Source: Alphaproteobacteria bacterium
GTDB taxonomy: Bacteria > Pseudomonadota > Alphaproteobacteria > Rs-D84
DNA length: 64,000 nucleotides
Assembly (NCBI GenBank): GCA_017546265.1
Contig: JAFYXG010000003.1
Coordinates: forward strand, 4,920-68,919
Direction: 5' to 3'
In this document: positions 1-64,000 of the stretch, one piece after another
Layout: each line of letters opens with the position of its first letter
How positions within the stretch are numbered: the stretch's first letter is position 1
The notes under the pieces: generated by a model
What the model was told of the DNA's origin: nothing
The model's database searches: none
Seen by the model: only the letters and a program-made list of their open reading frames with translations
Translations under genes and position numbers: made by a program

Positions 1-701
1 AGAAAGTTGCCGAATTTATCAACTTCTTACCGGTATTGGCATACGATGGCAGTGCTATGCGTCAGGTCAATGCCGGTGAAATACTGGATATGGCAATGAG
101 TGGCACCAGCGCAACATTGCTGGCGCGCCGTTGGGAAAGTGCATTATTGGTCAATGTGGACAATGCCACACTGATGCGTTTAATGTCTAACGAAAAAGCA
201 ATGAAAGCCCTGATGAGCATCGAAGGTTTTCGCAGCCTGAATCAAGATATTGAAACCATTATCAACAAATCCAACGCAATCAAAGAAAAGAAACAAAAGG
301 CCAATGAACGCGAACTGACCAAACAAGAAAAGAAAGAATTGTCCGAAGAGGAAAAAGAATTCAAATCTAAACGCAAACAGATTCAAGAAAAGTTGATAAA
401 GTTTGCGACCCGTGTGCCAATCTTTATGTATCTGACCGATTATCGTGAACGTACATTAAAAGACGTTATCACTCAATTGGAACCAGGATTGTTCAAAAAG
501 GTCACCGGATTGGATGTGAAAGATTTTGAATTGCTGGTCAGCCTGGGTGTGTTCAACGATGCGCTTATGAACGATGCCGTGTATAAGTTCAAACGCTATG
601 AAGACGCCAGTTTGGAATATGCAGGAATTAACAAACACGCAGGTGAAAGTGTTGGATTATTCGACACCGTCCTGTCCCATGAAGATTACGAGATGATGTA
701 A
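1..701 (+). CDS. C-terminal part of a larger gene entering from the left window edge; tentatively the tail of a large helicase/restriction-type enzyme
   Basis: The frame is open from nt 3 to TAA 699-701 (KVAEFINFLPVLAYDGSAMRQ...), so the listed TTG at 36 is not the true start. It has a Lys/Glu coiled-coil (KEKKQKANERELTKQEKKELSEEEKEFKSKRKQIQEKL) followed by ...RVPIFMYLTDYRERTLKDVI... The functional guess rests only on remembered resemblance to C-termini of SF2 helicase/restriction proteins. Confidence 0.4.
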   Translation, partial: KVAEFINFLPVLAYDGSAMRQVNAGEILDMAMSGTSATLLARRWESALLVNVDNATLMRLMSNEKAMKALMSIEGFRSLNQDIETIINKSNAIKEKKQKANERELTKQEKKELSEEEKEFKSKRKQIQEKLIKFATRVPIFMYLTDYRERTLKDVITQLEPGLFKKVTGLDVKDFELLVSLGVFNDALMNDAVYKFKRYEDASLEYAGINKHAGESVGLFDTVLSHEDYEMM

Positions 702-727
702 AAACGTGGTCAATCGACCACGTTTTT
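701..727. terminator. Bidirectional hairpin terminator between convergent genes
   Basis: AAAACGTGGTC-AAT-CGACCACGTTTTT: an 8-bp stem (704-711 / 715-722) flanked by an A-run and a T-run. Confidence 0.7.
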
Positions 728-732
728 ACAAT
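720..732. repeat. Left copy of exact 13-bp direct repeat ACGTTTTTACAAT
   Basis: Identical 13-mer to 2692-2704. It overlaps the stop codon (726-728) of the 176-aa gene and the 3' arm of the terminator. Confidence 0.8.
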
Positions 733-1256
733 ATTTCAAATTCTGTGCCATGTACTGTATAATAAGCTACTTGGTCACAAGTTCCATATATTATACCTTT
801 GAGATCTAAACGCACAAAAAACATATTTCTTAAATTTCTTTCCAAAAAAGATCTTTTTTGTTCGTTAATGTCGTTAAAATCATAAGAAAAAACATATTCT
901 ACCTTATCCGACAATTTGGCATCTTCTTCAAATATTCGTTTAGATGTTTCAAATTTTTCAAATAGAGTTTTTGCAAAATCTTCTGGATCTTTTGGTTCAA
1001 AGCTATTATCAACAAAAAAACATTTTGCGTTTTTCTGTTCTATAAAAAATGTGATATCATTACGAAGATAAACAGAATCACATCTCGGTAAATCGTGCTC
1101 GTTAGGATCTTTCGTATCCATAACAGCTTCCCAATCTATAAAATCAATATTATCGAGAATCGTTCGAGAGCGTTGTATACCAAGCAAACACTTACCATCT
1201 TTTTTGGTTTTACAGCAATCACAAAAACTTTTCTTAAAACGCGTATAATCTGGCAT
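726..1256 (-). CDS. Hypothetical 176-aa protein, partner of the upstream ATPase; possible PD-(D/E)xK-type nuclease
   Basis: It lies 22 nt downstream of the ATPase gene on the same strand and is AT-rich. It has an N-terminal C12-x-C14C15-x7-C23 cluster and D60-x12-E73-Q-K75 (CDSVYLRNDITFFIEQKN). I recognise no known family. Confidence 0.6.
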   Translation of the reverse strand: MPDYTRFKKSFCDCCKTKKDGKCLLGIQRSRTILDNIDFIDWEAVMDTKDPNEHDLPRCDSVYLRNDITFFIEQKNAKCFFVDNSFEPKDPEDFAKTLFEKFETSKRIFEEDAKLSDKVEYVFSYDFNDINEQKRSFLERNLRNMFFVRLDLKGIIYGTCDQVAYYTVHGTEFEIL

Positions 1257-1278
1257 AATTAAAACCGTAACCTACATA

Positions 1279-2607
1279 TTAAGCAAAAGCTTCATTAACC
1301 GAAAACTTAAATATATCATTTATTGGTTTTGACAAATTATCAAATATCTCATATTCGTTACCGGTTTTATCTTCAAGTGTATGAGTCTGCGGATCTGCTA
1401 AATACATCTTTAACTGAGACAAGCCATGTTTCTTTGCATAAAACCTGATTGCTTGTAAAAGATCTGGACTATGTGATGTAATAAGAATCGGGCATTTAGC
1501 AACAGCCAATTTCACTAAAACTTCTGCTAAAACAGCCAACCATTCCGGATGCAAATGATTTTCCGGTTCATCCAAAATCAAGATCTTATCCGGTCCAAAC
1601 ATACCTTTCAAGGCTAACTGCTGAAATATACCAAGTATTTTTTCACCAGATGCAGCATTGCTAACAGAAACGTTTGCACCATTGTTAAAATCTTTTTTTA
1701 TAAATTCAAATCTTCTTCTGTTTGTATTGTATTCCAGTGAACCGCCAAGAGCATTGGATATATCAGCAACAGCTTCTTTAATAGCATTATTTTGCAATGA
1801 AGAATCAACGGATTGCATTGATGCTTTCCTTAATAAATCAATCCAATACGTTGGCAAATTTTCTGTATCTCTAACATTCTCTACTTGTAACACCAATGGT
1901 GTTTCCACAAACGTAGTATCCTGAAATACCTTTTGTTGTATCTGTGGATCTGCACTTGTTATATTTAACCTATCAGCAAAAGGCATGGTATCCGCATTAT
2001 TTGAAACAGAATACTTTAACAAGCCACCAAAATCCACATTTGATGTTAAATGAGATTTTAAATTGTTAATTTGCCCATCAAAAACCCTTTTATACATAAA
2101 AAGCAGTGCTTCTTTTAACGATGCGCCAGTATCCATTGGTGCTAATTTATCTTTAATCGTTCTTAACAGTTCCGCTACTTTTAACCTTGTTTCTGCATCA
2201 ACTATCCTTGAAAAATTAGCAACTGCTGCGATTCTTGAATCAATTAGAGCATACGCAGAGGCTAAATTTTTATCGTCAACATATTGAAATAGCGGTTGTT
2301 CAAAACTTCCCAATTGAAAAGTGGATTCTAATAATTCGTTGTCTTTTGCAATTTGTTTTCCTGCATTGGCAGCCCTAGCAATAACGCCCTGTAGCTGGAA
2401 ATACACGTTTTTGCACGCCCAATCAATAAATTCTTTTTGCTTTTTTGCAACAATAGCATCTTGTTCCTGAATTGATTTTATTACGGCATATACGGTCTTA
2501 CCTATTGTACTTTTTCCGGTCCCATTTTTTCCAGCAATGACAGACAACCCGGTTAAATCAACCGTTGCTTCATCAATAGCACCAACATTTTGCAATTTAA
2601 TATACAT
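1279..2607 (-). CDS. ABC/SMC-like AAA_15/AAA_21-type ATPase (442 aa)
   Basis: Walker A GKNGTGKST (aa 26-34, nt 2506-2532), signature-like ASGEK, Walker B KILILDEPENHLHPEW (about nt 1561-1590), and H-loop ITSHSPDLL. Confidence 0.85.
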   Translation of the reverse strand: MYIKLQNVGAIDEATVDLTGLSVIAGKNGTGKSTIGKTVYAVIKSIQEQDAIVAKKQKEFIDWACKNVYFQLQGVIARAANAGKQIAKDNELLESTFQLGSFEQPLFQYVDDKNLASAYALIDSRIAAVANFSRIVDAETRLKVAELLRTIKDKLAPMDTGASLKEALLFMYKRVFDGQINNLKSHLTSNVDFGGLLKYSVSNNADTMPFADRLNITSADPQIQQKVFQDTTFVETPLVLQVENVRDTENLPTYWIDLLRKASMQSVDSSLQNNAIKEAVADISNALGGSLEYNTNRRRFEFIKKDFNNGANVSVSNAASGEKILGIFQQLALKGMFGPDKILILDEPENHLHPEWLAVLAEVLVKLAVAKCPILITSHSPDLLQAIRFYAKKHGLSQLKMYLADPQTHTLEDKTGNEYEIFDNLSKPINDIFKFSVNEAFA

Positions 2608-2661
2608 AGTTTGACCCTTGATTTTATAATAAGTAGCACAAAAAACGCCATTTTCAAGCAG

Positions 2662-2670
2662 ATTATATCA
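2662..2670 (-). promoter_or_regulatory. Putative extended -10 (TGATATAAT on minus strand) for the ATPase cassette
   Basis: Plus-strand ATTATATCA is TGATATAAT on the minus strand, about 55 nt upstream of ATG 2607. A second copy lies at 2773-2781. Confidence 0.35.
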
Positions 2671-2691
2671 TAAAAAAAGCATAAACGTAAT

Positions 2692-2704
2692 ACGTTTTTA
2701 CAAT
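2692..2704. repeat. Right copy of exact 13-bp direct repeat ACGTTTTTACAAT
   Basis: Identical to 720-732. It is preceded by the small palindrome AAACGTA-A-TACGTTT, which resembles a shortened version of the terminator at 701-727. Confidence 0.8.
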
Positions 2705-3039
2705 TTTTAACTATAAGAATAAAAAAAATGGGCAACAACCATTGTGGTTTTTTACCCTTCTTTTCAAGGTATATTATATCATAAAAAACGCCTATAAGTC
2801 AAGAAAAAAGAGGTAATGCAGTTGGAGTCACCATTAGCAACCCCTCAGCTGAACCTCTGGCAAAATGATGGTATAAACAGAGTAATTTGTTAAACTTTTT
2901 GTAGAAAAGCGTTTTTGGTAACGGATGATGCAACAGCAATTTTTACAAAAAATGTTACATATTTGCTACATAGTATGGAGTTTAGTATAAGGGTAAAATG
3001 GTGGAAAAGGGCGGAAATTGGGCAAACAATCGGTTTCGG

Positions 3040-3093
3040 TTCAGACGATTTCTAATCTGTGGATTGCAGGTTCGAATCCTGCCGGGCGTGCCA
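3040..3093 (+). other. Orphan tRNA 3' fragment (T-arm, acceptor 3' strand, discriminator, CCA)
   Basis: T-arm GCAGG-TTCGAAT-CCTGC (3066-3082), then CGGGCGT-G-CCA (3083-3093). No complementary 5' acceptor strand (ACGCCCG or a G:U variant) occurs within 90 nt upstream, and no 7-nt anticodon loop can be drawn. Confidence 0.5.
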
Positions 3094-3100
3094 GAAATTT

Positions 3101-3125
3101 AACCACCCGAATGGGTGGTTTTTTC
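3101..3125 (+). terminator. Rho-independent terminator directly after the tRNA-like fragment
   Basis: AACCACCC-GAAT-GGGTGGTT followed by TTTTTT. Confidence 0.75.
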
Positions 3126-3192
3126 ATGGGTAATCGTTCCTGTAATCTTGATGATGGAAACATGTTATTATTGAGCGTAAAGGAGAGAAAAA

Positions 3193-3669
3193 ATGAAAAA
3201 ATTTTGGACTTTTGTTTTGGCAATCGTTATTTCTTTTATCCCGGGGATTATCGGTGGATTCTTTTCCCCTATGTCGCCGGGGGCAAATGAGTGGTATAAT
3301 GGATTAATTCAATCTAATTTGACACCAAATGGTTGGGTGTTTACCGTTGCGTGGATTATTCTTTATACTTTGCTGGGTATCGCGTTGTTCATTATTATGA
3401 ATAATTCTAAAACACGGCAGAATAAAACACCGGCGTATGTGCTGTTTGCTGCACAAATGGGGTTGAACGCATTGTGGAGTTATTTGTTCTTTGGTTTGCA
3501 CTTTGTTGGTGGGGCATTGCTGTGTCTGGCGGTCTTAATCGCAATTGCTGTTTGGATGGCGGTTGAATTTAAAAAGTTCAGTGCATGGGCATCGGGACTG
3601 GTGTGGCCCTATATTGCGTGGTTGATATTTGCGTTTTATTTAAATGCAACTATTTCACTGTTAAATTAA
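3193..3669 (+). CDS. tspO: TspO/MBR family tryptophan-rich sensory protein
   Basis: 158 aa with five TM segments and Trp-rich motifs: NGWVFTVAWIILYTLLG, NALWSYLFFGL, VWPYIAWLIFAFYLN. An AAGGAG RBS lies upstream. Confidence 0.85.
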   Translation: MKKFWTFVLAIVISFIPGIIGGFFSPMSPGANEWYNGLIQSNLTPNGWVFTVAWIILYTLLGIALFIIMNNSKTRQNKTPAYVLFAAQMGLNALWSYLFFGLHFVGGALLCLAVLIAIAVWMAVEFKKFSAWASGLVWPYIAWLIFAFYLNATISLLN

Positions 3670-3671
3670 AC

Positions 3672-3702
3672 AAAAAAAATCCCGCAATCGCGGGATTTAT
3701 AT
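3672..3702. terminator. Bidirectional terminator (tspO / ftsB-like convergent pair)
   Basis: A8-TCCCGC-AATC-GCGGGA-TTT. Confidence 0.75.
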
Positions 3703-4032
3703 TTTCAATATTTTGGTATCTGGGGTGCCCATGTTTAAGTATTTTAGTCCCAATTCTTCAATGTAATCAGGACTGGCATTCTGTAGTAATTTAATATGAC
3801 GATTCAAATCGTCCAGTGTCTGTTGTTCCGCAACCAATTGGTCGTTGACGCGGTTCAGGGTAAATATGTTCATGGTAAAACGTTGAATGCTGACATCGCC
3901 CCAAAATAGACCAACAAATGTAAAACATGCAAACAAGGTAAATATTACCCCAAGTTTGCCATAACCGCCGCCAGACCATGCATGGCCTAAAAAGCAAAAT
4001 AAGTTTTTGATTTTTTCCTTCATAGATGGCAT
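3697..4032 (-). CDS. ftsB: Septum formation initiator (FtsB/DivIC family)
   Basis: One N-terminal TM segment, then a coiled coil (RVNDQLVAEQQTLDDLNRHIKLLQ) and SPDYIEELGLKYLNM, matching the FtsB layout. The start may be ATG 4023 (MKEKIK). Confidence 0.65.
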   Translation of the reverse strand: MPSMKEKIKNLFCFLGHAWSGGGYGKLGVIFTLFACFTFVGLFWGDVSIQRFTMNIFTLNRVNDQLVAEQQTLDDLNRHIKLLQNASPDYIEELGLKYLNMGTPDTKILKI

Positions 4033-4039
4033 TATATCA
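4031..4039 (-). promoter_or_regulatory. Putative extended -10 TGATATAAT (minus strand), 7 nt before ATG 4023
   Basis: Same motif and same -10-to-ATG spacing as at tkt, which suggests a leaderless ftsB mRNA. Confidence 0.3.
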
Positions 4040-4042
4040 TAA

Positions 4043-4954
4043 ATGTTTGGTGATAATCAAATCTTTGCTGCACCTTTGGCTGGAATTACTGACCAGCCGT
4101 TTCGCCGTGTCATTAGGCAGTTTTCTCCATATGCACCACTGGTGACGGAAATGATTTCGTGTCATTCACTGGTTGGACAACATAAAAATTGTGTCAGAAA
4201 TTTTGATAACTATGCGAACGAAGGCAATGTCGGAGCACAGATTTTTGGTGCCGATGTGGGGTTGATGGCCGATGCTGCACGTATTTTACAGGACGCAGGT
4301 GCAAAATGGATTGATATCAATATGGGATGTCCTGTGCCTAAAGTGGCCACACGTGCCGGTGCGGGTGCTCATCTGATGCGAGATCATAAATTGGCAGAAC
4401 AGATTATGAGGGCAGTGGTGTGTGCCGTACAGATTCCTGTTTCTGTGAAAACTCGTCTGGGGTGGGATGATGAACATCGCGATTGGGGGGAACTGATTAA
4501 GATTGCTGCAGATTGTGGAGTACAGTTTGCTGCACTGCATGGAAGAACACGGGCACAATTATACCTGGGGGAGGCTGTGCATCCAGATGTGCGTGATATG
4601 CCAATCCCAATTATTGCAAATGGTGATATTAAATCTGTGTCAGATGTGGAACAGATGGAAAAACTGGGGTATTGTGGTGTTATGATTGGTCGGGGAATAT
4701 TGGGAAGACCATGGCTGTTGTCTGAATTGCAGGGTGGTGAAAAACCTAAAAATGTGGGTGAGATAGTTTTGCAACACCTGGATTATGTAGTCGAGTATTA
4801 TGGCGAGCGAGCGGGTGTGCCTATGTTCAGAAAGCATGCCGCTTGGTACAGTGCAGGTATGCCTAATTCGTCTGATTTTCGTATAAAAGTAAACAGAATA
4901 GATAGTGCTTCGCTGTTAAAGGTTGCAATTCGTGAATTTTGGGGTATCATTTAG
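4043..4954 (+). CDS. dus: tRNA-dihydrouridine synthase (Dus / NifR3 family)
   Basis: FAAPLAGITDQPFRR, DINMGCPVPKV, GAGAHLMRD, and a TIM-barrel Dus pattern. Confidence 0.85.
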   Translation: MFGDNQIFAAPLAGITDQPFRRVIRQFSPYAPLVTEMISCHSLVGQHKNCVRNFDNYANEGNVGAQIFGADVGLMADAARILQDAGAKWIDINMGCPVPKVATRAGAGAHLMRDHKLAEQIMRAVVCAVQIPVSVKTRLGWDDEHRDWGELIKIAADCGVQFAALHGRTRAQLYLGEAVHPDVRDMPIPIIANGDIKSVSDVEQMEKLGYCGVMIGRGILGRPWLLSELQGGEKPKNVGEIVLQHLDYVVEYYGERAGVPMFRKHAAWYSAGMPNSSDFRIKVNRIDSASLLKVAIREFWGII

Positions 4955-4985
4955 TGCAAATTAATAATTATGGGGATTGTATAAT

Positions 4986-5870
4986 ATGACAGATATTGTT
5001 GAAAATGAACAAGATATTGTGGTTGAAGCACCTGTTAACTTGACTGCAGGCGAGATGCTGAGAAATGCACGTACAACTGGTCGTAGAAAACGTGAAATAT
5101 CGACAATCGCAAAACAGTTGTGTATTCGTGAAGAGTTTTTGGAAGCATTGGAAAACGGAAACTATAAAGAAATACCCGAGGTTGTATATATTCTGGGGTT
5201 TGCACGGAACTATGCGATGGAGCTGGGGCTGAATCCAGATGAAGTTGTTGCAAAGATTAAGCAAGAAATGGGACTGGATTCAAACTGTGCAAAACCAAAT
5301 GATGATGAAGAGGTCAGTGCTTGTGCTATGCCCAGTATCAAGGAAGAAAGCTGGGGCAAGTTGATGTTTGTCAAAGCATATCAGTTCGTATATCAGAATT
5401 GGATTTGGTTTTTTGGGGGAGTCTTGGCAATCGGGTTGATCGTTTTCGGTATTGCGATGTTGGCTGGGACTGATGCACCAGTTGAAACAACACAGCAGGC
5501 ACCAGTTGTGCTGACTGCAGAGGTTGCAGATAATGAACCTGAATATAAACAGCCTGTTCGTGAACGATTCGGAACAGATAATCGTGCGACAGCACAAGTT
5601 GTTCTGCAGGCCAATAAAAAAACAGGTGAAGCGGGTACTTGGGTTGAAATCAAAGATGCACGGGGACGTACAGAATTAAGTCGTGTACTGATGCCTGGGG
5701 ATGTGTACTATGTGCCGGTCAAGGGTAAGTACAAGGCGACATTTGGTAATGCAGGTGGAATTGATATTTGGGTAAATGGAAAACTGGTACCGGAAATTGG
5801 GGCCGCTCATACCAAAAAATCGGGTGTGGATTTGTCGCCAGATGCTTTGTTGAGTGAAGATAAAAAATAA
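4986..5870 (+). CDS. rodZ: RodZ-like cytoskeleton protein (HTH + TM + C-terminal DUF4115-like domain)
   Basis: HTH region GEMLRNARTTGRRKREISTIAKQLCIREEFLEALENGNY...LGFARNYAMELGL, a central TM segment, and a C-terminal beta domain (WVEIKDARGRTE...GIDIWVNGKLV). ATG 4986 is preferred over the listed TTG 4977. Confidence 0.7.
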   Translation: MTDIVENEQDIVVEAPVNLTAGEMLRNARTTGRRKREISTIAKQLCIREEFLEALENGNYKEIPEVVYILGFARNYAMELGLNPDEVVAKIKQEMGLDSNCAKPNDDEEVSACAMPSIKEESWGKLMFVKAYQFVYQNWIWFFGGVLAIGLIVFGIAMLAGTDAPVETTQQAPVVLTAEVADNEPEYKQPVRERFGTDNRATAQVVLQANKKTGEAGTWVEIKDARGRTELSRVLMPGDVYYVPVKGKYKATFGNAGGIDIWVNGKLVPEIGAAHTKKSGVDLSPDALLSEDKK

Positions 5871-5956
5871 TGCATAAATAAATTGAAATTATGGGGCAAA
5901 GGAAACTTTGCCCCGTATATTGAAATTCGTAATATTTGAATTATATTATTCTTACT

Positions 5957-8827
5957 ATGGCTGGAATAATAAAAATTCGCGGTGCACGCGAGAATAATCT
6001 TAAAAATATTGATCTGGATATACCAAAGAATAAATTGGTGGTCTTTACAGGTGTGTCGGGGTCGGGCAAGTCTTCGTTGGCATTTAATACTATTTATGCC
6101 GAAGGACAGCGGCGATATGTCGAATCGCTGTCCAGTTATGCACGTCAATTTTTGGATATGCAAAAAAAGCCCGATGTGGATTTTATCGAAGGGTTGGCAC
6201 CTGCGATTTCAATAGAACAAAAGACAACGTCAAAAAATCCGCGTTCAACCGTTGGTACCGTGACGGAAATTTATGATTATCTGCGTTTGTTGTGGGCCAG
6301 AATAGGGGTGCCGTATTCGCCGATTACTGGGTTGCCAATTAAATCTCAAACAATTGCGGAAATGGTTGACTGGACCATGAAAATACCAGCACAAACAAAA
6401 ATCTTTATCATGGCACCTATGGTTCGTGAAAGAAAAGGTGAATATCGTAAAGAATTGGCGTTTCTGGTTAAACAGGGGTATCAGCGGGCGATTATAGACG
6501 GTGAATTGGTTGATCTGTCCGCTGTGCCAACGTTAGATAAAAATAAAAAGCACAATATATTTGTTATCGTTGATCGTTTGCAGTTGCCGTCTGAGAATGC
6601 TGATGATGAAGAATTTCGTTCGCGTTTATATTCTTCGTTCGAGGCATCTTTGCGTTTGGTGCCGGGCTCTGTTCTGGTTCGCCGTTTGGATACAAATGAA
6701 GATACACTGTATTCGCAAAGTTATGCCTGCCCAGTCAGTGGGTTTACGGTTCCAAAAATTGAACCACGATTGTTTTCGTTTAATGCACCAATGGGGGCAT
6801 GCCAGAATTGTGATGGTTTGGGGGTGCAGTTAAATATGTCGCCAGATTTGGTCGTGCCAGATCCGTCAAAGTCTATCCTGGGCGGTGCAATCGCACCATG
6901 GTCGCGTGGAGGAATGCTGAGTCAGTTTGAACATCTGTTGGATGCATTGCATAAAAAGTTTAAGATTCCATTATCAAAACCATGGCATACGTTAACCCAG
7001 GAACAAAAACACTTGGTGTTGTATGGCAGTGGAAATGAAACTATTAAAATAAACTGGAACGGGTTTGTTTATGAAAAACCATACGAAGGTGTTATCCCAA
7101 ATATTGAACGCAGATGGCGAGAGTCTGAGTCCGAGGCAATGCGTACAGAATTGGCAAAATATCAATCTGAAAAACCATGTCCAGTCTGTCATGGAAAAAG
7201 ATTAAATATTCATGCATTGTGTGTCAGAATAAATGGGGCTGATATTATGGATGTTTGTGATTTGCCAGTAGATGAATCACTGAAATGGTTCCAGGATTTG
7301 CCAAACCATTTGTCACAAAAAGAAAATGATATTGCCAGAATTGTTCTGCGTGAAATTACAGACAGATTGTATTTCTTGCAAAATGTTGGTTTGGGGTATT
7401 TGACATTGTCTCGTATGGCGGGAACATTGTCCGGGGGCGAGGCTCAGCGTATCAGATTGGCATCACAAATTGGCAGTGGGTTGTCTGGGGTTTTATATGT
7501 GTTAGATGAACCCTCGATTGGATTGCATCAAAGTGATAATGATAAATTGTTAGAAACACTGAAAATGCTGCGAGATAAGGATAATACTGTTATCGTTGTC
7601 GAGCATGATGAAGATGCAATGCGTGAAGCTGATTATTTGGTTGATATTGGACGTGGAGCAGGGGTTAATGGTGGTAATGTTATCGCATTCGGTACGCCAG
7701 CCCAGGTAATAAAAAATAAAGATTCGATTACCGGACAGTATCTTAGTGGAAAGCGAAAAATACCTGTGCCGACAAAACGCCGCGATGGTAATGGAAAATC
7801 TATCGTTGTATCTGGGGCTTGTGGTAATAATCTGAAAAATGTCACAGTAGAATTTCCGTTGGGTAAATTTATTGCCCTGACTGGTGTGTCGGGATCAGGG
7901 AAATCTACGTTGCTGTTAAACACTTTGTATCCTGCGTTGATGCGTTCGCTGTATAATTCTAAGATGGAAACAGGGCCGCATGATATTATAACTGGTATGG
8001 AAAATGTCGACAAAGTGGTCGATATAGATCAGTCACCAATCGGACGCAGCCCACGCAGTAATCCTGCAACATATACGGGGGTGTTTGGTGATATTCGCGA
8101 TTTCTTTGCAGCATTGCCCGAAGCAAAAACACGCGGATACGGACCTGGCAGATTTTCGTTTAATGTCAAAGGGGGCAGATGCGAAGCGTGCCAGGGTGAT
8201 GGACAGATAAAAATAGAAATGAATTTCTTGGCCGATGTGTATGTAGAGTGTGATTGCTGTCACGGGACACGCTATAATGAAGAAACGTTGACGGTAAAGT
8301 ATAAAGGTAAGTCTATCGCTGATGTGCTGAATATGACCGTAGAAGAGGCATACAGGTTCTTTGTAAATGTGCCAAAAATTGCACGAAAGTTAGAATTGCT
8401 GAAACGTGTCGGGTTGGATTATATCAAACTGGGGCAAAGCTCGCTGGATTTGTCCGGGGGTGAGGCCCAGCGTATAAAATTGTCCAAGGAACTGGCTGCA
8501 CGCAGCACGGGTGAAACAATTTATATCCTAGACGAACCTACAACAGGTTTGCATTTCGAAGATATAAAAATGCTGCTGTCTGTTTTGCACGAATTGGTCG
8601 AGCAAGGCAATACCGTAATCGTTATTGAACATAATTTGGAAGTTATTAAAACTGCAGACTGGATTATCGATTTGGGGCCAAATGGTGGTGCGGGCGGTGG
8701 ACAAATTATCGCAACCGGTACACCAGAACAGATTGCACAGGTATCATCTTCAAAGACAGGAAAATATTTACAAAAGTACCTGGACAAATCAGGAAAAGAA
8801 AGTAAAATAAAAGGGCAAAAGGAGTAA
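5957..8827 (+). CDS. uvrA: Excinuclease ABC subunit A
   Basis: Two ABC modules ([10 protein letters not shown] and GVSGSGKST; LSGGEAQR twice), Zn-finger CxxC pairs, and N-terminus [18 protein letters not shown]. Confidence 0.97.
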
Positions 8828-8829
8828 TT

Positions 8830-9354
8830 ATGTTCGGATTTGGTAAAAAGAAAGATAAAAAAGTAGAAAATAAATTTAATGAAGCAGATGTGCGGGCCGC
8901 AGAAAAAGATTTGGGCGTTGATAAAATGCCTGCCGGAATGAAGGAAACTGCCCAGCGTATGATGTCGGGACAGTTTGATATGAATGATATGTTGGCACAA
9001 TTAAAACAGATTAAAAAAATGAGCAATTTTAGTGGGTTGTTAAAAATGGTGCCGGGTATGAGTGGTGCTGTCTCTGCAATGAAGGAAAAAATCAAAGATG
9101 GCAGTGTTGATACTCAGATTAAAATTCTTGAGGCGATGACAGCTGCAGAACGTGCAGAGCCAGAAAAGGTGTTTGCTAATGCAAAAACACGTATTGCAGA
9201 AACAGCCGGTTGTACCGTGCGTGATGTTGAACATATTATTAAACAGTATACCAAGATGAAACAACAGATGGCTATGATTCAGCGTATGGGCGGAATGGAA
9301 GCCGTAATGGCGAAAATGCAGCAGCAGCCAGGTCCAAAACCTGCGGGGGTATAA
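8830..9354 (+). CDS. Stand-alone SRP54/Ffh M-domain-like protein (174 aa, no NG GTPase domain)
   Basis: FDMNDMLAQLKQIKKMSNFSGLLKMVPGM...ILEAMTAAERAEPE...RIAETAGCTVRDVEHIIKQYTKMKQQM parallels the E. coli Ffh M domain as I remember it (FDLNDFLEQLRQMKNMGGMASLMGKLPGM...SMTMKERAKPE...RIAAGSGMQVQDVNRLLKQFDDMQRMM). The tail is Met-rich. The ATG lies 3 nt after the uvrA stop, with AAGGAG inside the uvrA end. Confidence 0.7.
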   Translation: MFGFGKKKDKKVENKFNEADVRAAEKDLGVDKMPAGMKETAQRMMSGQFDMNDMLAQLKQIKKMSNFSGLLKMVPGMSGAVSAMKEKIKDGSVDTQIKILEAMTAAERAEPEKVFANAKTRIAETAGCTVRDVEHIIKQYTKMKQQMAMIQRMGGMEAVMAKMQQQPGPKPAGV

Positions 9355-9356
9355 CG

Positions 9357-9635
9357 GTGGATATTCAAAAACAGTTTGCCAGTTTTAAGTTGTTGTTTGA
9401 TTGGACGCCTGTTGCAGTGTATAAACCTGTTGCAGTTTATCAAACTTACCGGGATAAGGGTACTGTATTGCTGGGCTATGAAGTGCGAGTGGAATACAAA
9501 TATCATAATCCACGTCAGGTCTTTTTTACACATGATGAAGAAAAATTGTGCCTGATTAGTCGGAAAAAAGCTCTGAAAAATGCAATTGGCTTTTATGAAC
9601 AGATGAGTAAAAAAATACAGGAAAAACAAAAATGA
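9357..9635 (+). CDS. Small hypothetical protein, tandem paralog A
   Basis: GTG start right after the previous stop. LLGYEVRVEYKYHNPRQVFF aligns with ITGYRVIVQYTHHGRRELYF of the next ORF. Confidence 0.5.
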   Translation: MDIQKQFASFKLLFDWTPVAVYKPVAVYQTYRDKGTVLLGYEVRVEYKYHNPRQVFFTHDEEKLCLISRKKALKNAIGFYEQMSKKIQEKQK

Positions 9636-9892
9636 ATATAAAGTGGAATAGAATCTTGGATTGGTCTATCAGCAGCGTTTCCGATGTTTTGCCTGTAAAA
9701 AATACACTGGGGGCGATAACAGGGTACAGGGTCATTGTGCAGTATACGCATCATGGCAGACGGGAATTGTATTTTAACAATAACCAGGGGAATTTGTATT
9801 CTCAATACAATGGGCCAAAAGATGCGGCAGAACGTATGCGGGAACAATATATCAAATTGTATCTGAAACAAAATCGGGGCAAGTTGCACTAG
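9632..9892 (+). CDS. Small hypothetical protein, tandem paralog B
   Basis: ATGA start/stop overlap with paralog A, and a shared core motif (see paralog A). Confidence 0.5.
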   Translation: MNIKWNRILDWSISSVSDVLPVKNTLGAITGYRVIVQYTHHGRRELYFNNNQGNLYSQYNGPKDAAERMREQYIKLYLKQNRGKLH

Positions 9893-9901
9893 GTCCAAGG
9901 T

Positions 9902-10561
9902 ATGAAAATAACAAATAAAAAAATTGCAGGTAAAAAATCTTCGGTCGCATGGCTGCAACGTCAGGCGGCGGATCCATATGTCGCACGGGCTCATAAAGAC
10001 GGATATCGAGCACGGGCCGCGTATAAACTGATTGAAATGAACGAAAAGTTCAAGTTTTTGCGTAATGGTCAGGTGGTGGTTGACCTGGGGGCGGCTCCGG
10101 GGTCGTGGTCGCAGTATATCGCACGGACATATCCGAAATCTAAAATCTTTGCGATGGATTTGTTGGAAATCGTACCCATTGTCGGGGTGGAAACATATCA
10201 GGGGGATTTTACATCTGATGCTGCGTTGCGGTGGTTGGAAGATAAGTTGGGACTGCAACCCGATGAAGTTGGACATGGTACCGCTGATGTAGTCGTGTCT
10301 GATATGGCACCAAATACTGTTGGACATAAAAAAACAGACCATATTCGTCAGATGGTTTTGTTGGAATATGTGTTTGATTTTGCACTGCGGGCATTAAAGC
10401 CAGGTGGGACGTTTGTTTGTAAATCGTTTACAGGCGGTACTACCCAGGATTTATTGAAACAGATCAAGGAAAAATTCGAATCGGTTTATCATATGAAACC
10501 ACCATCTTCACGCAAAGACAGTGTGGAAATGTTTATCGTTGCAATGGGATTTCGTGGTTAA
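9902..10561 (+). CDS. rlmE: 23S rRNA U2552 2'-O-methyltransferase
   Basis: SSVAWLQRQAADPYV...GYRARAAYKLIE, SAM motif VVDLGAAPGSWSQ, and DVVVSDMAPN. Confidence 0.93.
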   Translation: MKITNKKIAGKKSSVAWLQRQAADPYVARAHKDGYRARAAYKLIEMNEKFKFLRNGQVVVDLGAAPGSWSQYIARTYPKSKIFAMDLLEIVPIVGVETYQGDFTSDAALRWLEDKLGLQPDEVGHGTADVVVSDMAPNTVGHKKTDHIRQMVLLEYVFDFALRALKPGGTFVCKSFTGGTTQDLLKQIKEKFESVYHMKPPSSRKDSVEMFIVAMGFRG

Positions 10562-10591
10562 ATAATCCGCTGATATGGCGGATTATTTTTT
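10562..10591. terminator. Bidirectional terminator (rlmE / rnhA)
   Basis: ATAATCCGC-TGATATG-GCGGATTAT followed by T6. It overlaps the rnhA stop codon. Confidence 0.7.
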
Positions 10592-11020
10592 GTCCCTGAT
10601 TTGTTCGGCAGCAGTGCGGGCCAGTAAATCTACTCGCTCGTTCATTTCATTCCCGTTGTGACCGCGTACCCAATGCCAATGTATCGTCTTGGTCGATGCG
10701 ATTTCGTCCAGTTTTTGCCATAAATCCTGGTTCTTGACAGGCTTTTTATCAGCGGTACGCCAATTGTTCCGTTTCCAATTTTTTACCCAGGATTGCATGC
10801 CGTTCTTAACATACTGACTGTCTGTGTGAATTTCCAGTTCGTTGTGCCGTGATGCCGCCGTCAACGCACGTATCACCGCCATCAATTCCATCCGATTGTT
10901 TGTTGTGTTTTCTTCGCCACCATTGCGTTCTGCAGTGTTTTTCCCATCGGTCGCAACAAAACCCCAACCGCCAGGGCCCGGGTTGCCCAAACATGACCCG
11001 TCTGTCCATATTTTTAACAT
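10583..11020 (-). CDS. rnhA: Ribonuclease HI
   Basis: IWTDGSCLGNPGPGGWG, NNRMELMAVIRAL, HWHWVRGHNGNEMNERVDLLA. Confidence 0.95.
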   Translation of the reverse strand: MLKIWTDGSCLGNPGPGGWGFVATDGKNTAERNGGEENTTNNRMELMAVIRALTAASRHNELEIHTDSQYVKNGMQSWVKNWKRNNWRTADKKPVKNQDLWQKLDEIASTKTIHWHWVRGHNGNEMNERVDLLARTAAEQIRDKK

Positions 11021-11039
11021 TTTTTAATTTTCCCTTTTT

Positions 11040-11054
11040 GTGATATAATATCAC
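11040..11054 (+). promoter_or_regulatory. Extended -10 TGATATAAT embedded in a 7-1-7 palindrome GTGATAT-A-ATATCAC, 7 nt before the tkt ATG
   Basis: TGATATAAT lies at 11041-11049 and the ATG at 11057. The arms GTGATAT/ATATCAC are perfect. Confidence 0.4.
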
Positions 11055-11056
11055 AC

Positions 11057-12838
11057 ATGAAGTATAATTCCAAAGATTTAAAAGAAATGTCCCGTGCAGT
11101 GCGGGCATGGGCTTTGCATGCCGTTCGTATGGCTGGCAGTGGTCATGTCGGTATCGTGCTGGGGGCGGCAGATGTAATGACTGTGCTGTTTGCGAACTTT
11201 GTTCGCCGCGGTCGTGACAGATTCGTTATGTCTGCAGGACACGGCAGTGCGTTGCTGTATTCTGTGCTGCGTTTCGTGGGGTATGATGTCGGGGATTTGA
11301 ATCAGTTTCGTAAATTGGGCGGACCTGCAGGACATCCAGAACATACTATCCCTGGGGTTGATGCAACAACGGGACCGTTGGGGCAGGGGGTTGGTAATGC
11401 GGTTGGTATGGCGTTGGCTGAAAAATTAAACAAAACCGATTCGCGTGTGTACTGTTTGTGTTCGGACGGTGATTTGATGGAAGGTGTTGCCCAGGAAGCA
11501 ATCGCCTTTGCAGGACGGTATAAATTAAATAATTTGATTCTGCTGTGGGATGATAATGGTGTCAGTATAGATGGTGTGGCACAGACTGATATGAATGTGC
11601 CTGAACGTGTCGCGGCCGCAGGATGGCAGGTCTTGACTGTGCCGGGTGATGATTTTGTCCGAATAAATCGGGCAATTGAAAATGCACAAAAATCTGATGT
11701 GCCAGTATTTATCCAATGTAAAACACAAATTGGTGCTGGGTCCAGTTTGGCGGGGTCGCATCGTGCACATGGATTTTCGCTGGGTGATCCAGAAATGATG
11801 CTGATGATTCAAAACAATATCTCGACTGTCGGTGAAGAGTTGTGGCGTAATGTCGCCATGGAACAGGTAAACGCAATATCTGGTCAGGTTGATGTGCGAT
11901 TGCCAAATGTTGTCCTGCCCGCTGTGGGACAGTGGATTTCAACACGTGAACTGTCGGGGATATATCTGAACGGTTTGTTGGAGGCGGGTGTCGATATTGT
12001 CGGGGGCAGTGCGGACCTGGGGGGCAGTACGAACGTTCGTGTGGCCGGGTCATGTAAAATTGTGCCAGGGGAATTTGTCGGGAATTATATTGATTTTTGC
12101 GTACGTGAAGGGGCAATGGCTGCAATCCTGAATGGTTTGGCCGTGTCGGGAAAACGTGTGTTTGGATCTACGTTCTTGGTGTTCAGTGATTATATGCGGC
12201 CGGGGATGCGGTTGTCTGCGTTGTCGGGGGTGCCTGTTATATATGTGCTGACGCATGACAGTGTGGCCGTGGGTGAAGATGGACCAACGCATCAGCCAGT
12301 CGAACAATTGCCAGGATTGCGACTGATTCCTAATATGAATGTGTTTCGACCCTGTAATGGAGCAGAAATTATTTATGCTTGGCGGCGGGCGTTGACAGAA
12401 AAAAATACACCAACCTGTATAGTTTTGTCGCGTCAGAAAATCAAACTGATAGAACCACCAATCGGTGCAGAAATACACCGTGGGGCATACGTCATAAAAA
12501 ATGCACAAACGAAAAATGTGCGTGCAACAATCTTGGCTACGGGGGGGGAAGTATCGTTGGCTGTGCGGGTTGCAGAGAAACTGGGAAATGCTGTTCAGGT
12601 TGTGTCTGTATCGTCTGTGGCGGATTTCAGACGCCAAGATTTGGAATATAAAAATAGAATTCTGCGGGGAACGGTCATCGCAATCGAGGCGGCCGCATCT
12701 GCACCGTGGTTTGAATTTGCAGATGCTGTTATTGGTATCGATCGATTTGGTATGTCAGGGCCAGGAGACGAAGTGTATGAAAAAATGGGCTTTGACGTTG
12801 ATGCAATCGTTAGTGAGATTCAATGCAAAATTAAATAA
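11057..12838 (+). CDS. tkt: Transketolase (short, 593 aa)
   Basis: GSGHVG, DGDLMEGVAQEAIAFAGRYKLNNLILLWDDNGVSIDG, HDSVAVGEDGPTHQPVEQL. Confidence 0.9.
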   Translation: MKYNSKDLKEMSRAVRAWALHAVRMAGSGHVGIVLGAADVMTVLFANFVRRGRDRFVMSAGHGSALLYSVLRFVGYDVGDLNQFRKLGGPAGHPEHTIPGVDATTGPLGQGVGNAVGMALAEKLNKTDSRVYCLCSDGDLMEGVAQEAIAFAGRYKLNNLILLWDDNGVSIDGVAQTDMNVPERVAAAGWQVLTVPGDDFVRINRAIENAQKSDVPVFIQCKTQIGAGSSLAGSHRAHGFSLGDPEMMLMIQNNISTVGEELWRNVAMEQVNAISGQVDVRLPNVVLPAVGQWISTRELSGIYLNGLLEAGVDIVGGSADLGGSTNVRVAGSCKIVPGEFVGNYIDFCVREGAMAAILNGLAVSGKRVFGSTFLVFSDYMRPGMRLSALSGVPVIYVLTHDSVAVGEDGPTHQPVEQLPGLRLIPNMNVFRPCNGAEIIYAWRRALTEKNTPTCIVLSRQKIKLIEPPIGAEIHRGAYVIKNAQTKNVRATILATGGEVSLAVRVAEKLGNAVQVVSVSSVADFRRQDLEYKNRILRGTVIAIEAAASAPWFEFADAVIGIDRFGMSGPGDEVYEKMGFDVDAIVSEIQCKIK

Positions 12839-13536
12839 TGGCGGATTATGTTTTTATTTTGTCGTCTGGTGAAGAAATTCCGGTGGTTATATCCACTCGG
12901 CCGGGATTGCGAAATATTACGCTGAGACCAAAAAGCAGCCCAAAACGTGAAATTCTTATTTCTAAGCCGTGGTTGGTTTCTGAAAATGCTGCTATTCGAT
13001 TCCTGGTGTCAAAACAGAAATGGATTGAGTGTGTATATCAACGGTGCCCCGATAAAATTATCGTTCAGTCGGACGATGAAATTGAATTTCTGGGGCGGCG
13101 GGTAAAACTGCAGCATGTATCAACCTTGCGGTCAAACAAATTTAGTGATGATGGATGTGTTTTGTATGTCGGCGGCGGGGCAGATATGTTTGAACGCCGT
13201 GTGCGTGATGAAATAAAAAAAGAATTCCTGATTGTGTTAAAAGATATGGTGCGGATGGCCCCGCGTGAGTTCTGGCCAAAAAAAATCGCCATACGCGATA
13301 CAACCAGTCGATGGGGCAGCTGTTCAACCACTGGAACAATGTCGTTTTCGTGGCGGTTGGCGTTTGCACCACTGGATGTGATGCGGTATGTGGTGATGCA
13401 TGAATTGGCACATAAAAAACACATGGATCATTCGCCGCAATTCTGGGCGACTGTGCGTGAATTGTATGGCCCAGGAGTGGAACGTGCAAAACGTTGGCTG
13501 ACACAGCATGGTGGGGAACTACACAGATATTTTTGA
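12838..13536 (+). CDS. YgjP-like M48-family metal-dependent hydrolase (DUF45)
   Basis: WGSCSTTGTMSFSWRL, and HELAHKKHMDHSPQFW (HExxH...H). The ATG overlaps the tkt stop by 1 nt. Confidence 0.8.
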   Translation: MADYVFILSSGEEIPVVISTRPGLRNITLRPKSSPKREILISKPWLVSENAAIRFLVSKQKWIECVYQRCPDKIIVQSDDEIEFLGRRVKLQHVSTLRSNKFSDDGCVLYVGGGADMFERRVRDEIKKEFLIVLKDMVRMAPREFWPKKIAIRDTTSRWGSCSTTGTMSFSWRLAFAPLDVMRYVVMHELAHKKHMDHSPQFWATVRELYGPGVERAKRWLTQHGGELHRYF

Positions 13537-13819
13537 TTGTATGATTGTGTGAATACGTACCTGTGGCATCTGTCGTGTGTTTCCGATATGATATAGATAT
13601 ATCTTTACGGGGCACAAAACGGCAGACCATCACCACATTTGTAAACGCCAAGAAAACTTTTCTTTCGTCATTTGTGTGTTTGGTTGATATGTTTATGCCC
13701 CGCCTGATTTTTTTTGTTGAAAGTACTTGAATTTTCTATGATTTAGAGTATAATATTTATGAAATGTTGATGAAAAACTTTGTTTTTGTTGTTTTGCATC
13801 ACGCCCACGCGGGCGAATA

Positions 13820-13849
13820 TTAGCATATGGATTTTTTCTGTGATATAAT
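13820..13849 (+). promoter_or_regulatory. Putative sigma70-type promoter of hisS (TTAGCA-N18-TGATATAAT region)
   Basis: TTTTTTCTGTGATATAAT at about 13832-13849, with the ATG at 13904. It shares an exact 14-mer with the tlyA upstream region. Confidence 0.45.
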
Positions 13850-13903
13850 GGGCATTGTAATTTTAATGCCGAACGTTTTACATAAAAACAATAGGATATA
13901 AAA

Positions 13904-15196
13904 ATGGATTTAAAACCAACAAAACCACTGTCGGGATTTATAGAACTGACACCCGTACAGCAAAGATGTTTTGATGAGTGTGCCAGACGTATGCAAAATG
14001 TGTTGCGTGGGGCGGGATTTAATCATTTGGATTTGCCTGCAATCGAACGGGCCGAGGTACTGACCGATAAAGATAACTGGGACGAAATTGAAACGCAGAT
14101 GTTCTTGTTCCAAAAAGGCGATACAAAGATGGGGTTGCGTTATGATGGTACAGTTGGACTGTCACGGTATGTGGCCGGGAATATGAATAATTTGGTGTTC
14201 CCATTTCGTGCCTATCAGTTCGCACGAAACTATCGGGGTGAACGTCCACAACGTGGTCGCTATCGCGAATTTTATCAGATGGACTTGGATATAATGGGGG
14301 TGAATTCACTGTCGACAAACTATGATGCGGAAATTGTTGCAACATTGTCGCGAGTGTATGAATCTGTGGCTGAATTTATTGGGCCAACTGTTGTTCGTGT
14401 GGGTAACAGAAAGTTCTGGAACGCAATGTTTGATTATCTGAATTTGGATGAAAAACAACGCCGCAGTGCATTTGTTTTGATAGACAAAAAGGATAAATTA
14501 AAAGACTTTCAAGAAGGGTTGATTGAAGAAATTGGTGAAAAGGCTGCTTTTGAAATAAACAAGGTGTTTACAGACGGTTATGGTTCGTTCTTGAATAAGT
14601 CTGATAACTTGGATTTGGCAATTTCTGAACTGGATAATTTTATGGAATTGCTAGGGGCTATGGGAATAAAAAATGCCAAAATTGACCTGGGGATTATGCG
14701 TGGACATGCGTACTATACCGGTGTGGTGTTCGAGTTCTTTTTGGAAAACTTTCCAGAATTGGGGGCGATTGGTGGTGGTGGTCGGTATGAAGACCTGGCG
14801 TCTAAGTTTTCTAAGACAAAAATCATCGGTGTTGGTGCTGCAGTTGGTTTTTCACGGTTGATGGTGGCTTTGATGGATGATAACCGTATAGATTTGACCC
14901 AATTTGAATCGCCTGTGGATGCGGCGGTGTTGTGTATGGGAACAAATCAGGTTGTATATTCAATGTCTGTTTTGGGGGCGTTGCGTGACGCAGGAGTTGC
15001 GTCCGTGGCATATCTGGATGCAGATAAAAAGTTTAAAAACCAAATCGAGTACGCTGATAAAATCAAGGCTAAATACAGTTTGATAATCGGCGAAGATGAA
15101 GTTAAAAATCATGTTGTTGCCGTCAAGAATATGATGTCTGGAGAACAGGCTGTGATGTCGGTTTGTGATGCAATTAAGATGATAAAGGTGGTGTAA
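13904..15196 (+). CDS. hisS: Histidine--tRNA ligase
   Basis: Class II motifs RYREFYQMDLDIMG and GGGGRYEDL. The C-terminal anticodon-binding-like domain (AAVLCMG...KYSLIIGEDEV) argues for HisS rather than HisZ. Confidence 0.85.
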   Translation: MDLKPTKPLSGFIELTPVQQRCFDECARRMQNVLRGAGFNHLDLPAIERAEVLTDKDNWDEIETQMFLFQKGDTKMGLRYDGTVGLSRYVAGNMNNLVFPFRAYQFARNYRGERPQRGRYREFYQMDLDIMGVNSLSTNYDAEIVATLSRVYESVAEFIGPTVVRVGNRKFWNAMFDYLNLDEKQRRSAFVLIDKKDKLKDFQEGLIEEIGEKAAFEINKVFTDGYGSFLNKSDNLDLAISELDNFMELLGAMGIKNAKIDLGIMRGHAYYTGVVFEFFLENFPELGAIGGGGRYEDLASKFSKTKIIGVGAAVGFSRLMVALMDDNRIDLTQFESPVDAAVLCMGTNQVVYSMSVLGALRDAGVASVAYLDADKKFKNQIEYADKIKAKYSLIIGEDEVKNHVVAVKNMMSGEQAVMSVCDAIKMIKVV

Positions 15197-15198
15197 TT

Positions 15199-16263
15199 AT
15201 GATAGTAGAAGAAAAACTGCGTGATATTCAACGGCGGGCCGCTGATGTCGAAAGTCAGATGAATTCAGGGGCCGCCAGTGGTGATGAGTTGACTCGACTT
15301 TCCAAAGAATATTCGCGTTTGAACGAAATTTTGCCGCTGATAAGTGAATATTTCCAGGTTGTCGCGGGTATCAGTGATGCAAAAGAAATGCAGTCTGACC
15401 CAGAATTGCGCGAAATTGCAAATGAACAGTTGGTCGAACTGAATCATGTGTTGCCCGATATAGAAAAACGTTTGCAGATTGCGTTGCTGCCGCGTGATGC
15501 CGCCGATGATAACAGTGTGATTATGGAAATTCGTGCCGGTGTTGGCGGTGAAGAGTCTGCACTGTTTGCGGGGGATTTGTATAACCAATATAAATCATAT
15601 GCCCTGCGTCAGGGTTGGAAGGTAGAGGTAATCGAAGAAAATGCAACGTCACTGCGTGGGTACAAGGAAATTGTGTTCAAAATCGATGGAGCAGGGGCAT
15701 ACGGACGCATGAAGTTTGAATCAGGAATTCATCGTGTGCAACGTGTGCCAGAAACCGAGGCGGGTGGACGTATTCATACCAGTGCCGCATCTGTCGCCGT
15801 TATGCCAGAAGCCAAAGAAATTGACGTTGTTATAGAAGATAAAGATATTCGTATCGATATTTTCCGTGCGTCTGGTGCGGGGGGGCAACATGTTAATAAA
15901 ACTGATAGTGCGATTCGTATTACTCATTTCCCGTCTGGTATTGTGGTGACGTGTCAAAATGAACGTAGTCAGTTGCAGAATAAAATCGCTGCTATGGCAG
16001 TTTTGCGTTCTAAACTGTACGAGAAACAACGTTCGGAACAAGAATCGGCCAGTAATGCATCGCGTAAGACAATGGTTGGTTCTGGCGACCGCAGTGAAAA
16101 AATCAGAACCTATAATTTCCCAGAGCAACGCGTGACGGATCATCGTATTAAACTGACGCTGTATAAGTTGGATGATATTTTGGCTGGCGGCGCAGGGCTG
16201 GATGAGATGATAGATGCACTGATTGCTGCAGACCAGTTGGAACAATTGGCGAATATGGAGTAA
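15199..16263 (+). CDS. prfA: Peptide chain release factor 1
   Basis: GGQHVNKTDSAIRITHFPSG and RVQRVPETEAGGRIHTS (RF1-type P-x-T tripeptide). Confidence 0.95.
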   Translation: MIVEEKLRDIQRRAADVESQMNSGAASGDELTRLSKEYSRLNEILPLISEYFQVVAGISDAKEMQSDPELREIANEQLVELNHVLPDIEKRLQIALLPRDAADDNSVIMEIRAGVGGEESALFAGDLYNQYKSYALRQGWKVEVIEENATSLRGYKEIVFKIDGAGAYGRMKFESGIHRVQRVPETEAGGRIHTSAASVAVMPEAKEIDVVIEDKDIRIDIFRASGAGGQHVNKTDSAIRITHFPSGIVVTCQNERSQLQNKIAAMAVLRSKLYEKQRSEQESASNASRKTMVGSGDRSEKIRTYNFPEQRVTDHRIKLTLYKLDDILAGGAGLDEMIDALIAADQLEQLANME

Positions 16264-16375
16264 TGTGTGCGGCGTTGTGCAACGATTAGGGCGGTTTATA
16301 AAATGTGTGAAAATGCATTGGGGAACAAGGTACCTGCTGAATATTCGTCTTATAAAGATTCAAAAGCAACGTTAA

Positions 16376-16408
16376 AAAACACCCGCAGTCGCGGGTGAGT
16401 TTTTTTTG
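16376..16408. terminator. Bidirectional terminator (prfA / OMP)
   Basis: A6-CACCCGC-AGTC-GCGGGTG-AG-T8. Confidence 0.8.
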
Positions 16409-16420
16409 ATTGCTTTCTTG

Positions 16421-17515
16421 TTAAAATGCGTATTTTATGTTCAAACCGCCAATCCAGCCGTCTCGACCGCCATCGCGGCGTCCGAAGTTGCCGGTAAAGG
16501 TAAAGCCCATAACAGATTTTTCCAAAGAAATTCCGTATTCTATAAAGTTATCTGTTTCGGGTGTGGAAATTTGTGTTCCGTTTACCGATATATCGCCGCC
16601 GTTGCCTGTGTTCATAACGTATGCAATGTTCAGTGAGCCGTGCCAGCCGTTGCCAATGTGTTTAATTGCGTGCAAACTGGGCGAGATTTCAAACGAGCCA
16701 AATGAATCGTTTGTTAAAATATCGCCTGATGCAGATGTGTAATTGTCGGATTTGATCCATGTGTAGCCAATGCTTAATCCTGGGGTTATGCTGAATGTGT
16801 CATCCAGTGCGATTGTGTATGTTGTGCGTGTCATGCCGCTGAGCCAAAAGTTTGTGAATTCGTCTTTACCAAACATTGTGTCTGCAGAATTGTTTAATAC
16901 ACCGCCGTTTAATATAGCATAAGCATTCAGGTTGCCAAATTTGTTGCCGTTGTAAATGCCAAAAAATCCGCCGTTTTCGTTCAGTTCTATTTCTGAATTC
17001 TTTTGGTCGCTGCCGACATAGCCCGCGTATATTCCCCACTTTGATGTTCCGTTCCACAGTTTTGTTTGACCACCAGATATGCCAAAAGTAAATATGTCCG
17101 TGGTGGATGAATAGCGTGTTGTGTTGTCAAAATTTGCGTGGTCGCGTCCGTGTTGCCAATTTAGCCAGGTGCCAGTTAACATGGCGTCTGGGTTTAAAAT
17201 GTCGCCGCCGCTGCGGCCATCGGCATTAAATTCGCCGTACAGGGGTTCTGTGCCGTATACCGGTGCGTGGCCGTATGTGGTTTTTGGGTCTTCGGATGAC
17301 TGTGGGTCAAATGGTTCGATTTTGGTTGCTGTTTTCCCCAGAGCCGTTGCCATAGAGCCGCCAAATGATGAAAGTGTGGTGTTTGTTATTGTGTGCTGGA
17401 TGGCGATAATGTTGTGTGCCGTAATGTTGTTTGCGTAAATGTGTGAATCAAATGCATTCGCCGCAGAAAGCCCGGAAAACAACATGACTGTTGTTATTAA
17501 GCTGATGTTTTTCAT
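16421..17515 (-). CDS. Outer-membrane beta-barrel protein (autotransporter-beta/porin-like)
   Basis: Signal peptide MKNISLITTVMLFSGLSAANA, Gly/aromatic alternating strands, and a C-terminal ...GGLNIKYAF. Confidence 0.7.
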   Translation of the reverse strand: MKNISLITTVMLFSGLSAANAFDSHIYANNITAHNIIAIQHTITNTTLSSFGGSMATALGKTATKIEPFDPQSSEDPKTTYGHAPVYGTEPLYGEFNADGRSGGDILNPDAMLTGTWLNWQHGRDHANFDNTTRYSSTTDIFTFGISGGQTKLWNGTSKWGIYAGYVGSDQKNSEIELNENGGFFGIYNGNKFGNLNAYAILNGGVLNNSADTMFGKDEFTNFWLSGMTRTTYTIALDDTFSITPGLSIGYTWIKSDNYTSASGDILTNDSFGSFEISPSLHAIKHIGNGWHGSLNIAYVMNTGNGGDISVNGTQISTPETDNFIEYGISLEKSVMGFTFTGNFGRRDGGRDGWIGGLNIKYAF

Positions 17516-17636
17516 TTTGTATTCTCTCTTTTTGTGGTTTTAATTTATGTTGCCATTATAGCATAAATTCCCATTTATAAAAACAAGAAAAGCATCAAGA
17601 TAGGTGGGTGGACTTGTTTTTTTGTTAAAATTTGAT

Positions 17637-18212
17637 ATGATAAATATCATTATGACATCAAAAATAAAAGTAAAAGAAGAATTTGTCGATCGGCCGGTCG
17701 TTATGGTTGGTTTGATGGGGGCGGGTAAAACCAGTGTTGGGCGTGCGTTGGCACGGCGATTGGGGATTCCGTTTGTTGATTCTGATAAAGAAATCGAGGC
17801 GGCTGCCGGTTGCAGCGTGGTTGATATCTTTGCTATGTATGGCGAGGAAGAGTTTCGCCGTGTTGAACAACGTGTTATTGAAAGGATATTGGATACACCG
17901 CCCGCGTTAAAGGTGATTTCTACGGGCGAGGGGGCTTTTATAACTCCGGCGGTGCGTGAAATGGTGTTGGAACGGGCGTTGTCTGTGTGGCTGCGTGCGG
18001 ATTTGGATTTGTTGGTGCGGCGTACCGGGGCACGTGATACGCGGCCGCAGTTGTTGAATGCTGACAGTCGGAAAATTTTGGCTCAGCTGATAGATGAACG
18101 CTATAAAACATATGCGTTGGCAGATATTATGGTGGAAACCCATGATGAAAGTTTAAGAAAAACCTTGGGGAAAGTTTTAAGTGCAATAGAGGATTATTCA
18201 AACAAACAATAA
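17637..18212 (+). CDS. aroK: Shikimate kinase
   Basis: VVMVGLMGAGKTSVGRALARRLGIPFVDSDKEIE. The start is ambiguous (ATG 17637 or 17652). Confidence 0.9.
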   Translation: MINIIMTSKIKVKEEFVDRPVVMVGLMGAGKTSVGRALARRLGIPFVDSDKEIEAAAGCSVVDIFAMYGEEEFRRVEQRVIERILDTPPALKVISTGEGAFITPAVREMVLERALSVWLRADLDLLVRRTGARDTRPQLLNADSRKILAQLIDERYKTYALADIMVETHDESLRKTLGKVLSAIEDYSNKQ

Positions 18213-18224
18213 AAGGAGTAAAAA

Positions 18225-18803
18225 ATGGCTAAAAAAAGCAACTTGTTAAAAGAATTTAGTACTTTTGTTCAACGTGGAAATGCAATCGATATGGCGGTTG
18301 GTATCATTGTTGGTAGTGTAATGACAGGGGTGGTTAATTCGTTGGTCAAAGATGTTATTATGCCGCCTATTGGGTTGCTGATTGGTGGGGTGGATTTTTC
18401 GCAGTGGTTCTTTGTGTTAAGTAATCCGACAGGCGGAACGTATGAAACAATTGCTCAGGCACAGGCCGCAGGGGCGACTACCTTGAATATGGGTGTGTTC
18501 TTGAATTCTGTGGTCAGTTTCTTTATTACTATGTTTGCGATATTTTTGTTTGTGCGGACTATGAATAAGATGCGTGATAAAAAGCCTGCTAATACACATG
18601 CCTGTCCGTATTGTAAATCAACTATAAATAATGCTGCAACAAAATGTCCGTTTTGTTGTTCGGATGTAGAACCGGTCGAAACCGGGGCGGTCGAAGACAG
18701 TGAGTTAAAGAAAGGTATAAAAACGGTCACAAAATTGGCGGCTGGTGTTGCAGATGATGCGTTGGGAAAAATAAAGAAAATTAAAAAAATAACAAAGCGT
18801 TAA
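18225..18803 (+). CDS. mscL: Large-conductance mechanosensitive channel with C-terminal zinc-ribbon extension
   Basis: LKEFSTFVQRGNAIDMAVGIIVG...VIMPPIGLLIGGVDFS, plus about 55 extra C-terminal residues containing CPYCKSTINNAATKCPFCC. Confidence 0.9.
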   Translation: MAKKSNLLKEFSTFVQRGNAIDMAVGIIVGSVMTGVVNSLVKDVIMPPIGLLIGGVDFSQWFFVLSNPTGGTYETIAQAQAAGATTLNMGVFLNSVVSFFITMFAIFLFVRTMNKMRDKKPANTHACPYCKSTINNAATKCPFCCSDVEPVETGAVEDSELKKGIKTVTKLAAGVADDALGKIKKIKKITKR

Positions 18804-19524
18804 ATTTGTTTGTTGATAAAATGGGTGAGTGCGGGTCGCAATTTTTGTGGCCCGTAAATTTTTTATAAATGCAGACTGGGTTATGTATAGTTGTGTTGAA
18901 GTGGTGGGGTGGGTGGGGCAGGATTGTCTCTGTGTGTGCGGTTGTTGTGAATTTATTATGGTGTTTAGTGCTTTTTTATTGTGGTGAGGTGTTTGTACGT
19001 GTTGTTGTGTCATTGTGTGCGGAATAAGTATTTTTGAAAAAAATATGTTTTTCTGTGGTTCGTTGATGGGAAGCTCTGTATTTTTTTGGGGAAAAATTTG
19101 GAACTGCAGGGTGGTATATTGCAAAGGCGTATAATGTATATTATGTATAGTTTAGTGTGATGTTGTGGTGAAGTTGTATGTGTTTTTGTATCTAAAATTT
19201 GTATTTAACAGTCTGTTTTTTTGTGTTTAAAATTCTGTTTGTTGTGTTGATGGATGTGTTTTGTTTTATTCGTGCCTTACTGAACGCAAATGTTGGTTAT
19301 CTGGTTTGTTTGCTTATGTGGCTGTGGTTGTGTGTTGTCCTGTGTGCCTTTGTTGCTTGGTATGACTGTGCTGTGTGGTGGTTTCTTTCTGTTGTTGTGC
19401 TGTTGTGAGCCCGATGAAGTTTTATTGATCGTATATTTGTATGCCCAGGTCGCTGAAAATCGATTGTAAATTTGATGATGGGAATTGTTTCTGCTATACT
19501 GTTCTTTGTTAAAGGAGTTTGGAT

Positions 19525-19623
19525 ATGAAAAGAGTTTTGTTCTTTGTGGTTTGGTTTTTCTTTTGGCCGATATTGTTGTGGTTTTATATCTTTGGTTTGG
19601 TTTATGAACGTTGGTTCGGGTAA
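19525..19623 (+). CDS. Candidate 32-aa hydrophobic peptide (MKRVLFFVVWFFFWPILLWFYIFGLVYERWFG)
   Basis: AAAGGAG (19511-19517) lies 7 nt before the ATG, the frame is in phase to TAA 19621-19623, and there is a single predicted TM helix. It is absent from the ORF track because it is too short. Confidence 0.3.
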   Translation: MKRVLFFVVWFFFWPILLWFYIFGLVYERWFG

Positions 19624-20553
19624 ATGTATTTAAGTTAAAGTAATACTGTTAAAGTAATGGATAATATTTTGTTATTACAATTATAAACGTTTTTGCGTGT
19701 TGTGTGGTGGTTGGTGTTTTTTTGAATAAAAATGCCCAAAATGTCAAAAATACCCAAAAAATGTGTTTTTTTGCCCTGCTCTGAGCCAAAAAACGAAAAA
19801 AAATGGCGGATTTCTGCGGGTTTGCGGCGAAAAAATGACTGGTGGGGCGGTGTTTTTTTACTTTTTTTGATGGGGTGGGCCGATTTTTGTAAAGAAATAA
19901 ATAAAAAACCTGAGGACATCGCAGACAATGGCGAGCATCAGGTTTTTTCAAGGTGTAATTGGCCAGTTTTATGCAAAACCAATTCTACGCATTGGTGGCC
20001 TGTGTTTCAGTCGTCCAACAATGGGGGCTTGATGGGTAAAAGTATATGTGTGCGGGGCTGAAAAGTCAAGATAAGGTTTTGTGTTAAAATAATATTTTAT
20101 CTGTTTGTTATTACGTTGAAATGTTGTTTGAAAAAAAGTTCCCTGGAATCCACCGGCTGGAAACTAATTTTATCGTGATGGTGTTGGAACGGTAAAACTG
20201 GATAAACGAGCGATAAAAGATAGTGCTGCACACGGAATTGGGAAAGAAAAGGTTGCTGCATTTCAGGCAGTGCCAGAAGTTATAAAAATGGCTTGATTTT
20301 TGACGAACAAACACAGTGGAAAGGCAGAAACTATGACAGCGTATCATTTATAGCACCAATTACAATAAATGGAGAACGGTATGCTTGCGAAGTTATCGTA
20401 AAGAAAAGTGTAGAACAAAATCGTTTTTACTTACACGAAGTAGAGATACAAGAAAAACTAGCAGATGTATTCAACGGTTCATTTTCCACAACCGCTGAAT
20501 CTGCTAGTTCTAAGTTAAGTATAGCCAAGAAATGGGAACAAGTCAAGACAACC

Positions 20554-20580
20554 AGTCAAATAAAAAGCACACAGAACAGG
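20554..20580 (+). repeat. 27-nt exact direct repeat, copy 1 (AGTCAAATAAAAAGCACACAGAACAGG)
   Basis: Identical to 21866-21892. Both encode SQIKSTQNR at module boundaries of the polyvalent pseudogene. Confidence 0.85.
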
Positions 20581-21865
20581 TTTAATCCAGTCCTACACGG
20601 CGAAAAAACAAGCAAATAAGGACGGTAATAATCGCCTAGGCAAGAAAGGTATATTCAACGATGACGATTTGTATTATCAGGCATTAAAAGAACAAAATCC
20701 TGATTTATTTGACGGCGACCACTGCACCAGCAAGAGTTTAACAGCAGTCCTGATGTCTAGAATGAATCAGTTTGATAACACAATTGACACACAGGTTCTA
20801 GAACATACAGACCTTGCAGACGAAAACGCACGTCTTGACGAAGTAAATCCTGAATATACAGGGGAAACAATCAACATAGACGGCAAAGAACGCACAGTAT
20901 ATAACAGCAATGGGGAAAGAATAGCAAAATCAGAACCTGCCCTGCGTAATTTCTGGAATTGGTTTGGAGATAGTAAGGTTGTTGATGATAATGGCAGACC
21001 GTTGGTTGTGTATCATGGAACACCCAGCGGGAATTTTGATACATTTATAAAAGATTCTTTCTTTACTGACGATACAGACCAAGCACGTGGTTATGCAGAA
21101 ATAAAATATAATACCATTGCACCCAAAGGACAGGTGTTTAGTGTTTATTTGAAAATGTCCAATCCATTTGTGTTTGATGCCAAGGGGCATTTTTGGAACG
21201 CACTTGATTATAAAGGCAAGAATGTTGATGGGGAAAAGCTTGCTAAAACAGCAAAAAAAGGCGGTTATGACGGTGTTATTATACAAAATGTAAAAGACCC
21301 AGCACAGCCGTGGAGTTTTGTGAAAAACACGACAGATTTTATTGTTTTTGAACAACCTAAATTTGCACCAACGGCACAGGAAAAAGAAACGTTTTTATCT
21401 GATCTGAAAAACAAGCAAATTATTCGGTTGGGTAAATTACCATCTGTATATGTGAATCTTGATTGGGAAAGTGCGGAAGTAAAAACCAATAAATCTGTTA
21501 TTATAAAAGATACCCAGACAAAACATAACGTCCCGATGGAAGTTGTAGAACGATTGCCTGAGTTATATAGCGACCCATTGTTGGTATTTGAATCCGCAAC
21601 GCAACCTGATAGATTGGTCGCAGTTATAGATGCAAAGGACAAATCGGGGAATCAAATAATAGTGGCTTTATCGCCCGCTCAAAAAGGTTATCATTTTATC
21701 CCAAGTTTTTATGGTAAAGATGACTTTGATAGTTTTGTCCAAAACAATATAGACAACGGCAGATTAAAATATATCAAAAATAGCGAAGTTTGGGACACTC
21801 TCCAATTGAGGCCTCTAAAACTTCGCTATACAGATAAGATAAAACAGAAAACAGACATTGTCAAC

Positions 21866-21892
21866 AGTCAAATAAAAAGCACACAGAACAGG
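21866..21892 (+). repeat. 27-nt exact direct repeat, copy 2
   Basis: See copy 1. Confidence 0.85.
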
Positions 21893-22029
21893 GGGACATT
21901 CAGTTCTGATACTGGAAATGTTTACCACCAACGCACGCAAGCGAACGGATACTATGATGCAGAGTTAAAGGTTATTGTTCTGGGCAGAAATATGAATACA
22001 ATGACCCTGTACCACGAAATTTTAGATTT

Positions 22030-22326
22030 TTATCTGCGTTTTTGCAGGTTGTTGATTTTTTTTCGGGTACGTTTGGCATCGTTATATGCATCGGTTGCAG
22101 AATTAAAACTCATTTGTGCCAGTATGATAAATAACATACCAAAGTATGCCGGGGCAACCCAGGAATCTTCGGCAGTGTTTTGTGATGCGGCATGGTAAAT
22201 ACTGTTTATAATTTCTGCGATTGATGCAAGAGTGCAACCATAGCCGGAGATATTAAAGATTTTGCCCTGGATTGTTTGATGGCGCAATTGTCGTTTCAGT
22301 ATGTCGATTTTATCTTTGTTGTTCAT
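22030..22326 (-). CDS. Hypothetical small membrane protein (98 aa from ATG 22326)
   Basis: MNNKDKIDILKRQL..., one TM segment (WVAPAYFGMLFIILAQMSF), and a basic tail. The longer listed start (22452) would overlap the upstream gene. Confidence 0.4.
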   Translation of the reverse strand: MNNKDKIDILKRQLRHQTIQGKIFNISGYGCTLASIAEIINSIYHAASQNTAEDSWVAPAYFGMLFIILAQMSFNSATDAYNDAKRTRKKINNLQKRR

Positions 22327-22348
22327 AAGATGTTGGTCCCCCTGCCCG

Positions 22349-22612
22349 CTAGCGTGTTTTGTAGCGGTCGCATAATTCGGATATATGAACCGCCAATTCC
22401 AATGCGGCGGCGGCAGTGTCGCATCGTTTGACATCGATGACGTGGCCGCCACGTTCGATATATGTTGTTATTTTTTGGCCGTTTAAGGTGGGCATGTATG
22501 TGGTTATCATTTTTTGTGGTGTATAATCGATATGGGCATTTGCCCCGTATGAGCACTGATAGCGGCAGCCATTGCAACAATAGACGTTTGTGCCACGAGT
22601 TTGGGTGAACAT
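22349..22612 (-). CDS. Hypothetical 87-aa Cys-containing protein
   Basis: An AAGGAG RBS lies 8 nt upstream of ATG 22612. It contains YCCNGCRYQC. I recognise no family. Confidence 0.45.
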   Translation of the reverse strand: MFTQTRGTNVYCCNGCRYQCSYGANAHIDYTPQKMITTYMPTLNGQKITTYIERGGHVIDVKRCDTAAAALELAVHISELCDRYKTR

Positions 22613-22683
22613 GTGTAATCTCCTTTGTGTGATGTTTTTGTGTTTTTATCAGTATAATCTGAATAATAATGTTGGCAAGTTTA

Positions 22684-22701
22684 TTTTTTCTGTGATAGCA
22701 T
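22684..22701 (+). promoter_or_regulatory. Putative tlyA promoter (TTTTTTCTGTGATAGCAT)
   Basis: It shares the exact 14-mer TTTTTTCTGTGATA with the hisS upstream region. The -10-like TAGCAT ends 9 nt before ATG 22711. Confidence 0.35.
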
Positions 22702-22710
22702 AGAAATACT

Positions 22711-23424
22711 ATGAGACTTGATTTGGCATTGGTTCAGCAGAATTTGTATTCCACACGGGCACGGGCGGTGGCCGCTGTTAAGGCGGGGTTGGTTAGTGTT
22801 AATGGAGTGCCCGCAAAAAAGCCCAGTCAAGATGTGTCTGATGCCGATGTGTTAAGTGGGGGCGATTTGCCCTATTCCATTGGTCGTGGCAGTTTGAAGT
22901 TATCGCATGCGTTGGACGTGTTTCAGATTGACCCAGCAGGATTGGTTTGTTTGGACGTTGGTGCCAGTACCGGTGGCTTTACCCAGGTGCTGTTAAATCG
23001 TGGTGCGGCACGTGTCTATGCGGTCGATGTTGGTACAGACCAATTGGTGCAGGTACTGCGTGAACATCCACGGGTGGTGTCAATTGAACAGACTGATATT
23101 CGTGCACTGGCCGTGCAGTCGGTGGTGGATTTGATTGTAATAGACGTTTCGTTTATTTCGCTGACCAATATTATACAAAGTTTGGTGCCGTGGGGGGCGG
23201 AAAATATCATCGCACTGATTAAACCCCAGTTCGAGGTGCCACGTGAAATTGCCGCCAAGTTTAATGGGATAATCAAATCGACCGAGTGGCACGATACTGC
23301 AGTCAACCAGGTCGTTGATGTGTTCGCAAAGTCTGGATTTCGATTGCGTGGAATAACACAATCCCCAATCCATGGTGGCAGTGGAAATGTTGAATTCTTG
23401 GCACATTTTTCAAAGAATAATTAA
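22711..23424 (+). CDS. tlyA: TlyA-family rRNA 2'-O-ribose methyltransferase
   Basis: S4-like N-terminus RLDLALVQQNLYSTRARAVAAVKAGLVSVNG, and SAM motif LDVGASTGGFTQVLL. Confidence 0.88.
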   Translation: MRLDLALVQQNLYSTRARAVAAVKAGLVSVNGVPAKKPSQDVSDADVLSGGDLPYSIGRGSLKLSHALDVFQIDPAGLVCLDVGASTGGFTQVLLNRGAARVYAVDVGTDQLVQVLREHPRVVSIEQTDIRALAVQSVVDLIVIDVSFISLTNIIQSLVPWGAENIIALIKPQFEVPREIAAKFNGIIKSTEWHDTAVNQVVDVFAKSGFRLRGITQSPIHGGSGNVEFLAHFSKNN

Positions 23425-23498
23425 AATAGTTCCTTGAATTTATTATTGTTTGGCGGTAAAATCCGCCCGGTTAGCATAACAAATATAGGAAAAATACA

Positions 23499-25895
23499 AT
23501 GGCAGATGATATGATGAAAATTCATGAGCGTGAGGCAAAATGGCAGAAAAAATGGCATGATGCACGCGTGTTTACACCAAAAAATGATGGTTCAAAACCA
23601 AAATACTATAATTTGATTGAATTTCCGTTCCCATCGGGGTCCGGGTTGCATGTCGGTCATATGTTGCCATATACAGGAATGGATGTGCTGGCTCGGTGGC
23701 GGCGGATGCGTGGATTTGATGTGCTGTTCCCAATTGGTTATGATTCTATGGGTATTTCGTCCGAAAACTATGCAACAAAAATTGGTAAGCACCCAAGTGA
23801 GTCTGTGGCGGAACTGATTAAGATTTTTGAACGTGATATTTCTATTATGGGGTTGTCATTTGACCCAGAATCCAAAGTGTCTACATCGGACCCAGAATTT
23901 ATCAAATGGACACAGTGGATGTTTATTCAGTTCTTTAAGGCTGGATTGGCATATAAGTCTGAATTGCCAATGAATTGGTGTCCGGCATGTAAAACAAATC
24001 TGACCAATGAAGAGTTAGAAGACGGTTGTTGTGAACGGTGTCATGGACCAGTTGAAAAGAAAATGAAACTGCAATGGAATTTGGCTATTACAAAGTATGC
24101 GGATAGACTGATTGATGATTTGAAATTGGTGGACTATCCAGAACGTGTCAAGACTGAACAAATAAACTGGATTGGTCGTTCACATGGTGCAGATGTCGAT
24201 TTTATGGTCGGTGAAGACAAAATGACGGTCTATACCACACGTGTTGATACTATCTTTGGTGTGACGTTCTGTGTTATTGCACCTGAACATGCGTTGGTGA
24301 AAAAGTGGCTGGACGAAGGTAAAATTACAAACACCGATGCCGTTAATGAATATATCGCCGCAGCACGTGCAAAGTCCGAGTTTGAACGTACTGACGTTAC
24401 AAAAGAAAAGACAGGAGTTGAACTGAAAGGTGTTCGTGCGGTAAATCCATTTAATGGTCGTGAAATACCTGTGTTTATTTCTGACTATGTGTTGGCGGAC
24501 TATGGTTTTGGTGCAATTATGGCCGTGCCGGCACATGATGGACGTGATTGGGACTTTGCGAAAAAGTTCGGGTTGGATATTATCCCAGTGCTGGCAGGTG
24601 GTGAACCAGATCAGGTCTGGGAAGGTGATGGTGAACATATCAATTCTGATTTCCTGAATGGTATGGGCAAAGATGAAGCAATCGCAGCCGCAATCAAGTA
24701 TGGGACAGAACATGGATTTGCACGTGGTACAACTAAATATAAATTAAAAGACTGGGGATTTTCACGCCAGATGTACTGGGGCGAGCCAATTCCATTGGTG
24801 TACTGTGAAAAGTGTGGATGGGTGCCAGTGCCAGAATCTGAATTGCCACTGATGCAGCCGTATATGTCCGACTATAAGCCGACCGATGATGGCGAAGGTC
24901 CCCTGGCACGTGCGACAGATTGGGTGAATACAACCTGTCCACATTGTGGTGCAGCGGCAAAGCGTGAAACGGATACTATGCCACAGTGGGCCGGGTCTTC
25001 GTGGTACTTTATGCGGTATTTAGATTCCAAGAATAATGATGCGTTTGCCAAACGTGGACAGTTGGATAAATGGATGCCTGTTGATCACTATAATGGGGGT
25101 ATGGAACATACAACACGTCATTTGCTGTATTCGCGGTTTTGGTACAAGGCATTGGCAGACCTGGGGTTCGTGCCAGGGGATGAACCATATAAAAAGCGTA
25201 CCAGTAATGGTTTGATTATGGCTGCCGATGGTTCAAAGATGTCAAAATCACGCGGAAATACTGTCCCCAGTTCCGATGTAGTGGAACGCAGCGGTGCTGA
25301 TGCGTGTCGTATGGCAATTCTGTATCTGGGGCCATGGGAACAAAGTGCGAATTGGTCCGAAGATACACTGCGTGGGGTTGAACGTTTCCTGAAACGTGTG
25401 GAAAACCTGGCGGCGAATTTGACAGATGATGAACTGACCCCAGACCAGGAACGTTTGGTGCACAAGTTGATTACAGATGTGACAGAGCGTTTGGAAAATA
25501 TGCGTTTTAATACTGCTATTTCTGCGATGATGGAATATATTAACGCGTTTGCGGGTAAAATGCCTCGCCCTGCATATGAAACACTGTTGCAGATGCTGAA
25601 TCCGTTCGCACCACATTTGACCGAAGAAATGTGGGAACAGATGGGCAACTCTGAAATGCTGGTGTTTAAGTCATGGCCAACGTTTGATGCGGCGAAACTG
25701 GTCGCAACCGAAATGACAATTGTTGTGTCGGTAAATGGTAAACGTGCAGCGGACTTTGTGGTGCCAGCAGATGCAGATGAGGATACTGTTGTTGCTGCAG
25801 CCAAGACGGCGGCGGGTGCCAAATTAGATGGTGCAACGATTATCAAGACGATTGTAGTGCCGCGTAAGTTGGTGAACTTTGTAATCAAGAAGTAA
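23499..25895 (+). CDS. leuS: Leucine--tRNA ligase
   Basis: HIGH-type GLHVGHMLPYT, KMSKS (GSKMSKSRGN), and a CP1 editing domain. Confidence 0.97.
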   Translation: MADDMMKIHEREAKWQKKWHDARVFTPKNDGSKPKYYNLIEFPFPSGSGLHVGHMLPYTGMDVLARWRRMRGFDVLFPIGYDSMGISSENYATKIGKHPSESVAELIKIFERDISIMGLSFDPESKVSTSDPEFIKWTQWMFIQFFKAGLAYKSELPMNWCPACKTNLTNEELEDGCCERCHGPVEKKMKLQWNLAITKYADRLIDDLKLVDYPERVKTEQINWIGRSHGADVDFMVGEDKMTVYTTRVDTIFGVTFCVIAPEHALVKKWLDEGKITNTDAVNEYIAAARAKSEFERTDVTKEKTGVELKGVRAVNPFNGREIPVFISDYVLADYGFGAIMAVPAHDGRDWDFAKKFGLDIIPVLAGGEPDQVWEGDGEHINSDFLNGMGKDEAIAAAIKYGTEHGFARGTTKYKLKDWGFSRQMYWGEPIPLVYCEKCGWVPVPESELPLMQPYMSDYKPTDDGEGPLARATDWVNTTCPHCGAAAKRETDTMPQWAGSSWYFMRYLDSKNNDAFAKRGQLDKWMPVDHYNGGMEHTTRHLLYSRFWYKALADLGFVPGDEPYKKRTSNGLIMAADGSKMSKSRGNTVPSSDVVERSGADACRMAILYLGPWEQSANWSEDTLRGVERFLKRVENLAANLTDDELTPDQERLVHKLITDVTERLENMRFNTAISAMMEYINAFAGKMPRPAYETLLQMLNPFAPHLTEEMWEQMGNSEMLVFKSWPTFDAAKLVATEMTIVVSVNGKRAADFVVPADADEDTVVAAAKTAAGAKLDGATIIKTIVVPRKLVNFVIKK

Positions 25896-25926
25896 AAAAA
25901 TCCCCCAGTCGGGGGATTTTTATTTT
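25896..25926. terminator. Bidirectional terminator (leuS / rpiB)
   Basis: A7-TCCCCC-AGTC-GGGGGA-T5. Confidence 0.8.
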
Positions 25927-25942
25927 ATGTTTTATGTCGGGG

Positions 25943-26389
25943 TTATGAAATCTTTTCTACACGGCGGATGCGGCGTTCAATTGCATCAAATGGACTTTCC
26001 AGAAATGCCTGGGCACATAAAAATGCTACTTCGATATCCAAATCATCGGCCGCCAAAGCCAATACGTTGGTGTCATCGTGAAAACGATCTTCGCGGGCCT
26101 GAGATGGTGTGGTGCAACGTGATGCCCGTATGTGACGATAGCGGTTCGCCGCAATCATTACGCCTGCACCAGTGCCACAAATAATTATACCGCGTGATAA
26201 TTTGTCGTTTGCCATCGCGTTCGCCAGTGCCGCTGCAACGTCAGGATAGTCAACAGATGAATTCGGGTCGTCTGTCCCTAAATTTACAACAGTATAACCC
26301 GCCGCGTTCAGCATGTTGATTAAATATAACTTTAACCCTACTCCGCGATGATCAGATGCAATATATACAGTTGAAATGTTTTTGTTCAT
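25943..26389 (-). CDS. rpiB: Ribose-5-phosphate isomerase B
   Basis: VYIASDHRGVGLK, IIICGTGAGVMIAANR. ATG 26389 (MNKNIST) abuts the bactofilin stop. Confidence 0.92.
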   Translation of the reverse strand: MNKNISTVYIASDHRGVGLKLYLINMLNAAGYTVVNLGTDDPNSSVDYPDVAAALANAMANDKLSRGIIICGTGAGVMIAANRYRHIRASRCTTPSQAREDRFHDDTNVLALAADDLDIEVAFLCAQAFLESPFDAIERRIRRVEKIS

Positions 26390-26748
26390 TTTGCTTTTTC
26401 CTTTTCGTTGTCTTTGCGTTTTTCCAGTTTGCATTCCAGGCCAGTATTGCTGGTGATGTTTAATGTTCTGTATGACAAAGTGCCAGTCATCTGGGCCGCA
26501 CTGAATATGTTTGCAGTGTTTACAGTTGCAGGTCCGTCCAAGGTGCCGTGCAAAAACAAAACAGGTGTTTGAACAGAACCAACAACACGGCCGCCACGAC
26601 CAATTACAACCGTTTCGGCGACTATGTTGCCGATAATTTCACCGTGAATTTGGACTGTGTGGTCGGTTTTTATATCGCCCGTTAATTTGCAACCCGCACC
26701 AATAACAGTGGGAGATTGCTTTTCCGTTGAATTAGTGAATGCTAGCAT
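26386..26748 (-). CDS. Bactofilin (polymer-forming cytoskeletal protein)
   Basis: Beta-helix repeat pattern IGAGCKLTGDIKTDHTVQIHGEIIGNIVAETVVIGRGGRVVGSVQT. Confidence 0.85.
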   Translation of the reverse strand: MLAFTNSTEKQSPTVIGAGCKLTGDIKTDHTVQIHGEIIGNIVAETVVIGRGGRVVGSVQTPVLFLHGTLDGPATVNTANIFSAAQMTGTLSYRTLNITSNTGLECKLEKRKDNEKEKAK

Positions 26749-26752
26749 TTTT

Positions 26753-28030
26753 CTATTCTTCCTTTACAAATTTTGTTGGATCAAATGGGGCGCCTTTGTA
26801 CCGAATTTCGTAGTGCAAGTGCGGACCAGTTGATCGACCCGATGAACCCGCCAGACCAATTACTGTGCCTGGGCGAACCCAATCCCCACGCGAAACCAAT
26901 ATTTGTGATAAATGTGCATACAGTGTGGTAAAGCCCAGACCATGATCGATTTCAACCGTTGTGCCATAACCAACGCGTTCGCCAGCAGATACAACACGTC
27001 CCGGAGCAACCGCCATTAGTTCCGTGCCTATCTTGCCGGAAAAGTCAATGCCACGATGCTGTTTCGGTTTGCCTGTAAATGGGTCTTTGCGGGTGCCGTA
27101 GTTTGATGTAATACGTGAATTTACCGGTTTGCCAAGTGGTAAAATTTCGTTCAATCGTTTCAGCCCGTTCCAGCGTTCCAGGCCGTCTGCCAATTTTTGA
27201 TACTTTGCGTCAAGTTCTTTGTCAAACTCAATCGGGGTAAAGGCCGAACCAACCAATGGATTCGTATATTTGTTCGCGTTGCGAAGTAATGTGGTCTGGC
27301 TGAGCCCCAATGTCGCCAATGTGCTGTTTATGCGTTTTATGTTTTTTTGCAGTTCTTCGTTGTTGTCGTTGGTCAGTGCGGATACCGTGTCAACAATGAT
27401 GTTGTCTGCATCCATTACTTCCGCCATGGATTCAATTATTTTTGCATTACGTTTTTTTAACTCATCGTTTTCAGCACGAGTTAATTCGTATTCTGCAGAC
27501 AGTTCAGATATTTTTGTGTATTCAGGTGTAAACTCTTCATTAGATAGCATTTCAACTATGCGAGTGCGTAAAAAGTCCAATTCTCCCCAGGTCTTGATAC
27601 GAGAATTCATTAGCTTTTCTTTTTCGCCAGAATCTAGCTTTTCTTTGTTTAGTATCTTGTCGTCAATTACATTCAGATCGCGTACCAGGTTATTATATTT
27701 TGTCAGGTATGTTTGCAAATCTGACATGTGACGAGTATGAGTGTCGCGGGCTTGTTCCAGTTGCTGAGTTCGCTTTTGCAATAATGGGCGATGATAGACA
27801 AATACATAAGTTGACCATGATGCCCATAAGACCAACCCTATTTTGCCGCAAAAACGGGTGAAACGCCAAAAACTGCTTTGAGAAAAAGTGTAAACGTTGC
27901 CACGTGGAGTGTCCATTACCGTAAATTCACGTGGAGGGAATATACGAACAATCAGTCGCCATATTGCACGAAATGGTGAAGTGATAAATGCCCACAGCGA
28001 TGTAAAATATCGTGTTATAAAGTTTATCAT
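26753..28030 (-). CDS. Membrane-anchored coiled-coil M23 (LytM) peptidase
   Basis: HRGIDFSGKIGTELMAVAPGRVV...VEIDHGLGFTTLYAHLS...GPHLHYEIRYKGAPFDP, an N-terminal TM segment, and a long coiled coil. Confidence 0.9.
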   Translation of the reverse strand: MINFITRYFTSLWAFITSPFRAIWRLIVRIFPPREFTVMDTPRGNVYTFSQSSFWRFTRFCGKIGLVLWASWSTYVFVYHRPLLQKRTQQLEQARDTHTRHMSDLQTYLTKYNNLVRDLNVIDDKILNKEKLDSGEKEKLMNSRIKTWGELDFLRTRIVEMLSNEEFTPEYTKISELSAEYELTRAENDELKKRNAKIIESMAEVMDADNIIVDTVSALTNDNNEELQKNIKRINSTLATLGLSQTTLLRNANKYTNPLVGSAFTPIEFDKELDAKYQKLADGLERWNGLKRLNEILPLGKPVNSRITSNYGTRKDPFTGKPKQHRGIDFSGKIGTELMAVAPGRVVSAGERVGYGTTVEIDHGLGFTTLYAHLSQILVSRGDWVRPGTVIGLAGSSGRSTGPHLHYEIRYKGAPFDPTKFVKEE

Positions 28031-28710
28031 GTCTCGGATACTTTAGACAAAATTTCCCCGATAGTCAAGCCATGACGCAAAATAGGTTCGTAATTCATCG
28101 GCAGACCGCGGTGCAGTATACTGATGCCGTGATGTCCCAGTCGACCTGATATCAAAACGCGCTCGGCGGTGTTTTTTGCACCAAACAGCGGCAGTATATT
28201 TATGTCCCCCAATTTTTTTGACATTTCACCAATTACAGTTGCTGTAGTTGCCGCGTCTGTTATGATGGCAAATGTGCCCATCGGACGAACTCGTGCAATA
28301 CAACGTGATATCCACAGCGGCAGGTCTGCATTATGGTGAGCGTTATGTTTCGCAGGTGTGCCGTTGAAATATGGTGGATTTGTTATAACCAGGTCAAATG
28401 TACAATCCGTTTTCCATGTTGTGATGTCCGCCTGAATCAGTTCAATGTTGGCGGAATTTAAATCTGCGTTTGCATGGCATGCGGTCAGCATGTCTGATGA
28501 GGTGTCTAAGCCCGTTATTTGGGCTGTTGGATTGTTCGCCAACAGGCAAAGTGATACACCGCCACTGCCGATGCCAACGTCCAGTACAGTTTTTATGTTG
28601 CGTGGGGCAAATGATGCCAGCCATACCGCATCGGATGTTGGATTGTATAATCCACGGTGCATCTTAACCCGACCGCCCATCAGGGTAAAAATTTCTTGTT
28701 TTATGCTCAT
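28027..28710 (-). CDS. SAM-dependent N6-adenine methyltransferase (TrmN6/YfiC-like)
   Basis: VLDVGIGSGGVSL and VITNPPYF (NPPY). Confidence 0.7.
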   Translation of the reverse strand: MSIKQEIFTLMGGRVKMHRGLYNPTSDAVWLASFAPRNIKTVLDVGIGSGGVSLCLLANNPTAQITGLDTSSDMLTACHANADLNSANIELIQADITTWKTDCTFDLVITNPPYFNGTPAKHNAHHNADLPLWISRCIARVRPMGTFAIITDAATTATVIGEMSKKLGDINILPLFGAKNTAERVLISGRLGHHGISILHRGLPMNYEPILRHGLTIGEILSKVSET

Positions 28711-28750
28711 AGGTATTTATAATAAAACAACAAATTAAAAAGGCAAGTGT

Positions 28751-29737
28751 ATGTTTAATGATGTCGTTATAGTAGAAAGTGCAATTAGTGCGTTTAATAA
28801 CGCAGCGTTATTTGGTGCTGCTTTTTTGTGGTGGGCTGTGTTGACCGTTCCTTTGTTTGTTGTGGTATATTTGTGCCGTGATGCAATTGTACAAAAACTG
28901 GGGTGGAATCAGAATAATATTTTACAGCGTGTGTCGGTGTGGACTGCGGGACTGACCCTGTTGTGGGCGGTGTTGTTTGGTGGAAATTATGGTGTGCTGC
29001 GTGATGGGTTGTCTGTTTTGCCCGGGATGATGGCGGCGATAGTGTTTTTGACATCTTTGTTCGTGTCTTCGTATCTTAGGAAAATGCCCCTGCCCCGTAT
29101 GAATTGGTGGAAATGGATGGCTGTGATTGCCGGGGTGGCATTGGTCGGGATGTCTGATATGCATGCATGGTGGGGGCCAATACTGCAAATTGGTGCGATG
29201 CTATTGGGATTTGTTTTGGGACGGTTGGCCAAGAGTGAGATGCGACCCGTTGGTGGAATTGTGTTGATTGTGCTGTCTGTGGCGATTGCAATGCTGATGC
29301 AGCCAGAGTTCTTTAGATTTGGACAATTGGGGAATCTGACTGTGGGGCATGTGTTAGGAATGCTGATGTTGGGGATTTTTGCAATGGCGACAATTGCGTT
29401 GCTGAATGTAAATGCACGCGGTAAAATTAAGCGTGGGGTTTTTGTAAAACTGAAATGGTTGTGTCGGGTTATGTGTGTGCTGGGGGCGGCTTTGTTTGTT
29501 ATTACCGAGGCCCTGCCCGTTTTCCTGGGGACGTTGGCGGCTTTGTTTGCCATGTTCGCGGTATCTGTGTGGCATAAAAAGCAGGTAGATTTGGTCGCTG
29601 GGTATAAAATGTTTGCACTGGTTTTGGTTTGCTTTGGTATTATTACCGTGATGCCTGCAATAGCGGCAATGGGAATTTTGTACTGGGCCAGTTTGCCAAA
29701 TGTAAAATTTTGGTCAGAATTCAAAGCGTTGTTATAA
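28751..29737 (+). CDS. Polytopic inner-membrane protein, unknown function
   Basis: 328 aa with about 9 hydrophobic segments. I recognise no family. Confidence 0.6.
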   Translation: MFNDVVIVESAISAFNNAALFGAAFLWWAVLTVPLFVVVYLCRDAIVQKLGWNQNNILQRVSVWTAGLTLLWAVLFGGNYGVLRDGLSVLPGMMAAIVFLTSLFVSSYLRKMPLPRMNWWKWMAVIAGVALVGMSDMHAWWGPILQIGAMLLGFVLGRLAKSEMRPVGGIVLIVLSVAIAMLMQPEFFRFGQLGNLTVGHVLGMLMLGIFAMATIALLNVNARGKIKRGVFVKLKWLCRVMCVLGAALFVITEALPVFLGTLAALFAMFAVSVWHKKQVDLVAGYKMFALVLVCFGIITVMPAIAAMGILYWASLPNVKFWSEFKALL

Positions 29738-29821
29738 TTCGTTATATTTATTGAATACCATTTGTTAAGATTATGATGTATTATTCACTGCGTTAATAAT
29801 ATTAAAAAAGTGAGTTTTATT

Positions 29822-30619
29822 ATGGCAATACATCCAACGGCAATTATTCATGAGGGTGCAAAAGTGGGGGCAGATTGTAAAATTGGCCCATATTGTATTA
29901 TTGGACCAAATGTGGTTCTGGGTGATCGTGTGGAACTGGTTTCACATGTTGTGATAGATGGCAAGACATCTATTGGTGATGATTCTATTGTTTATCCGTT
30001 TGCTGTGCTGGGCGTGATGAGTCAAGACCTGAAATGGCAAGATGAAGCGACTATGACTGGGTTGCGTATCGGTAAGCGTTGCAGAATTCGTGAATATGCA
30101 ACAATTCATTCTGGAACGCCTGCATCCGATGGAACGGTGATTGGTGATGACTGTCAGATTATGGTTAATGCACATGTTGGTCATGACTGCAAGGTTGGAA
30201 ACAGTGTTGTTATGTCAAACTTGGTTCAGGTGGCAGGACATGTGGAAATAGAAGACTTTGCAATATTGTCCGGTGGTACAATGGTACTGCAATTCGCACG
30301 TATTGGACGTAATGCCTTTATTGGTGGTATGTCGGGCGTTGGTAATGATGTTTTGCCCTATGCGATTTATGATGGGAATCGTGCGGTTTATCGTACCATT
30401 AACCGTGTGGGCCTGATGCGGCATGGATTTACAAACGAAGATATGCATGCAATTCATTCAGTTTATGCTGCTGTGTTCCGTGGCGGCGATGGTACTGTGT
30501 CTGAACGACTGGCCAAGGTTCGCAAAGAAGTCAAAAATAATAAATATGCAATGGATGCAATTGACTTTATAGAAAATCGCTCAAAGCGTGGAATCGGTAC
30601 ATCTAAAAATGCAGAATAA
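29822..30619 (+). CDS. lpxA: Acyl-ACP--UDP-GlcNAc O-acyltransferase
   Basis: Hexapeptide repeats starting IHPTAIIHEGAKVGADCKIGPYCIIGPNVVLGDRVELVSHVVIDG, and a helical C-terminus. Confidence 0.93.
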   Translation: MAIHPTAIIHEGAKVGADCKIGPYCIIGPNVVLGDRVELVSHVVIDGKTSIGDDSIVYPFAVLGVMSQDLKWQDEATMTGLRIGKRCRIREYATIHSGTPASDGTVIGDDCQIMVNAHVGHDCKVGNSVVMSNLVQVAGHVEIEDFAILSGGTMVLQFARIGRNAFIGGMSGVGNDVLPYAIYDGNRAVYRTINRVGLMRHGFTNEDMHAIHSVYAAVFRGGDGTVSERLAKVRKEVKNNKYAMDAIDFIENRSKRGIGTSKNAE

Positions 30620-31745
30620 AAATCAGCGTGTGTTTATTATCGCGGGTGAAGTGTCTGGTGATGTGCTGGGCGGACGCATAATGCGGGAAATGCCAAATGC
30701 CGATTTTGTTGGTATTGGTGGCGAAAATATGCAGGCAGCTGGATTGAAAACACTGTTCCCTATGGCTGATTTGTCCGTTATGGGGTTTGTTGAGGTGGTG
30801 GCACATGCGAAAACACTGACACGGCGTATTAAACAGACAGTTGATGCGATTGTTGAACAAAAACCCGATGTTGTAGTGTCAATAGATGCCCCGGGTTTTG
30901 CAAAAAGTGTTATAAAACAAATCAGAAAAAATCCAGATGGACAGAAACTGATTCAAAATGGTTTGAGTTTTCATCATGTGGTTGCACCCCAGGTTTGGGC
31001 ATGGCGTTCGGGACGTGCAAAAAAATATGCACAGATTTTTGATAAATTATATGCCTTTTTTGATTTCGAGGTGCCGTTTTTTACTAAACATGGTTTGGAT
31101 ACGGTTGCGGTTGGGCATCCAATCGCAGATGTGTTAATTGGTAAATACAAAACATCAAAAAAACATAGCGAAAAAATTATAACATTGGTTCCCGGAAGTC
31201 GTGTTGGTGAGGTTAAACGTCTGATGCCGCTGATGCGGGATGTTGTCGACAGGTTAAGTCGCGATGGATATATGGGGTACAAGTTTGTCATACCTGTTGT
31301 GGAAACAACCAAGGAATTGGTTCAAAATGAAATTCAGCGGTGGCGGGTTAAACCGATACTGGTGTCGGCCGCAGACAGATATGATTTGTATGCAAAGACC
31401 TATATCGCAATTGTCGCCAGTGGAACTGTATCGGCAGAATTGGCCATGTTGCACGTTCCGACAATCGTTGTTTACAAAATGAATCCGATTACAACGTGGA
31501 TTGGGCGACAAATTATTCGGGTTAAATGGGTTTCGTTGGTTAATATATTATTAAATCGCGGTGTCTATCCTGAATTTTTGGGCGGTGATGCAACGGCCGA
31601 GAATGTGTTAAATGCGGTTCAGCAACTGACAATACCATCAAAACGGGAAAAAATGATACGCGATTTAGAGTCTGCGGATTCTTTGTGGCGGCCCGATGCA
31701 GGTGGGGCTGCACGACTGATTGCAAATGGAATTATGAATAAATAA
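30609..31745 (+). CDS. lpxB: Lipid-A-disaccharide synthase
   Basis: VFIIAGEVSGDVLGG..., GT19-like layout. It overlaps the lpxA end by 11 nt. Confidence 0.93.
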   Translation: MQNKNQRVFIIAGEVSGDVLGGRIMREMPNADFVGIGGENMQAAGLKTLFPMADLSVMGFVEVVAHAKTLTRRIKQTVDAIVEQKPDVVVSIDAPGFAKSVIKQIRKNPDGQKLIQNGLSFHHVVAPQVWAWRSGRAKKYAQIFDKLYAFFDFEVPFFTKHGLDTVAVGHPIADVLIGKYKTSKKHSEKIITLVPGSRVGEVKRLMPLMRDVVDRLSRDGYMGYKFVIPVVETTKELVQNEIQRWRVKPILVSAADRYDLYAKTYIAIVASGTVSAELAMLHVPTIVVYKMNPITTWIGRQIIRVKWVSLVNILLNRGVYPEFLGGDATAENVLNAVQQLTIPSKREKMIRDLESADSLWRPDAGGAARLIANGIMNK

Positions 31746-31772
31746 AAAACGCCGTTTTGGCGTTTTTTTTTT
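31746..31772. terminator. Bidirectional terminator (lpxB / 868-aa gene)
   Basis: AAAAAACGCC-GTTTT-GGCGTT-T9. Confidence 0.8.
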
Positions 31773-34377
31773 ATATGCCTGGCTTATATGTTGTTATTTG
31801 CACCCCATCTATTAGGCACTTCGTTTGGCCATTATTATCGGTTTTTGTGCTGTTGGTTCCGTATGGGCATACCTGGTTATCTTTTGTAATCCATTTTTGT
31901 GTACACCATGCCTTGTCACTGTATTTTTCAGACATGTTTTCGGTGTCTTCTGACGGTCGAACCATATCGGGGTTGGTATTCAGGTATTTGCATTCGATGT
32001 CTTCGGCATAAACAGGGATTGTTATTTGATTTGCATCTTTTCCCTCTTGGTTTTCGCATATGTACTGAGAACCGGTGTTGTTTTTACACAGGTATTGTCC
32101 CGCGTCATTTAATAGCGGTTGTGTTGATGGGGACATTATTACAGGTATGGCAGCAACGCAGTTTGCAGATTTGCCCCATTTGCTGCGGCGAGCACCGTTT
32201 TCCCAGCAAGAACATGCACCCCATGATTGTGTGTCCACCATGGTTCTGTAATCGCGTGGACACATGTCTTCGTTTTCAACTACGTTGTATTCAGTGTTTG
32301 TTTGGTTGTATCTGCAAAAGTCTTCTTTAACATATTCGCCTGAAATAATCTTTTGATATGCCACAAAGCGGCCCTGCAGGTTAGCACATTGGGTGGACAG
32401 TTGTGAGAGTACCTGGTTATAAACCTCGGTTGCGACACCCGTTGCACGCAGTTCACGTTCGTTGTCTTTAAGGCCGTATTGGGTACCCGCGGCGTCCATA
32501 TAATCCATGCCGCCGAACACCTCTTCAATCAGGTCTTTGTCATTGCATGCCGCAACGGTGGTTAATTGTTCAGCACACTTTGATACGTATTTGCCGGCGG
32601 TGTCATACAATGTAAACCAGTCTGGGGCGTGGCCCGTTGTAAACAGGCCGCTGTATGGATAGTAGAAGTTTTCATAATTTGTGCCGCCGTATTTATCAAA
32701 ACATTGTTTTGCAACCGCACGACACGCGGTTTTTTTGTCTGTTTCTGTGTGGTTTGTGATATAGTCTGCAATTATATTGCCATTAAACATGTTATCGCAT
32801 GATGTTACATATTCCTGGCACATGGTGGCATTTAATATAATTTTGTCCGGTTGCAGAATAACCGCGGATTCCGAGCTTAACCCCGCCATGGCCGCCGTTA
32901 TTGCCGCATCCCCGTTCATATAGCAGGCTGTAATATAGTCAAAACAGCCCTGTTTAATTTGGGCGACTTTATCTTTTTGCGAATAATAGATTGCCAGCAT
33001 CGCTTTGTCCAGGTATTCAGACCATACAAAGTCGGACTGTTCTACGCACTTGTCCAGTGCGGGTTCGGCAAACTTTTTTACACGTGATTCAAAATTGTAT
33101 ACGAAATTGCGATTGCTGGGGTTTTTGGACAGCTGTTGGTCGGCGGCCTCGACCCCATCGCTGAACACCAGCATGTGTTCCAGTTGATAAAAGTTTTCTA
33201 TGCCGGTAATTGGTGCACCAGTAGAAATGTCAATGAATTCACCGTTGTCCAGGCATTTGTGATAGTTGGCACCGCAGACCTCTTCACTAAGGATTGCCTG
33301 TTCTACTTCGTTAATACAGGTTGTGACATCGGACGAGTTGTGTTTCTGACGGTTTTCTATGCGGGCCAAATCCAACATGGCACCACCTTCGCGGATGGCG
33401 GATTTTAATTGCTTTTGTGTGTTTTCAATTGCAGTTTGGACCGTGTTGCAGTCCTGTTCAATTGCCATCAGATATGCAGTGATGGCACGTTGCAGTGACG
33501 CGTCATTACAGTCTGCACGAACCGCCTGGCGGCACTGGGGGTAAACCGCGTTGTACAGTGCGTTGCCGTTATAGGCGGCAATGGCCTGGCCTACATCGGT
33601 CATGCCAAACGCGTTAACGGTGTCAAATGCAATGTTTATGCTGTTCAAATCGGCGTATTTACCGCTGACCGTGCTGTCTTCGCCACGTATAGAGTTCATA
33701 ATGGCGTTCAATAATGCCTTGGACGCGGAATTGTCGTCTGTGAATGCCTTTTCCCCCTCGGTTTCCTGACGCATGGCGGCGGCCTGGGCGGCGGTCATAC
33801 CAACTGTGTCCAGGTTTTCTGTAAATACAGTCAATTGTTCACCCGCATCTTGCAGTACATCGCGAACCTCGGTCAATTTAAAAACACGGTCGTTGCATGA
33901 ACAGCGGCGATAGTCATCGTTTTTAAGTGTGCAAAATTGATCCATACATGAAAAATATGTGTTCTTGCAACGTTCGTATTCGGCCCCCGTGCGGGTGTTC
34001 GATAGCACTGTGGTGTCGGCGGTCGCAGTACGTGCAGAAATTACGTTTGTTGGTTCGCGTTTGGATGTTGTTTTGGTCGCACTGCGTGCAGATGTGCTGC
34101 GTGTGTTTTTTTTATCTTTTGTTGTTGTTTCGTGTGTAACCGTATTTGTGGCGTTGCGTGATGTGGTTGTGGCGGTGCGTGATGTGGTTGTTGCAGTGCG
34201 AGAATTTAGCGTTGTTGTACGTGGTTTTGTCGTGCGTACAACATTAGTTGCCGTACGCGATTGTGTTGTGTCACTGTCCGGTTTTGTGCGTGAAATGGCC
34301 GTGCCATCACGAACAGCCGCGTTGGCAAAACCAACGCAGACCAGCAAATTTGTAATTAAAACCAGAATTTTATTCAT
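31771..34377 (-). CDS. Large secreted Cys-rich protein, family A (R-[ST]-A-T repeats + CMDQFC core), paralog of 56372-58810
   Basis: Signal peptide MNKILVLITNLLVCVGFANA. A Thr/Arg low-complexity region (SRTATTTSRTATTTSRNAT) precedes YERCKNTYFSCMDQFCTLKNDDYRRCSCNDRV... It is collinear with the 812-aa ORF over roughly 500 aa. Confidence 0.8.
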   Translation of the reverse strand: MNKILVLITNLLVCVGFANAAVRDGTAISRTKPDSDTTQSRTATNVVRTTKPRTTTLNSRTATTTSRTATTTSRNATNTVTHETTTKDKKNTRSTSARSATKTTSKREPTNVISARTATADTTVLSNTRTGAEYERCKNTYFSCMDQFCTLKNDDYRRCSCNDRVFKLTEVRDVLQDAGEQLTVFTENLDTVGMTAAQAAAMRQETEGEKAFTDDNSASKALLNAIMNSIRGEDSTVSGKYADLNSINIAFDTVNAFGMTDVGQAIAAYNGNALYNAVYPQCRQAVRADCNDASLQRAITAYLMAIEQDCNTVQTAIENTQKQLKSAIREGGAMLDLARIENRQKHNSSDVTTCINEVEQAILSEEVCGANYHKCLDNGEFIDISTGAPITGIENFYQLEHMLVFSDGVEAADQQLSKNPSNRNFVYNFESRVKKFAEPALDKCVEQSDFVWSEYLDKAMLAIYYSQKDKVAQIKQGCFDYITACYMNGDAAITAAMAGLSSESAVILQPDKIILNATMCQEYVTSCDNMFNGNIIADYITNHTETDKKTACRAVAKQCFDKYGGTNYENFYYPYSGLFTTGHAPDWFTLYDTAGKYVSKCAEQLTTVAACNDKDLIEEVFGGMDYMDAAGTQYGLKDNERELRATGVATEVYNQVLSQLSTQCANLQGRFVAYQKIISGEYVKEDFCRYNQTNTEYNVVENEDMCPRDYRTMVDTQSWGACSCWENGARRSKWGKSANCVAAIPVIMSPSTQPLLNDAGQYLCKNNTGSQYICENQEGKDANQITIPVYAEDIECKYLNTNPDMVRPSEDTENMSEKYSDKAWCTQKWITKDNQVCPYGTNSTKTDNNGQTKCLIDGVQITTYKPGI

Positions 34378-34473
34378 CTCTGGTGTAAAGTTTAGCAAAA
34401 ATATCAAAAATTACGCAAGTGAATAATAAAATACGTATGTGCATATTTTTTCGGATTTTTTGTTTTTTTCTTG

Positions 34474-34502
34474 TTGCAAAGAGTTTAAATTTAGTATATC
34501 AT
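34474..34502 (+). promoter_or_regulatory. Putative promoter of the tRNA cluster (TTGCAA-N17-TATCAT)
   Basis: It ends about 11 nt before the tRNA-Leu 5' end. Confidence 0.4.
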
Positions 34503-34513
34503 GTCTGTCGCCT

Positions 34514-34600
34514 GCGGATATGGCGGAATTGGTAGACGCGCTAGTTTCAGGTACTAGTGGTAGCAATACCTTGGAAGTTCGAGTCTTCTTATCCGCACCA
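34514..34600 (+). tRNA. tRNA-Leu (anticodon CAG)
   Basis: Acceptor GCGGATA/TATCCGC, anticodon loop TTCAGGT, long variable arm, T-loop TTCGAGT, encoded CCA. Confidence 0.92.
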
Positions 34601-34609
34601 TTTTTTATT

Positions 34610-34685
34610 GGGGTTGTAGCTCAGTTGATAGAGCGCTACGTTCGCATCGTAGAGGTCGTGGGTTTGAGTCCCATCAGCTCCACCA
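34610..34685 (+). tRNA. tRNA-Ala (anticodon CGC)
   Basis: Acceptor GGGGTTG/CAGCTCC with G3:U70, D-arm TAGCTCAGTTGATAGAGC, anticodon loop TTCGCAT, encoded CCA. Confidence 0.92.
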
Positions 34686-34708
34686 AATAGTTGTGTTGTT
34701 GGGTCCCC

Positions 34709-34795
34709 GGGGATATGGCGGAATGGTAGACGCTGAGGACTTAAAATCCTTTGGTCATTGCGACCGTGTGGGTTCAAGTCCCACTATCCCCACCA
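34709..34795 (+). tRNA. tRNA-Leu (anticodon TAA)
   Basis: Acceptor GGGGATA/TATCCCC, anticodon loop CTTAAAA, long variable arm, T-loop TTCAAGT, encoded CCA. Confidence 0.92.
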
Positions 34796-34807
34796 CACAT
34801 ATCTTTA

Positions 34808-34830
34808 TGCCGACATTTGTCGGTTTTTTT
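34808..34830 (+). terminator. Terminator after the tRNA cluster
   Basis: CCGAC-ATTT-GTCGG followed by T7. Confidence 0.7.
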
Positions 34831-36694
34831 AATCGTGTTCGTTTGATGTTGGGATGGTATGATTGTGCATGTTTGATGTGTTTAGTAGTCTGGCTGAACC
34901 TGCCCGAAATTTTTCTGCGTTTGTTGTTTTTTTATAACCCAGTTGTTGCATGATGTTGTCTGGAATGTCGTATGTTTGGGGTGGATTTGAAATAGATAAT
35001 ATGCGATTTATAAACATCAACCCGTGTTGTGATTGTGTGTAGTCTACTGCTGCGTGGTTAGAGTTGACACCATATATGTGTGTTATTTTTAGGTCTGGTG
35101 CCATGGCGTCCATAATTTCACGCCATTGTGCATCCTGGTCGTCAATCAAAACCATTTTGTCGCCCACGATCATATATCTGGCAACGATGGGGTTGTTGTG
35201 TGGTGATATGGCGGTTTCGTGAAATGATGTTTTTGCTGCTGCGTTGGTTTCGTGTTTTAAGTGCCGTTTGTCCTTTAGGTCTTCTAGTCCGCGGTCGGTG
35301 GTCATAATGTTGCGTTTGCTGTTCTGAAAAACGGTAACAAAACCAACGGTATAGTTGTTTACGCTGAGCAGATATTCGGTGTTCATGGTTCGACCTGCAA
35401 CATAGTGTTGGTTCGTTGGTGCAGTGGCAAAGCCGGTTGCATCGGTTGCATTGGTTGTGGCATATGGCAGTCCTGTGCGACCTGGTCGCCATGTTGGGGT
35501 GGCGTACGAAGATGATGGGTCGCTGGTTATAAAGGTTTGACCACGAAACAAGTATTGTGGGGATTCGGTATTAGAATAGCGTTCCCGAAATGTTTCAAGT
35601 GTTATGGTGTTTGGACCGTTTAATTTTTGTTGTATCAGGGGGAGTATGTTGGCCTGGGGTAGCTTGGTGGACCGAGATGGTTTGGGGTTAATCTGTGAAT
35701 ATGTGGCAGGTTTGATGAAGCCCTCGAATTGTGCACCGTGTTCGGCCAAGTATTGCATCAGTGTTAATATGTTTTGTCTGGCATGTTGTGGTGAATAAAA
35801 AGGTGTGATAAGTTCCAGGCATTTGTGGCCTAGGATGGTTCTGGCGGGGCGTACGATGTATTGTGATGCATCGTATCCTGTGTGCAATCCTGCATGTTTT
35901 AATAAATCTGTGAGTTGTTTTTCTGTTATGCCGGTTATGATTTGGAAAAATGAGACGGGTTCGGTTAAGCCCTGCATATTTATCATTGGTGGTGTGTTCT
36001 TTCGCAGATCTGTGCGAGTGTCGTATGTGTGTAACCACGCCCCTACTTCGGTATGCATATCGTTTGAATATGTGGTGTATGATTGTGTAAATGTGTTTTT
36101 GAGTTTAGTAATTTCTGCCACTTTTTCATCTTTTGCTCTTGTTAATGAACGTAGTTCTGATTGGTGTGAAACAGAATTGATGTTCGAATCAGTTGGATGT
36201 GCGATGCCTGCCTGGGACATCAGTTGACATAGCTCATTGTGCAGCTTGGTTATTTGCTGTTCTTTTCTGTTGAACGAGAGTTTTGCAAAAAAACCAAGCC
36301 GATTTCTAGTACGAGTTAATAGTTTTGAAAGATTGTGAAAATCAGCAGTTATATATGCTTGGGGTATGCTCTCAGGGAAAAAACTTGAAAATACTTTGAA
36401 CTTTTGTTCGATTTGCGGAATTAGTTTTTGGCGTTCCTGAATGTCTTGCAGTTGTTGTTGTGTGTTGTCTATTTTTGTTTGGATTTGATTCAGTTCTGTT
36501 TGCAGCTTGCGTATCTTGTCTGTAATTGGTTTTATATATTTGTCAAAATCGTTTTGATATTTGGTGACGATTTCTTGGATGACAGCATTACTGTCAATGA
36601 CAGGTGCAACTAACAGTTTTTTGAAATTATATTTATGAGTCTGCCCTGTAAGTTTTTTTGCTGCTTCTAGATCTAGTTTTAATTCCGTATCCAT
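34829..36694 (-). CDS. Hypothetical 621-aa cytoplasmic-type protein (N-terminal coiled coil), no recognisable family
   Basis: ATG 36694 (MDTELKLDLEAAKK) and a coiled coil (IRKLQTELNQIQTKIDNTQQQLQDIQERQ). It has no signal peptide and is wedged between tRNA genes. Confidence 0.7.
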   Translation of the reverse strand: MDTELKLDLEAAKKLTGQTHKYNFKKLLVAPVIDSNAVIQEIVTKYQNDFDKYIKPITDKIRKLQTELNQIQTKIDNTQQQLQDIQERQKLIPQIEQKFKVFSSFFPESIPQAYITADFHNLSKLLTRTRNRLGFFAKLSFNRKEQQITKLHNELCQLMSQAGIAHPTDSNINSVSHQSELRSLTRAKDEKVAEITKLKNTFTQSYTTYSNDMHTEVGAWLHTYDTRTDLRKNTPPMINMQGLTEPVSFFQIITGITEKQLTDLLKHAGLHTGYDASQYIVRPARTILGHKCLELITPFYSPQHARQNILTLMQYLAEHGAQFEGFIKPATYSQINPKPSRSTKLPQANILPLIQQKLNGPNTITLETFRERYSNTESPQYLFRGQTFITSDPSSSYATPTWRPGRTGLPYATTNATDATGFATAPTNQHYVAGRTMNTEYLLSVNNYTVGFVTVFQNSKRNIMTTDRGLEDLKDKRHLKHETNAAAKTSFHETAISPHNNPIVARYMIVGDKMVLIDDQDAQWREIMDAMAPDLKITHIYGVNSNHAAVDYTQSQHGLMFINRILSISNPPQTYDIPDNIMQQLGYKKTTNAEKFRAGSARLLNTSNMHNHTIPTSNEHD

Positions 36695-36740
36695 ATTGGG
36701 GATTGTATCACATGGTAAAAGTACTTGCAAGATATAAGAT

Positions 36741-36753
36741 TGTGATATATAAT
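36741..36753 (+). promoter_or_regulatory. Putative -10 region for tRNA-Val (TGTGATATATAAT)
   Basis: It ends 16 nt before the tRNA 5' end. Confidence 0.4.
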
Positions 36754-36769
36754 CCTGTGCTGAATATAT

Positions 36770-36846
36770 GGATGTGTAGCTCAGTTGGTTAGAGCGCTTC
36801 GTTCACATCGAAGAGGTCGTTGGTTCGAGTCCAATCACATCCACCA
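36770..36846 (+). tRNA. tRNA-Val (anticodon CAC)
   Basis: Acceptor GGATGTG/CACATCC, anticodon loop TTCACAT, T-loop TTCGAGT, encoded CCA. Confidence 0.92.
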
Positions 36847-36849
36847 AAA

Positions 36850-36878
36850 AATAACCCGCGATTTCGCGGGTGTTTTTG
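36850..36878. terminator. Bidirectional terminator (tRNA-Val / 105-aa gene)
   Basis: CCCGCG-ATTT-CGCGGG flanked by A- and T-runs. Confidence 0.75.
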
Positions 36879-36882
36879 TTGT

Positions 36883-37200
36883 TTATCTTAATCCCTTGGC
36901 ACGACAGCATGCAGAAGCCGCGGATTTCCAATCTGAATAGGTCTTGGACGGGGAACGTAAATCACGCCATGGCTGCCAGCCATTACATTTCTTGGAGGTG
37001 CCGCTGCCGGTGCATTTCGCATAACGGCGAAGTGTACAGGTTTGATTTGATACCTTGCCCGTGTCGGTTGTGCATTTTACTGTGACGTTTTGATTTTTCG
37101 CCTCGTTCTGGCCAAGTTCCTTGGACGATAATACCTGGTATGCGTTGGCGGTGTAAACCGCAGTCAGCATGATTATAAATGCAGATAACAGTTTTCTCAT
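36883..37200 (-). CDS. Small secreted 6-Cys protein (105 aa)
   Basis: Signal peptide MRKLLSAFIIMLTAVYTANA. The mature part contains six Cys (KCTTD...QTCTL...AKCTG...KKCNGW...ACCRAKG). It is the last gene of the A24-peptidase operon. Confidence 0.65.
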   Translation of the reverse strand: MRKLLSAFIIMLTAVYTANAYQVLSSKELGQNEAKNQNVTVKCTTDTGKVSNQTCTLRRYAKCTGSGTSKKCNGWQPWRDLRSPSKTYSDWKSAASACCRAKGLR

Positions 37201-37265
37201 TTCTTTTTCCCCCTGGTGTTTATATTTGGATTATAAAAAATATTTTCGGGTTTGACAATGGGAAT

Positions 37266-38897
37266 TTAATTTGTTGTCCATGGTGTGTCGTTCATAATCA
37301 AATAATACAGTTCTGTGTTGGCTGTACTGGGATTGCGTAAAATCGGACGAACAACGAAAATGTCGACATTGCATGGGGTGGTGGTGTCGTTTTGGATTTC
37401 AGTTAAATCCTGATGAAATTTTGCGGCAAAATCCATCGCCTGAAGAAAGGCGGCATCATCGTCTGCTGGATTTGTGGAATCGCCCATCCACATCAGCCAC
37501 ATGCCATAGTTTACAACATTTTCCTGGCCCACCAGGTCGTCTGCCGATAATAACAACAGTGGTGCAAAATTAGCCCCGTTGGTAAATTCATCGGTGGTGT
37601 TGTCGGTAAAGTCATACATGTCGCCCGCAAATTTAAGTATGCCCGCGGCCAACCCTGCCCCCGCCCCTACTTTGGCAACCATGCCCGCGTTGCGAAGTGT
37701 TGAATCAAACAGCCAGTTGCGAATCTGGGATGAAAATCCACTGGCACGGCCCAATTTTCGGGCACGTTTAATCATGTTGTTTCCCGTCATGGTGGATTTG
37801 GTTGCACGGGCCACGCGGGCGATTATATTTCCACGCTGGGCCAAACGCAGCCCATGACGATATTTGTTCAGGTCTGAAAATGTCTTGGTTGCATCGCGAT
37901 ATTTTCGTACATCTTCACCCGATTCCATTGTCCGAATTGTGTTATTTAATTTGTTTAATTCTGCGGTTTTGTCGGCGATTTTGACTGCATCTTTGGTGCG
38001 GTCCAGTGCTTTTATTTCATCGGTCAGACGTTCTGCGTTTCTGGTTGCACGAATGTAATCGGCAACCGCATCGGTTTTAGCTAATGTTTTTATGGTTGTT
38101 GACAGACCACGCAGTGCACGTGATGCACGGGCGGCCTTGGTCGCACCCAAAACCGCAGCGTATCCGCCAGTTGTAGCAACAGTTAAAATTACGTCCAGTG
38201 CAACCTCGGAATAGCCCAGCCATTCCAGATTGCGATCGCCGGCAACGTAGTAATCGTTTGTGTCATCGTCCAAATTTACCGTTTGGGTTGCAGCACGGTT
38301 TATTGCGTAATTATCGTTTGCTAATGCTGTGCGATTGGTGCATGTGCCACCACGTGGATACAGGGTGTCAATGTTATCCCGAATGTATTCCAATGAAACG
38401 GTATTGTTCTTGTCTGGGCCAACAAATTCGGATAATGAACCATGTTCGACAACCATAATTCCGTACCAGGCTGGGTCTGTGTTTGTCCATATTGTTCCAT
38501 CCGTTGTGTCGCCAATCCGCGGGTTTATATTCAGGTCATCTGTACTGCGTTTTTCTGATAAAGACAGGCGTTGTCGCAATAGTTTTGGTGATGTTTCATA
38601 GTTTACAGTAATATTGCGACCGCCCGGGAAAGTGTATGTGATTGGTGAAAATATAATTGGTGTGGATTCCGGTGCGTTTGCAATTTCGGGACATGATAAT
38701 ACACCGGTCAGAACGTTGCCATCGGCAAAGACGGTGCGTATCCATTCGCCGATTGTTGATTCTGAATCAGATTCGGATACCTTTGTCGCGTTCGTGGCCA
38801 GGGCGTCTGAAAATGCCCGCGATGCACATTGTGTTTCCGCCGCATGGGCAGAATAAACGAAGAGTATGGTAAATGTTAGTACAAATGTTTTTAACAT
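37266..38897 (-). CDS. Large secreted protein, family B paralog (543 aa)
   Basis: Signal peptide MLKTFVLTFTILFVYSAHA. It shares with the 684-aa neighbour WYGIMVVEHGSLSEF / WYGILVVKAGSLDEY, an Ala/Gly-rich helical middle, and C-terminal GQENVVNYGMW...PCNVDIFVVRP / GRENVVSHGAW...QCDVDVYVVQP. Confidence 0.8.
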   Translation of the reverse strand: MLKTFVLTFTILFVYSAHAAETQCASRAFSDALATNATKVSESDSESTIGEWIRTVFADGNVLTGVLSCPEIANAPESTPIIFSPITYTFPGGRNITVNYETSPKLLRQRLSLSEKRSTDDLNINPRIGDTTDGTIWTNTDPAWYGIMVVEHGSLSEFVGPDKNNTVSLEYIRDNIDTLYPRGGTCTNRTALANDNYAINRAATQTVNLDDDTNDYYVAGDRNLEWLGYSEVALDVILTVATTGGYAAVLGATKAARASRALRGLSTTIKTLAKTDAVADYIRATRNAERLTDEIKALDRTKDAVKIADKTAELNKLNNTIRTMESGEDVRKYRDATKTFSDLNKYRHGLRLAQRGNIIARVARATKSTMTGNNMIKRARKLGRASGFSSQIRNWLFDSTLRNAGMVAKVGAGAGLAAGILKFAGDMYDFTDNTTDEFTNGANFAPLLLLSADDLVGQENVVNYGMWLMWMGDSTNPADDDAAFLQAMDFAAKFHQDLTEIQNDTTTPCNVDIFVVRPILRNPSTANTELYYLIMNDTPWTTN

Positions 38898-38900
38898 TAG

Positions 38901-40955
38901 TTATTTGCTTCTGACCTGGAATGCAGGAGTAATGTTATTTTGTATAATGTACCACATGGCCTTGGCACCTGGCAGCTTTTTTGGGTTGCTGATGGCAGGT
39001 TGAACAACGTAAACGTCAACGTCACATTGTGGGTCGGTGGCATTGACTTGATTTATTGCTTCTGTTAATTCTTCGGCAAAACGTGTTGCCTCGTTTAGGG
39101 CATCGTCTTCGTTTTGTGTGCCGATTGTTTCAAATTGAATCCATGCACCATGCGATACAACATTCTCGCGTCCTTCTTCATTATCATCAGATAACAGCCC
39201 AAAACTGTTAAAACTGACATCGCCTGTTGTTGGATCTTTTAATGCTGCGGTACTGTATCCAAAAGATTTTAATAATTCGCGACCGAAATAGTTCGCACCA
39301 ACCGCACCGCCTGCAATTGCCAGGGTTTTAAAACGCTGTGACCATGTTGCACCGGGGCCCAATGCGTTTGCTGTTTTTGGAACTATGTTTTTTGCACCAG
39401 ATGCAACCAATTTCCACGGTCTCCATAGTGATGATGTCCATGATGCAGGTTTTGCTGTTGCAATAGCGGATTCTAGTGCTTTGCCGATATTGTTTAATGA
39501 TTTTGCAGTTGTGCCCTTTTTTACTGTGATACCTGCGTCTGCCAGTGCGTCTATTGCCTGGGTGCGTGTAGTTGCGTCCTTGCCTGCTTTTGCTGCTTTC
39601 GCTGCGTCTGCAGCTTTTTTTAATTTTGTGGTATTTTTTGTTAGCTTTATACTAGTGATGGCTTTTGATGATGCTTGTATTGTTTTTACACCTGCATTGG
39701 ATATTTGTACTGCTGCCTTGGCAGCAGAGGCCTCTGCACTTATTCCAAATGTTGCCAGTGCCAATGCGACTTCACCAGCAATGGCGGCCCAGCCCCAATA
39801 CACATCTTGGCCATCGTAAACGTAAAAATCACTGCCTGACCAAAAGCTATCGTTTTGATTCATTACCGTATGCGTGGCACGATTTATGACATCGTTATCA
39901 TGAGCCATGTGATTGCTGTGCGTACAGGCACGTGCCATACCGAGTGCTTTGTCAGAATTGCCTGGAAAAAACATATCTCTGTGCGATTTCATATATTCTG
40001 TTGATATTATTGGTAAATCTTTTTTTGCGTATTCATCTAAACTGCCAGCCTTGACAACCAATATACCATACCAAGGTAATAATGCCTCGAATTCATCGGG
40101 TATGTTTTCTGTGATTAGTGCAGGCTCGGTTTGGTCCTTTTGGGAGTCTGATGTGGCAGTGGTTGTTTTAGGTGCTTTGTTTTGGTTTTTTGTTAGGCTT
40201 TGGATTGTCTGCTGGCGGGTCAGATAGTCGTCCTGGCTTTCCACTGTGATCGGTTTATAGGCACTTTTATCTTTGTATGATTCATAACCCGCGGCAGAGT
40301 TCGCCATGCGTTCACTGAAGGATAAATCTGCGTAGGTGGTCGGAAATGATGCACGTTCTATGTGCTCGTTGCCCGAACCGTTCATGGACTGTAATTCCTG
40401 CAATTCTAATTTACGTTCAATCACGTCCGTTTGCCAATCCATCAGTTGGATTTTATATGGATTTTTTATCTGAGCATCCGATTCCGTTGTCCCTGCGTTC
40501 GGTGTTGTCGCATGTGGAAATGCGGTCACACCAGTTGGCATTGCGTTGCCATATTTTTGAACGTATTCATCAAACGCAGTGTCAATATAACCCGCACATG
40601 CCGTTGCATAATTGCCGTTTGGTATGCGTGATAATTGCAGCATAACCGTGGGACGGACGTCCGATAACTGGGATTCAATACAATTGTTCTGCATGGCACA
40701 GGTTGTGGCAATCAGCCCAGATACAACACGTTGACAATCGCCCGTTTCTACGTCTGGGCCGTCTGCGTAAACAGGTGTTGGCATGCGTTGATTATATGGT
40801 GCGTTTGGTGACCAATATGGGTTAGATGAATAATTCTGGACGTTTTGGATTACACCATATTTGGAAAATGGTGTGTCTGCAGCATGTGTTAGGCCACAGA
40901 ATATTAAAAACTGGGTGCAAAATATGCTTAATAATGACTGAATACGTATTCTCAT
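38901..40955 (-). CDS. Large secreted protein, family B paralog (684 aa)
   Basis: Signal peptide MRIRIQSLLSIFCTQFLIFCGLTHA. It is 3 nt upstream of the 543-aa paralog; shared motifs are listed there. Confidence 0.8.
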   Translation of the reverse strand: MRIRIQSLLSIFCTQFLIFCGLTHAADTPFSKYGVIQNVQNYSSNPYWSPNAPYNQRMPTPVYADGPDVETGDCQRVVSGLIATTCAMQNNCIESQLSDVRPTVMLQLSRIPNGNYATACAGYIDTAFDEYVQKYGNAMPTGVTAFPHATTPNAGTTESDAQIKNPYKIQLMDWQTDVIERKLELQELQSMNGSGNEHIERASFPTTYADLSFSERMANSAAGYESYKDKSAYKPITVESQDDYLTRQQTIQSLTKNQNKAPKTTTATSDSQKDQTEPALITENIPDEFEALLPWYGILVVKAGSLDEYAKKDLPIISTEYMKSHRDMFFPGNSDKALGMARACTHSNHMAHDNDVINRATHTVMNQNDSFWSGSDFYVYDGQDVYWGWAAIAGEVALALATFGISAEASAAKAAVQISNAGVKTIQASSKAITSIKLTKNTTKLKKAADAAKAAKAGKDATTRTQAIDALADAGITVKKGTTAKSLNNIGKALESAIATAKPASWTSSLWRPWKLVASGAKNIVPKTANALGPGATWSQRFKTLAIAGGAVGANYFGRELLKSFGYSTAALKDPTTGDVSFNSFGLLSDDNEEGRENVVSHGAWIQFETIGTQNEDDALNEATRFAEELTEAINQVNATDPQCDVDVYVVQPAISNPKKLPGAKAMWYIIQNNITPAFQVRSK

Positions 40956-40976
40956 TTCCGGGTCCCTGTGCGTATA

Positions 40977-41438
40977 TTATATCAAAAACGTCATGCCAAT
41001 CAAAGATAAAAATCCACCCAGTAAAAAGAATGGTGCAAATGGAATGTATTTTTGTTTTTGAATACGTGACCATATCAGACCTGTTATGCATGAAATTACC
41101 AATGCAAATGACAGACCCGTTATGCCCAGCCATATGCCCCCAACCCCAATCAGTTTTATGTCGCCCATGCCAATTGGCGCGGTTCCCGATTTGCGTGTTA
41201 TGTGTTCAAAAACATAACCCAATGTGGCCGCCATGATATACCCAAATGTCCCACCAATAATGCCAGAATATATGTCAATCGGATATGAAAAATATCCAGT
41301 CAGTATCAGTTCCATCAGCATCAGTGGAAATAAATATACGTCTGGTATAATGCGTTGTCGAAAATCTGAAATAGATATCCGGACCGACAAATATGCCGAA
41401 ATCAACAATAAAATAGTAAAAAAGATGTATGAATTCAT
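40977..41438 (-). CDS. Type IV prepilin peptidase-like aspartic protease (A24 family, TadV/CpaA-size, no methyltransferase domain)
   Basis: 153 aa and polytopic. The two catalytic-Asp motifs are SDFRQRIIPD and GMGDIKLIG. Confidence 0.8.
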   Translation of the reverse strand: MNSYIFFTILLLISAYLSVRISISDFRQRIIPDVYLFPLMLMELILTGYFSYPIDIYSGIIGGTFGYIMAATLGYVFEHITRKSGTAPIGMGDIKLIGVGGIWLGITGLSFALVISCITGLIWSRIQKQKYIPFAPFFLLGGFLSLIGMTFLI

Positions 41439-41511
41439 ATTTTTCTTCCTTGCCTTTCGAATCGGAACTGTGCTATGCTGTTATTATAAAGTATAACAGG
41501 GGTTTTGTAAA

Positions 41512-42129
41512 ATGAGTAAAGGCTGGGATAATATCGCACTGAAAAAATTAAAAGCACTGACCGGTAAAGGGTTATCTACATCCGAAATCGGTAAGCGGTT
41601 GGGGATGTCAAAAAATGCCATTGTGGGTAAGTTAAATCGCCTGGGGTGGAATGCCAAGGCCACTAAGGAAGATGATAAAAAAGCCGCAACTGCAAAAAAA
41701 GGTTCAGTCGCTAAGGCAGATACCAAGGCAGAAAGTGTAAAAAAATCTGTGACCAAAGGAACGACAACTAAAAAAACGGAAGCTGTCAAAAAAGATACTG
41801 TAAAAACTAAATCAGGTGATACCGTAAAAGAGGTCGCCGGGACTAAGGTTGCTGAAAAAAATACAAAAAAAACAAAGACGGCAGAAAAAGTGCCTGCCGG
41901 AACAAAAGTTAGTGCCAAAGTAAGTGCAAAAAACTTGGCGGTGCATCAAAGAATTGTTCAGCACGCATTGGAAATGGCAAATCTGAAAAGTAATCAGTGT
42001 CGTTGGCCAATTGGCGACCCGGATTCTGAACATTTTCATTTCTGTGGGGAAACGGTCTTTGTCGGTAAACCGTATTGCTATGAACACTGTAAGCAGGCTT
42101 ACCAGTTCGCACCACCTAAGAAAAAATAA
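41512..42129 (+). CDS. gcrA: GcrA cell-cycle regulator
   Basis: N-terminus WDNIALKKLKALTGKGLSTSEIGKRLGMSKNAIVGKLNRLGW, a Lys-rich linker, and C-terminus CRWPIGDPDSEHFHFCGETVFVGKPYCYEHCKQAY. Confidence 0.9.
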   Translation: MSKGWDNIALKKLKALTGKGLSTSEIGKRLGMSKNAIVGKLNRLGWNAKATKEDDKKAATAKKGSVAKADTKAESVKKSVTKGTTTKKTEAVKKDTVKTKSGDTVKEVAGTKVAEKNTKKTKTAEKVPAGTKVSAKVSAKNLAVHQRIVQHALEMANLKSNQCRWPIGDPDSEHFHFCGETVFVGKPYCYEHCKQAYQFAPPKKK

Positions 42130-42156
42130 TCGTAGTCAAATATAGGGAAAATTCAC

Positions 42157-44286
42157 ATGCCAAACGAGAGAGAGAATTTTTATCAGCCATTGACAAGCAA
42201 GGACTTTGAAATTGCAGGGGTGATGTTTCGTGCCTTTTACGATGCAGATGATAAGTTGGTCTTTGTCATGGATTTGACAACAGATGATGTAAAACCAAAT
42301 GTTTTATTGGTTATAAATCCCATTGGTAATCGTAAATGGGATGATATTTTAATGAATGATTTTGGGGTCGATTTGGAAACTGTGCGGCCAAAAAAGGATA
42401 ATAAATATCAAAAACTGGATATAGAATATGCAGGATTGGCGGACTATGATGCCGTAATATCGGCGGTGCAAAGTGGTGAAAATACTGATGTGGCGGTGGC
42501 AAAACTTATGCGTTTCCGTGCAGAGGCTGCCCAGCGGGCTGCATATGAACGGTTGGCTGCGGCGGAACTGACCGCGGAAAAGGCACGCGAAACAATCGAA
42601 AAATCAACGGACAGTGTCGCAGAACTGCAGGATAAGTTAAAAAAATTAAAGGCTAAACTGGCAGAATATCGCCGTAATGTTGGTAAAGAACCAACCAAAC
42701 AATCGGCAGCAAAAATTCTGAAAACAGAATCTCAAATAGATGCGACAAACGATAAGTTGGTGCGTGCAAAAAAACGGCTGGATAACGCCAAGACTCGTTT
42801 GACCGCGGCCGAAGATGATAAAGAACAGGCAATTTATATTTTAAGATTGCTGGATGATAAAGATTCTGAATATACTGATGATGAACAAGTGGCGGATGTG
42901 CCAATGGTGGCACCTGAATTCAAAGTGATGCAGTCGCAACCAGAAAATGGTGATGTTATGGTTGTGGAACCTGCCCCAGTGCCCGCAACACTTCATTCAA
43001 CAGATAATGATACAAACATAGAAGCAAAGGCAACCGAGATGGCAGACGAAGAAGTTAAACCATTGTTTGATAAAAATCCAAATATTTTGGACGAAGAAAT
43101 TGCATTTAAACCAATTGACTTTGATGTGCCTGTCAATAAAACAGAGCCCGTTGAACCGGTTGCAGAGCCGGTGCATGATGTTGCACCATTGTCCTTTACG
43201 CCGCCCGTTGCAGTACGGCCCGTTGTTGATGGTATCGAGGTTGATGATGTTTTTTCGCCGGATTCTGCTGAGCCCGTTGGTGGTTCAATGCTGGACAGTT
43301 TGACACCCGTTGCGTTGCCGTCTGAACAGATTGATTCAGAGTTGCTGTCAACAGTGCAGTCAACACCAGATTTTGTGCCAGAGCCAGTTATGCCCCACCC
43401 CGTTGCGGCGGCAGATGTGCCAAGTGTAAATCCACAACCAATGCCAGAAATCGCACCAGCACCGGTGGATTCTGGGTTCAGACCCGTCTCGCCAATCACA
43501 GGTATGTCAACATCTGAAACCGTTGTTGCAAGTCGTAAGCCAACAATGTTGTACTATGTGATGTTGGTTGTGCTGATTGCTTTGTCGATATTTACGTTGT
43601 GGATGTACCAAAGCAAGGTTGTTAATGATGCTAATCCTGAATTGGGGGCAAAAACTGCACCTGTGGAACAGCCGGTTGTTGTTGAAGAAATTGTCGCAGA
43701 AGAAGTTGAACCAGAACCTGTGGTTATGGTGGAAACTGAAGAACCTGTGGTGTCTGTACCGGTTGTTGATACCGCTGAAATTGTGGAAGATGTAGAACCG
43801 GAACCCGTGGTGGTAACACCTGCCCAGCCCGTAGCGTCAATTCCTGAGGTCCAACCAGAACCTGTGGTTGTGACGCCGGACCCTGTTGTGGAAGAGCCTG
43901 TTAAAAAAATACCAACCGAAGCAGAAATATTGGCATCAAAGCCGTCTTATAATGTTTCTCAAAATGAAAAAATGTTCGTTGCTGATGAAAATTATGAAAC
44001 GGATGACGCTCAGGAAGAAGTTATACAGGAAATTCCAGAAATGGTGGTGAATAAACCTGCTGTGACGGTTGGCGGTGGTGCACCTGTTGCCCAACAACAG
44101 CTCGCCCCTGCACCTGAGATATATGCTGAAGATTTTGTCACAGAAGAAGTTGTGGAAACATGTGCTGATGGTAATTTGCCCGATGCAGATGGTTGCTGTG
44201 CTGGGGAATTCCTGGCCGATATGGGGGGCGGTGAGTACGCATGTTGTGCAGAAGAAACGGGGGAATGTTTCCCGCCTTTGTTCTGA
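42157..44286 (+). CDS. Acidic Pro/Val/Glu-rich membrane-spanning protein with coiled coil and C-terminal Cys cluster (709 aa)
   Basis: Coiled coil (aa about 110-230), TM segment MLYYVMLVVLIALSIFTLWMY, EPEPVVV repeats, and C-terminus CADGNLPDADGCCAGEFLADMGGGEYACCAEETGEC. Confidence 0.7.
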   Translation: MPNERENFYQPLTSKDFEIAGVMFRAFYDADDKLVFVMDLTTDDVKPNVLLVINPIGNRKWDDILMNDFGVDLETVRPKKDNKYQKLDIEYAGLADYDAVISAVQSGENTDVAVAKLMRFRAEAAQRAAYERLAAAELTAEKARETIEKSTDSVAELQDKLKKLKAKLAEYRRNVGKEPTKQSAAKILKTESQIDATNDKLVRAKKRLDNAKTRLTAAEDDKEQAIYILRLLDDKDSEYTDDEQVADVPMVAPEFKVMQSQPENGDVMVVEPAPVPATLHSTDNDTNIEAKATEMADEEVKPLFDKNPNILDEEIAFKPIDFDVPVNKTEPVEPVAEPVHDVAPLSFTPPVAVRPVVDGIEVDDVFSPDSAEPVGGSMLDSLTPVALPSEQIDSELLSTVQSTPDFVPEPVMPHPVAAADVPSVNPQPMPEIAPAPVDSGFRPVSPITGMSTSETVVASRKPTMLYYVMLVVLIALSIFTLWMYQSKVVNDANPELGAKTAPVEQPVVVEEIVAEEVEPEPVVMVETEEPVVSVPVVDTAEIVEDVEPEPVVVTPAQPVASIPEVQPEPVVVTPDPVVEEPVKKIPTEAEILASKPSYNVSQNEKMFVADENYETDDAQEEVIQEIPEMVVNKPAVTVGGGAPVAQQQLAPAPEIYAEDFVTEEVVETCADGNLPDADGCCAGEFLADMGGGEYACCAEETGECFPPLF

Positions 44287-44305
44287 TGTTTGAATGTTAA
44301 AAAGA

Positions 44306-44331
44306 AAAAAACCGCCAAATGGCGGTTTTTT
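44306..44331. terminator. Bidirectional terminator (709-aa gene / thyA)
   Basis: A-run-ACCGCC-AAAT-GGCGGT-T5. Confidence 0.8.
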
Positions 44332-45277
44332 AACGGGCTACTTCACCACGCAGGCGTTCGTGACATATATAGTCATGCAGTTTGAATCCCCCGTCTGCGT
44401 GCCAGTTTAACATACCGTTCCAGTTGCTGTCTGGGATTTCAACCGTTGGCAGTTTATGTGGTTGACGTTCCAGTTGAGTTGCAACCTGGGATAAATGGTT
44501 TGTGTAAATGTGGGCATCGTGCAGTTCGCCCTTTAATATGCCAGGTTTCAGGTTGGCTTCTTTGGCATATAATAACAGCAGTAATGCATAACTGGCGATA
44601 TTATATGGAATCCCCAGGAACATGTCGCAAGAACGTTGGGTCCAAATCAGATTCAGTTTGCCGTTGCGTACAATCAGTTGGTGCATCATGTGGCACGGCG
44701 GTAATGCCATGTATGGAAAATCAACCGGATTCCAGGCAGACACAATGATTCTGCGATCATTTGGGGTGTTTTTCAGTTTGTCTATTGCGTTTGCCACTTG
44801 GTCAACGCCCGGTTTTTTGGGGTTAAAGTTGTCTGTGGGATTTGCGTTTATACGTTTTTCATCCCACTGATATTCGCCACCAAAATGTCGCCACTGGAAT
44901 CCATAAATCGGCCCAAGGTCGCGTTCGCTGTCCATTATGGAATGTAATAATTCCGTTTTGGGAGTATCTTTGGTCGTTGGTAATTGCAGGTCATATTGCT
45001 GTTTTACCTTGACCGGGTTTGCCCATTCGTTCCAGATGGTACACTTTCTGTCGGTTAACCATTTTTTGTCTGTGATTCCGTGTAAAAAGAATTCCAGTTC
45101 GGTGGCAATGTTTTTCAGCCCCATTTTCTTGGTCGTAATCAGCGGAAACCCCATTTCCATGTCATGTTCAAATGTTGCACCGTGCCCCAGACCAATATCT
45201 GGGATGCCTGTGCGGTTTTGGCGAATGTCACTGCATTTTTTATAGATGTCGCCCAATATATCTAGGTATGCCTTCAT
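44330..45277 (-). CDS. thyA: Thymidylate synthase (long ThyA form)
   Basis: RTGIPDIGLGHGATFEHDM, GFPLITTKK, LPPCHMMHQLIV, DAHIYTNH. Confidence 0.95.
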   Translation of the reverse strand: MKAYLDILGDIYKKCSDIRQNRTGIPDIGLGHGATFEHDMEMGFPLITTKKMGLKNIATELEFFLHGITDKKWLTDRKCTIWNEWANPVKVKQQYDLQLPTTKDTPKTELLHSIMDSERDLGPIYGFQWRHFGGEYQWDEKRINANPTDNFNPKKPGVDQVANAIDKLKNTPNDRRIIVSAWNPVDFPYMALPPCHMMHQLIVRNGKLNLIWTQRSCDMFLGIPYNIASYALLLLLYAKEANLKPGILKGELHDAHIYTNHLSQVATQLERQPHKLPTVEIPDSNWNGMLNWHADGGFKLHDYICHERLRGEVAR

Positions 45278-45294
45278 TTTTTTTGTCCTTGGTT

Positions 45295-45322
45295 AAAAAA
45301 ACGCACCGGTTGGTGCGTTTTG
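45295..45322 (-). terminator. Terminator downstream of tig
   Basis: ACGCACC-GGTT-GGTGCGT with a T-run on the minus strand. Confidence 0.7.
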
Positions 45323-45329
45323 GTGTTCT

Positions 45330-46637
45330 TTAGCGTACAGATGCCTGTTTGAACAGTTCGTCAGCCTTGACTTTTTTTTCCTTGGTCTTGACGTGTGTCA
45401 ACATTGCATCCAGGGCCTTGCGTTCGAATAACATGCCACGTAACATAGCCAGGGCATTTTGATTCTTGTTATAGAATTCAAATACCTGTTTTGGGTCTGG
45501 ATAACGTGCGGCTTCGGCCCAAATCGCCTGTTGCAGGTCGTCACGAGTTACTTCGACCTGGTTCTGGGTGCCCCACTCGGCCAGGATTAAGCCCAATTTA
45601 ACACGGCGTTCTGCATCACGGCGTTCGGATTTTTCATCCCATTTGTGATCGCATTTTTCATCGTGACAATGGCTGTGACCACGATCAAATTCGGATTTAG
45701 CCATGTTGTATTCCTGGTCAACCAATGTTTCTGGCAGGTCCAGTTTAACCTTGTCCGCCAAGATGTCTAACAATTCATTACGCATTTCACGTTGTGATGC
45801 ATCGTTGTACTGTTCTGTCAAAATGTTGCGGATGTGCTGTTTCAATGCGTCAACAGATTCCTGGCCAACCTGTTTTGCCAGGTCGTCATTTAATTCTGGT
45901 AAAATGTGTTTGCGAATTTCATGAATTTCAACCGCAAAACGTGCATCCTGGCCCGCCAGGTTTTCTGCGTGATAGTCCGCAGGGAATTTTACATTTACGT
46001 CAAATTTGTCGCCCTTTTTATGTCCGATGATTTGATCTTCGAACCCGGGGATAAATGCACCAGAACCCAATGTCAGGTGATGCTTTTTCGCAGCACCGCC
46101 TTCGAATGCTGTGTCGCCAACAAAGCCGGTAAAGTCAATAACAGCAACGTCACCGTTCGCAGCGACATAGTTTTCGTCTTGTTTTTCTGCCAAACTACGT
46201 GATTTGCGGATGTTTTCCAGGGCTGTGTTTACCTCGGCTTCGTCCAGTTCGGCAACCTGTTTAGTGATTGTGAATTTTTCCAGGTCAATCGCAGGTAATG
46301 TTGGCAAAATGTCAAATTCCAGTGTGTATTCTGCATCTTGGCCAATTTCCCATTTGGCCAGGTCGGCACGTGGTGCACCCGCTAAACGGATTTTTTTGTC
46401 CGCAGTATATGCGTTCAAATCTGCGTTCATCAGTTTGTCAATGGCTTCGCCACAGGCAGATGCATTGTATTTCTGACGCAGGATGGATAATGGAACCTTG
46501 CCCTGGCGAAAGCCCGGCATTTTAACCTTTTTGCCATATTCGGCCAGGATTTCATCGGCGGCCGCCTGGATTTTGTCGGCGGTAATGGTGCCGTTTATTG
46601 AATAATGTAAATCTTTGATTTTTTCTTTTGTAAACAT
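45330..46637 (-). CDS. tig: Trigger factor
   Basis: N-terminal ribosome-binding GFRQGKVP, FKBP-like middle (IPGFEDQIIGHKKGD), and a helical C-terminus. Confidence 0.95.
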   Translation of the reverse strand: MFTKEKIKDLHYSINGTITADKIQAAADEILAEYGKKVKMPGFRQGKVPLSILRQKYNASACGEAIDKLMNADLNAYTADKKIRLAGAPRADLAKWEIGQDAEYTLEFDILPTLPAIDLEKFTITKQVAELDEAEVNTALENIRKSRSLAEKQDENYVAANGDVAVIDFTGFVGDTAFEGGAAKKHHLTLGSGAFIPGFEDQIIGHKKGDKFDVNVKFPADYHAENLAGQDARFAVEIHEIRKHILPELNDDLAKQVGQESVDALKQHIRNILTEQYNDASQREMRNELLDILADKVKLDLPETLVDQEYNMAKSEFDRGHSHCHDEKCDHKWDEKSERRDAERRVKLGLILAEWGTQNQVEVTRDDLQQAIWAEAARYPDPKQVFEFYNKNQNALAMLRGMLFERKALDAMLTHVKTKEKKVKADELFKQASVR

Positions 46638-46836
46638 GTGTTTCCCCTAAATCTTAACTTTAGATTGCCGTGTGATTATACACAGTTTTTTATTGAAAGC
46701 AATAATAAAAAATCCCCATGCATGGAATGTGCCGTGTATTCTGGGCGGTATTGTTCAAAATCAACACTTGACCCGTGAATAAAAAAAGTTGCACAATGAA
46801 CGTGAATTAAAAAATCATGTTCCGAGAGAGTAAAAA

Positions 46837-48522
46837 ATGAAAAGCATTATTCGTGGTTTGATATCTGTTTTTTTTATGGCCGTTTTATGTGTCGGCCCTG
46901 GTGCGTATGGGGAGGATTATGGAACGGTGAAATGTGAGGAATATTTGAATATTTTGGAGCAGTGTGGTGTGGGGATTTTGGACAACTTTCAGCAAAAGAT
47001 TGAAGAACTTGGGTGTTCTTCAGATAAATGTTTTGTAGTAAAGCCTGAGCAATATTGTGATGGTATGGTGAGGGAATTGTGGGAGGCCGCTGAGCCGTAT
47101 TGCGATAATAGTGGGCTGGATGATATGTATAATTTATGCCCGGGGGATACGTATTATTATGAATTGCCGGGGGGGGATAGTTATGAGTGTAGAACGTGTA
47201 GTCTTTATGCACAAAGAGATGGTGTGGTGTATGGAACGCATTATCCGTGTGATTCTGAAAGATTACAGAAAGGAGAGTGTAGCATAGATTGGTGTCATAC
47301 AACATGCCCGTCTGGACAAACGGGTGTAAGGTATTATGGGAATGTGGGAGAAGGCGGTTGTACGTCCAGCGGAGGTGGGGATATAAATCCGGGAGTGGAT
47401 TATGACCATCAGATAGCACCGGGGTGTTCTGCAATGGATACAATGAATTGTTCCCATTTTTTGGATCATATTGTTGGTGTAGTTAACAATTATAATAATG
47501 AGCCTGAATTGTGGGGTCATTATGAAGTACCAGATCCAGACGCAATAGAAGAGGACATAATGCAGGAGTGTGGTTTTTCTCTCCCAAGAAATTATGCTGG
47601 TAAAGAAACGAATGAGTGGGAGACGGAAGGAATTTGGTGTTCTGCACAGGTTTGTACAGACCATCAGGTTCTGTGGTATACTATTGCTACTTGGCCGGTT
47701 GCATGGCAGTGTGTGAAGAAGTCTTGTAGTGAAATGTTGAAATCTGACACTGGTTTAGATTGGAAAGGTACGGCATATGGAAATAATTGTTCGGAGTGTG
47801 AAGCAACCTGTCCCGATGGTGAAGCCAGCAGTGGGGTCGAGAGAACTGGCCAGACAACATTTTATCACGGTGCACGTTGTAATGTGACTTCTACGGGTAC
47901 ATGTGGTTATAAGTGTATGAAGGACTTTTACGGTACTGCGACCAGTAAATCTACTGGCTGTACGGCATGTCCGGCGAATGCAACATGTGCCGGTGGAAAT
48001 AACAGTACGTTTGTGTGTGCGGATGGGTATTATAAAGCGACAGCCAATGCCACGGGATGTTCAAAATGTCCAGATAATGCAACGTGTACAACAGAAAATG
48101 GGATACAGTGTCATTCGGGGTATTTTTACAAGAATGAAAATGGCAATGTGACCTGTCCGGCATGCCCGTCACACGGAAAATGTGAAGGGGGACAAAAATC
48201 GTTTGGTTGCGATAATCCCGCTTGGTACAAGGTTAATGAATCTGCAACAGCCTGTACACAGTGTCCAACCGGGGCAGAATGTAAGGATTTGATGCCAGTT
48301 ACGTGTGCAAAGGGGTATTATCAGGGGGGCAGTACCCCGCCATGTACGGTATGTCCGGGTGGTGGTACAACCAGTGGAAAAAATGCGGACAGTATAACAG
48401 ACTGCTATGTGGCGGTGAGTGCTGGTACGGGGCAGACCGATTATACCTGGGATGATGCAGATGATGACAATAACGTTTTTGGTTCATATCAGTGTACAGT
48501 AGATGCGTGGTATGTGCAGTAG
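46837..48522 (+). CDS. Secreted Cys-rich protein with eukaryote-like CxxC / GCC2-GCC3 (ephrin-receptor/furin-like) repeats (561 aa)
   Basis: Signal peptide MKSIIRGLISVFFMAVLCVGPGAYG. The C-terminal half carries tandem modules: GCTACPANATCAGGNNSTFVCADGYY / GCSKCPDNATCTTENGIQCHSGYFY / TCPACPSHGKCEGG / ACTQCPTGAECKD / CAKGYYQGGSTPPCTVCPGGGTTSGKNADSITDCY. Confidence 0.8.
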   Translation: MKSIIRGLISVFFMAVLCVGPGAYGEDYGTVKCEEYLNILEQCGVGILDNFQQKIEELGCSSDKCFVVKPEQYCDGMVRELWEAAEPYCDNSGLDDMYNLCPGDTYYYELPGGDSYECRTCSLYAQRDGVVYGTHYPCDSERLQKGECSIDWCHTTCPSGQTGVRYYGNVGEGGCTSSGGGDINPGVDYDHQIAPGCSAMDTMNCSHFLDHIVGVVNNYNNEPELWGHYEVPDPDAIEEDIMQECGFSLPRNYAGKETNEWETEGIWCSAQVCTDHQVLWYTIATWPVAWQCVKKSCSEMLKSDTGLDWKGTAYGNNCSECEATCPDGEASSGVERTGQTTFYHGARCNVTSTGTCGYKCMKDFYGTATSKSTGCTACPANATCAGGNNSTFVCADGYYKATANATGCSKCPDNATCTTENGIQCHSGYFYKNENGNVTCPACPSHGKCEGGQKSFGCDNPAWYKVNESATACTQCPTGAECKDLMPVTCAKGYYQGGSTPPCTVCPGGGTTSGKNADSITDCYVAVSAGTGQTDYTWDDADDDNNVFGSYQCTVDAWYVQ

Positions 48523-48523
48523 T

Positions 48524-48550
48524 AAAAATCCCCCAACTGGGGGATTTTAT
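48524..48550. terminator. Bidirectional terminator
   Basis: ATCCCCC-AACT-GGGGGAT-TTT. Confidence 0.8.
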
Positions 48551-48574
48551 GCGTATAAGAAATATAAGCCGTTA

Positions 48575-48784
48575 TTATTCGCCCATTGTCTTTGCTGAAT
48601 TTAATGCATGACGAAGAGCCTGCTCTGCAATTTGACGAATCTTGGGGGCAAATGTTCGCATCTGCATGCGATCCGCAACCGTGTTCCCAAATAAACGAGA
48701 TATGTATTCAATCTGGGTCGGGGCAATAACGTATACATCACTGGTTATGTCTGATGGATTAAGTTTTTTGACCGGCTGTTGCAT
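48575..48784 (-). CDS. Hypothetical 69-aa protein
   Basis: A G-rich RBS lies upstream, with a possible TGATATAAT -10 (minus strand) at 48894-48902. I recognise no family. Confidence 0.4.
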   Translation of the reverse strand: MQQPVKKLNPSDITSDVYVIAPTQIEYISRLFGNTVADRMQMRTFAPKIRQIAEQALRHALNSAKTMGE

Positions 48785-48968
48785 GATTTTTTATCCCCCC
48801 CTGCTTCCCTGATAATTGAAATTGGTTATATCTGATGATTATCATTCTATCATATTTTTTGCAATTTGCCACTTGTTAAATTCACATATTGTGATTATAT
48901 CATAAAGTATCTTGACCGAAAGGCGGAAAATTGCTATATATCTCGTGATAAAATAAGGAAAGAGTGTT

Positions 48969-51584
48969 ATGAAAAATATTTTTGGTATGTTGTTGGGGTC
49001 TGCAAACGACAGATTGGTTAAAAGTTATGATAAAACCGTGTCGTTGATAAATGACCTGGAACCTAAATATCACGCAATGAGTGATAATGAACTGAAAGAA
49101 CAGACAAATTTGCTGCGGGCACGTCTGAACGCGGGCGATAAAGAAAAGGATATTTTGCCAGATGCATTCGCCCTGGTACGCGAGGCCTCAATTCGTACAA
49201 TCGGATTGCGACACTTTAATGTGCAGATGATTGGGGGGATGGTGCTGACCAATGGGCAAATCGCAGAAATGAAAACCGGTGAAGGTAAAACACTGGTGGC
49301 TACGTTGGCTATGTATCTGAAGGCGTTGCATGGAAAAGGTGCACATTTGATTACTGTCAATGACTATTTGGCATCGCGTGATGCAGCCTGGATGGGTGAA
49401 ATTTATCGTTTCCTGGGGCTGACAGTTGGTATTATTCAGCATGATATGACAGATGAAGAAAGACGGGCCGCATATGCGTGTGACATCACATACGTCACAA
49501 ATTCAGAACTGGGATTCGATTATCTGCGTGATAATATGAAGTTTACAAAAAAACAACAGGTGCTGCGGCCATTCTTTTTCGCAATTGTTGACGAAGTTGA
49601 TAGTATCTTGATTGACGAGGCTCGTACCCCGTTGATTATCTCGGGGCCTGCAGAAGATACCAGTGAACTGTATGCACGTGTGGATGCCGTTGTCGCACAG
49701 TTAAACGAAAATGATTTTAAAAAAGACGAAAAAGACAGACATGTGACACTGACCGAGGTCGGGGTTGATTCTGCAACACGTTTGTTAAAAGATGCAGGAC
49801 TGTTGGTCGGAGATAATTTGTATGCGTCTGAAAATGCCGCCTTGGTTATGCATATTCAACAGTCTTTGTTGGCACACCATTTGTATCAGAAAAATGTGAA
49901 CTATGTTGTGCGTGGTGGTGAAATCTTAATCGTGGACGAATTTACAGGTCGTGTTATGACAGGACGCAGATTTGGTAAAGGTCTGCACCAGGCAATCGAA
50001 GCCAAAGAACATGTCAAAGTACAACCAGAAAATCAGACTGTGTCCAGTATTTCGTATCAGAATCTGTTCCGACTGTACCCCACTCTGTCGGGGATGACCG
50101 GTACCGCCATGACCGAGGCCGCAGAATTTGAAGAAATCTATAAACTGCGTGTTGTGTCAATCCCAACAAACAGACCTGTTGCACGTAATGACCATCATGA
50201 TGAAATATATCGCAACAAAGATGAAAAATATGATGCGATTTTGAAACAAATTGAAGATTGTATTAAACGCAAACAACCAGTTTTGGTCGGAACTGTGTCA
50301 ATTGAAAAGTCCGAAGAACTGGCCGCAATTGTGCGTAAAAAACTGGGGATTGAACCTGCTGTATTGAACGCAAAGCATCACGAATCCGAAGCCAAGATTG
50401 TCGCACAGGCTGGTGCACCAGGTGCAGTCACAATCGCTACAAATATGGCAGGTCGTGGAACTGATATTAAACTGGGCGGTAATGCAGAAGAGTTGATTGC
50501 AGCACTGGATTCTGATAGTCCAGACTTTGAACAGAAAAAGAAAGAAATATATGCACAAATCGAAGCCAATAAAAAGCAGGTCTTGGATGCGGGGGGATTG
50601 TATGTGATTGGTACTGAACGTCACGAATCACGCCGAATCGATAATCAATTGCGTGGCCGTTCGGGACGTCAGGGAGATCCAGGTGATTCTAAGTTCTTTT
50701 TAGCCTTGGACGATGATTTAATGCGTATCTTTGGTGCCTCCAGATTGCAGGGAATGCTGACCACCCTGGGGCTGAAGACAGGCGAGGCAATTACACACCC
50801 TTGGATTACTAAGGCGTTGGAAAAAGCTCAAAAACGTGTAGAAGCACGATATTTTGAGGCTCGTAAAGAATTGCTGAAATACGATGATGTGGCAAATGAA
50901 CAACGTACTGTTATCTATAAGCAACGTGATGATTTGATGGTGTCAGATGACCTGTCACCGTTGGCACGTGAAATTATCGGTGATGTCGTAGAAATTATCT
51001 GCGAAAATAATATCCCAGAAAAGGCGTTGCCAGCAGATTGGAATCTGGTCGGTATTCGCAATGCTATGATGCGGGTGTTCGCGTTGGATATCACTGATAT
51101 TGAAAAGTGGAAAACTGATGAACAGATAAATGAACGTAAAGCATACGAGGTGCTGTATAACCTGGCGATGCGTAGATATGACTATCAGGCAAAAAAGTAT
51201 GGCCCAGAGTTAATGCAAATGGCTTCGCGACAAATGATGCTGGGGGCGTTGGATGCTGTCTGGAAAAAGCATCTGCAACAGATGGACTATTTACAAAGTG
51301 CCATCGGGTTGCGTGGATATGCACAGAAAAATCCATTGTATGAATATAAACGGGAAGCGTTGGATTTATTCAAAAATACTGTGAATAATTTTAAAATTAT
51401 GTCTGTGTCTTATATCTGTCGTATGGAACTGACACGCGAAGATGTCGCTGCAACCGAAGCAGAACGGGCCAAGCATGACGAGGGCTTGAATCAGGCAGCA
51501 GCATCTGCTGATAGTCGCCGTAATGCACCCTGCCCATGTGGTTCGGGATTAAAGTTCAAACATTGTTGTGGTAAATTGCACTAA
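48969..51584 (+). CDS. secA: Preprotein translocase ATPase SecA
   Basis: MKTGEGKTLVATLAMYL, DEVDSILIDEARTPLIISG, and C-terminal Zn motif CPCGSGLKFKHCCG. Confidence 0.98.
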   Translation: MKNIFGMLLGSANDRLVKSYDKTVSLINDLEPKYHAMSDNELKEQTNLLRARLNAGDKEKDILPDAFALVREASIRTIGLRHFNVQMIGGMVLTNGQIAEMKTGEGKTLVATLAMYLKALHGKGAHLITVNDYLASRDAAWMGEIYRFLGLTVGIIQHDMTDEERRAAYACDITYVTNSELGFDYLRDNMKFTKKQQVLRPFFFAIVDEVDSILIDEARTPLIISGPAEDTSELYARVDAVVAQLNENDFKKDEKDRHVTLTEVGVDSATRLLKDAGLLVGDNLYASENAALVMHIQQSLLAHHLYQKNVNYVVRGGEILIVDEFTGRVMTGRRFGKGLHQAIEAKEHVKVQPENQTVSSISYQNLFRLYPTLSGMTGTAMTEAAEFEEIYKLRVVSIPTNRPVARNDHHDEIYRNKDEKYDAILKQIEDCIKRKQPVLVGTVSIEKSEELAAIVRKKLGIEPAVLNAKHHESEAKIVAQAGAPGAVTIATNMAGRGTDIKLGGNAEELIAALDSDSPDFEQKKKEIYAQIEANKKQVLDAGGLYVIGTERHESRRIDNQLRGRSGRQGDPGDSKFFLALDDDLMRIFGASRLQGMLTTLGLKTGEAITHPWITKALEKAQKRVEARYFEARKELLKYDDVANEQRTVIYKQRDDLMVSDDLSPLAREIIGDVVEIICENNIPEKALPADWNLVGIRNAMMRVFALDITDIEKWKTDEQINERKAYEVLYNLAMRRYDYQAKKYGPELMQMASRQMMLGALDAVWKKHLQQMDYLQSAIGLRGYAQKNPLYEYKREALDLFKNTVNNFKIMSVSYICRMELTREDVAATEAERAKHDEGLNQAAASADSRRNAPCPCGSGLKFKHCCGKLH

Positions 51585-51610
51585 GGTATGCAGTATAAAG
51601 GAAGGGGGAT

Positions 51611-54600
51611 ATGGGTCAGTTTATTCATCTGAGAACGCATTCAAAGTTTTCGGTCGGTGCCAGTACGTTGGGGATTAAAGATATCCCCAAACTGTGTGCC
51701 GCAGAGAATATGTTTGCATGCGCGTTGACTGATACAAACCTGATGTCCGGGTGTGCCGAGTTTTCAGATGTGATGCCATCAAATAAACTGCAACCAATTA
51801 TCGGGTTGGAAATTACCCTGAATCAGCATGCTGTTGACCCAAAAATGCTGCGCGAAAATGCGTTGTCTAAAATCGTGCTGTTGGCACAAAATCATGAAGG
51901 TTATCTGAATCTGTGTGATTTGAACCGTATAATGTATATGCGTATGGATAACCATCATTTAGGGCCATTTGTGTCTTTTGAGGAGTTAGAACAACACAGT
52001 AGTGGACTGATTTGTTTGTCGGGTGCACATCTGGGACCAATTGGTATGGCTTTTTTGAATGGACAAGATGATCAGGCTCGGAGTTATGCTAAACGCCTGT
52101 TAGATATTTTTGGCGATAGATTCTATATCGAAATTCAGCGGCATGGTTTGGAAGATGAAGTTAAGACTGAACCAGGTTTTTTGACCATCGCACGCGAAAT
52201 GAATATTCCAATTGTGGCAACAAATGATGCGTGTTTCGCATCCAGTAAAAATTATGAGTCTGCTGATGCGTTGGGATGCGTGTTGGGTCAGACCAAGGTG
52301 ATTGATCCAGAACGACCACGAAAGTCTTCTGAACAGTTCTTTAAATCCGCAGAACAGATGACAGAGATTTTTTCTGACCTGCCCGAGGCTATAGAAAATA
52401 CAGTCGTTATTGCTCGGCGATGTGGTTTTATGGTTAATGTTCATGAAAAACCGCTGTTGCCGCGTTTCGGTGATGACCTGGAAACCGAGTGCCAAATGTT
52501 GCGTGATGATACAATGAATGGGTTGAAACGCAGACTGGAACAGCATGGAATTACAGATACTGCACCGTACTATGAACAGGCAGAATTTGAACTGGGGGTT
52601 ATTATAGGTATGGGATTCCCGGGGTATTTCTTGATTGTGGCAGATTATATCGATTGGTGCAGAAATAATGATGTCTTGACCGGGCCGGGACGTGGGTCGG
52701 GGGCCGGATCAATCGTGGCGTGGGCTTTGGGAATTACAAATGTTGACCCGCTGAAGTATGGGTTGCTGTTTGAAAGATTTTTGAATCCTGATCGTATTTC
52801 TATGCCGGACTTTGACGTGGATTTTGAACCAACTGGTATTGAAAAGGTGTTAAGGTATGTCTGTGAAAAGTATGGTCATGATTCTGTATGTCGTATTATT
52901 ACCTTTGGTAAGTTGTTGGCACGTGGTGCAATTCGTGATATTGGACGTGTGTACGGTATGCCCTATTCTAAATCTGACAGATTGTCGAAAATGATCCCAC
53001 AAGATGCCAAAGATCTGAAGGATGCAGTTGGTGGGTCAACCGAAATTCAAGATGTTCTGAATAATGATGAAGATCTGAACAAGGTCGTTATGGTTGCCGA
53101 AGAATTAGAAGGTTCGCTGCGAAACCTGGGACAGCATGCCTGTGGCGTGGTTATTGGAGATAGACCAACAACTAAAATCGCACCAGTTTATCGCGATCCA
53201 GCCAACCCGCTGCCTTCGTGTCAATTTGATGGAAAATATCTGGAAAAATCAGGGTTGATTAAGTTTGACTTTTTGGGGCTGGAAACGTTGGTGGTGTTGA
53301 AATATGCAATCCGTTTGATTCAGCAAACTCGCGGAATAAATATTGACCTGGATCAGATTCCGGTTGATGACCCAAAAACAATGGCATTATGGCAACAGGG
53401 ATTGACAGAAGGAATATTCCAGTTTGATGCAGACTTTGTTCAGCAGACTTTGCGTAAAATGCATCCGACCAGTTTCTTGGAAATATCTGCGTTAAATGCG
53501 TTGAACAGACCAGGACCAATTCAGTTTATTCCCCAGTTTATCGCACGTATGCACGGTGAAGAAGAAATTGAATATGTGCATCCACGTGCCGAACCAATTT
53601 TAAAAGAAACATATGGAATTATTGTTTACCAGGAACAGGTGATGCAGTTGGTGCGTGCGTTGGCCGGTTTTACCCGCGGTCAATCTGATAACGTGCGTAA
53701 GGCCATGGGTAAAAAGATTATTTCTATGTTGGACGAGTTAGAGGGATTGTTTTATGAGGGGTGTGAAAAAGAAGGTACTTTGGACAGAACGACTGCAAAA
53801 GATTTGTGGGAAAAGTTCAAGGATTTTGCCAAGTATGCATTCAATAAATCACACGCGATTGCTTATTCTATTGTTGCAAATCAGTGTGCGTATCTGAAAG
53901 CAAACTATACCCCAGAATTCCTGGCCGCTTCTATGTCCAGTAATCTGAATGATACAGACCAATTGTCTATATTCGTTGATGATGCAAAAAATAACTTTGG
54001 CATTCAGATTGTCGCACCTGATATCAACCAAAGTGATTCTTTGTTTACTGTTCGTGATGGCAAGATTGTCTATGGGTTGGCCGCGTTAAAGGGGGTCGGT
54101 ACTGTCGCAACAGACGCGATTGTCGCGGAACGTAATGCACATGGAAAATTTAAAAATCTGACAGATTTTGCAAAACGATGTGCACCAATAATGAATAAAC
54201 GTATTTTGGAGGCGTTTGCCAAGACTGGTGTTCTGGATTCGCTGGAACCAAATCGGGCGGCAATATTTATGAACGCCGATGCGATTTTGTCGTATGGGGC
54301 AAAATCCAAAGATGGCGGGAATATGTTGTCGCTGTTTGCAAATACGGTCGAAGACGATGTATCCGAAGACAGATTGAAAAAGAATCTGCCAAAGACAGAA
54401 CCGTGGACGTTTGGGCAAAAACTGGAAAACGAACTGTCGGCGTTGGGGTTCTATATTTCTGCACATCCGCTGGACCAGTATAAACATTTAATTCAACGTG
54501 CAAAATTGGCAACCAGTGCTACGTTGGAAAGCCTGGGCGATAGAAAGTCGGTACAGATTGCTGCAAATGTTAATTCGTTCGGGCGGCGGCGTACAAAAAC

Positions 54601-55021
54601 AGGTAAAGATATGCTGACAATTGCCGCATCGGATAGTTTCGGGAATATAGATGCAGTGGCTTTCGGTGAGTCTGCGGTGGAATTGTCCCAGATATTGGCA
54701 AATGAAAAAGGTGCAATTTTAATATCGGGCAAGACATCAAATCGTGATGACAGGGTGTCTATTTTTGTGGACTCTATTATCCCCCTGACCCAGTGGGTTG
54801 CGAAAATCGCCAAGAAAATTACACTGGATATTCGGGACCAGGCGGTTCTGCATGATGTGAAAAAGGCCCTGATTTCATTGCCACGTGGGTATACGCGGGT
54901 GGAACTGGTGTTGCATGGGGCGGAAAAAACAGCGACTGTTGCCCTGCCCGGCGGGGTCGAGTTGGGTAATACAACCGTGGCTGATTTGGCCGCACTGGGG
55001 TTAAAGGTGGAGATTGAATAA
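51611..55021 (+). CDS. dnaE: DNA polymerase III alpha subunit
   Basis: PHP N-terminus (HLRTHSKFS), palm/fingers (GLIKFDFLGLETL), an OB fold near the C-terminus, 1136 aa. Confidence 0.98.
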   Translation: MGQFIHLRTHSKFSVGASTLGIKDIPKLCAAENMFACALTDTNLMSGCAEFSDVMPSNKLQPIIGLEITLNQHAVDPKMLRENALSKIVLLAQNHEGYLNLCDLNRIMYMRMDNHHLGPFVSFEELEQHSSGLICLSGAHLGPIGMAFLNGQDDQARSYAKRLLDIFGDRFYIEIQRHGLEDEVKTEPGFLTIAREMNIPIVATNDACFASSKNYESADALGCVLGQTKVIDPERPRKSSEQFFKSAEQMTEIFSDLPEAIENTVVIARRCGFMVNVHEKPLLPRFGDDLETECQMLRDDTMNGLKRRLEQHGITDTAPYYEQAEFELGVIIGMGFPGYFLIVADYIDWCRNNDVLTGPGRGSGAGSIVAWALGITNVDPLKYGLLFERFLNPDRISMPDFDVDFEPTGIEKVLRYVCEKYGHDSVCRIITFGKLLARGAIRDIGRVYGMPYSKSDRLSKMIPQDAKDLKDAVGGSTEIQDVLNNDEDLNKVVMVAEELEGSLRNLGQHACGVVIGDRPTTKIAPVYRDPANPLPSCQFDGKYLEKSGLIKFDFLGLETLVVLKYAIRLIQQTRGINIDLDQIPVDDPKTMALWQQGLTEGIFQFDADFVQQTLRKMHPTSFLEISALNALNRPGPIQFIPQFIARMHGEEEIEYVHPRAEPILKETYGIIVYQEQVMQLVRALAGFTRGQSDNVRKAMGKKIISMLDELEGLFYEGCEKEGTLDRTTAKDLWEKFKDFAKYAFNKSHAIAYSIVANQCAYLKANYTPEFLAASMSSNLNDTDQLSIFVDDAKNNFGIQIVAPDINQSDSLFTVRDGKIVYGLAALKGVGTVATDAIVAERNAHGKFKNLTDFAKRCAPIMNKRILEAFAKTGVLDSLEPNRAAIFMNADAILSYGAKSKDGGNMLSLFANTVEDDVSEDRLKKNLPKTEPWTFGQKLENELSALGFYISAHPLDQYKHLIQRAKLATSATLESLGDRKSVQIAANVNSFGRRRTKTGKDMLTIAASDSFGNIDAVAFGESAVELSQILANEKGAILISGKTSNRDDRVSIFVDSIIPLTQWVAKIAKKITLDIRDQAVLHDVKKALISLPRGYTRVELVLHGAEKTATVALPGGVELGNTTVADLAALGLKVEIE

Positions 55022-55022
55022 T

Positions 55023-55874
55023 ATGGCGGAAAAACATATTCCTGTTTTGCTGGGGGCAGTTGTAAATGCGTTGGGTGATATTCGTGGCAAGACAATTGTG
55101 GATTGTACATTCGGTGCCGGTGGGTACAGCCGAAAATTCTTGCAGTCTGGGGCATATGTTATCGCGTTTGACCGTGATCCAAATGTAATCCCAGATGCCG
55201 ATAAGTTAAAACATGATTATCCAGAACATTTTGTATTTATATCTAAGACTTTTTCAAATATATCAGAATTGACACAGAATATAGATGCGATTGTGATGGA
55301 TTTGGGGATTTCTTCGATGCAAATCGATGAACCAGAGCGTGGTTTTTCGTTTCGTGCGGATGCGGAACTGGATATGCGGATGAGTCAGTCTGGAATCAGT
55401 GCTGCAGATTTAATAGGTCAGTGTTCTGTCGAAGAATTGGCACAGATTCTGCGGGACTATGGTGATGTGAAAAAAGCAAATGTTCTGGCACGGGTAATCA
55501 AAGATGCGCAACCTAAAACAACCATGGAACTGCGGAATTTAATTCATAATCCAAAGGATATCGCACCCGTTTTTCAGGCGTTGCGAATTGCAGTAAATGA
55601 TGAAATGGGGGAACTGGAACGGACATTGGCTGTGGTGCCGCAATTGCTGCAGGCGGGAGGCAAGTGTATTTGTGTGACTTTCCATTCGCTGGAAGACAGA
55701 ATTGTAAAAAACACATTCAAAAAGTGGACGATCGCCCCGGGGGACCCGCGTTTACCGGCGGTTGCCGCTGCCAATTTCGATTTGATTAAAACGGCTGTGC
55801 CGACAAAGGATGAACTGGATAATAATCCACGGGCACGGTCTGCACATATGAGGGGCGTTATAAAATCGCATTGA
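55023..55874 (+). CDS. rsmH: 16S rRNA m4C1402 methyltransferase
   Basis: HIPVLLGAVVNAL, DCTFGAGGYS, DLGISSMQID, FHSLEDRIVK. Confidence 0.93.
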   Translation: MAEKHIPVLLGAVVNALGDIRGKTIVDCTFGAGGYSRKFLQSGAYVIAFDRDPNVIPDADKLKHDYPEHFVFISKTFSNISELTQNIDAIVMDLGISSMQIDEPERGFSFRADAELDMRMSQSGISAADLIGQCSVEELAQILRDYGDVKKANVLARVIKDAQPKTTMELRNLIHNPKDIAPVFQALRIAVNDEMGELERTLAVVPQLLQAGGKCICVTFHSLEDRIVKNTFKKWTIAPGDPRLPAVAAANFDLIKTAVPTKDELDNNPRARSAHMRGVIKSH

Positions 55875-55925
55875 CGAAGACCGGTCGTTTTTTCTAATAT
55901 TGTATTAAGGAACGGAAAGGTAATT

Positions 55926-56318
55926 ATGAGTAAGGCAATTAAAAAATCACTCAAAAATGCTGTTGAACAAATAGACAATGCAAAAAAAGTAAATCCGCTG
56001 GATTTGTCTGCAGATCAGGATTTGACAATCGCTTTAATGAACATGATTGCAATTGAAAAAAATTCGAATTATCCAAAATTGGTACAGATGGTTCGTGATA
56101 TTCGGACGGATTTAATGCGGCCGATGCTGGAAAATGTTCAATATGATGGTGATATATGGCCAATGTCCGAGAAATTGTTGGGAAAAATGGCCGAACAAAT
56201 GGACCATGGAAATCATGCGTTGGAGTCAAAAAAAACACAAGAAGCATATGCTGCATATGATGCTGTGTTTGATGCATGGGTAATTTTTATGGGGATTTTG
56301 TGCGAAGTGGAAATTTAG
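55926..56318 (+). CDS. Hypothetical 130-aa helical protein
   Basis: It has no signal peptide and lies immediately upstream of the family A paralog. I recognise no family, and it is not FtsL-like because it lacks a TM segment. Confidence 0.55.
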   Translation: MSKAIKKSLKNAVEQIDNAKKVNPLDLSADQDLTIALMNMIAIEKNSNYPKLVQMVRDIRTDLMRPMLENVQYDGDIWPMSEKLLGKMAEQMDHGNHALESKKTQEAYAAYDAVFDAWVIFMGILCEVEI

Positions 56319-56371
56319 TGTTGATTCAGGTGTATGTAAAATGATAAAATTACGGAAAAGAGAGAATTGAA

Positions 56372-58810
56372 TTGAAGCACGTTTTTTATAATCTTGGTAG
56401 ATTTTCTGCATTTTTCGCCGCTGTGTGTGTTGGTGGAAATGTGTTGGCGGCTCAGGCACCTAATCCACGCAGTGCGGTTCAAACAAATGTTTCGGGTCAG
56501 CGGGCAGATGGTCATGTGGTTAATCGTGGTGGTGATAATGCCCAGGTGGTAAATAATTCTGCACGCAGTGCCTCGGCACAACGGGCGGCCGTGGCATCGC
56601 GTTCGGCGACAGGTGCACAGGTCGCTCGCAGTGCAAATCGTCAGAATGCACCAGTTCGTCCAGATGTGACAAGTGTTCGTGCGGCTTCTAATGGTATTAT
56701 TCGTGTGCCGGGTGCTGCGGGACCACGTAGTGCAACAAATGTTTCAAATGCGGGTTTGTCGCGGGCGGCATCAACGGCACGTGCAACCGCTGTGTTTAAT
56801 GATGTTTCCAAGATTGGTGGTGGATATGCCACCTGTCGCGAGGCATATGCAACATGTATGGACCAGTTTTGTGCAAATGCAAATGATACGTATCGCAGAT
56901 GTTATTGCAGTGAAAGATTTACTGAGTTTCGTGACATAGAATATGCCCTGGACGAGGCAAAAACTTTGCTGATGCGGTTCGAGGATAATAATCTGAATGC
57001 AGTTGATAAGACCGCAGCCGAGGTTAATGCAATGTATTCTGCCACAGTTGGTGAGGCCGCAATAAAAAAAGATACCAGTGGGGCACAGGCATTGTTAAAC
57101 GAAATTGGTGATTTGTTGGCAGGTAAGAAAAAGGCCACTACAACCAGTAATTCATATAACTCGCTGGGGGTTATGTCGTTGGATTTTTCAACCGATATTG
57201 GCGATGTTTGGGGTGATGGTACGACCAGTTCTATTTTTGATACGACTACAGGTGTCGATATGACTTCATTAGAAGGTCAGGCACTGTATCAGGCTGCGAA
57301 TAAGCAATGTTTGCAGATGGTTGGTGACCAATGCGAAAGCAAGGCTGTTGTAAATATGACAACCAGTGCATATGGTATTTTGATTACCCAAGATTGTAAC
57401 GCATATGAAAAAAATATAAATTCCAAGCGTGAGGCCGTAAAACAGACTGTGCGTCAGGCTGAAAAAATCCTGCGTGATGCCAGATTGGAAGAATATCGTG
57501 CACATAATTCGGCGGATATTAACGAATGTGTGGCCAAGGTGCGTACCGCATTAACCAGTGATGTTGCATGCGGTGTGAATTACAAGCGGTGTTTGGACTA
57601 TACCGGGGTGTATGTCAATCAGACCACAGGTGATGCAATTTATTCGCCACGTTTGTTCAAATTGGAAGAACTGATTAAGTTAAATGGCGAAGGGGCGGAT
57701 GTTTTAGAACAAAACAGTGAATTTAATGCGTTTTTGAATACTAAACGTATGTATGCAAATACTGCGTTGGATACCTGTCGTGACCAGGCTGATATTGTTT
57801 GGGAAGAATTTAAGCGTACCGCGTTAATCGAAATTGCACAGGCCCAAGATGAAAAGATAGAAGAAGTAAAAATGTCATGTGTCAGCACTATGAGTGAGTG
57901 TTATGATACGCAGACATCAGCATTGCGTGACTTTGATACGACAACAGCCCAGGCGGCGGGGGCGATTTCGGCGTACGCAGCCAAGGAAATGTGTCGTGAA
58001 AAGGTCGTGGCATGTGCGGCACTGTACGGCAATAACACAGAATGTAATTTTGATGCCAATGGACATATATCGGCGGAAGATTCCAAAAAGTGCGGGATTG
58101 TGCAACTGTTGGAATTTGTTGATTCTGTTGATACCGTGCGTGTGGCCGAGGGATGCACAACCGCCGTGGAAAACTATATCGAAGAATTGTGCACGCCAAC
58201 CGCAGGTGAAATTGGTTTTCCGTGGAAATGCCGGAATTTGCCATTGCGGATAACAGATATACCTGTTGACGCCCAGGAAAACGAAAAGGAAAAACCACAG
58301 ACGTTCGAGGGAATGGTTCGTAAATATGCTGTGGATATGTGCAGCGACCCAACATTAGATAAAGAAGAAAGAATTTTTGAAGCCCTGCCCGCTCAGACAA
58401 TGAATCAGGTTAATAAATCCGTTGATGATGTTGTTGAACAGATGGAATATTTGTTGACCGAATTGTGTGATAAAGTTGGTGGTTATTGGATGGAGCCAGG
58501 ATCCAAGGGGGGAAATGATATTGCTGCGTTCTATAACACGGTTTATGGATTGGGAAACAGTCGTGCCGCAGGCAAAACAGACAGTGTTGCAACATGGGGC
58601 AGATGTGTCGACCCAACAATTATGCTGTATTGCCAGGAATATATAGATGGAATCGATATTAAGTCGAATTCGGGAAAACCGTTGGCAACGTATGATCCGG
58701 TTAAGGATGAATGCACAATGACCGATGAATGGTATGAAATGCAGTGCAAAGAACTGGGGACGGGGTATTTTGAAGGCGGTGTATGCTATGTTGTGCCATC
58801 AGAAAACTAA
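56372..58810 (+). CDS. Large secreted Cys-rich protein, family A paralog (812 aa)
   Basis: TTG start, signal peptide MKHVFYNLGRFSAFFAAVCVGGNVLAAQA. R-S-A-T-type repeats (ARSASAQRAAVASRSATGAQVARSAN...PRSAT) precede YATCREAYATCMDQFCANANDTYRRCYCSERF... Confidence 0.8.
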   Translation: MKHVFYNLGRFSAFFAAVCVGGNVLAAQAPNPRSAVQTNVSGQRADGHVVNRGGDNAQVVNNSARSASAQRAAVASRSATGAQVARSANRQNAPVRPDVTSVRAASNGIIRVPGAAGPRSATNVSNAGLSRAASTARATAVFNDVSKIGGGYATCREAYATCMDQFCANANDTYRRCYCSERFTEFRDIEYALDEAKTLLMRFEDNNLNAVDKTAAEVNAMYSATVGEAAIKKDTSGAQALLNEIGDLLAGKKKATTTSNSYNSLGVMSLDFSTDIGDVWGDGTTSSIFDTTTGVDMTSLEGQALYQAANKQCLQMVGDQCESKAVVNMTTSAYGILITQDCNAYEKNINSKREAVKQTVRQAEKILRDARLEEYRAHNSADINECVAKVRTALTSDVACGVNYKRCLDYTGVYVNQTTGDAIYSPRLFKLEELIKLNGEGADVLEQNSEFNAFLNTKRMYANTALDTCRDQADIVWEEFKRTALIEIAQAQDEKIEEVKMSCVSTMSECYDTQTSALRDFDTTTAQAAGAISAYAAKEMCREKVVACAALYGNNTECNFDANGHISAEDSKKCGIVQLLEFVDSVDTVRVAEGCTTAVENYIEELCTPTAGEIGFPWKCRNLPLRITDIPVDAQENEKEKPQTFEGMVRKYAVDMCSDPTLDKEERIFEALPAQTMNQVNKSVDDVVEQMEYLLTELCDKVGGYWMEPGSKGGNDIAAFYNTVYGLGNSRAAGKTDSVATWGRCVDPTIMLYCQEYIDGIDIKSNSGKPLATYDPVKDECTMTDEWYEMQCKELGTGYFEGGVCYVVPSEN

Positions 58811-58827
58811 ATAAAGGTTGAAAATAA

Positions 58828-60042
58828 ATGAAAAAATATTGTATTTCAGTTATTGTGTGTATGATGGTTGTTGGTGGGGCAAATGCGGCTGTTAATATTA
58901 ACAGTTCTGCACGTTCCTGGTGGGGATATAGTAATGCGACAGCAAGTGGTAATGCATCAGGGTTTATTTTAGTGGGCAGTACGGGTAAATCTGGAACACA
59001 TGGAACCTGGGGCGATGAGTGGGGAGTTATTGGTTTGGTTGCTGAAAAAATTGTTGAACATGGTGGATATTTTTGCCCGTATCAGGTGCAATGTGCAAAT
59101 AAAAAAGCAAAAAAAAGGTCTTGGACAAAGTATTTTGTTCCCAGTGGTTTAAGGTATGATCAATGTGTATGGTTGTGTGAAACTGGTTATGCCGGAGTTA
59201 ATTGTGCAAAACAAGATGGTGTGCCATTAAGGTATAACACATCGCCTTTGAATGCAACAAGCAGTGGTTTGTTTTCAGGATTGGCTATTAAAACATCTGG
59301 GGAAGATAGCAATGAAAAATCTTCTTCTGTTGCGGCATTTAATGAATGGGGCGATGATCCAAAATATGTTTCCTTGTTAGGTGGAGTAAAGTTTATGGAG
59401 CATGGTATCATGGCGGCACCTGTTATGATTGAGTGTGGACGTGATAATTGGAGAAAAATAGATTCTTTTGTTAAATCGGTGTCTTTGGCTGGAAAAACTA
59501 AATTATTGTGTGCCGAAGGGTACAAGGCAGATGCAAATGGTACAGATTGTATTCCAATTGTTCCGGCCCAGGAAAAAGTTGCCGCTCAGGAACCGCAACA
59601 GCAGGAAAAAATAGAAGAAGAAAAGTTCTGTTCTGGATTCCCAAAAGATGGATATAAGGCCGAAATGCACAATAAAGTTACACATGGCGATTGTATCAAA
59701 TATTTCTGTGGTGACCCAAACAAAGGCTTTGAATCGGCAATAAATACCAACTGTATCGACTGTTCGGCGGGGTTGCGTGGCGGGGTGCATACTGATACCG
59801 GCGTTTGTGTAAAGTGTTCTGTTGGAATGATGTTTGACGAAAAAACAAATCGCTGTATTAACGCAACCGCATATTCCAAGGTTGATATGACGTATGGCAA
59901 GGGACATACCAAGTTAACTCAGACAGTTCTGGAAAGACAATGTTGGACTAAAACAATACCATCCGAATATCGTGATTGTGTTATAAATGGTGGTGGTAAT
60001 ACCAGTACGACACGTACAGTCACTGATACCACAACAGAATAA
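58828..60042 (+). CDS. Secreted Cys-rich protein with EGF-like/CxxC modules (404 aa)
   Basis: Signal peptide MKKYCISVIVCMMVVGGANA, plus QCVWLCETGYAGVNCAKQ, CAEGYKADANGTDCIP and CIDCSAGLRGGVHTDTGVCVKCSVGMMFDEKTNRCI. Confidence 0.75.
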   Translation: MKKYCISVIVCMMVVGGANAAVNINSSARSWWGYSNATASGNASGFILVGSTGKSGTHGTWGDEWGVIGLVAEKIVEHGGYFCPYQVQCANKKAKKRSWTKYFVPSGLRYDQCVWLCETGYAGVNCAKQDGVPLRYNTSPLNATSSGLFSGLAIKTSGEDSNEKSSSVAAFNEWGDDPKYVSLLGGVKFMEHGIMAAPVMIECGRDNWRKIDSFVKSVSLAGKTKLLCAEGYKADANGTDCIPIVPAQEKVAAQEPQQQEKIEEEKFCSGFPKDGYKAEMHNKVTHGDCIKYFCGDPNKGFESAINTNCIDCSAGLRGGVHTDTGVCVKCSVGMMFDEKTNRCINATAYSKVDMTYGKGHTKLTQTVLERQCWTKTIPSEYRDCVINGGGNTSTTRTVTDTTTE

Positions 60043-60045
60043 TAA

Positions 60046-60078
60046 AGAAAAAGTTCCGTTTTTATGGAACTTTTTTTA
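60046..60078. terminator. Bidirectional terminator
   Basis: AGTTCC-GTTTTTAT-GGAACT-T7. Confidence 0.7.
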
Positions 60079-60101
60079 ATGTTAATTTCAATTTACAAAA
60101 A

Positions 60102-60521
60102 TTATTTTTGGCCGTTTAATGCACGTAATAACTTCATAACCGTTTCACGCTGGGAATCGGTGGGTAATTTCCAATATAAATTCACCAGTTGCAGGGATTC
60201 GTTTTTTGCCAGTGGATCATCTGAACCGCCGTCCGCCACACGGGGTTTTGGCAAATGTCCGTTGCGTGGTTCGCGTTCAATATGACCAGGCAGCCCCGCA
60301 AAGAAAAATGATACAGGTGTTTCTAATGCCGCGCTGAGTTCAAATAAACGCGATGCAGATATGCGATTGCCCGCACATTCATATTTTTGTATTTGTTGAA
60401 ACGTGACGCCACATATTTTTGCCAGGTCTTTCTGAGATAAACCCATCATGACACGCCGCAATTGCATGCGTTGACCAATGTGTTCGTCTATTGCCGTTGG
60501 TGTAAATGGTTTGCCACTCAT
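60102..60521 (-). CDS. XRE-family HTH transcriptional regulator
   Basis: IGQRMQLRRVMMGLSQKDLAKICGVTFQQIQKYECAGNRISASRLFELSAAL. Confidence 0.85.
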   Translation of the reverse strand: MSGKPFTPTAIDEHIGQRMQLRRVMMGLSQKDLAKICGVTFQQIQKYECAGNRISASRLFELSAALETPVSFFFAGLPGHIEREPRNGHLPKPRVADGGSDDPLAKNESLQLVNLYWKLPTDSQRETVMKLLRALNGQK

Positions 60522-60637
60522 TTTTTTTGCTCCCTAAGAACCTTATCCTTTGATATATTTTATACAATTTTTCTTTTGATTTTGCAATTAAAAAACTTTT
60601 ATACTGTGGATGAAGATGATAAGCATAGGGGAAAAGT

Positions 60638-62110
60638 ATGAAAAAACCGTTGGTTTTATGTATTATGGATGGGGTGGGTATAGATGAAAAATCCAAATAT
60701 AATGCCGTAGAAATGGCAAATATGCCGTTCTGGAAAAGTTTGTTGAAAAAATATCCGCACAGTGTGCTGGATGCCAGTGGAGTGGCGGTGGGGTTGCCAC
60801 AGGGAACAATGGGAAATTCCGAAGTTGGACATATTACAATGGGGACCGGTCGCGTGGTTAACCAATTCCTGCGGCGATTCCAATTGGAAAACTGGGATGA
60901 AAATTTAGAACTGCAAAAATTTATTCGCACCGTGAAATCTGAGGGCGGAATTGTGCATGTGGCGGGATTAATGTCTGATGGACGTGTGCATTCCGATATA
61001 AATGATATTATCACTATTGTTAAGTATATAATAAATGCAGGACTGCGTGTATGTTTGCACTTTATCGCCGATGGACGAGATACCCTGCCCCGGTCCGCAG
61101 GAAAATACATAGAACAAATTCAATTGCAACTGGCGGATTCTTTTGCAGATGGACAGGTTTTTTGGGGGACTTTGTCGGGGCGGTACTTTGCCATGGACAG
61201 AAATCAGAATATGGATAGAACTAAAATCGCAATCGATGCAATCGCAAATGCAAAATCTGATATTCATGCCAAGACAATCCAAGATGCGTTAGATATGGCG
61301 TATGCACGTGGCGAAACGGATGAGTTTGTTTTGCCAACCGTCATAGATGGAGATGTCCCGATTACACAAAAAGATGGATTCTTGTTCGGAAATTATCGCA
61401 GCGATCGTGCCAGACAAATAATGCGGGAAATTGTTAAAACAGGTGTTCATGTGCTGTGCTTTTCGCAATACGGCGAAGGTTTGAACGAGGCGTGCCCCGC
61501 CCTGTTGCCCGATGTGGCAGTCAAAAATACCTTGGGTGATGTCCTGGCACAATATGGATTAAGTCAATTACGTATCGCAGAAACAGAAAAATATAACCAT
61601 GTGACATATTTCTTTGATGCGGAAAGAAATATAGACTTTGATGGTGAAAAAAAAGTGCTGATTCCATCGCCAGATGTTGCAACATTTGATATGAAGCCCG
61701 AAATGTCCGCAGTCGAAATTACAGATGCTTTGTTGCCTGTGCTGGAAGATTTTGATGTGGTTATATTGAATTGGGCAAATGGCGATATGGTCGGACATAC
61801 CGGGAATGTTGATGCCGCAATCACTGCAATGGGCGTGCTGGACAAACAATTAGAGCGATTGGTTGATGCAGTGTTGAAACTGGGAGGAACTGTGTTAATA
61901 ACCGCAGATCATGGAAATGCTGAAAAAATGTGGGACGCAGAAAATAACCTGCCGTGGACGGCACATACGACTAATCCTGTGAACTTTGTCGTTGTTGCAA
62001 ATAATGCACCGGCGGTTCGTGATGGCGGGCTGGCCGATATTGCACCAACTATGTTAAAGATTCTGGGAATACCACAACCCAGTGATATGACCGGAAAATC
62101 GTTGATATAA
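60638..62110 (+). CDS. gpmI: 2,3-bisphosphoglycerate-independent phosphoglycerate mutase
   Basis: LCIMDGVGI, GNSEVGHITMGTGR, GDMVGHTG, TADHGNAE. Confidence 0.95.
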   Translation: MKKPLVLCIMDGVGIDEKSKYNAVEMANMPFWKSLLKKYPHSVLDASGVAVGLPQGTMGNSEVGHITMGTGRVVNQFLRRFQLENWDENLELQKFIRTVKSEGGIVHVAGLMSDGRVHSDINDIITIVKYIINAGLRVCLHFIADGRDTLPRSAGKYIEQIQLQLADSFADGQVFWGTLSGRYFAMDRNQNMDRTKIAIDAIANAKSDIHAKTIQDALDMAYARGETDEFVLPTVIDGDVPITQKDGFLFGNYRSDRARQIMREIVKTGVHVLCFSQYGEGLNEACPALLPDVAVKNTLGDVLAQYGLSQLRIAETEKYNHVTYFFDAERNIDFDGEKKVLIPSPDVATFDMKPEMSAVEITDALLPVLEDFDVVILNWANGDMVGHTGNVDAAITAMGVLDKQLERLVDAVLKLGGTVLITADHGNAEKMWDAENNLPWTAHTTNPVNFVVVANNAPAVRDGGLADIAPTMLKILGIPQPSDMTGKSLI

Positions 62111-62141
62111 AAAAAGTCCGCCGATTGGCGGATTATTTTTT
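62111..62141. terminator. Bidirectional terminator (gpmI / tadA)
   Basis: A-run-TCCGCC-GATT-GGCGGA-TTATTTTTTT. Confidence 0.75.
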
Positions 62142-62606
62142 TCGGCGTACCGCAAAGAATTTTCGAAGCAAATCAGCAGATTCCACCGCGTATTCTGGTA
62201 CTTGGTGTACGTTTGGTTTCCATAAATGTCTGTCTGTGTCAAAAACGCGTGCGTTTGAATATATTCCGCCCCCCTTGGAATCAAATGCCGCAAAGTATAT
62301 ATTACGAATTCGTGCCAGTGATATCGCCGTGGCACACATGGCACAAGGTTCCAATGTTACATAGATGTCGCAGTTGTTCAAAAATTTCTGCCCCAGTTTT
62401 TTGCAGGCACGGTTTATAGCAACTATTTCTGCATGCAGGGTCGGATTCTTGCGTAATTGTACCTGGTTTTCGCCACGTGCAATAATTTTCCCGTCACATA
62501 CAATCACCGCACCAATTGGTACGTCATCATGGTTGCCTGCACGGTGGGCGGAAATAATGGCTTGATTCATGAACTGCATGTTGTATACTTTATCGTATGG
62601 ATTCAA
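62133..62606 (-). CDS. tadA: tRNA adenosine(34) deaminase
   Basis: HAEIVAINRA and LEPCAMCATAI (CDA fold, H-A-E / PCxxC). Confidence 0.92.
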   Translation of the reverse strand: MNPYDKVYNMQFMNQAIISAHRAGNHDDVPIGAVIVCDGKIIARGENQVQLRKNPTLHAEIVAINRACKKLGQKFLNNCDIYVTLEPCAMCATAISLARIRNIYFAAFDSKGGGIYSNARVFDTDRHLWKPNVHQVPEYAVESADLLRKFFAVRRKK

Positions 62607-63157
62607 AATTGCAAATCATTTCAGGACAATTTCGTGGACGAAAACTAAAATTGCCTCCAAATGCACGCCCCACACAAAATCGTGCCCGTATCGCGTTGTT
62701 TAATATGTTGGATGCGGGAATTCTTGATTGGCAAGAAAAACTGGTCGTTTGGGACGCGTTCGCAGGCAGTGGGGCGTTTGGACTGGAATGTCTGTCGCGG
62801 TATGCGAATGCAAGCGTCCTGTTTACAGATGTTGCACCAACGTCAATCAAGACTGTGCGTGATAATTTGGCAATGCTGGGGGTGGATGCACGGGCAACAA
62901 CACAACAGGTTGATGCCATTGGTGCAATTGCTAAATGCGGGGCAAATGTAAACCTGGTATTCTTAGACCCGCCATATGCGAATGCGGAACTGGGAAATGC
63001 GTGGGTCAGAAAATTTGAAAAAGTCGCACAATGCGGAACTGTTTTGATTTGGGAACAGGAAGTTGGTCATGCCATATCGCCAAATACAGATGAATGGACA
63101 GTGTTGCGTGATAAAACGTACGGCCGTGCAAGATTTTTGATTTTAAGAAAAATATAA
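62597..63157 (+). CDS. rsmD: 16S rRNA m2G966 methyltransferase
   Basis: ISGQFRGRKLKLPPNARPTQNRARIALFNML, DAFAGSGAFGLE, FLDPPY. Confidence 0.88.
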   Translation: MDSKLQIISGQFRGRKLKLPPNARPTQNRARIALFNMLDAGILDWQEKLVVWDAFAGSGAFGLECLSRYANASVLFTDVAPTSIKTVRDNLAMLGVDARATTQQVDAIGAIAKCGANVNLVFLDPPYANAELGNAWVRKFEKVAQCGTVLIWEQEVGHAISPNTDEWTVLRDKTYGRARFLILRKI

Positions 63158-63261
63158 TAAAATTACTTGATTTTTTTGTGGGTTTAGGTAATAATATGCC
63201 CCGCACAGCACCCTTGGAGGCTGTGTTAACATATAAAATAATGCTATCAAAAGGATAAAAA

Positions 63262-63879
63262 ATGGCAATTAACTTAAATGCAGAAATTCGCAACGTTGCT
63301 GGCAAGGGGGCCGCACGTAGCATCCGCAATAATAAAAATATCCCTGCTGTTGTGTACGGGGAAAAGAAAGCCCCAATCGCAATCGAATTGAACGGTCGCG
63401 AATTCGAAATGTTGTTGAAAACACCAGGATTGCGGACTAAATTGTTCCAAATCAAAACAGCTGAAGGTACAGAAGATGCCATGCTGATGGATGTACAATA
63501 TCATCCTGTGTCAGATGCAGCAATTCATGCAGACTTTAAACGTATTGACGTTAAAAAGCCTGTTAACGTAGTTGTGCCGGTAGAAGTTGTTAATGCTGAA
63601 ACGTCTAAGGGGTTGAAATTGGGAGGAACATTGAACTTTGCTGTGCGTAAGGTTGCACTGCGTGGTTTGGTTGATGTTATCCCAGAAAAAATCGTTATCG
63701 ATTTGGCAAACCTGACAATTGGTGATGTGGTTCACGGTACTGACCTGGTATTGCCAGAAGGTGTTGAACTGGGACTGCATCAGGCAGAATTGGCATTCGC
63801 AACAATCGGCGGTAAAATGCCAATGGAAGAAGACGAAAAAGCCAAGGCAGCCGCTATGGCCGCAGCAGGCAAAAAATAA
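63262..63879 (+). CDS. rplY: 50S ribosomal protein L25 / general stress protein Ctc
   Basis: LNAEIRNVAGKGAARSIRNNKNIPAVVYG, two beta-barrel domains, and an acidic/Ala-Lys tail. Confidence 0.93.
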   Translation: MAINLNAEIRNVAGKGAARSIRNNKNIPAVVYGEKKAPIAIELNGREFEMLLKTPGLRTKLFQIKTAEGTEDAMLMDVQYHPVSDAAIHADFKRIDVKKPVNVVVPVEVVNAETSKGLKLGGTLNFAVRKVALRGLVDVIPEKIVIDLANLTIGDVVHGTDLVLPEGVELGLHQAELAFATIGGKMPMEEDEKAKAAAMAAAGKK

Positions 63880-63904
63880 TTTTCAACTTCTTGGTAAAGA
63901 AAAA

Positions 63905-63933
63905 ATTATTCCGCCCAATTCGGGCGGTTTTTC
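63905..63933 (+). terminator. Terminator after rplY
   Basis: CCGCCC-AATTC-GGGCGG-T5. Confidence 0.75.
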
Positions 63934-64000
63934 TTGCTATTTTTATTTAAGAAAATATGTCTGTTGCCCCTTGAAATCTTTTTTTGCATAACTATATCGT

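What the first reader, a model, noticed from the sequence alone, without database searches (positions are those of the whole stretch)
31771..60042. Cross-locus pattern: at least seven exported, cysteine-rich, lineage-specific proteins occupy about 13 kb of an otherwise housekeeping region
The set comprises family A (868 and 812 aa), family B (684 and 543 aa), the 105-aa 6-Cys protein, the 561-aa CxxC-repeat protein and the 404-aa EGF-like protein. The 709-aa protein with the C-terminal cysteine knot adds to this. All have Sec-type signals or TM anchors, and they are inserted singly or in small operons between core genes and tRNAs. Such a density of large disulfide-type exported proteins, some with eukaryote-like modules, points to a coordinated extracellular or periplasmic structure, or to a host-interaction repertoire. 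It implies a capable oxidative folding system.
Basis: inference. Interest (0 to 1): 0.7.

Follow-up and report, generated by a model that had tools for sequence, protein, structure and literature searches.

The report
Lineage-specific exported envelope proteins of Enterousia
A tiny-genome gut alphaproteobacterium (Candidatus Enterousia) spends about 40-50% of this 28-kb stretch on exported proteins that match no known family; most are conserved genes of the whole lineage, probably parts of its cell envelope, and one is a fast-changing cysteine-repeat surface protein.

Summary
The genes are real and lie at the stated coordinates. The two paralogue pairs are confirmed (A: 28% identity, E 5e-57; B: 27%, E 4e-31). 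None of the proteins passes a Pfam or NCBIfam cut-off.

"Cysteine-rich" holds for five proteins only: A1, A2, p404, p105 and p561 (3.6-8.6% Cys against a 1.1% background). Family B and the 709-aa protein are not enriched.

The window comes from Candidatus Enterousia (order Rs-D84), an anaerobic gut lineage with genomes under 1 Mb. The genes are not insertions. A1, A2, p404, B1, B2, p105 and p709 sit at the same syntenic positions across the relatives examined.
- secA-dnaE-rsmH-p130-A2-p404 was checked in 80 species.
- gcrA-p709 | Peptidase_A24-B1-B2-p105 ... A1 | lpxB was checked in five related contigs.

Family A has about 850 clusters at 50% identity, and every named one is an uncultured alphaproteobacterial MAG. 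Only p561 is variable. It occupies a slot upstream of secA that holds unrelated cysteine-repeat genes even in the closest relative.

The genes form five transcription units with no shared upstream motif, so I see a lineage-specific envelope and surface proteome, not one coordinated apparatus. Function remains inferred. Whether an oxidative folding system exists could not be tested.

The parts
31771..34377 (-). A1: family A paralogue, 868 aa from the ATG. Sec signal, then an Arg-rich disordered N-region, then a helical core; 32 Cys in the mature protein. Convergent with lpxB.
   Evidence: Orthologues lie next to lpxB in L086-L091. Bidirectional terminator at 31744-31768.
36883..37200 (-). p105: small secreted protein with 6 Cys. 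It is the last gene of the Peptidase_A24 operon and has its own strong promoter-like site.
   Evidence: All 6 Cys are invariant and identity to relatives is 64-73%. Promoter-like site scoring 11/12 at 37258-37230 and terminator at 36854-36871. A 104-105-aa gene is present in every related locus.
37266..38897 (-). B2: family B protein. Signal peptide, acidic domain, hydrophobic segment at 232-250, basic loop (+18), hydrophobic segment at 406-424, acidic C-domain. Only 4 Cys.
   Evidence: Orthologues are 49-53% identical.
38901..40955 (-). B1: N-module (residues about 16-250, four invariant Cys) followed by the B-domain (about 290-684) shared with B2.
   Evidence: In other species the N-module is joined to GH108 + PG_binding_3 or to a CPL1-like domain.
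40977..41438 (-). p153: Peptidase_A24 (type IV leader peptidase family). First gene of the B operon, divergent from gcrA.
   Evidence: Pfam 5.8e-13, 49.6 bits against a 26.5 cut-off. Both Asp motifs are present: ISDF..IPD and GMGDIK. Promoter-like site scoring 11/12 at 41511-41483. Conserved position.
41512..44286 (+). gcrA (41512-42129) plus p709 (42157-44286). p709 is a bitopic membrane protein with a cytoplasmic coiled-coil N-domain, a TM segment at 463-481, a Pro/Glu/Val-rich outer part and a C-terminal 6-Cys motif.
   Evidence: GcrA Pfam 1.4e-29. The gcrA-p709 pair is kept in relatives. The Cys motif is present in the L086 orthologue and absent from the L088 orthologue. TM segment. Terminator at 44306-44331.
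46837..48522 (+). p561: hypervariable cysteine-repeat protein, 48 Cys. Four tandem repeats of 32-33 aa, C-x2-C-P-x4-C-x7-9-C-x2-G-[YFW]-[YF], at residues 375-506. It has its own terminator. A G8 tract lies inside the gene at 47169-47176.
55926..56318 (+). p130: small protein with no Sec signal, between rsmH and A2 and conserved there. No terminator was found before A2.
56372..58810 (+). A2: family A paralogue, 812 aa, 28 Cys in the mature protein, 23 of them invariant across 31 aligned family members.
58828..60042 (+). p404: fast-evolving protein with 18 Cys in the mature form, 18 nt downstream of A2 with no terminator between them.
   Evidence: It follows A2 in 56 of 73 species. The invariant columns are nearly all Cys, Gly or Trp. 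Terminator at 60046-60077.

Best explanation
These genes encode the lineage-specific cell-envelope and surface proteome of Candidatus Enterousia (order Rs-D84). It is inherited vertically, and it is neither an island nor a single machine.

Shown:
- The proteins carry Sec signals or TM anchors.
- A1, A2, p404, B1, B2, p105 and p709 occupy fixed syntenic positions among envelope and cell-cycle genes (lpxA/lpxB, gcrA, Peptidase_A24, rsmH) in the relatives examined.
- Their cysteines are almost the only invariant residues.
- The locus between Peptidase_A24 and p105 carries a peptidoglycan hydrolase domain in some species.
- p561 sits in a slot upstream of secA whose content is replaced between close relatives.

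Inferred:
- Family A, p404 and p105 are exported through Sec and held together by disulfides. They form stable periplasmic or outer-surface scaffolds.
- Family A is tethered by its conserved Arg-rich x-R-[ST]-A repeat region to an anionic envelope polymer such as LPS or peptidoglycan.
- The B proteins are inner-membrane proteins. A split acidic periplasmic domain flanks a basic cytoplasmic loop, and they act with the A24 peptidase, the N-module and p105 on or through the cell wall.
- p561 and the other slot proteins are exposed adhesins or antigens that diversify by gene replacement.
For: Organism and lifestyle:
- The loci are titled Candidatus Enterousia or uncultured Alphaproteobacteria MAGs from animal and human guts.
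- Genomes are under 1 Mb, lack respiration, and a partner-dependent lifestyle has been proposed (PMC12306168).

Conservation and synteny:
- A2 is found in 80 of 80 loci (median 53% identity) and p404 in 63 of 80 (33%). Flanking secA, dnaE, rsmH and gpmI are 70-88% identical.
- p709-gcrA | A24-B1-B2-p105 ... A1 | lpxB is kept in L086-L091.

Family size and range:
- More than 1080 homologues, 267 stretches in species-representative genomes, and 848 clusters at 50% identity.
- Distant members carry Rickettsiales, Alphaproteobacteria or Proteobacteria MAG names.

Cysteines under constraint:
- 23 invariant Cys in family A, 16 in p404, 6 in p105 and 4 in the N-module.
- Mature Cys counts are even in A1, A2, p404, p105, B1 and B2.

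Link to the cell wall:
- The N-module is fused to GH108 + PG_binding_3 in 7 of 69 relatives, at the same locus.
- Neighbours include lpxA/lpxB, an M23 peptidase, bactofilin and RodZ.

Family B topology:
- The loop carries +16 to +18 net charge and the flanking domains -10 to -17.

Arg-repeat region of family A:
- 7-9 motif copies against 1-2 in shuffles, present in both paralogues and predicted disordered.

p561 slot:
- Only 13 homologues and none in the 80 loci.
- Nucleotide similarity to the closest relative, where secA is 95% identical, begins 65 nt after the p561 stop.
- 22 of 46 species have a different ORF with at least 4% Cys at that position.
Against: - No function is demonstrated for any of the proteins.
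- The AlphaFold models are of low to moderate confidence (pLDDT 60 and 63, pTM 0.37 and 0.43). Foldseek found no significant PDB match.
- Localisation beyond the inner membrane is unknown. There is no lipobox, and on reading the sequences I saw no C-terminal beta-barrel signal or recognisable secretion motif.
- No oxidative folding gene was seen, and the lineage is an anaerobe without respiratory chains. Disulfide formation is therefore assumed, not shown.
- p404 is missing downstream of A2 in about a fifth of species.
- The p709 Cys motif is not universal.
- No pilin-like substrate for the A24 peptidase was found nearby.
Confidence: 0.5

Rival explanations
1. The whole set is a partner- or host-interaction repertoire of adhesins and effectors. 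The reduced-genome bacterium would use it to attach to and exploit another cell: a bacterium, a protist or the gut epithelium.
For: [quoted passage not shown]
- p561 and the slot proteins have furin-/ephrin-receptor-like Cys repeats. A slot protein from L010 passes the PF07699 cut-off at 25.5 against 23.1 bits.
- p404 evolves fast, at 33% median identity.
- A peptidoglycan hydrolase domain at the N-module locus could attack a partner's wall.
Against: - A1, A2, B1, B2 and p105 are single-copy, syntenic and moderately to well conserved (43-79% identity). They are embedded among envelope-biogenesis genes. This fits structural housekeeping of the lineage better than an arms-race repertoire.
- The N-module proteins with varied C-termini lie at the same orthologous locus in every contig checked, so they are not a multi-copy polymorphic family.
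- No secretion system was seen nearby.
Confidence: 0.25
2. This is the first reader's strong version: all seven or eight proteins are co-regulated subunits of one extracellular or periplasmic structure.
For: - All except p561 are found together in the relatives examined.
- A2 and p404 are adjacent, as are A24, B1, B2 and p105.
Against: - There are five transcription units on both strands, separated by housekeeping genes and terminator-like hairpins.
- There is no shared upstream motif, CtrA box or repeat.
- Profile-profile comparison shows that family A and p404 are unrelated.
- p561 is replaced between close relatives.
- p404 is absent in some species, and the genes between A24 and p105 change their domain make-up.
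Confidence: 0.1
3. The cysteines are metal or redox ligands (Zn, Fe-S, haem, or thiol chemistry in an anoxic gut) and not disulfides. The proteins would then be extracytoplasmic metal- or redox-handling proteins.
For: - The organism is an anaerobe with no respiratory chain or quinone-dependent pathway described.
- No Dsb gene was seen in the sequence examined.
- p561 has seven CxxC motifs.
Against: - There is no CXXCH haem motif in any of the proteins.
- The Cys spacing in p561 matches disulfide-knotted furin-/ephrin-receptor-type repeats, with conserved G-[YF]-[YF] hairpins.
- Even mature Cys counts, and Cys/Gly/Trp as the only invariant residues, are the usual signature of disulfide scaffolds.
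- The alignments show no His or Asp partners conserved alongside the Cys.
Confidence: 0.1

Closest known systems
Chlamydial cysteine-rich outer membrane complex (OmcB about 60 kDa, OmcA about 9 kDa)
   Same: From my own knowledge of that system: a host-dependent, small-genome Gram-negative bacterium invests in one large and one very small Sec-exported cysteine-rich envelope protein, and disulfide cross-linking stiffens the envelope. Here the large proteins are A1 and A2 (3.6-3.8% Cys) and the small one is p105 (6 Cys).
   Different: There is no sequence relationship: no Pfam hit to Chlam_OMP6 or Chlam_OMP3 or to anything else. Enterousia keeps peptidoglycan genes (M23, RodZ and bactofilin). 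Family A is mainly helical. No lipobox is present. Cross-linking is not shown.
Furin-like / ephrin-receptor-like (PF07699, formerly GCC2_GCC3) cysteine repeats, as in Giardia VSPs and ciliate surface antigens
   Same: p561 has four tandem 32-33-aa units, C-x2-C-P-x4-C-x7-9-C-x2-G-[YFW]-[YF]. It sits at a locus whose content differs between close relatives, like variable surface antigens. A slot protein of another species passes the PF07699 cut-off.
   Different: p561 itself scores 16.5 bits against a cut-off of 23.1. It has no VSP family hit. It has no C-terminal TM anchor of the VSP type. Variation here is between species, by gene replacement, and not shown within a clone.
Tad/type IV pilus leader peptidases (CpaA/TadV, Pfam Peptidase_A24)
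   Same: p153 is a 153-aa A24-family aspartyl peptidase with both catalytic motifs. Like CpaA/TadV it lacks a methyltransferase domain, and it heads the B1-B2-p105 operon.
   Different: No Flp or type IV pilin-like ORF, and no pilus assembly gene, was found in the window or in any fetched locus. The downstream proteins have ordinary Sec signals, not prepilin leaders.
Peptidoglycan hydrolases attached to envelope-spanning machines (GH108 / PG_binding_3 lysozymes)
   Same: In 7 of 69 relatives the protein at the B1 position joins the same N-module to GH108 + PG_binding_3. In L086/L087 a separate GH108 gene lies between B2 and p105.
   Different: The window's B1 and B2 carry no GH108 domain. Their C-terminal B-domain has no known relative.

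Membership tests
Chlamydial cysteine-rich OMC proteins (Pfam Chlam_OMP6 / Chlam_OMP3) | Sequence match to the family profile | tested here: not met
   Pfam scan at E <= 0.1 of A1, A2, p105, p404 and p561 returned no such family.
Ephrin_rec_like / furin-like Cys repeats (PF07699) | Profile score above the gathering cut-off (23.1 bits) | tested here: inconclusive
   p561 scores 16.5 bits, E 0.007, over 2 stretches. The slot protein L010:42-2231 scores 25.5 bits and passes.
Ephrin_rec_like / furin-like Cys repeats (PF07699) | Tandem units with C-x2-C ... C ... C-x2-G-aromatic spacing | tested here: met
   Four regular units at residues 375-506, with Cys spacing 3, 6, 8-10, 13-15.
EGF-like domain (claimed for p404) | Pfam EGF-type profile or PROSITE EGF_1/EGF_2 pattern | tested here: not met
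   cEGF scores 13.9 bits against a 26.6 cut-off. None of 29 orthologues hits any Pfam family. There are no EGF_1 or EGF_2 regex matches.
Type IV leader peptidase (Peptidase_A24) for p153 | Profile match above cut-off and two catalytic Asp motifs | tested here: met
   49.6 bits against 26.5. ISDF..IPD and GMGDIK are present.
Tad / type IV pilus locus | Prepilin substrate (G|xxxxE[YF] or G|FTLIE followed by a hydrophobic helix) or assembly genes next to the peptidase | tested here: not met
   A regex and hydropathy scan of all small ORFs of the window and all loci gave 0 hits. No pilus Pfam families appear in the neighbourhoods.
GH108 lysozyme (for B1/B2 of the window) | PF05838 match | tested here: not met
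   No hit in the window proteins. The domain is present only in proteins at the same locus in other species.
Multihaem c-type cytochromes | CXXCH haem-binding motifs | tested here: not met
   Zero CXXCH in all proteins.
Bacterial lipoproteins | Lipobox [LVI][ASTVI][GAS]C at the end of the signal peptide | tested here: not met
   No match in any of the proteins.
Genomic island / mobile insertion | Variable presence, flanking repeats, integrase or IS genes, deviant composition | tested here: not met
   GC stays at 41-47% throughout the region. There are no long direct or inverted repeats. Positions are syntenic in the relatives examined. The exceptions are p561 and p633, which are variable.
Diversity-generating retroelement target (for p561) | Template/variable repeat pair and a nearby reverse transcriptase | tested here: not met
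   No repeat longer than 29 nt in 31-61 kb. No RT was seen among the genes of the window that were scanned.
Disulfide-bonded exported proteins needing Dsb/VKOR | Presence of dsbA/dsbB/vkor/dsbD in the genome | not testable with these tools
   Only the 64-kb window and about 45 kb of orthologous neighbourhood could be read, and none was seen there. A whole-genome search was not possible.

The most novel reading that the evidence does not exclude
Family A with p404, and the Peptidase_A24 / N-module / p105 operon, are parts of a so far undescribed disulfide-stabilised envelope or attachment apparatus. It would be specific to the Rs-D84 order and would underlie its partner-dependent life. Because the lineage lacks respiratory chains, its many exported disulfide proteins would have to be oxidised by a non-canonical route.
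Probability: 0.15. Interest if true: 0.8.

Novelty: new variant of a known kind. Interest (0 to 1): 0.5.

Why it matters
- Candidatus Enterousia and the Rs-D84 order are widespread in human, ruminant, bird and termite guts. Their genomes are under 1 Mb and their way of life is unknown.
- In such a genome, about 12-14 kb of conserved exported proteins of unknown family within one 28-kb stretch is a large investment, so these proteins are likely to be central to how the cell is built or how it holds on to a partner.
- The work defines four new protein families for structural and localisation studies: family A, p404, the N-module/B family and p105.
- It also defines a hypervariable cysteine-repeat locus next to secA that could serve as a marker of strain-level surface variation.
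- It poses a concrete biochemical question: how does an anaerobe without a respiratory chain oxidise so many exported cysteines?

Tried and rejected
- Known families: Pfam, NCBIfam and PHROGs scans of all proteins gave nothing above cut-off. PDB profile searches for family A and p404 found nothing.
- Structure: AlphaFold2 on A2 and B1 with 31-32-sequence alignments gave only pLDDT 60-63. Foldseek against the PDB had no hit at E < 0.09. A saposin-like match to part of the B1 N-module (TM 0.53 over 67 columns, E 2.8) is a lead only.
- Fused domains: Pfam on nine long, distant family A members found no informative fused domains.
- Shared modules: profile-profile comparison of family A against p404 shows they are unrelated.
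- Shared regulation: CtrA boxes are not enriched (2 found, 3.2 expected). A k-mer comparison of eight upstream regions against 14 controls gave only A/T-rich words. No shared repeats. No Rfam hits except tRNAs.
- Polymorphic-toxin reading of the N-module: rejected, because the proteins with varied C-termini lie at one and the same orthologous locus in every contig checked.
- Pilus reading of the A24 operon: no pilin-like ORF.
- Haem, lipoprotein and EGF signatures: none.
- DGR or inverton at p561: no repeats.
- Phage origin: no PHROG support.
- CysRRep repeats of PF21671 (CPL1-like) type described in a 2026 preprint (10.64898/2026.06.07.730663): the spacing does not fit p105 or the p709 tail. 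It is relevant only to a few N-module relatives.

Full report
**What is there**

They are interleaved with:
- lpxB;
- four tRNA genes;
- a 633-aa ORF;
- a Peptidase_A24 gene;
- gcrA (Pfam 1.4e-29);
- genes whose products read as ThyA, trigger factor, SecA, DnaE, RsmH and GpmI. Their orthologues carry the matching Pfam families in related contigs.

The family A pair (31771-34377 minus strand, 56372-58810 plus strand) aligns at 28% identity over 574 residues, E 5e-57. The family B pair (38901-40955 and 37266-38897, both minus strand) aligns at 27% over 473 residues, E 4e-31.

By inspection, seven proteins begin with a basic residue, a hydrophobic core and an A-x-A type cleavage site. p709 has no signal peptide but one strong membrane segment at residues 463-481.

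The seven genes add up to 11.9 kb, or 14.1 kb with p709, of 28.3 kb.

**Is 'cysteine-rich' right?**

Only in part. The background in eleven neighbouring, mainly housekeeping, genes is 1.08% Cys. Against it:
- Enriched: A1 (33 Cys, 3.8%), A2 (29, 3.6%), p404 (20, 5.0%), p105 (6, 5.7%) and p561 (48, 8.6%), with P from 1e-3 to 1e-27.
- At background: B1 (1.2%), B2 (0.7%) and p709 (0.8%).
- p709 merely has six Cys packed into its last 41 residues.

**Which organism**

A family A profile scan of one genome per species found 267 stretches. The best 80 loci are titled Candidatus Enterousia, or uncultured Alphaproteobacteria, Rickettsiales or proteobacterium MAGs, from human, ruminant, chicken and other guts.

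The literature places Enterousia in the GTDB order Rs-D84. It has genomes under 1 Mb, no TCA cycle or respiratory chain, and few biosynthetic pathways. [quoted passage not shown] The order also occurs in termite guts (PMC11257099).

**Not insertions but conserved lineage genes**

In the 80 loci the order secA-dnaE-rsmH-p130-A2-p404-HTH-gpmI is kept:
- A2 is present in 80 of 80, at a median 53% identity.
- p404 is found in 63 of 80, at a median 33%. It directly follows A2 in 56 of 73 loci that have enough downstream sequence.
- secA, dnaE, rsmH and gpmI are 70-88% identical.

On the other side, five related contigs (loci L086-L091) show p709-like <- gcrA | Peptidase_A24 -> N-module protein(s) -> p105 ... 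A1 -> <- lpxB <- lpxA. Identities to the window are A1 45-53%, B1 43-57%, B2 49-53%, p105 64-73% and p709 37-42%.

There is no compositional break and there are no flanking repeats.

Family A is large:
- more than 1080 homologues in the word-indexed search;
- 848 clusters at 50% identity in the exhaustive HMM search, 421 of them below 1e-30;
- a conserved N-terminal core (profile positions about 20-590) and variable C-termini.

The named distant members are again alphaproteobacterial MAGs.

**Anatomy of the conserved cysteine proteins**

- *Family A.* A signal peptide is followed by 110-135 residues predicted as disordered (pLDDT about 30), then a mostly helical body. The disordered part is 10-12% Arg with almost no Lys, Asp or Glu. 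It carries 7-9 copies of an x-R-[ST]-A motif, against 1-2 in shuffles, and this holds in both paralogues. Twenty-three Cys are invariant over the 31 aligned family members, which include the paralogue A1.
- *p404.* The invariant columns over 29 species are 16 Cys plus a few Gly, Trp and Pro, at 29% mean identity. This is the classic signature of a disulfide scaffold evolving fast elsewhere.
- *p105.* It is 105 aa in three relatives and 104 aa in a fourth. All six Cys are invariant and it has a promoter-like site scoring 11/12.
- *Cys counts.* Mature counts are even in A1 (32), A2 (28), p404 (18), p105 (6), B1 (6) and B2 (4).
- *Matches.* None of these proteins matches Pfam, NCBIfam, PHROGs or PDB sequences. 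Foldseek on the modest models gave nothing significant.

**The Peptidase_A24 operon**

p153 is an A24-family leader peptidase with both catalytic Asp motifs.

B1 is modular. Residues 16-250 form an N-module with four invariant Cys. In other species this module is joined to different C-termini:
- the B-domain, as in the window;
- GH108 + PG_binding_3, in 7 of 69;
- a CPL1-like domain, in 4 of 69;
- unknown domains.

These variants are not scattered paralogues. In each contig examined they occupy the same position between the peptidase and p105. One relative also has a separate GH108 gene there. This ties the operon to the peptidoglycan layer.

The B-domain has two hydrophobic segments that flank a loop of +16 to +18 net charge. 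Its two outer parts are acidic (-10 to -17). By the positive-inside rule this suggests a split periplasmic domain with a cytoplasmic loop. That topology is inferred, not shown.

No pilin-like substrate was found in the window or in any locus.

**p709**

It is co-oriented with gcrA, 28 nt downstream, and this pairing is conserved. Its N-terminal domain, coiled coil and TM segment are conserved. The C-terminal Cys motif is present in one orthologue and absent from another. It belongs to the set only loosely.

**p561 is different**

- It has only 13 detectable homologues, the best at 69% identity, and none in the 80 syntenic loci.
- Against the closest relative (L006; SecA 95%, DnaE 94%, A2 79%), nucleotide similarity starts at 48588. 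That is 65 nt after the p561 stop. Upstream lies a different ORF with 43 Cys.
- In 22 of 46 species with enough sequence, the gene upstream of secA is a protein with at least 4% Cys in the same orientation. These proteins are mutually very divergent.
- p561 has four regular 32-33-aa units, C-x2-C-P-x4-C-x7-9-C-x2-G-[YFW]-[YF]. Its PF07699 match is below threshold (16.5 against 23.1 bits). One slot protein from another species passes the cut-off.
- It has its own terminator and a G8 tract inside the gene. A similar tract in the transketolase gene argues for caution about phase variation.

**Coordination**

The genes form five units:
- A1;
- A24-B1-B2(-p105);
- gcrA-p709;
- p561;
- (secA-dnaE-rsmH-)p130-A2-p404.

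They lie on both strands and are separated by terminator-like hairpins. I found no shared upstream word beyond A/T-rich ones, no CtrA-box enrichment and no Rfam element. Co-expression cannot be tested here.

**Interpretation**

The best-supported reading is a vertically inherited, lineage-specific envelope and surface proteome.
- Disulfide-stabilised scaffolds (family A, p404, p105).
- A cell-wall-associated membrane module headed by an A24 peptidase (N-module and B proteins).
- One hypervariable exposed cysteine-repeat protein (p561).

The closest analogy by way of working is the chlamydial cysteine-rich outer membrane complex, and for p561 the furin-like repeat surface antigens of protists. 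Membership in those families was tested and not met, or was inconclusive.

Rivals are a pure partner-interaction repertoire, a single co-regulated structure, and metal- or redox-binding cysteines. The last is weakened by the absence of CXXCH motifs and of conserved co-ligands.

**What remains open**

- Localisation beyond the inner membrane.
- Whether disulfides really form.
- Which system oxidises them in an anaerobe without a respiratory chain.
- The substrate of the A24 peptidase.

**Verdict**

- The families are new, but the kind of thing is known.
- Interest is moderate at 0.5. It rises if these proteins prove to be the attachment or envelope apparatus of a partner-dependent gut lineage.

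Noticed in passing
window 726-2607 (-): A low-GC stretch (36%) holds a two-gene module. One gene is a 442-aa AAA_15/AAA_21 ABC-type ATPase; its best PADLOC hits are HEC-02A (2.9e-26), PD-T4-4_A and PtuA/AriA-like. The other is a 176-aa partner with 7 Cys and no family hit. It looks like an anti-phage defence pair.
   Followed up: partly
window 20669-22198 (+), within the 38% GC stretch 18-22 kb: A 509-aa protein has phage MuF_C and ART-PolyVal (ADP-ribosyltransferase of polyvalent proteins) domains. It may be a remnant of a mobile element.
   Followed up: no
window 34829-36730 (-): A 633-aa coiled-coil protein with no signal peptide or TM segment lies between the tRNA-Leu/Ala/Leu cluster and tRNA-Val. 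It is absent from the same position in related contigs. There one finds other genes (two ORFs of about 230 aa, or rmlABCD) or none. This is a strain-specific gene at a variable tRNA-flanked spot.
   Followed up: partly
window 48523-48968: A 446-nt non-coding spacer lies upstream of secA. Similarity to the closest relative begins inside it at 48588, and most species keep a spacer of 350-650 nt here. There is no Rfam match, and a C7 tract sits at 48795.
   Followed up: partly
window 47169-47176: A G8 homopolymer lies inside the p561 coding sequence, so slipped-strand phase variation of the variable surface protein is possible. Only five G/C runs of 7 or more occur in the 64 kb, but one of them is in the transketolase gene (12541-12548), so this may be chance.
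   Followed up: no
window 16421-17515 (-): A 364-aa protein with a Sec signal and an autotransporter beta-domain (Pfam 1e-9) and no Cys. It is the only recognisable outer-membrane secretion element in the window.
   Followed up: no
A1 residues about 21-136 and A2 residues about 27-154 (window 33970-34317 and 56450-56833): A conserved, disordered, Arg-rich region has 7-9 x-R-[ST]-A motifs and almost no Lys, Asp or Glu. It is kept in both paralogues and in all orthologues inspected, with several invariant Arg positions. No explanation was tested.
   Followed up: partly
L018, L020, L045 (loci around A2 orthologues): Other Enterousia species carry very large Cys-rich exported ORFs near this region: 2200 aa with 68 Cys, 1583 aa with 107 Cys, and 1398 aa with 42 Cys. 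This suggests the genus-wide repertoire is larger than the window shows.
   Followed up: partly
window 26386-31745 and 4977-5870: The neighbourhood of A1 is rich in envelope and morphogenesis genes: bactofilin, an M23 peptidase, lpxA, lpxB and, further away, RodZ. The same block recurs next to the A1 orthologue in L091.
   Followed up: partly

Follow-up and report, generated by a model that had tools for sequence, protein, structure and literature searches.

What does a prepilin-type peptidase do when it is encoded beside large exported proteins and no pilins? The question is raised by a four-gene cluster in a stretch of 64,000 nucleotides (64 kb; here called the window) belonging to Candidatus Enterousia, a group of gut Alphaproteobacteria in the order Rs-D84 whose genomes measure ~0.75-1 Mb. 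Published Rs-D84 genomes are 0.75-1.0 Mb in size and flagella are absent; respiration, standard transporters and part of glycolysis are missing too (PMC12306168). These bacteria are common in human and animal guts and have never been cultured, and their hypothetical membrane proteins have been proposed as mediators of contact with a partner (PMC12306168). The original prediction read the cluster as a secretion/maturation or toxin-like system in a tRNA-flanked accessory position. The genes and signals of the cluster are as follows.

41483-41511, minus strand: promoter-like site TTTACA-17-TATAAT, 11/12 matches, 5' of the A24 gene and within the 73-nt gcrA/A24 intergenic region
40977-41438, minus strand: A24-family GxGD aspartyl protease of 153 aa (Pfam PF01478), first gene of the operon
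38901-40955, minus strand: 684-aa protein (p684), an N-domain plus a C-module cassette
37266-38897, minus strand: p543, the constant large protein: signal peptide, alpha/beta domain at the N-terminus, and the shared module
37230-37258, minus strand: promoter-like site TTGTCA-17-TATAAT, 11/12 matches, in the 65-nt gap ahead of the p105 gene
36883-37200, minus strand: p105, a small exported protein with 6 Cys and net charge +13, no PDB or Pfam match
36854-36871, either strand: bidirectional intrinsic-terminator hairpin between p105 and tRNA-Val, a 7-bp GC-rich stem followed by a T-run
36770-36846, plus strand: tRNA-Val, adjoining the p105 terminator

The four minus-strand genes share one orientation, encode proteins of 153, 684, 543 and 105 aa and are separated by gaps of 21, 3 and 65 nt; the open reading frames and coordinates, including the terminator beside tRNA-Val, exactly match the operon as first described. 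Similar spacing recurs across 71 loci, where the median gap is 23 nt between the A24 gene and the N-domain, -4 between N-domain and cassette, 0 between cassette and p543, -26 nt between p543 and a GH108 muramidase gene where one is present, and ~65 to p105 (66 from p543). Such spacing suggests that the genes are co-transcribed, and the site at 37230-37258 may be an internal promoter of p105. The open reading frames are real genes, because dN/dS against close relatives is 0.05-0.23, with purifying selection in every gene compared.

The first protein scores 49.6 bits with PF01478, whose gathering threshold is 26.5 (E 5.8e-13, covering positions 4-102 of the 104 in the profile), and it reaches no NCBIfam model. 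Both A24 motifs are present, SDFRQRIIPD (D25) and GMGDIKL (G90-x-G92-D93), and conservation of these residues is 95% or more across 57 sequences (the window protein and 56 orthologues), so that the family assignment first made from the two catalytic-Asp motifs is borne out. About five hydrophobic stretches (Kyte-Doolittle 1.4-2.1) make the protein polytopic as judged by hydropathy; it has the size of TadV/CpaA and no methyltransferase domain. In this it is like the TadV/CpaA/FppA enzymes of Tad (type IVc) systems (MEROPS A24, PF01478), which are likewise polytopic proteins of ~150 aa without that domain, with the first Asp in D-x5-IPD and the second in GxGD-x-KL, and the gene likewise opens an operon whose other products are exported. 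It is no more than 28-32% identical to annotated A24/PilD/PppA genes. Among solved structures, the single A24 sequence met nothing beyond chance hits to beta-secretase.

These features raise the possibility of an ordinary TadV/CpaA prepilin peptidase that serves Flp, pilin or pseudopilin genes elsewhere in the ~0.9-Mb genome, with the downstream genes forming an unrelated envelope operon that shares its promoter or neighbourhood. Size, Pfam match and both catalytic Asp are typical of such an enzyme, and no neighbour has a prepilin-type leader. The inspection covered the 64 kb and the syntenic loci, and reliance on type IV pili is reported for other ultra-small bacteria with a partner-dependent life (10.1101/2024.11.25.624915). 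Against it, the 8-10 kb around the operon hold no pilus gene at any of 83 loci, nor does the window, where no Flp, Tad, type IV pilus, T2SS or competence gene was found among the ORFs of at least 150 aa that were read, with Pfam applied to those not recognised. No ORF in the 64 kb combines a prepilin-type G|xxxxE with a hydrophobic N-terminus in a motif scan, and the absence of such systems, already noted in the original prediction, is thus upheld. At loci L001-L003 no small Flp/pilin-type ORF was called, and no T2SSE ATPase, T2SSF platform or secretin was seen among the window ORFs or the Pfam hits flanking the operon there. Unlike Tad loci, then, the operon has no Flp, TadE/F, TadA/CpaF, TadB/C or RcpA/CpaC in the 64 kb or beside it in 83 loci, its neighbours carry Sec signal peptides of the SPase-I type, and the A24 identity is ~30%, with no NCBIfam model to bring it closer to annotated prepilin peptidases. 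Type IV pili were reported in the published Rs-D84 analysis only for a different lineage (PMC12306168). The peptidase is never apart from the N-domain and p543 in 76 loci, at the short median gap given above, and we consider it unlikely that it is a displaced pilus enzyme. From sequence, the evidence supports a peptidase that is an orphan locally and forms an operon-like unit with its neighbours.

That unit extends well beyond the window. A block in the order p709 and gcrA on one side, then A24, N-domain, slot, p543, an optional GH108 gene, p105 and a tRNA cluster, recurs in all relatives with enough flanking sequence (76/83 loci), and among the 83 loci L049 and L038 are the exceptions to its order and orientation. 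It had been proposed as a check that the A24 gene be syntenic in relatives with family B, that of the two large proteins, and this is the case at 76/76 loci with sufficient upstream sequence. The downstream tRNA Val-Leu-Ala-Leu cluster is likewise in conserved synteny across Rs-D84, GC content of the locus is unremarkable and shows no shift, and its neighbours in the window are housekeeping genes. The accessory position first suggested is therefore not supported, and judged by its comparative context the locus is core and lineage-specific, not an accessory island. Synteny by itself counts for less here than in large genomes, because reduced genomes tend to keep their gene order, and the genes could be independent lineage-specific envelope genes that have stayed adjacent for this reason, without forming a functional unit. 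In keeping with that, synteny also extends to gcrA, p709 and often ThyA and p878, and the peptidase and the other proteins have no common domain or known interaction. However, the block order holds while the flanking ThyA, p878 and p633 come, go or flip, start and stop codons in the block overlap or nearly touch, and cassettes are exchanged precisely between the N-domain and p543, all of which make mere adjacency quite improbable.

The two large proteins are paralogous in their C-terminal parts only, as had been recognised: BLASTP aligns p543 aa 94-537 with p684 aa 252-674 at 8e-29 (27% identity over ~460 columns), a shared module of ~440 aa, and the N-terminal parts do not align. The motifs WYGI[LM]VV, G[QR]ENVV and C.VD[IV][FY]VV[RQ]P, picked out from this one pair, are invariant or nearly so in an alignment of 78 sequences. 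The module runs from an acidic alpha/beta part through hydrophobic segment 1, a basic helical region of ~150 aa (net charge +13 to +27) and a weak segment 2 to a second acidic alpha/beta part. Segment 2 has a median Kyte-Doolittle value of 0.9, too weak for a transmembrane helix, and segment 1 is of very low AF2 confidence. A topology with two transmembrane segments has an appealing charge pattern and was not adopted, the hydropathy of segment 2 being against it. Nor was a prepilin-like internal cut before segment 2 adopted: there is a conserved N-x-G, no E+5, and the site is not common to the C-module type. With Sec-type signal peptides, but also borderline hydrophobic segments around a strongly basic helical core, it is equally possible that the operon proteins are secreted or membrane-anchored.

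The original prediction could not place the shared module, and it still belongs to no described family, nor does p105. The AF2 model of p543 is of moderate quality (pLDDT 66, pTM 0.58) and has no match among PDB folds (best E 0.46), and against BFVD the best E is 0.06 with TM 0.09; CdvB2/ESCRT-III helices (E 0.46) and XaxA (E 1.8) were set aside as generic helical matches. Profiles of p543/C-module, N-domain and p105 found no real match among PDB sequences. When Pfam, NCBIfam, PHROGs and PADLOC were applied to the four operon proteins, p709, p633 and p878, A24 and GcrA were the only real matches, the other hits being weak coiled-coil, one signal-peptide match and sub-threshold chance hits; none of the window proteins carries a cluster name. 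The p543 family itself is confined to 155 of 1.84 billion representative protein clusters, and species-representative genomes contain 278 stretches that match it. A phage origin was rejected, as 2.9 million viral contigs hold no relative of p543 or the N-domain.

The 684-aa protein is composed of two parts with different histories.

40209-40955, minus strand: N-domain, aa 1 to ~249, with a Sec signal peptide, a 'IQNVQNYSSNPFW' segment and a three-helix core
38901-40208, minus strand: C-module cassette, a paralogue of the p543 module in a variable slot

The N-domain has four invariant Cys in its three-helix core and the motif 'FPTT..D.SF.ERM..GY.PYK'. Most relatives encode the domain on its own, in a gene of ~300 aa, and some also have a version fused to a GH108 muramidase. 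Its AF2 model (overall pLDDT 71, ~95 for aa 70-135) has no significant PDB fold match; the best local resemblance, to saposin A, is non-significant (E 1.9) and is kept as a lead only. The slot behind it is occupied by the C-module, by M1, M2 or M3, or by other cassettes, which makes at least four unrelated types across species, either fused to the N-domain or encoded by a gene that overlaps it by 4 nt. Hidden homology of M1, M2 and M3 to the C-module was rejected at profile-profile probabilities of 9-22%. Gly/Ala-rich hydrophobic segments flanked by Cys-containing parts are common to all cassette types.

With the nearest relatives, L004 and L005, nucleotide similarity is lost precisely at window positions 38854-40209, and similarity to the more distant L006 is continuous across the cassette. 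These sharp breaks, with unlike cassettes in the nearest relatives, indicate that the slot has been swapped and that the breaks are recombination boundaries. The precision of the exchange, between a conserved N-domain and p543, implies selection that keeps the cassette in that context. The duplicated secreted proteins of the original prediction are present here as a pair, but this is not general: two C-module genes occur at only 9/71 loci, and the second copy is the swappable cassette fused to the N-domain.

Variable cassettes behind a constant domain recall polymorphic toxin loci such as CdiA-CT/CdiI, Rhs and MafB, with which the locus shares a constant N-part, sharp junctions, sharing of cassettes across lineages and a peptidoglycan hydrolase as cargo. 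The locus could on this basis be a polymorphic effector module in which the N-domain is a trafficking handle, the cassettes and the N-domain-GH108 protein are effectors against partner or competitor cells, and p543, p105 and the protease are machinery for export and activation. The fusion or translational coupling of one N-domain to at least four unrelated cassettes and a peptidoglycan hydrolase fits this well, as do the recombination boundaries and the different cassettes of the nearest relatives. Between lineages with 48-64% identity in the flanking genes, the C-module cassette reaches 76-77%, and glycine-rich hydrophobic hairpins like those of the cassettes are typical of membrane-inserting proteins. 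Unlike polymorphic toxins, however, the locus has no immunity genes: no small variable gene of that type stands beside the cassettes, and the next gene is always p543. No cassette contains a Pfam toxin domain, of the nuclease, deaminase or ADP-ribosyltransferase type or otherwise; GH108, the sole known toxin domain, is found only in a separate gene after p543 and is missing from the window. Secretion genes of T5, T6 or T7 type are lacking, and PHROGs, PADLOC and the viral contigs gave no phage-borne or defence-related links. Selection on the cassettes is purifying and not diversifying where measurable. The locus is core and probably under a cell-cycle regulator, and its position and the control region described below fit a housekeeping role better, so that an effector module appears to us an unlikely explanation.

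The operon diverges from a second unit across a control region of 73 nt.

41512-44286, plus strand: divergent unit gcrA (41512-42129) and p709 (42157-44286)
41458-41464, minus strand: perfect GcrA box/CcrM site CGATTCG (CGAATCG on the plus strand), ~25 nt 5' of the A24 ATG

GcrA is identified by a Pfam match of 1.4e-29, and p709 combines a coiled coil and one strong transmembrane segment with an acidic, Pro-rich stretch and a C-terminus rich in Cys. The gcrA/p709 unit is linked to the operon at all loci with enough flank, and the 73-nt region is nearly invariant in 73 species. GANTC is present in 75/75 orthologous gcrA/A24 intergenic regions (0.19 expected), and C-GA[AT]TC-G in 73/73 loci, reading YGAKTCG on one strand, the sole variation being A or T at the central N. 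The published GcrA-box consensus is YGAKTCK/YGAKTCG, and such a box may lie about 20 or 30 nt before the TSS or 5-30 nt after it (PMC4647560, PMC9976885). At 41458-41464 both the extended GANTC context and the position agree with this, the box lying at ~+15 of the predicted A24 promoter and at ~-23, in the -35/-10 spacer, of a possible divergent gcrA promoter (both TSS are predicted). The site is therefore like the GcrA/CcrM promoters of Caulobacter and other Alphaproteobacteria (PMC4647560, PMC9976885); in Enterousia, regulation of this kind is predicted from sequence, and ccrM was not seen in the 64-kb window. The box may act on gcrA itself rather than on the operon. Together, the head-to-head arrangement with gcrA and the conserved box favour an envelope function coupled to the cell cycle over a toxin or secretion system.

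We tentatively favour, at somewhat less than even odds, a cell-cycle-timed, lineage-specific core envelope operon of Rs-D84 in which the protease matures co-encoded exported proteins. GcrA acting on the methylated box would activate the operon at a fixed stage of the cell cycle, and the products would assemble into a periplasmic or surface structure with p543 and p105 as the constant scaffold. The N-domain would be a docking handle, because the same domain and motif carry the GH108 muramidase in about a third of species, and the cassette would be the variable part, outward-facing or membrane-active. Because a partner-dependent life has been proposed for bacteria with these reduced genomes, the most plausible role of such a structure would be to attach the bacterium to another cell or to allow exchange with one.

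Within this envelope operon the A24 protease would mature at least one protein at a glycine-rich membrane-embedded segment and not at a classical prepilin leader. A24 enzymes cut N-in leaders at the cytoplasmic face. The signal peptides of the N-domain, p543 and p105, as read from their sequences, are cleavable, of the Sec type with AXA and not class III; a class III signal peptide (G at -1, E at +5) occurs in no operon protein nor in any ORF of the 64 kb, and the lack of a recognisable A24 cleavage motif in the operon proteins counts against maturation. GxGD intramembrane aspartyl proteases with non-pilin substrates do exist, namely presenilin/signal-peptide peptidase, and archaeal PibD acts on sugar-binding proteins. 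The Enterousia enzyme is like these in clan and GxGD motif, and all co-encoded proteins have glycine-rich, helix-destabilised segments as putative substrates; on the side of differences, the candidate segments are without G-1/E+5, and module segment 2 is too weakly hydrophobic to span a membrane. That weakness, with the poor AF2 confidence in segment 1, makes membrane embedding of the proposed substrates doubtful. A more far-reaching form of the proposal, which we regard as possible at best, is that the peptidase has been recruited order-wide to a non-pilus job, maturing Sec-exported proteins at internal glycine-rich hydrophobic hairpins. The result, assembled once per cell cycle under GcrA/CcrM timing, would be a new envelope organelle in which p543, p105 and the N-domain form the constant scaffold and the exchangeable cassette faces outward, for partner-cell attachment or metabolite uptake.

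As every member keeps the operon, it must be central to Enterousia biology: its proteins are found nowhere else, it is tied to a cell-cycle regulator gene, and its one cassette is swapped between species. An A24-family protease without a type IV filament system would, if true, widen the known substrate range of the family. The three new protein families and the defined variable slot are possible strain-typing markers for the Enterousia group.

The end of the operon shows both variable and constant content. A GH108+PG_binding_3 muramidase lies after p543 in about a third of relatives, beside hydrophobic glycine-rich proteins, as in muramidase-assisted export by TtsA-type GH108 + PG_binding_3 proteins and holin/endolysin-like 'type 10' secretion; unlike those systems, the muramidase is absent from the window and from most species, and there is no recognisable holin or spanin. 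The last gene, p105, encodes the most conserved protein of the set, almost always 105 aa long and 71-100% identical, and the six Cys for which it was first singled out as a small secreted protein are all invariant in 40 homologues.

The four minus-strand ORFs adjoining tRNA-Val lie where the original prediction had placed them, and the intergenic gaps from the A24 peptidase gene to p105 are, exactly as claimed, 21, 3 and 65 nt.

Features of the operon in the window
41511-41483: predicted promoter, sigma-70-like site TTTACA-17-TATAAT (11/12 matches), preceding the peptidase gene
40977-41438, minus: A24 peptidase gene, 153 aa
38901-40955, minus: p684 ORF
37266-38897, minus: p543 ORF
37258-37230: second predicted sigma-70-like site (11/12 matches), in the gap before p105
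36883-37200, minus: p105 ORF
36871-36854: GC-rich hairpin and T-run, between p105 and tRNA-Val
36770-36846, opposite strand to the operon: tRNA-Val

The genes are probably co-transcribed, and the divergent gene upstream is gcrA. Among the four proteins only the peptidase matched a family (PF01478, scoring 49.6 bits where the cut-off is 26.5), and the novelty proposed for the other families holds. These components are far from every described family or system.

Because conservation of the catalytic motifs (D25, R29-IIPD33 and G90-x-G92-D93-x-K-L) reaches 95% or more across the window sequence and its 56 orthologues (57 in all), the peptidase is almost certainly active. Annotated prepilin peptidases among 72,556 plasmid-collection records share 28-32% identity with it (best E-values 1e-6 to 1e-3), and it is distant from them. 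A class III leader is absent from all three of its operon neighbours, p684, p543 and p105, each of which carries a signal peptide of the n-h-AXA Sec type (3/3). When every possible ORF start in the 64-kb window was scanned, no G|xxxxE followed by a hydrophobic helix was found. The reading of the peptidase as a local orphan is upheld. The protease could serve pilins encoded elsewhere in the genome; type IV pili are reported for another lineage only (PMC12306168), and the peptidase gene is present in 76 of the 83 loci fetched from relatives, the other seven ending at a contig edge. We consider such a role unlikely, and the obligatory synteny between the peptidase and the p543 family is upheld.

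The paralogy of p543 and p684 was borne out, as they share a module of ~440 aa, the C-module (BLASTP 8e-29, 27% identity), and their unrelated N-terminal parts give no BLASTP alignment. In an alignment of 78 sequences, the motifs originally recognised in this module vary little or not at all. A general duplication of large secreted proteins, which had also been proposed, did not stand, as a second C-module gene is present in just 9 of 71 loci. In other loci the slot, the position between the N-domain (the first ~250 residues of p684) and p543, is occupied by one of three other families.

Other cassette families found in the slot
M1, 33 loci: hydrophobic segments of glycine-zipper-like type and, at the C-terminus, a domain in which nine or more Cys are invariant
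M2, 13 loci: hydrophobic segment, Ala/Lys-rich helical region, second hydrophobic segment and Cys-rich acidic end
M3, 9 loci: Gly/Ala hydrophobic segments, C-terminal

Profile-profile comparison detected no homology between M1, M2 or M3 and the C-module. L004 and L005, its closest relatives, match the window collinearly in DNA at ~80% identity except at 38854-40209, which is exactly the C-module cassette, and the more distant L006 is collinear throughout, cassette included. The scarcity of the second C-module, the three families found in its place and this sharp break show that p543 is constant and the slot exchangeable. The two paralogous large proteins are thus the constant p543 and one of several exchangeable cassettes, that of the window lineage being a C-module fused to the N-domain. 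The fusion itself is real, since independent contigs yield full-length proteins 100% and 84% identical. The cassette protein of the window is 76-77% identical to those of L003, L006 and L007 while their flanking genes are 48-64% identical, a difference for which recent cassette transfer and stronger constraint are not distinguishable because dS is saturated. The operon might also be read as a polymorphic effector system, a reading that seems unlikely.

The N-domain is widely conserved, in most species as a stand-alone gene of ~300 aa, and it or its motif FPTT..D.SF.ERM..GY.PYK is also fused to a GH108 + PG_binding_3 muramidase in other proteins. Roughly one third of the loci encode such a muramidase 3' of p543, in a gene that overlaps the p543 stop by ~26 nt; none is present in the window.

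Muramidase genes between p543 and p105 (examples; ~20 other loci have one)
L001, 11661-12749
L014, 9655-10863
L037, 6225-7907

The AF2 model of the N-domain has a confident three-helix core (pLDDT ~95) held together by four invariant Cys; it gave no significant fold match, saposin A at E 1.9 being a lead only.

For p543, the AF2 model (pLDDT 66, pTM 0.58) places a signal peptide, an alpha/beta N-domain and an alpha/beta part before a low-confidence hydrophobic stretch (224-262) and six or seven helices (249-412), after which come another stretch of weak hydrophobicity and an alpha/beta part at the C-terminus. Family-wide, the helical core carries a strongly basic charge (median +20 for the p543 type, +17 for the C-module type) between acidic flanks (-8 and -17, and -8 and -12, respectively). 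With a median hydropathy of 1.8 and 1.5, the first hydrophobic segment is borderline as a TM helix, and the second (0.9) is not TM-like. Residues C186 and C509, one on each side of the insertion, are invariant in both paralogues, which is consistent with a location of the two flanks outside the cytoplasm. This leaves two models: p543 may be an exported soluble or peripherally bound protein in which a long basic helical arm is inserted in a split alpha/beta body, or a hairpin-anchored membrane protein whose basic loop is cytoplasmic. Searches of the PDB, BFVD and PDB sequences returned no match that decides between them.

Wherever the contig reaches far enough, the 83 loci share one order, in which p709 and gcrA diverge from the A24 peptidase, N-domain, slot, p543, optional GH108 and p105 genes, with median gaps along the operon of 23, -4, 0, -26 and ~65 nt. 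The downstream tRNA Val-Leu-Ala-Leu cluster is kept in nine of ten loci scanned, and GC is flat (0.42-0.47). These observations rule out the tRNA-flanked accessory island of the original prediction. Every operon gene with an orthologue in close relatives shows a dN/dS of 0.05-0.23 against them, and together with the conserved synteny and tRNA cluster this makes the locus a core trait of the order Rs-D84. That the genes form no functional unit is very doubtful. Neighbouring housekeeping genes encode UvrA, transketolase, RF1, LeuRS, LpxA/B, ThyA, trigger factor, SecA, DnaE and RsmH; the flanks vary, as ThyA, p878 and p633 come and go or flip orientation.

Hundreds of homologues exist for p543, p684 and p105; nearly all the named ones are 'hypothetical protein' records of Alphaproteobacteria MAGs from gut or rumen. 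A scan with one genome per species gave 278 stretches encoding a p543 relative, from Candidatus Enterousia, uncultured Alphaproteobacteria/Proteobacteria and a few 'Rickettsiales bacterium' MAGs; sources include mammals, birds and others, and one is a circular chromosome of 958,618 bp (OZ007020.1). As an exhaustive profile search returned just 155 clusters among 1.84 billion representative proteins, the p543 family is confined to the Rs-D84/Enterousia lineage. Enterousia is a member of this order; its genomes are 0.75-1.0 Mb in size, encode an incomplete glycolysis and are without flagella, respiration, TCA cycle and standard transporters, and a partner-dependent life via unknown membrane proteins has been suggested (PMC12306168).

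The gcrA/A24 intergenic region (41439-41511 in the window) is 73 nt long and near-invariant in length and sequence across 73 species, whose proteins are 50-65% identical. GANTC occurs in 75 of 75 such regions against 0.19 expected, always as C-GA[AT]TC-G (73/73 loci), with only the central base alternating between A and T, as expected of a methylation motif. This is a perfect GcrA/CcrM box, matching on one strand or the other the preferred YGAKTCG/K (PMC4647560, PMC9976885). Relative to the transcription start that the A24 promoter predicts, it is at about +15, and it also falls within the spacer of a putative gcrA promoter; in Caulobacter, GcrA boxes are active at both kinds of position (PMC4647560, PMC9976885). 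The sequence evidence points to CcrM/GcrA control, and with it timing by the cell cycle, for the operon, gcrA or both.

Our preferred, still tentative reading is that the operon encodes a cell-cycle-timed, lineage-specific envelope module. In its assembly p543 and p105 would form the constant scaffold, the N-domain would serve as a handle for docking and, where a muramidase exists, carry it as well, and the cassette would supply the variable part, either membrane-active or facing outward. The A24 protease would mature one operon protein at a glycine-rich hydrophobic segment.

Several neighbouring genes were also recorded. The p709 gene (42157-44286, plus) starts 27 nt after gcrA, with which it is linked in all cases. 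Its lineage-specific product, which could be a scaffold for the pole or for division, combines an N-terminal half of coiled coil with a single strong TM helix (aa 463-481), a highly acidic outer part rich in Pro, Glu and Val, and six Cys clustered at the C-terminus. Most relatives have the four tRNAs side by side, unlike the window, where a 633-aa coiled-coil gene (34829-36730, minus), without a real family match, splits tRNA-Val from the Leu-Ala-Leu group. Homologues (39-44% identity) occur at the same place only in L011, L025 and L028; among the loci scanned for the tRNA cluster, the gene is inside it in the window, L011 and L028. Two large Cys-rich exported proteins of 878 aa (31771-34407, minus) and 812 aa (56372-58810, plus) are paralogues (BLASTP 5e-57) with Thr/Ser/Arg-rich N-termini and no family match, and in relatives the 878-aa type is mostly found just after the tRNA cluster. 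Another two Cys-rich secreted proteins are encoded at 46837-48522 and 58828-60042.

A 364-aa protein (16421-17515, minus) has an autotransporter beta-domain (PF03797, 1e-9), which shows that a type V surface route exists in this reduced genome. The low-GC stretch at 18000-22200 (0.38) encodes a 509-aa protein with MuF_C and ART-PolyVal domains (20669-22198, plus); as this polyvalent-protein fragment is of phage or conjugative-element type, the stretch may be a mobile-element remnant. At the edge of the window, positions 1-4000 (GC 0.36-0.37) encode an AAA_15/AAA_21 (AbiEii/OLD-like) ATPase (1279-2607, minus) together with two small uncharacterised ORFs and may represent a defence islet. Throughout the window the GC skew is strongly positive with little variation, its cumulative value climbing from 0 to 5.5, and the plus strand carries most genes, placing the window on the leading strand of one replichore, with the operon as one of few lagging-strand units.
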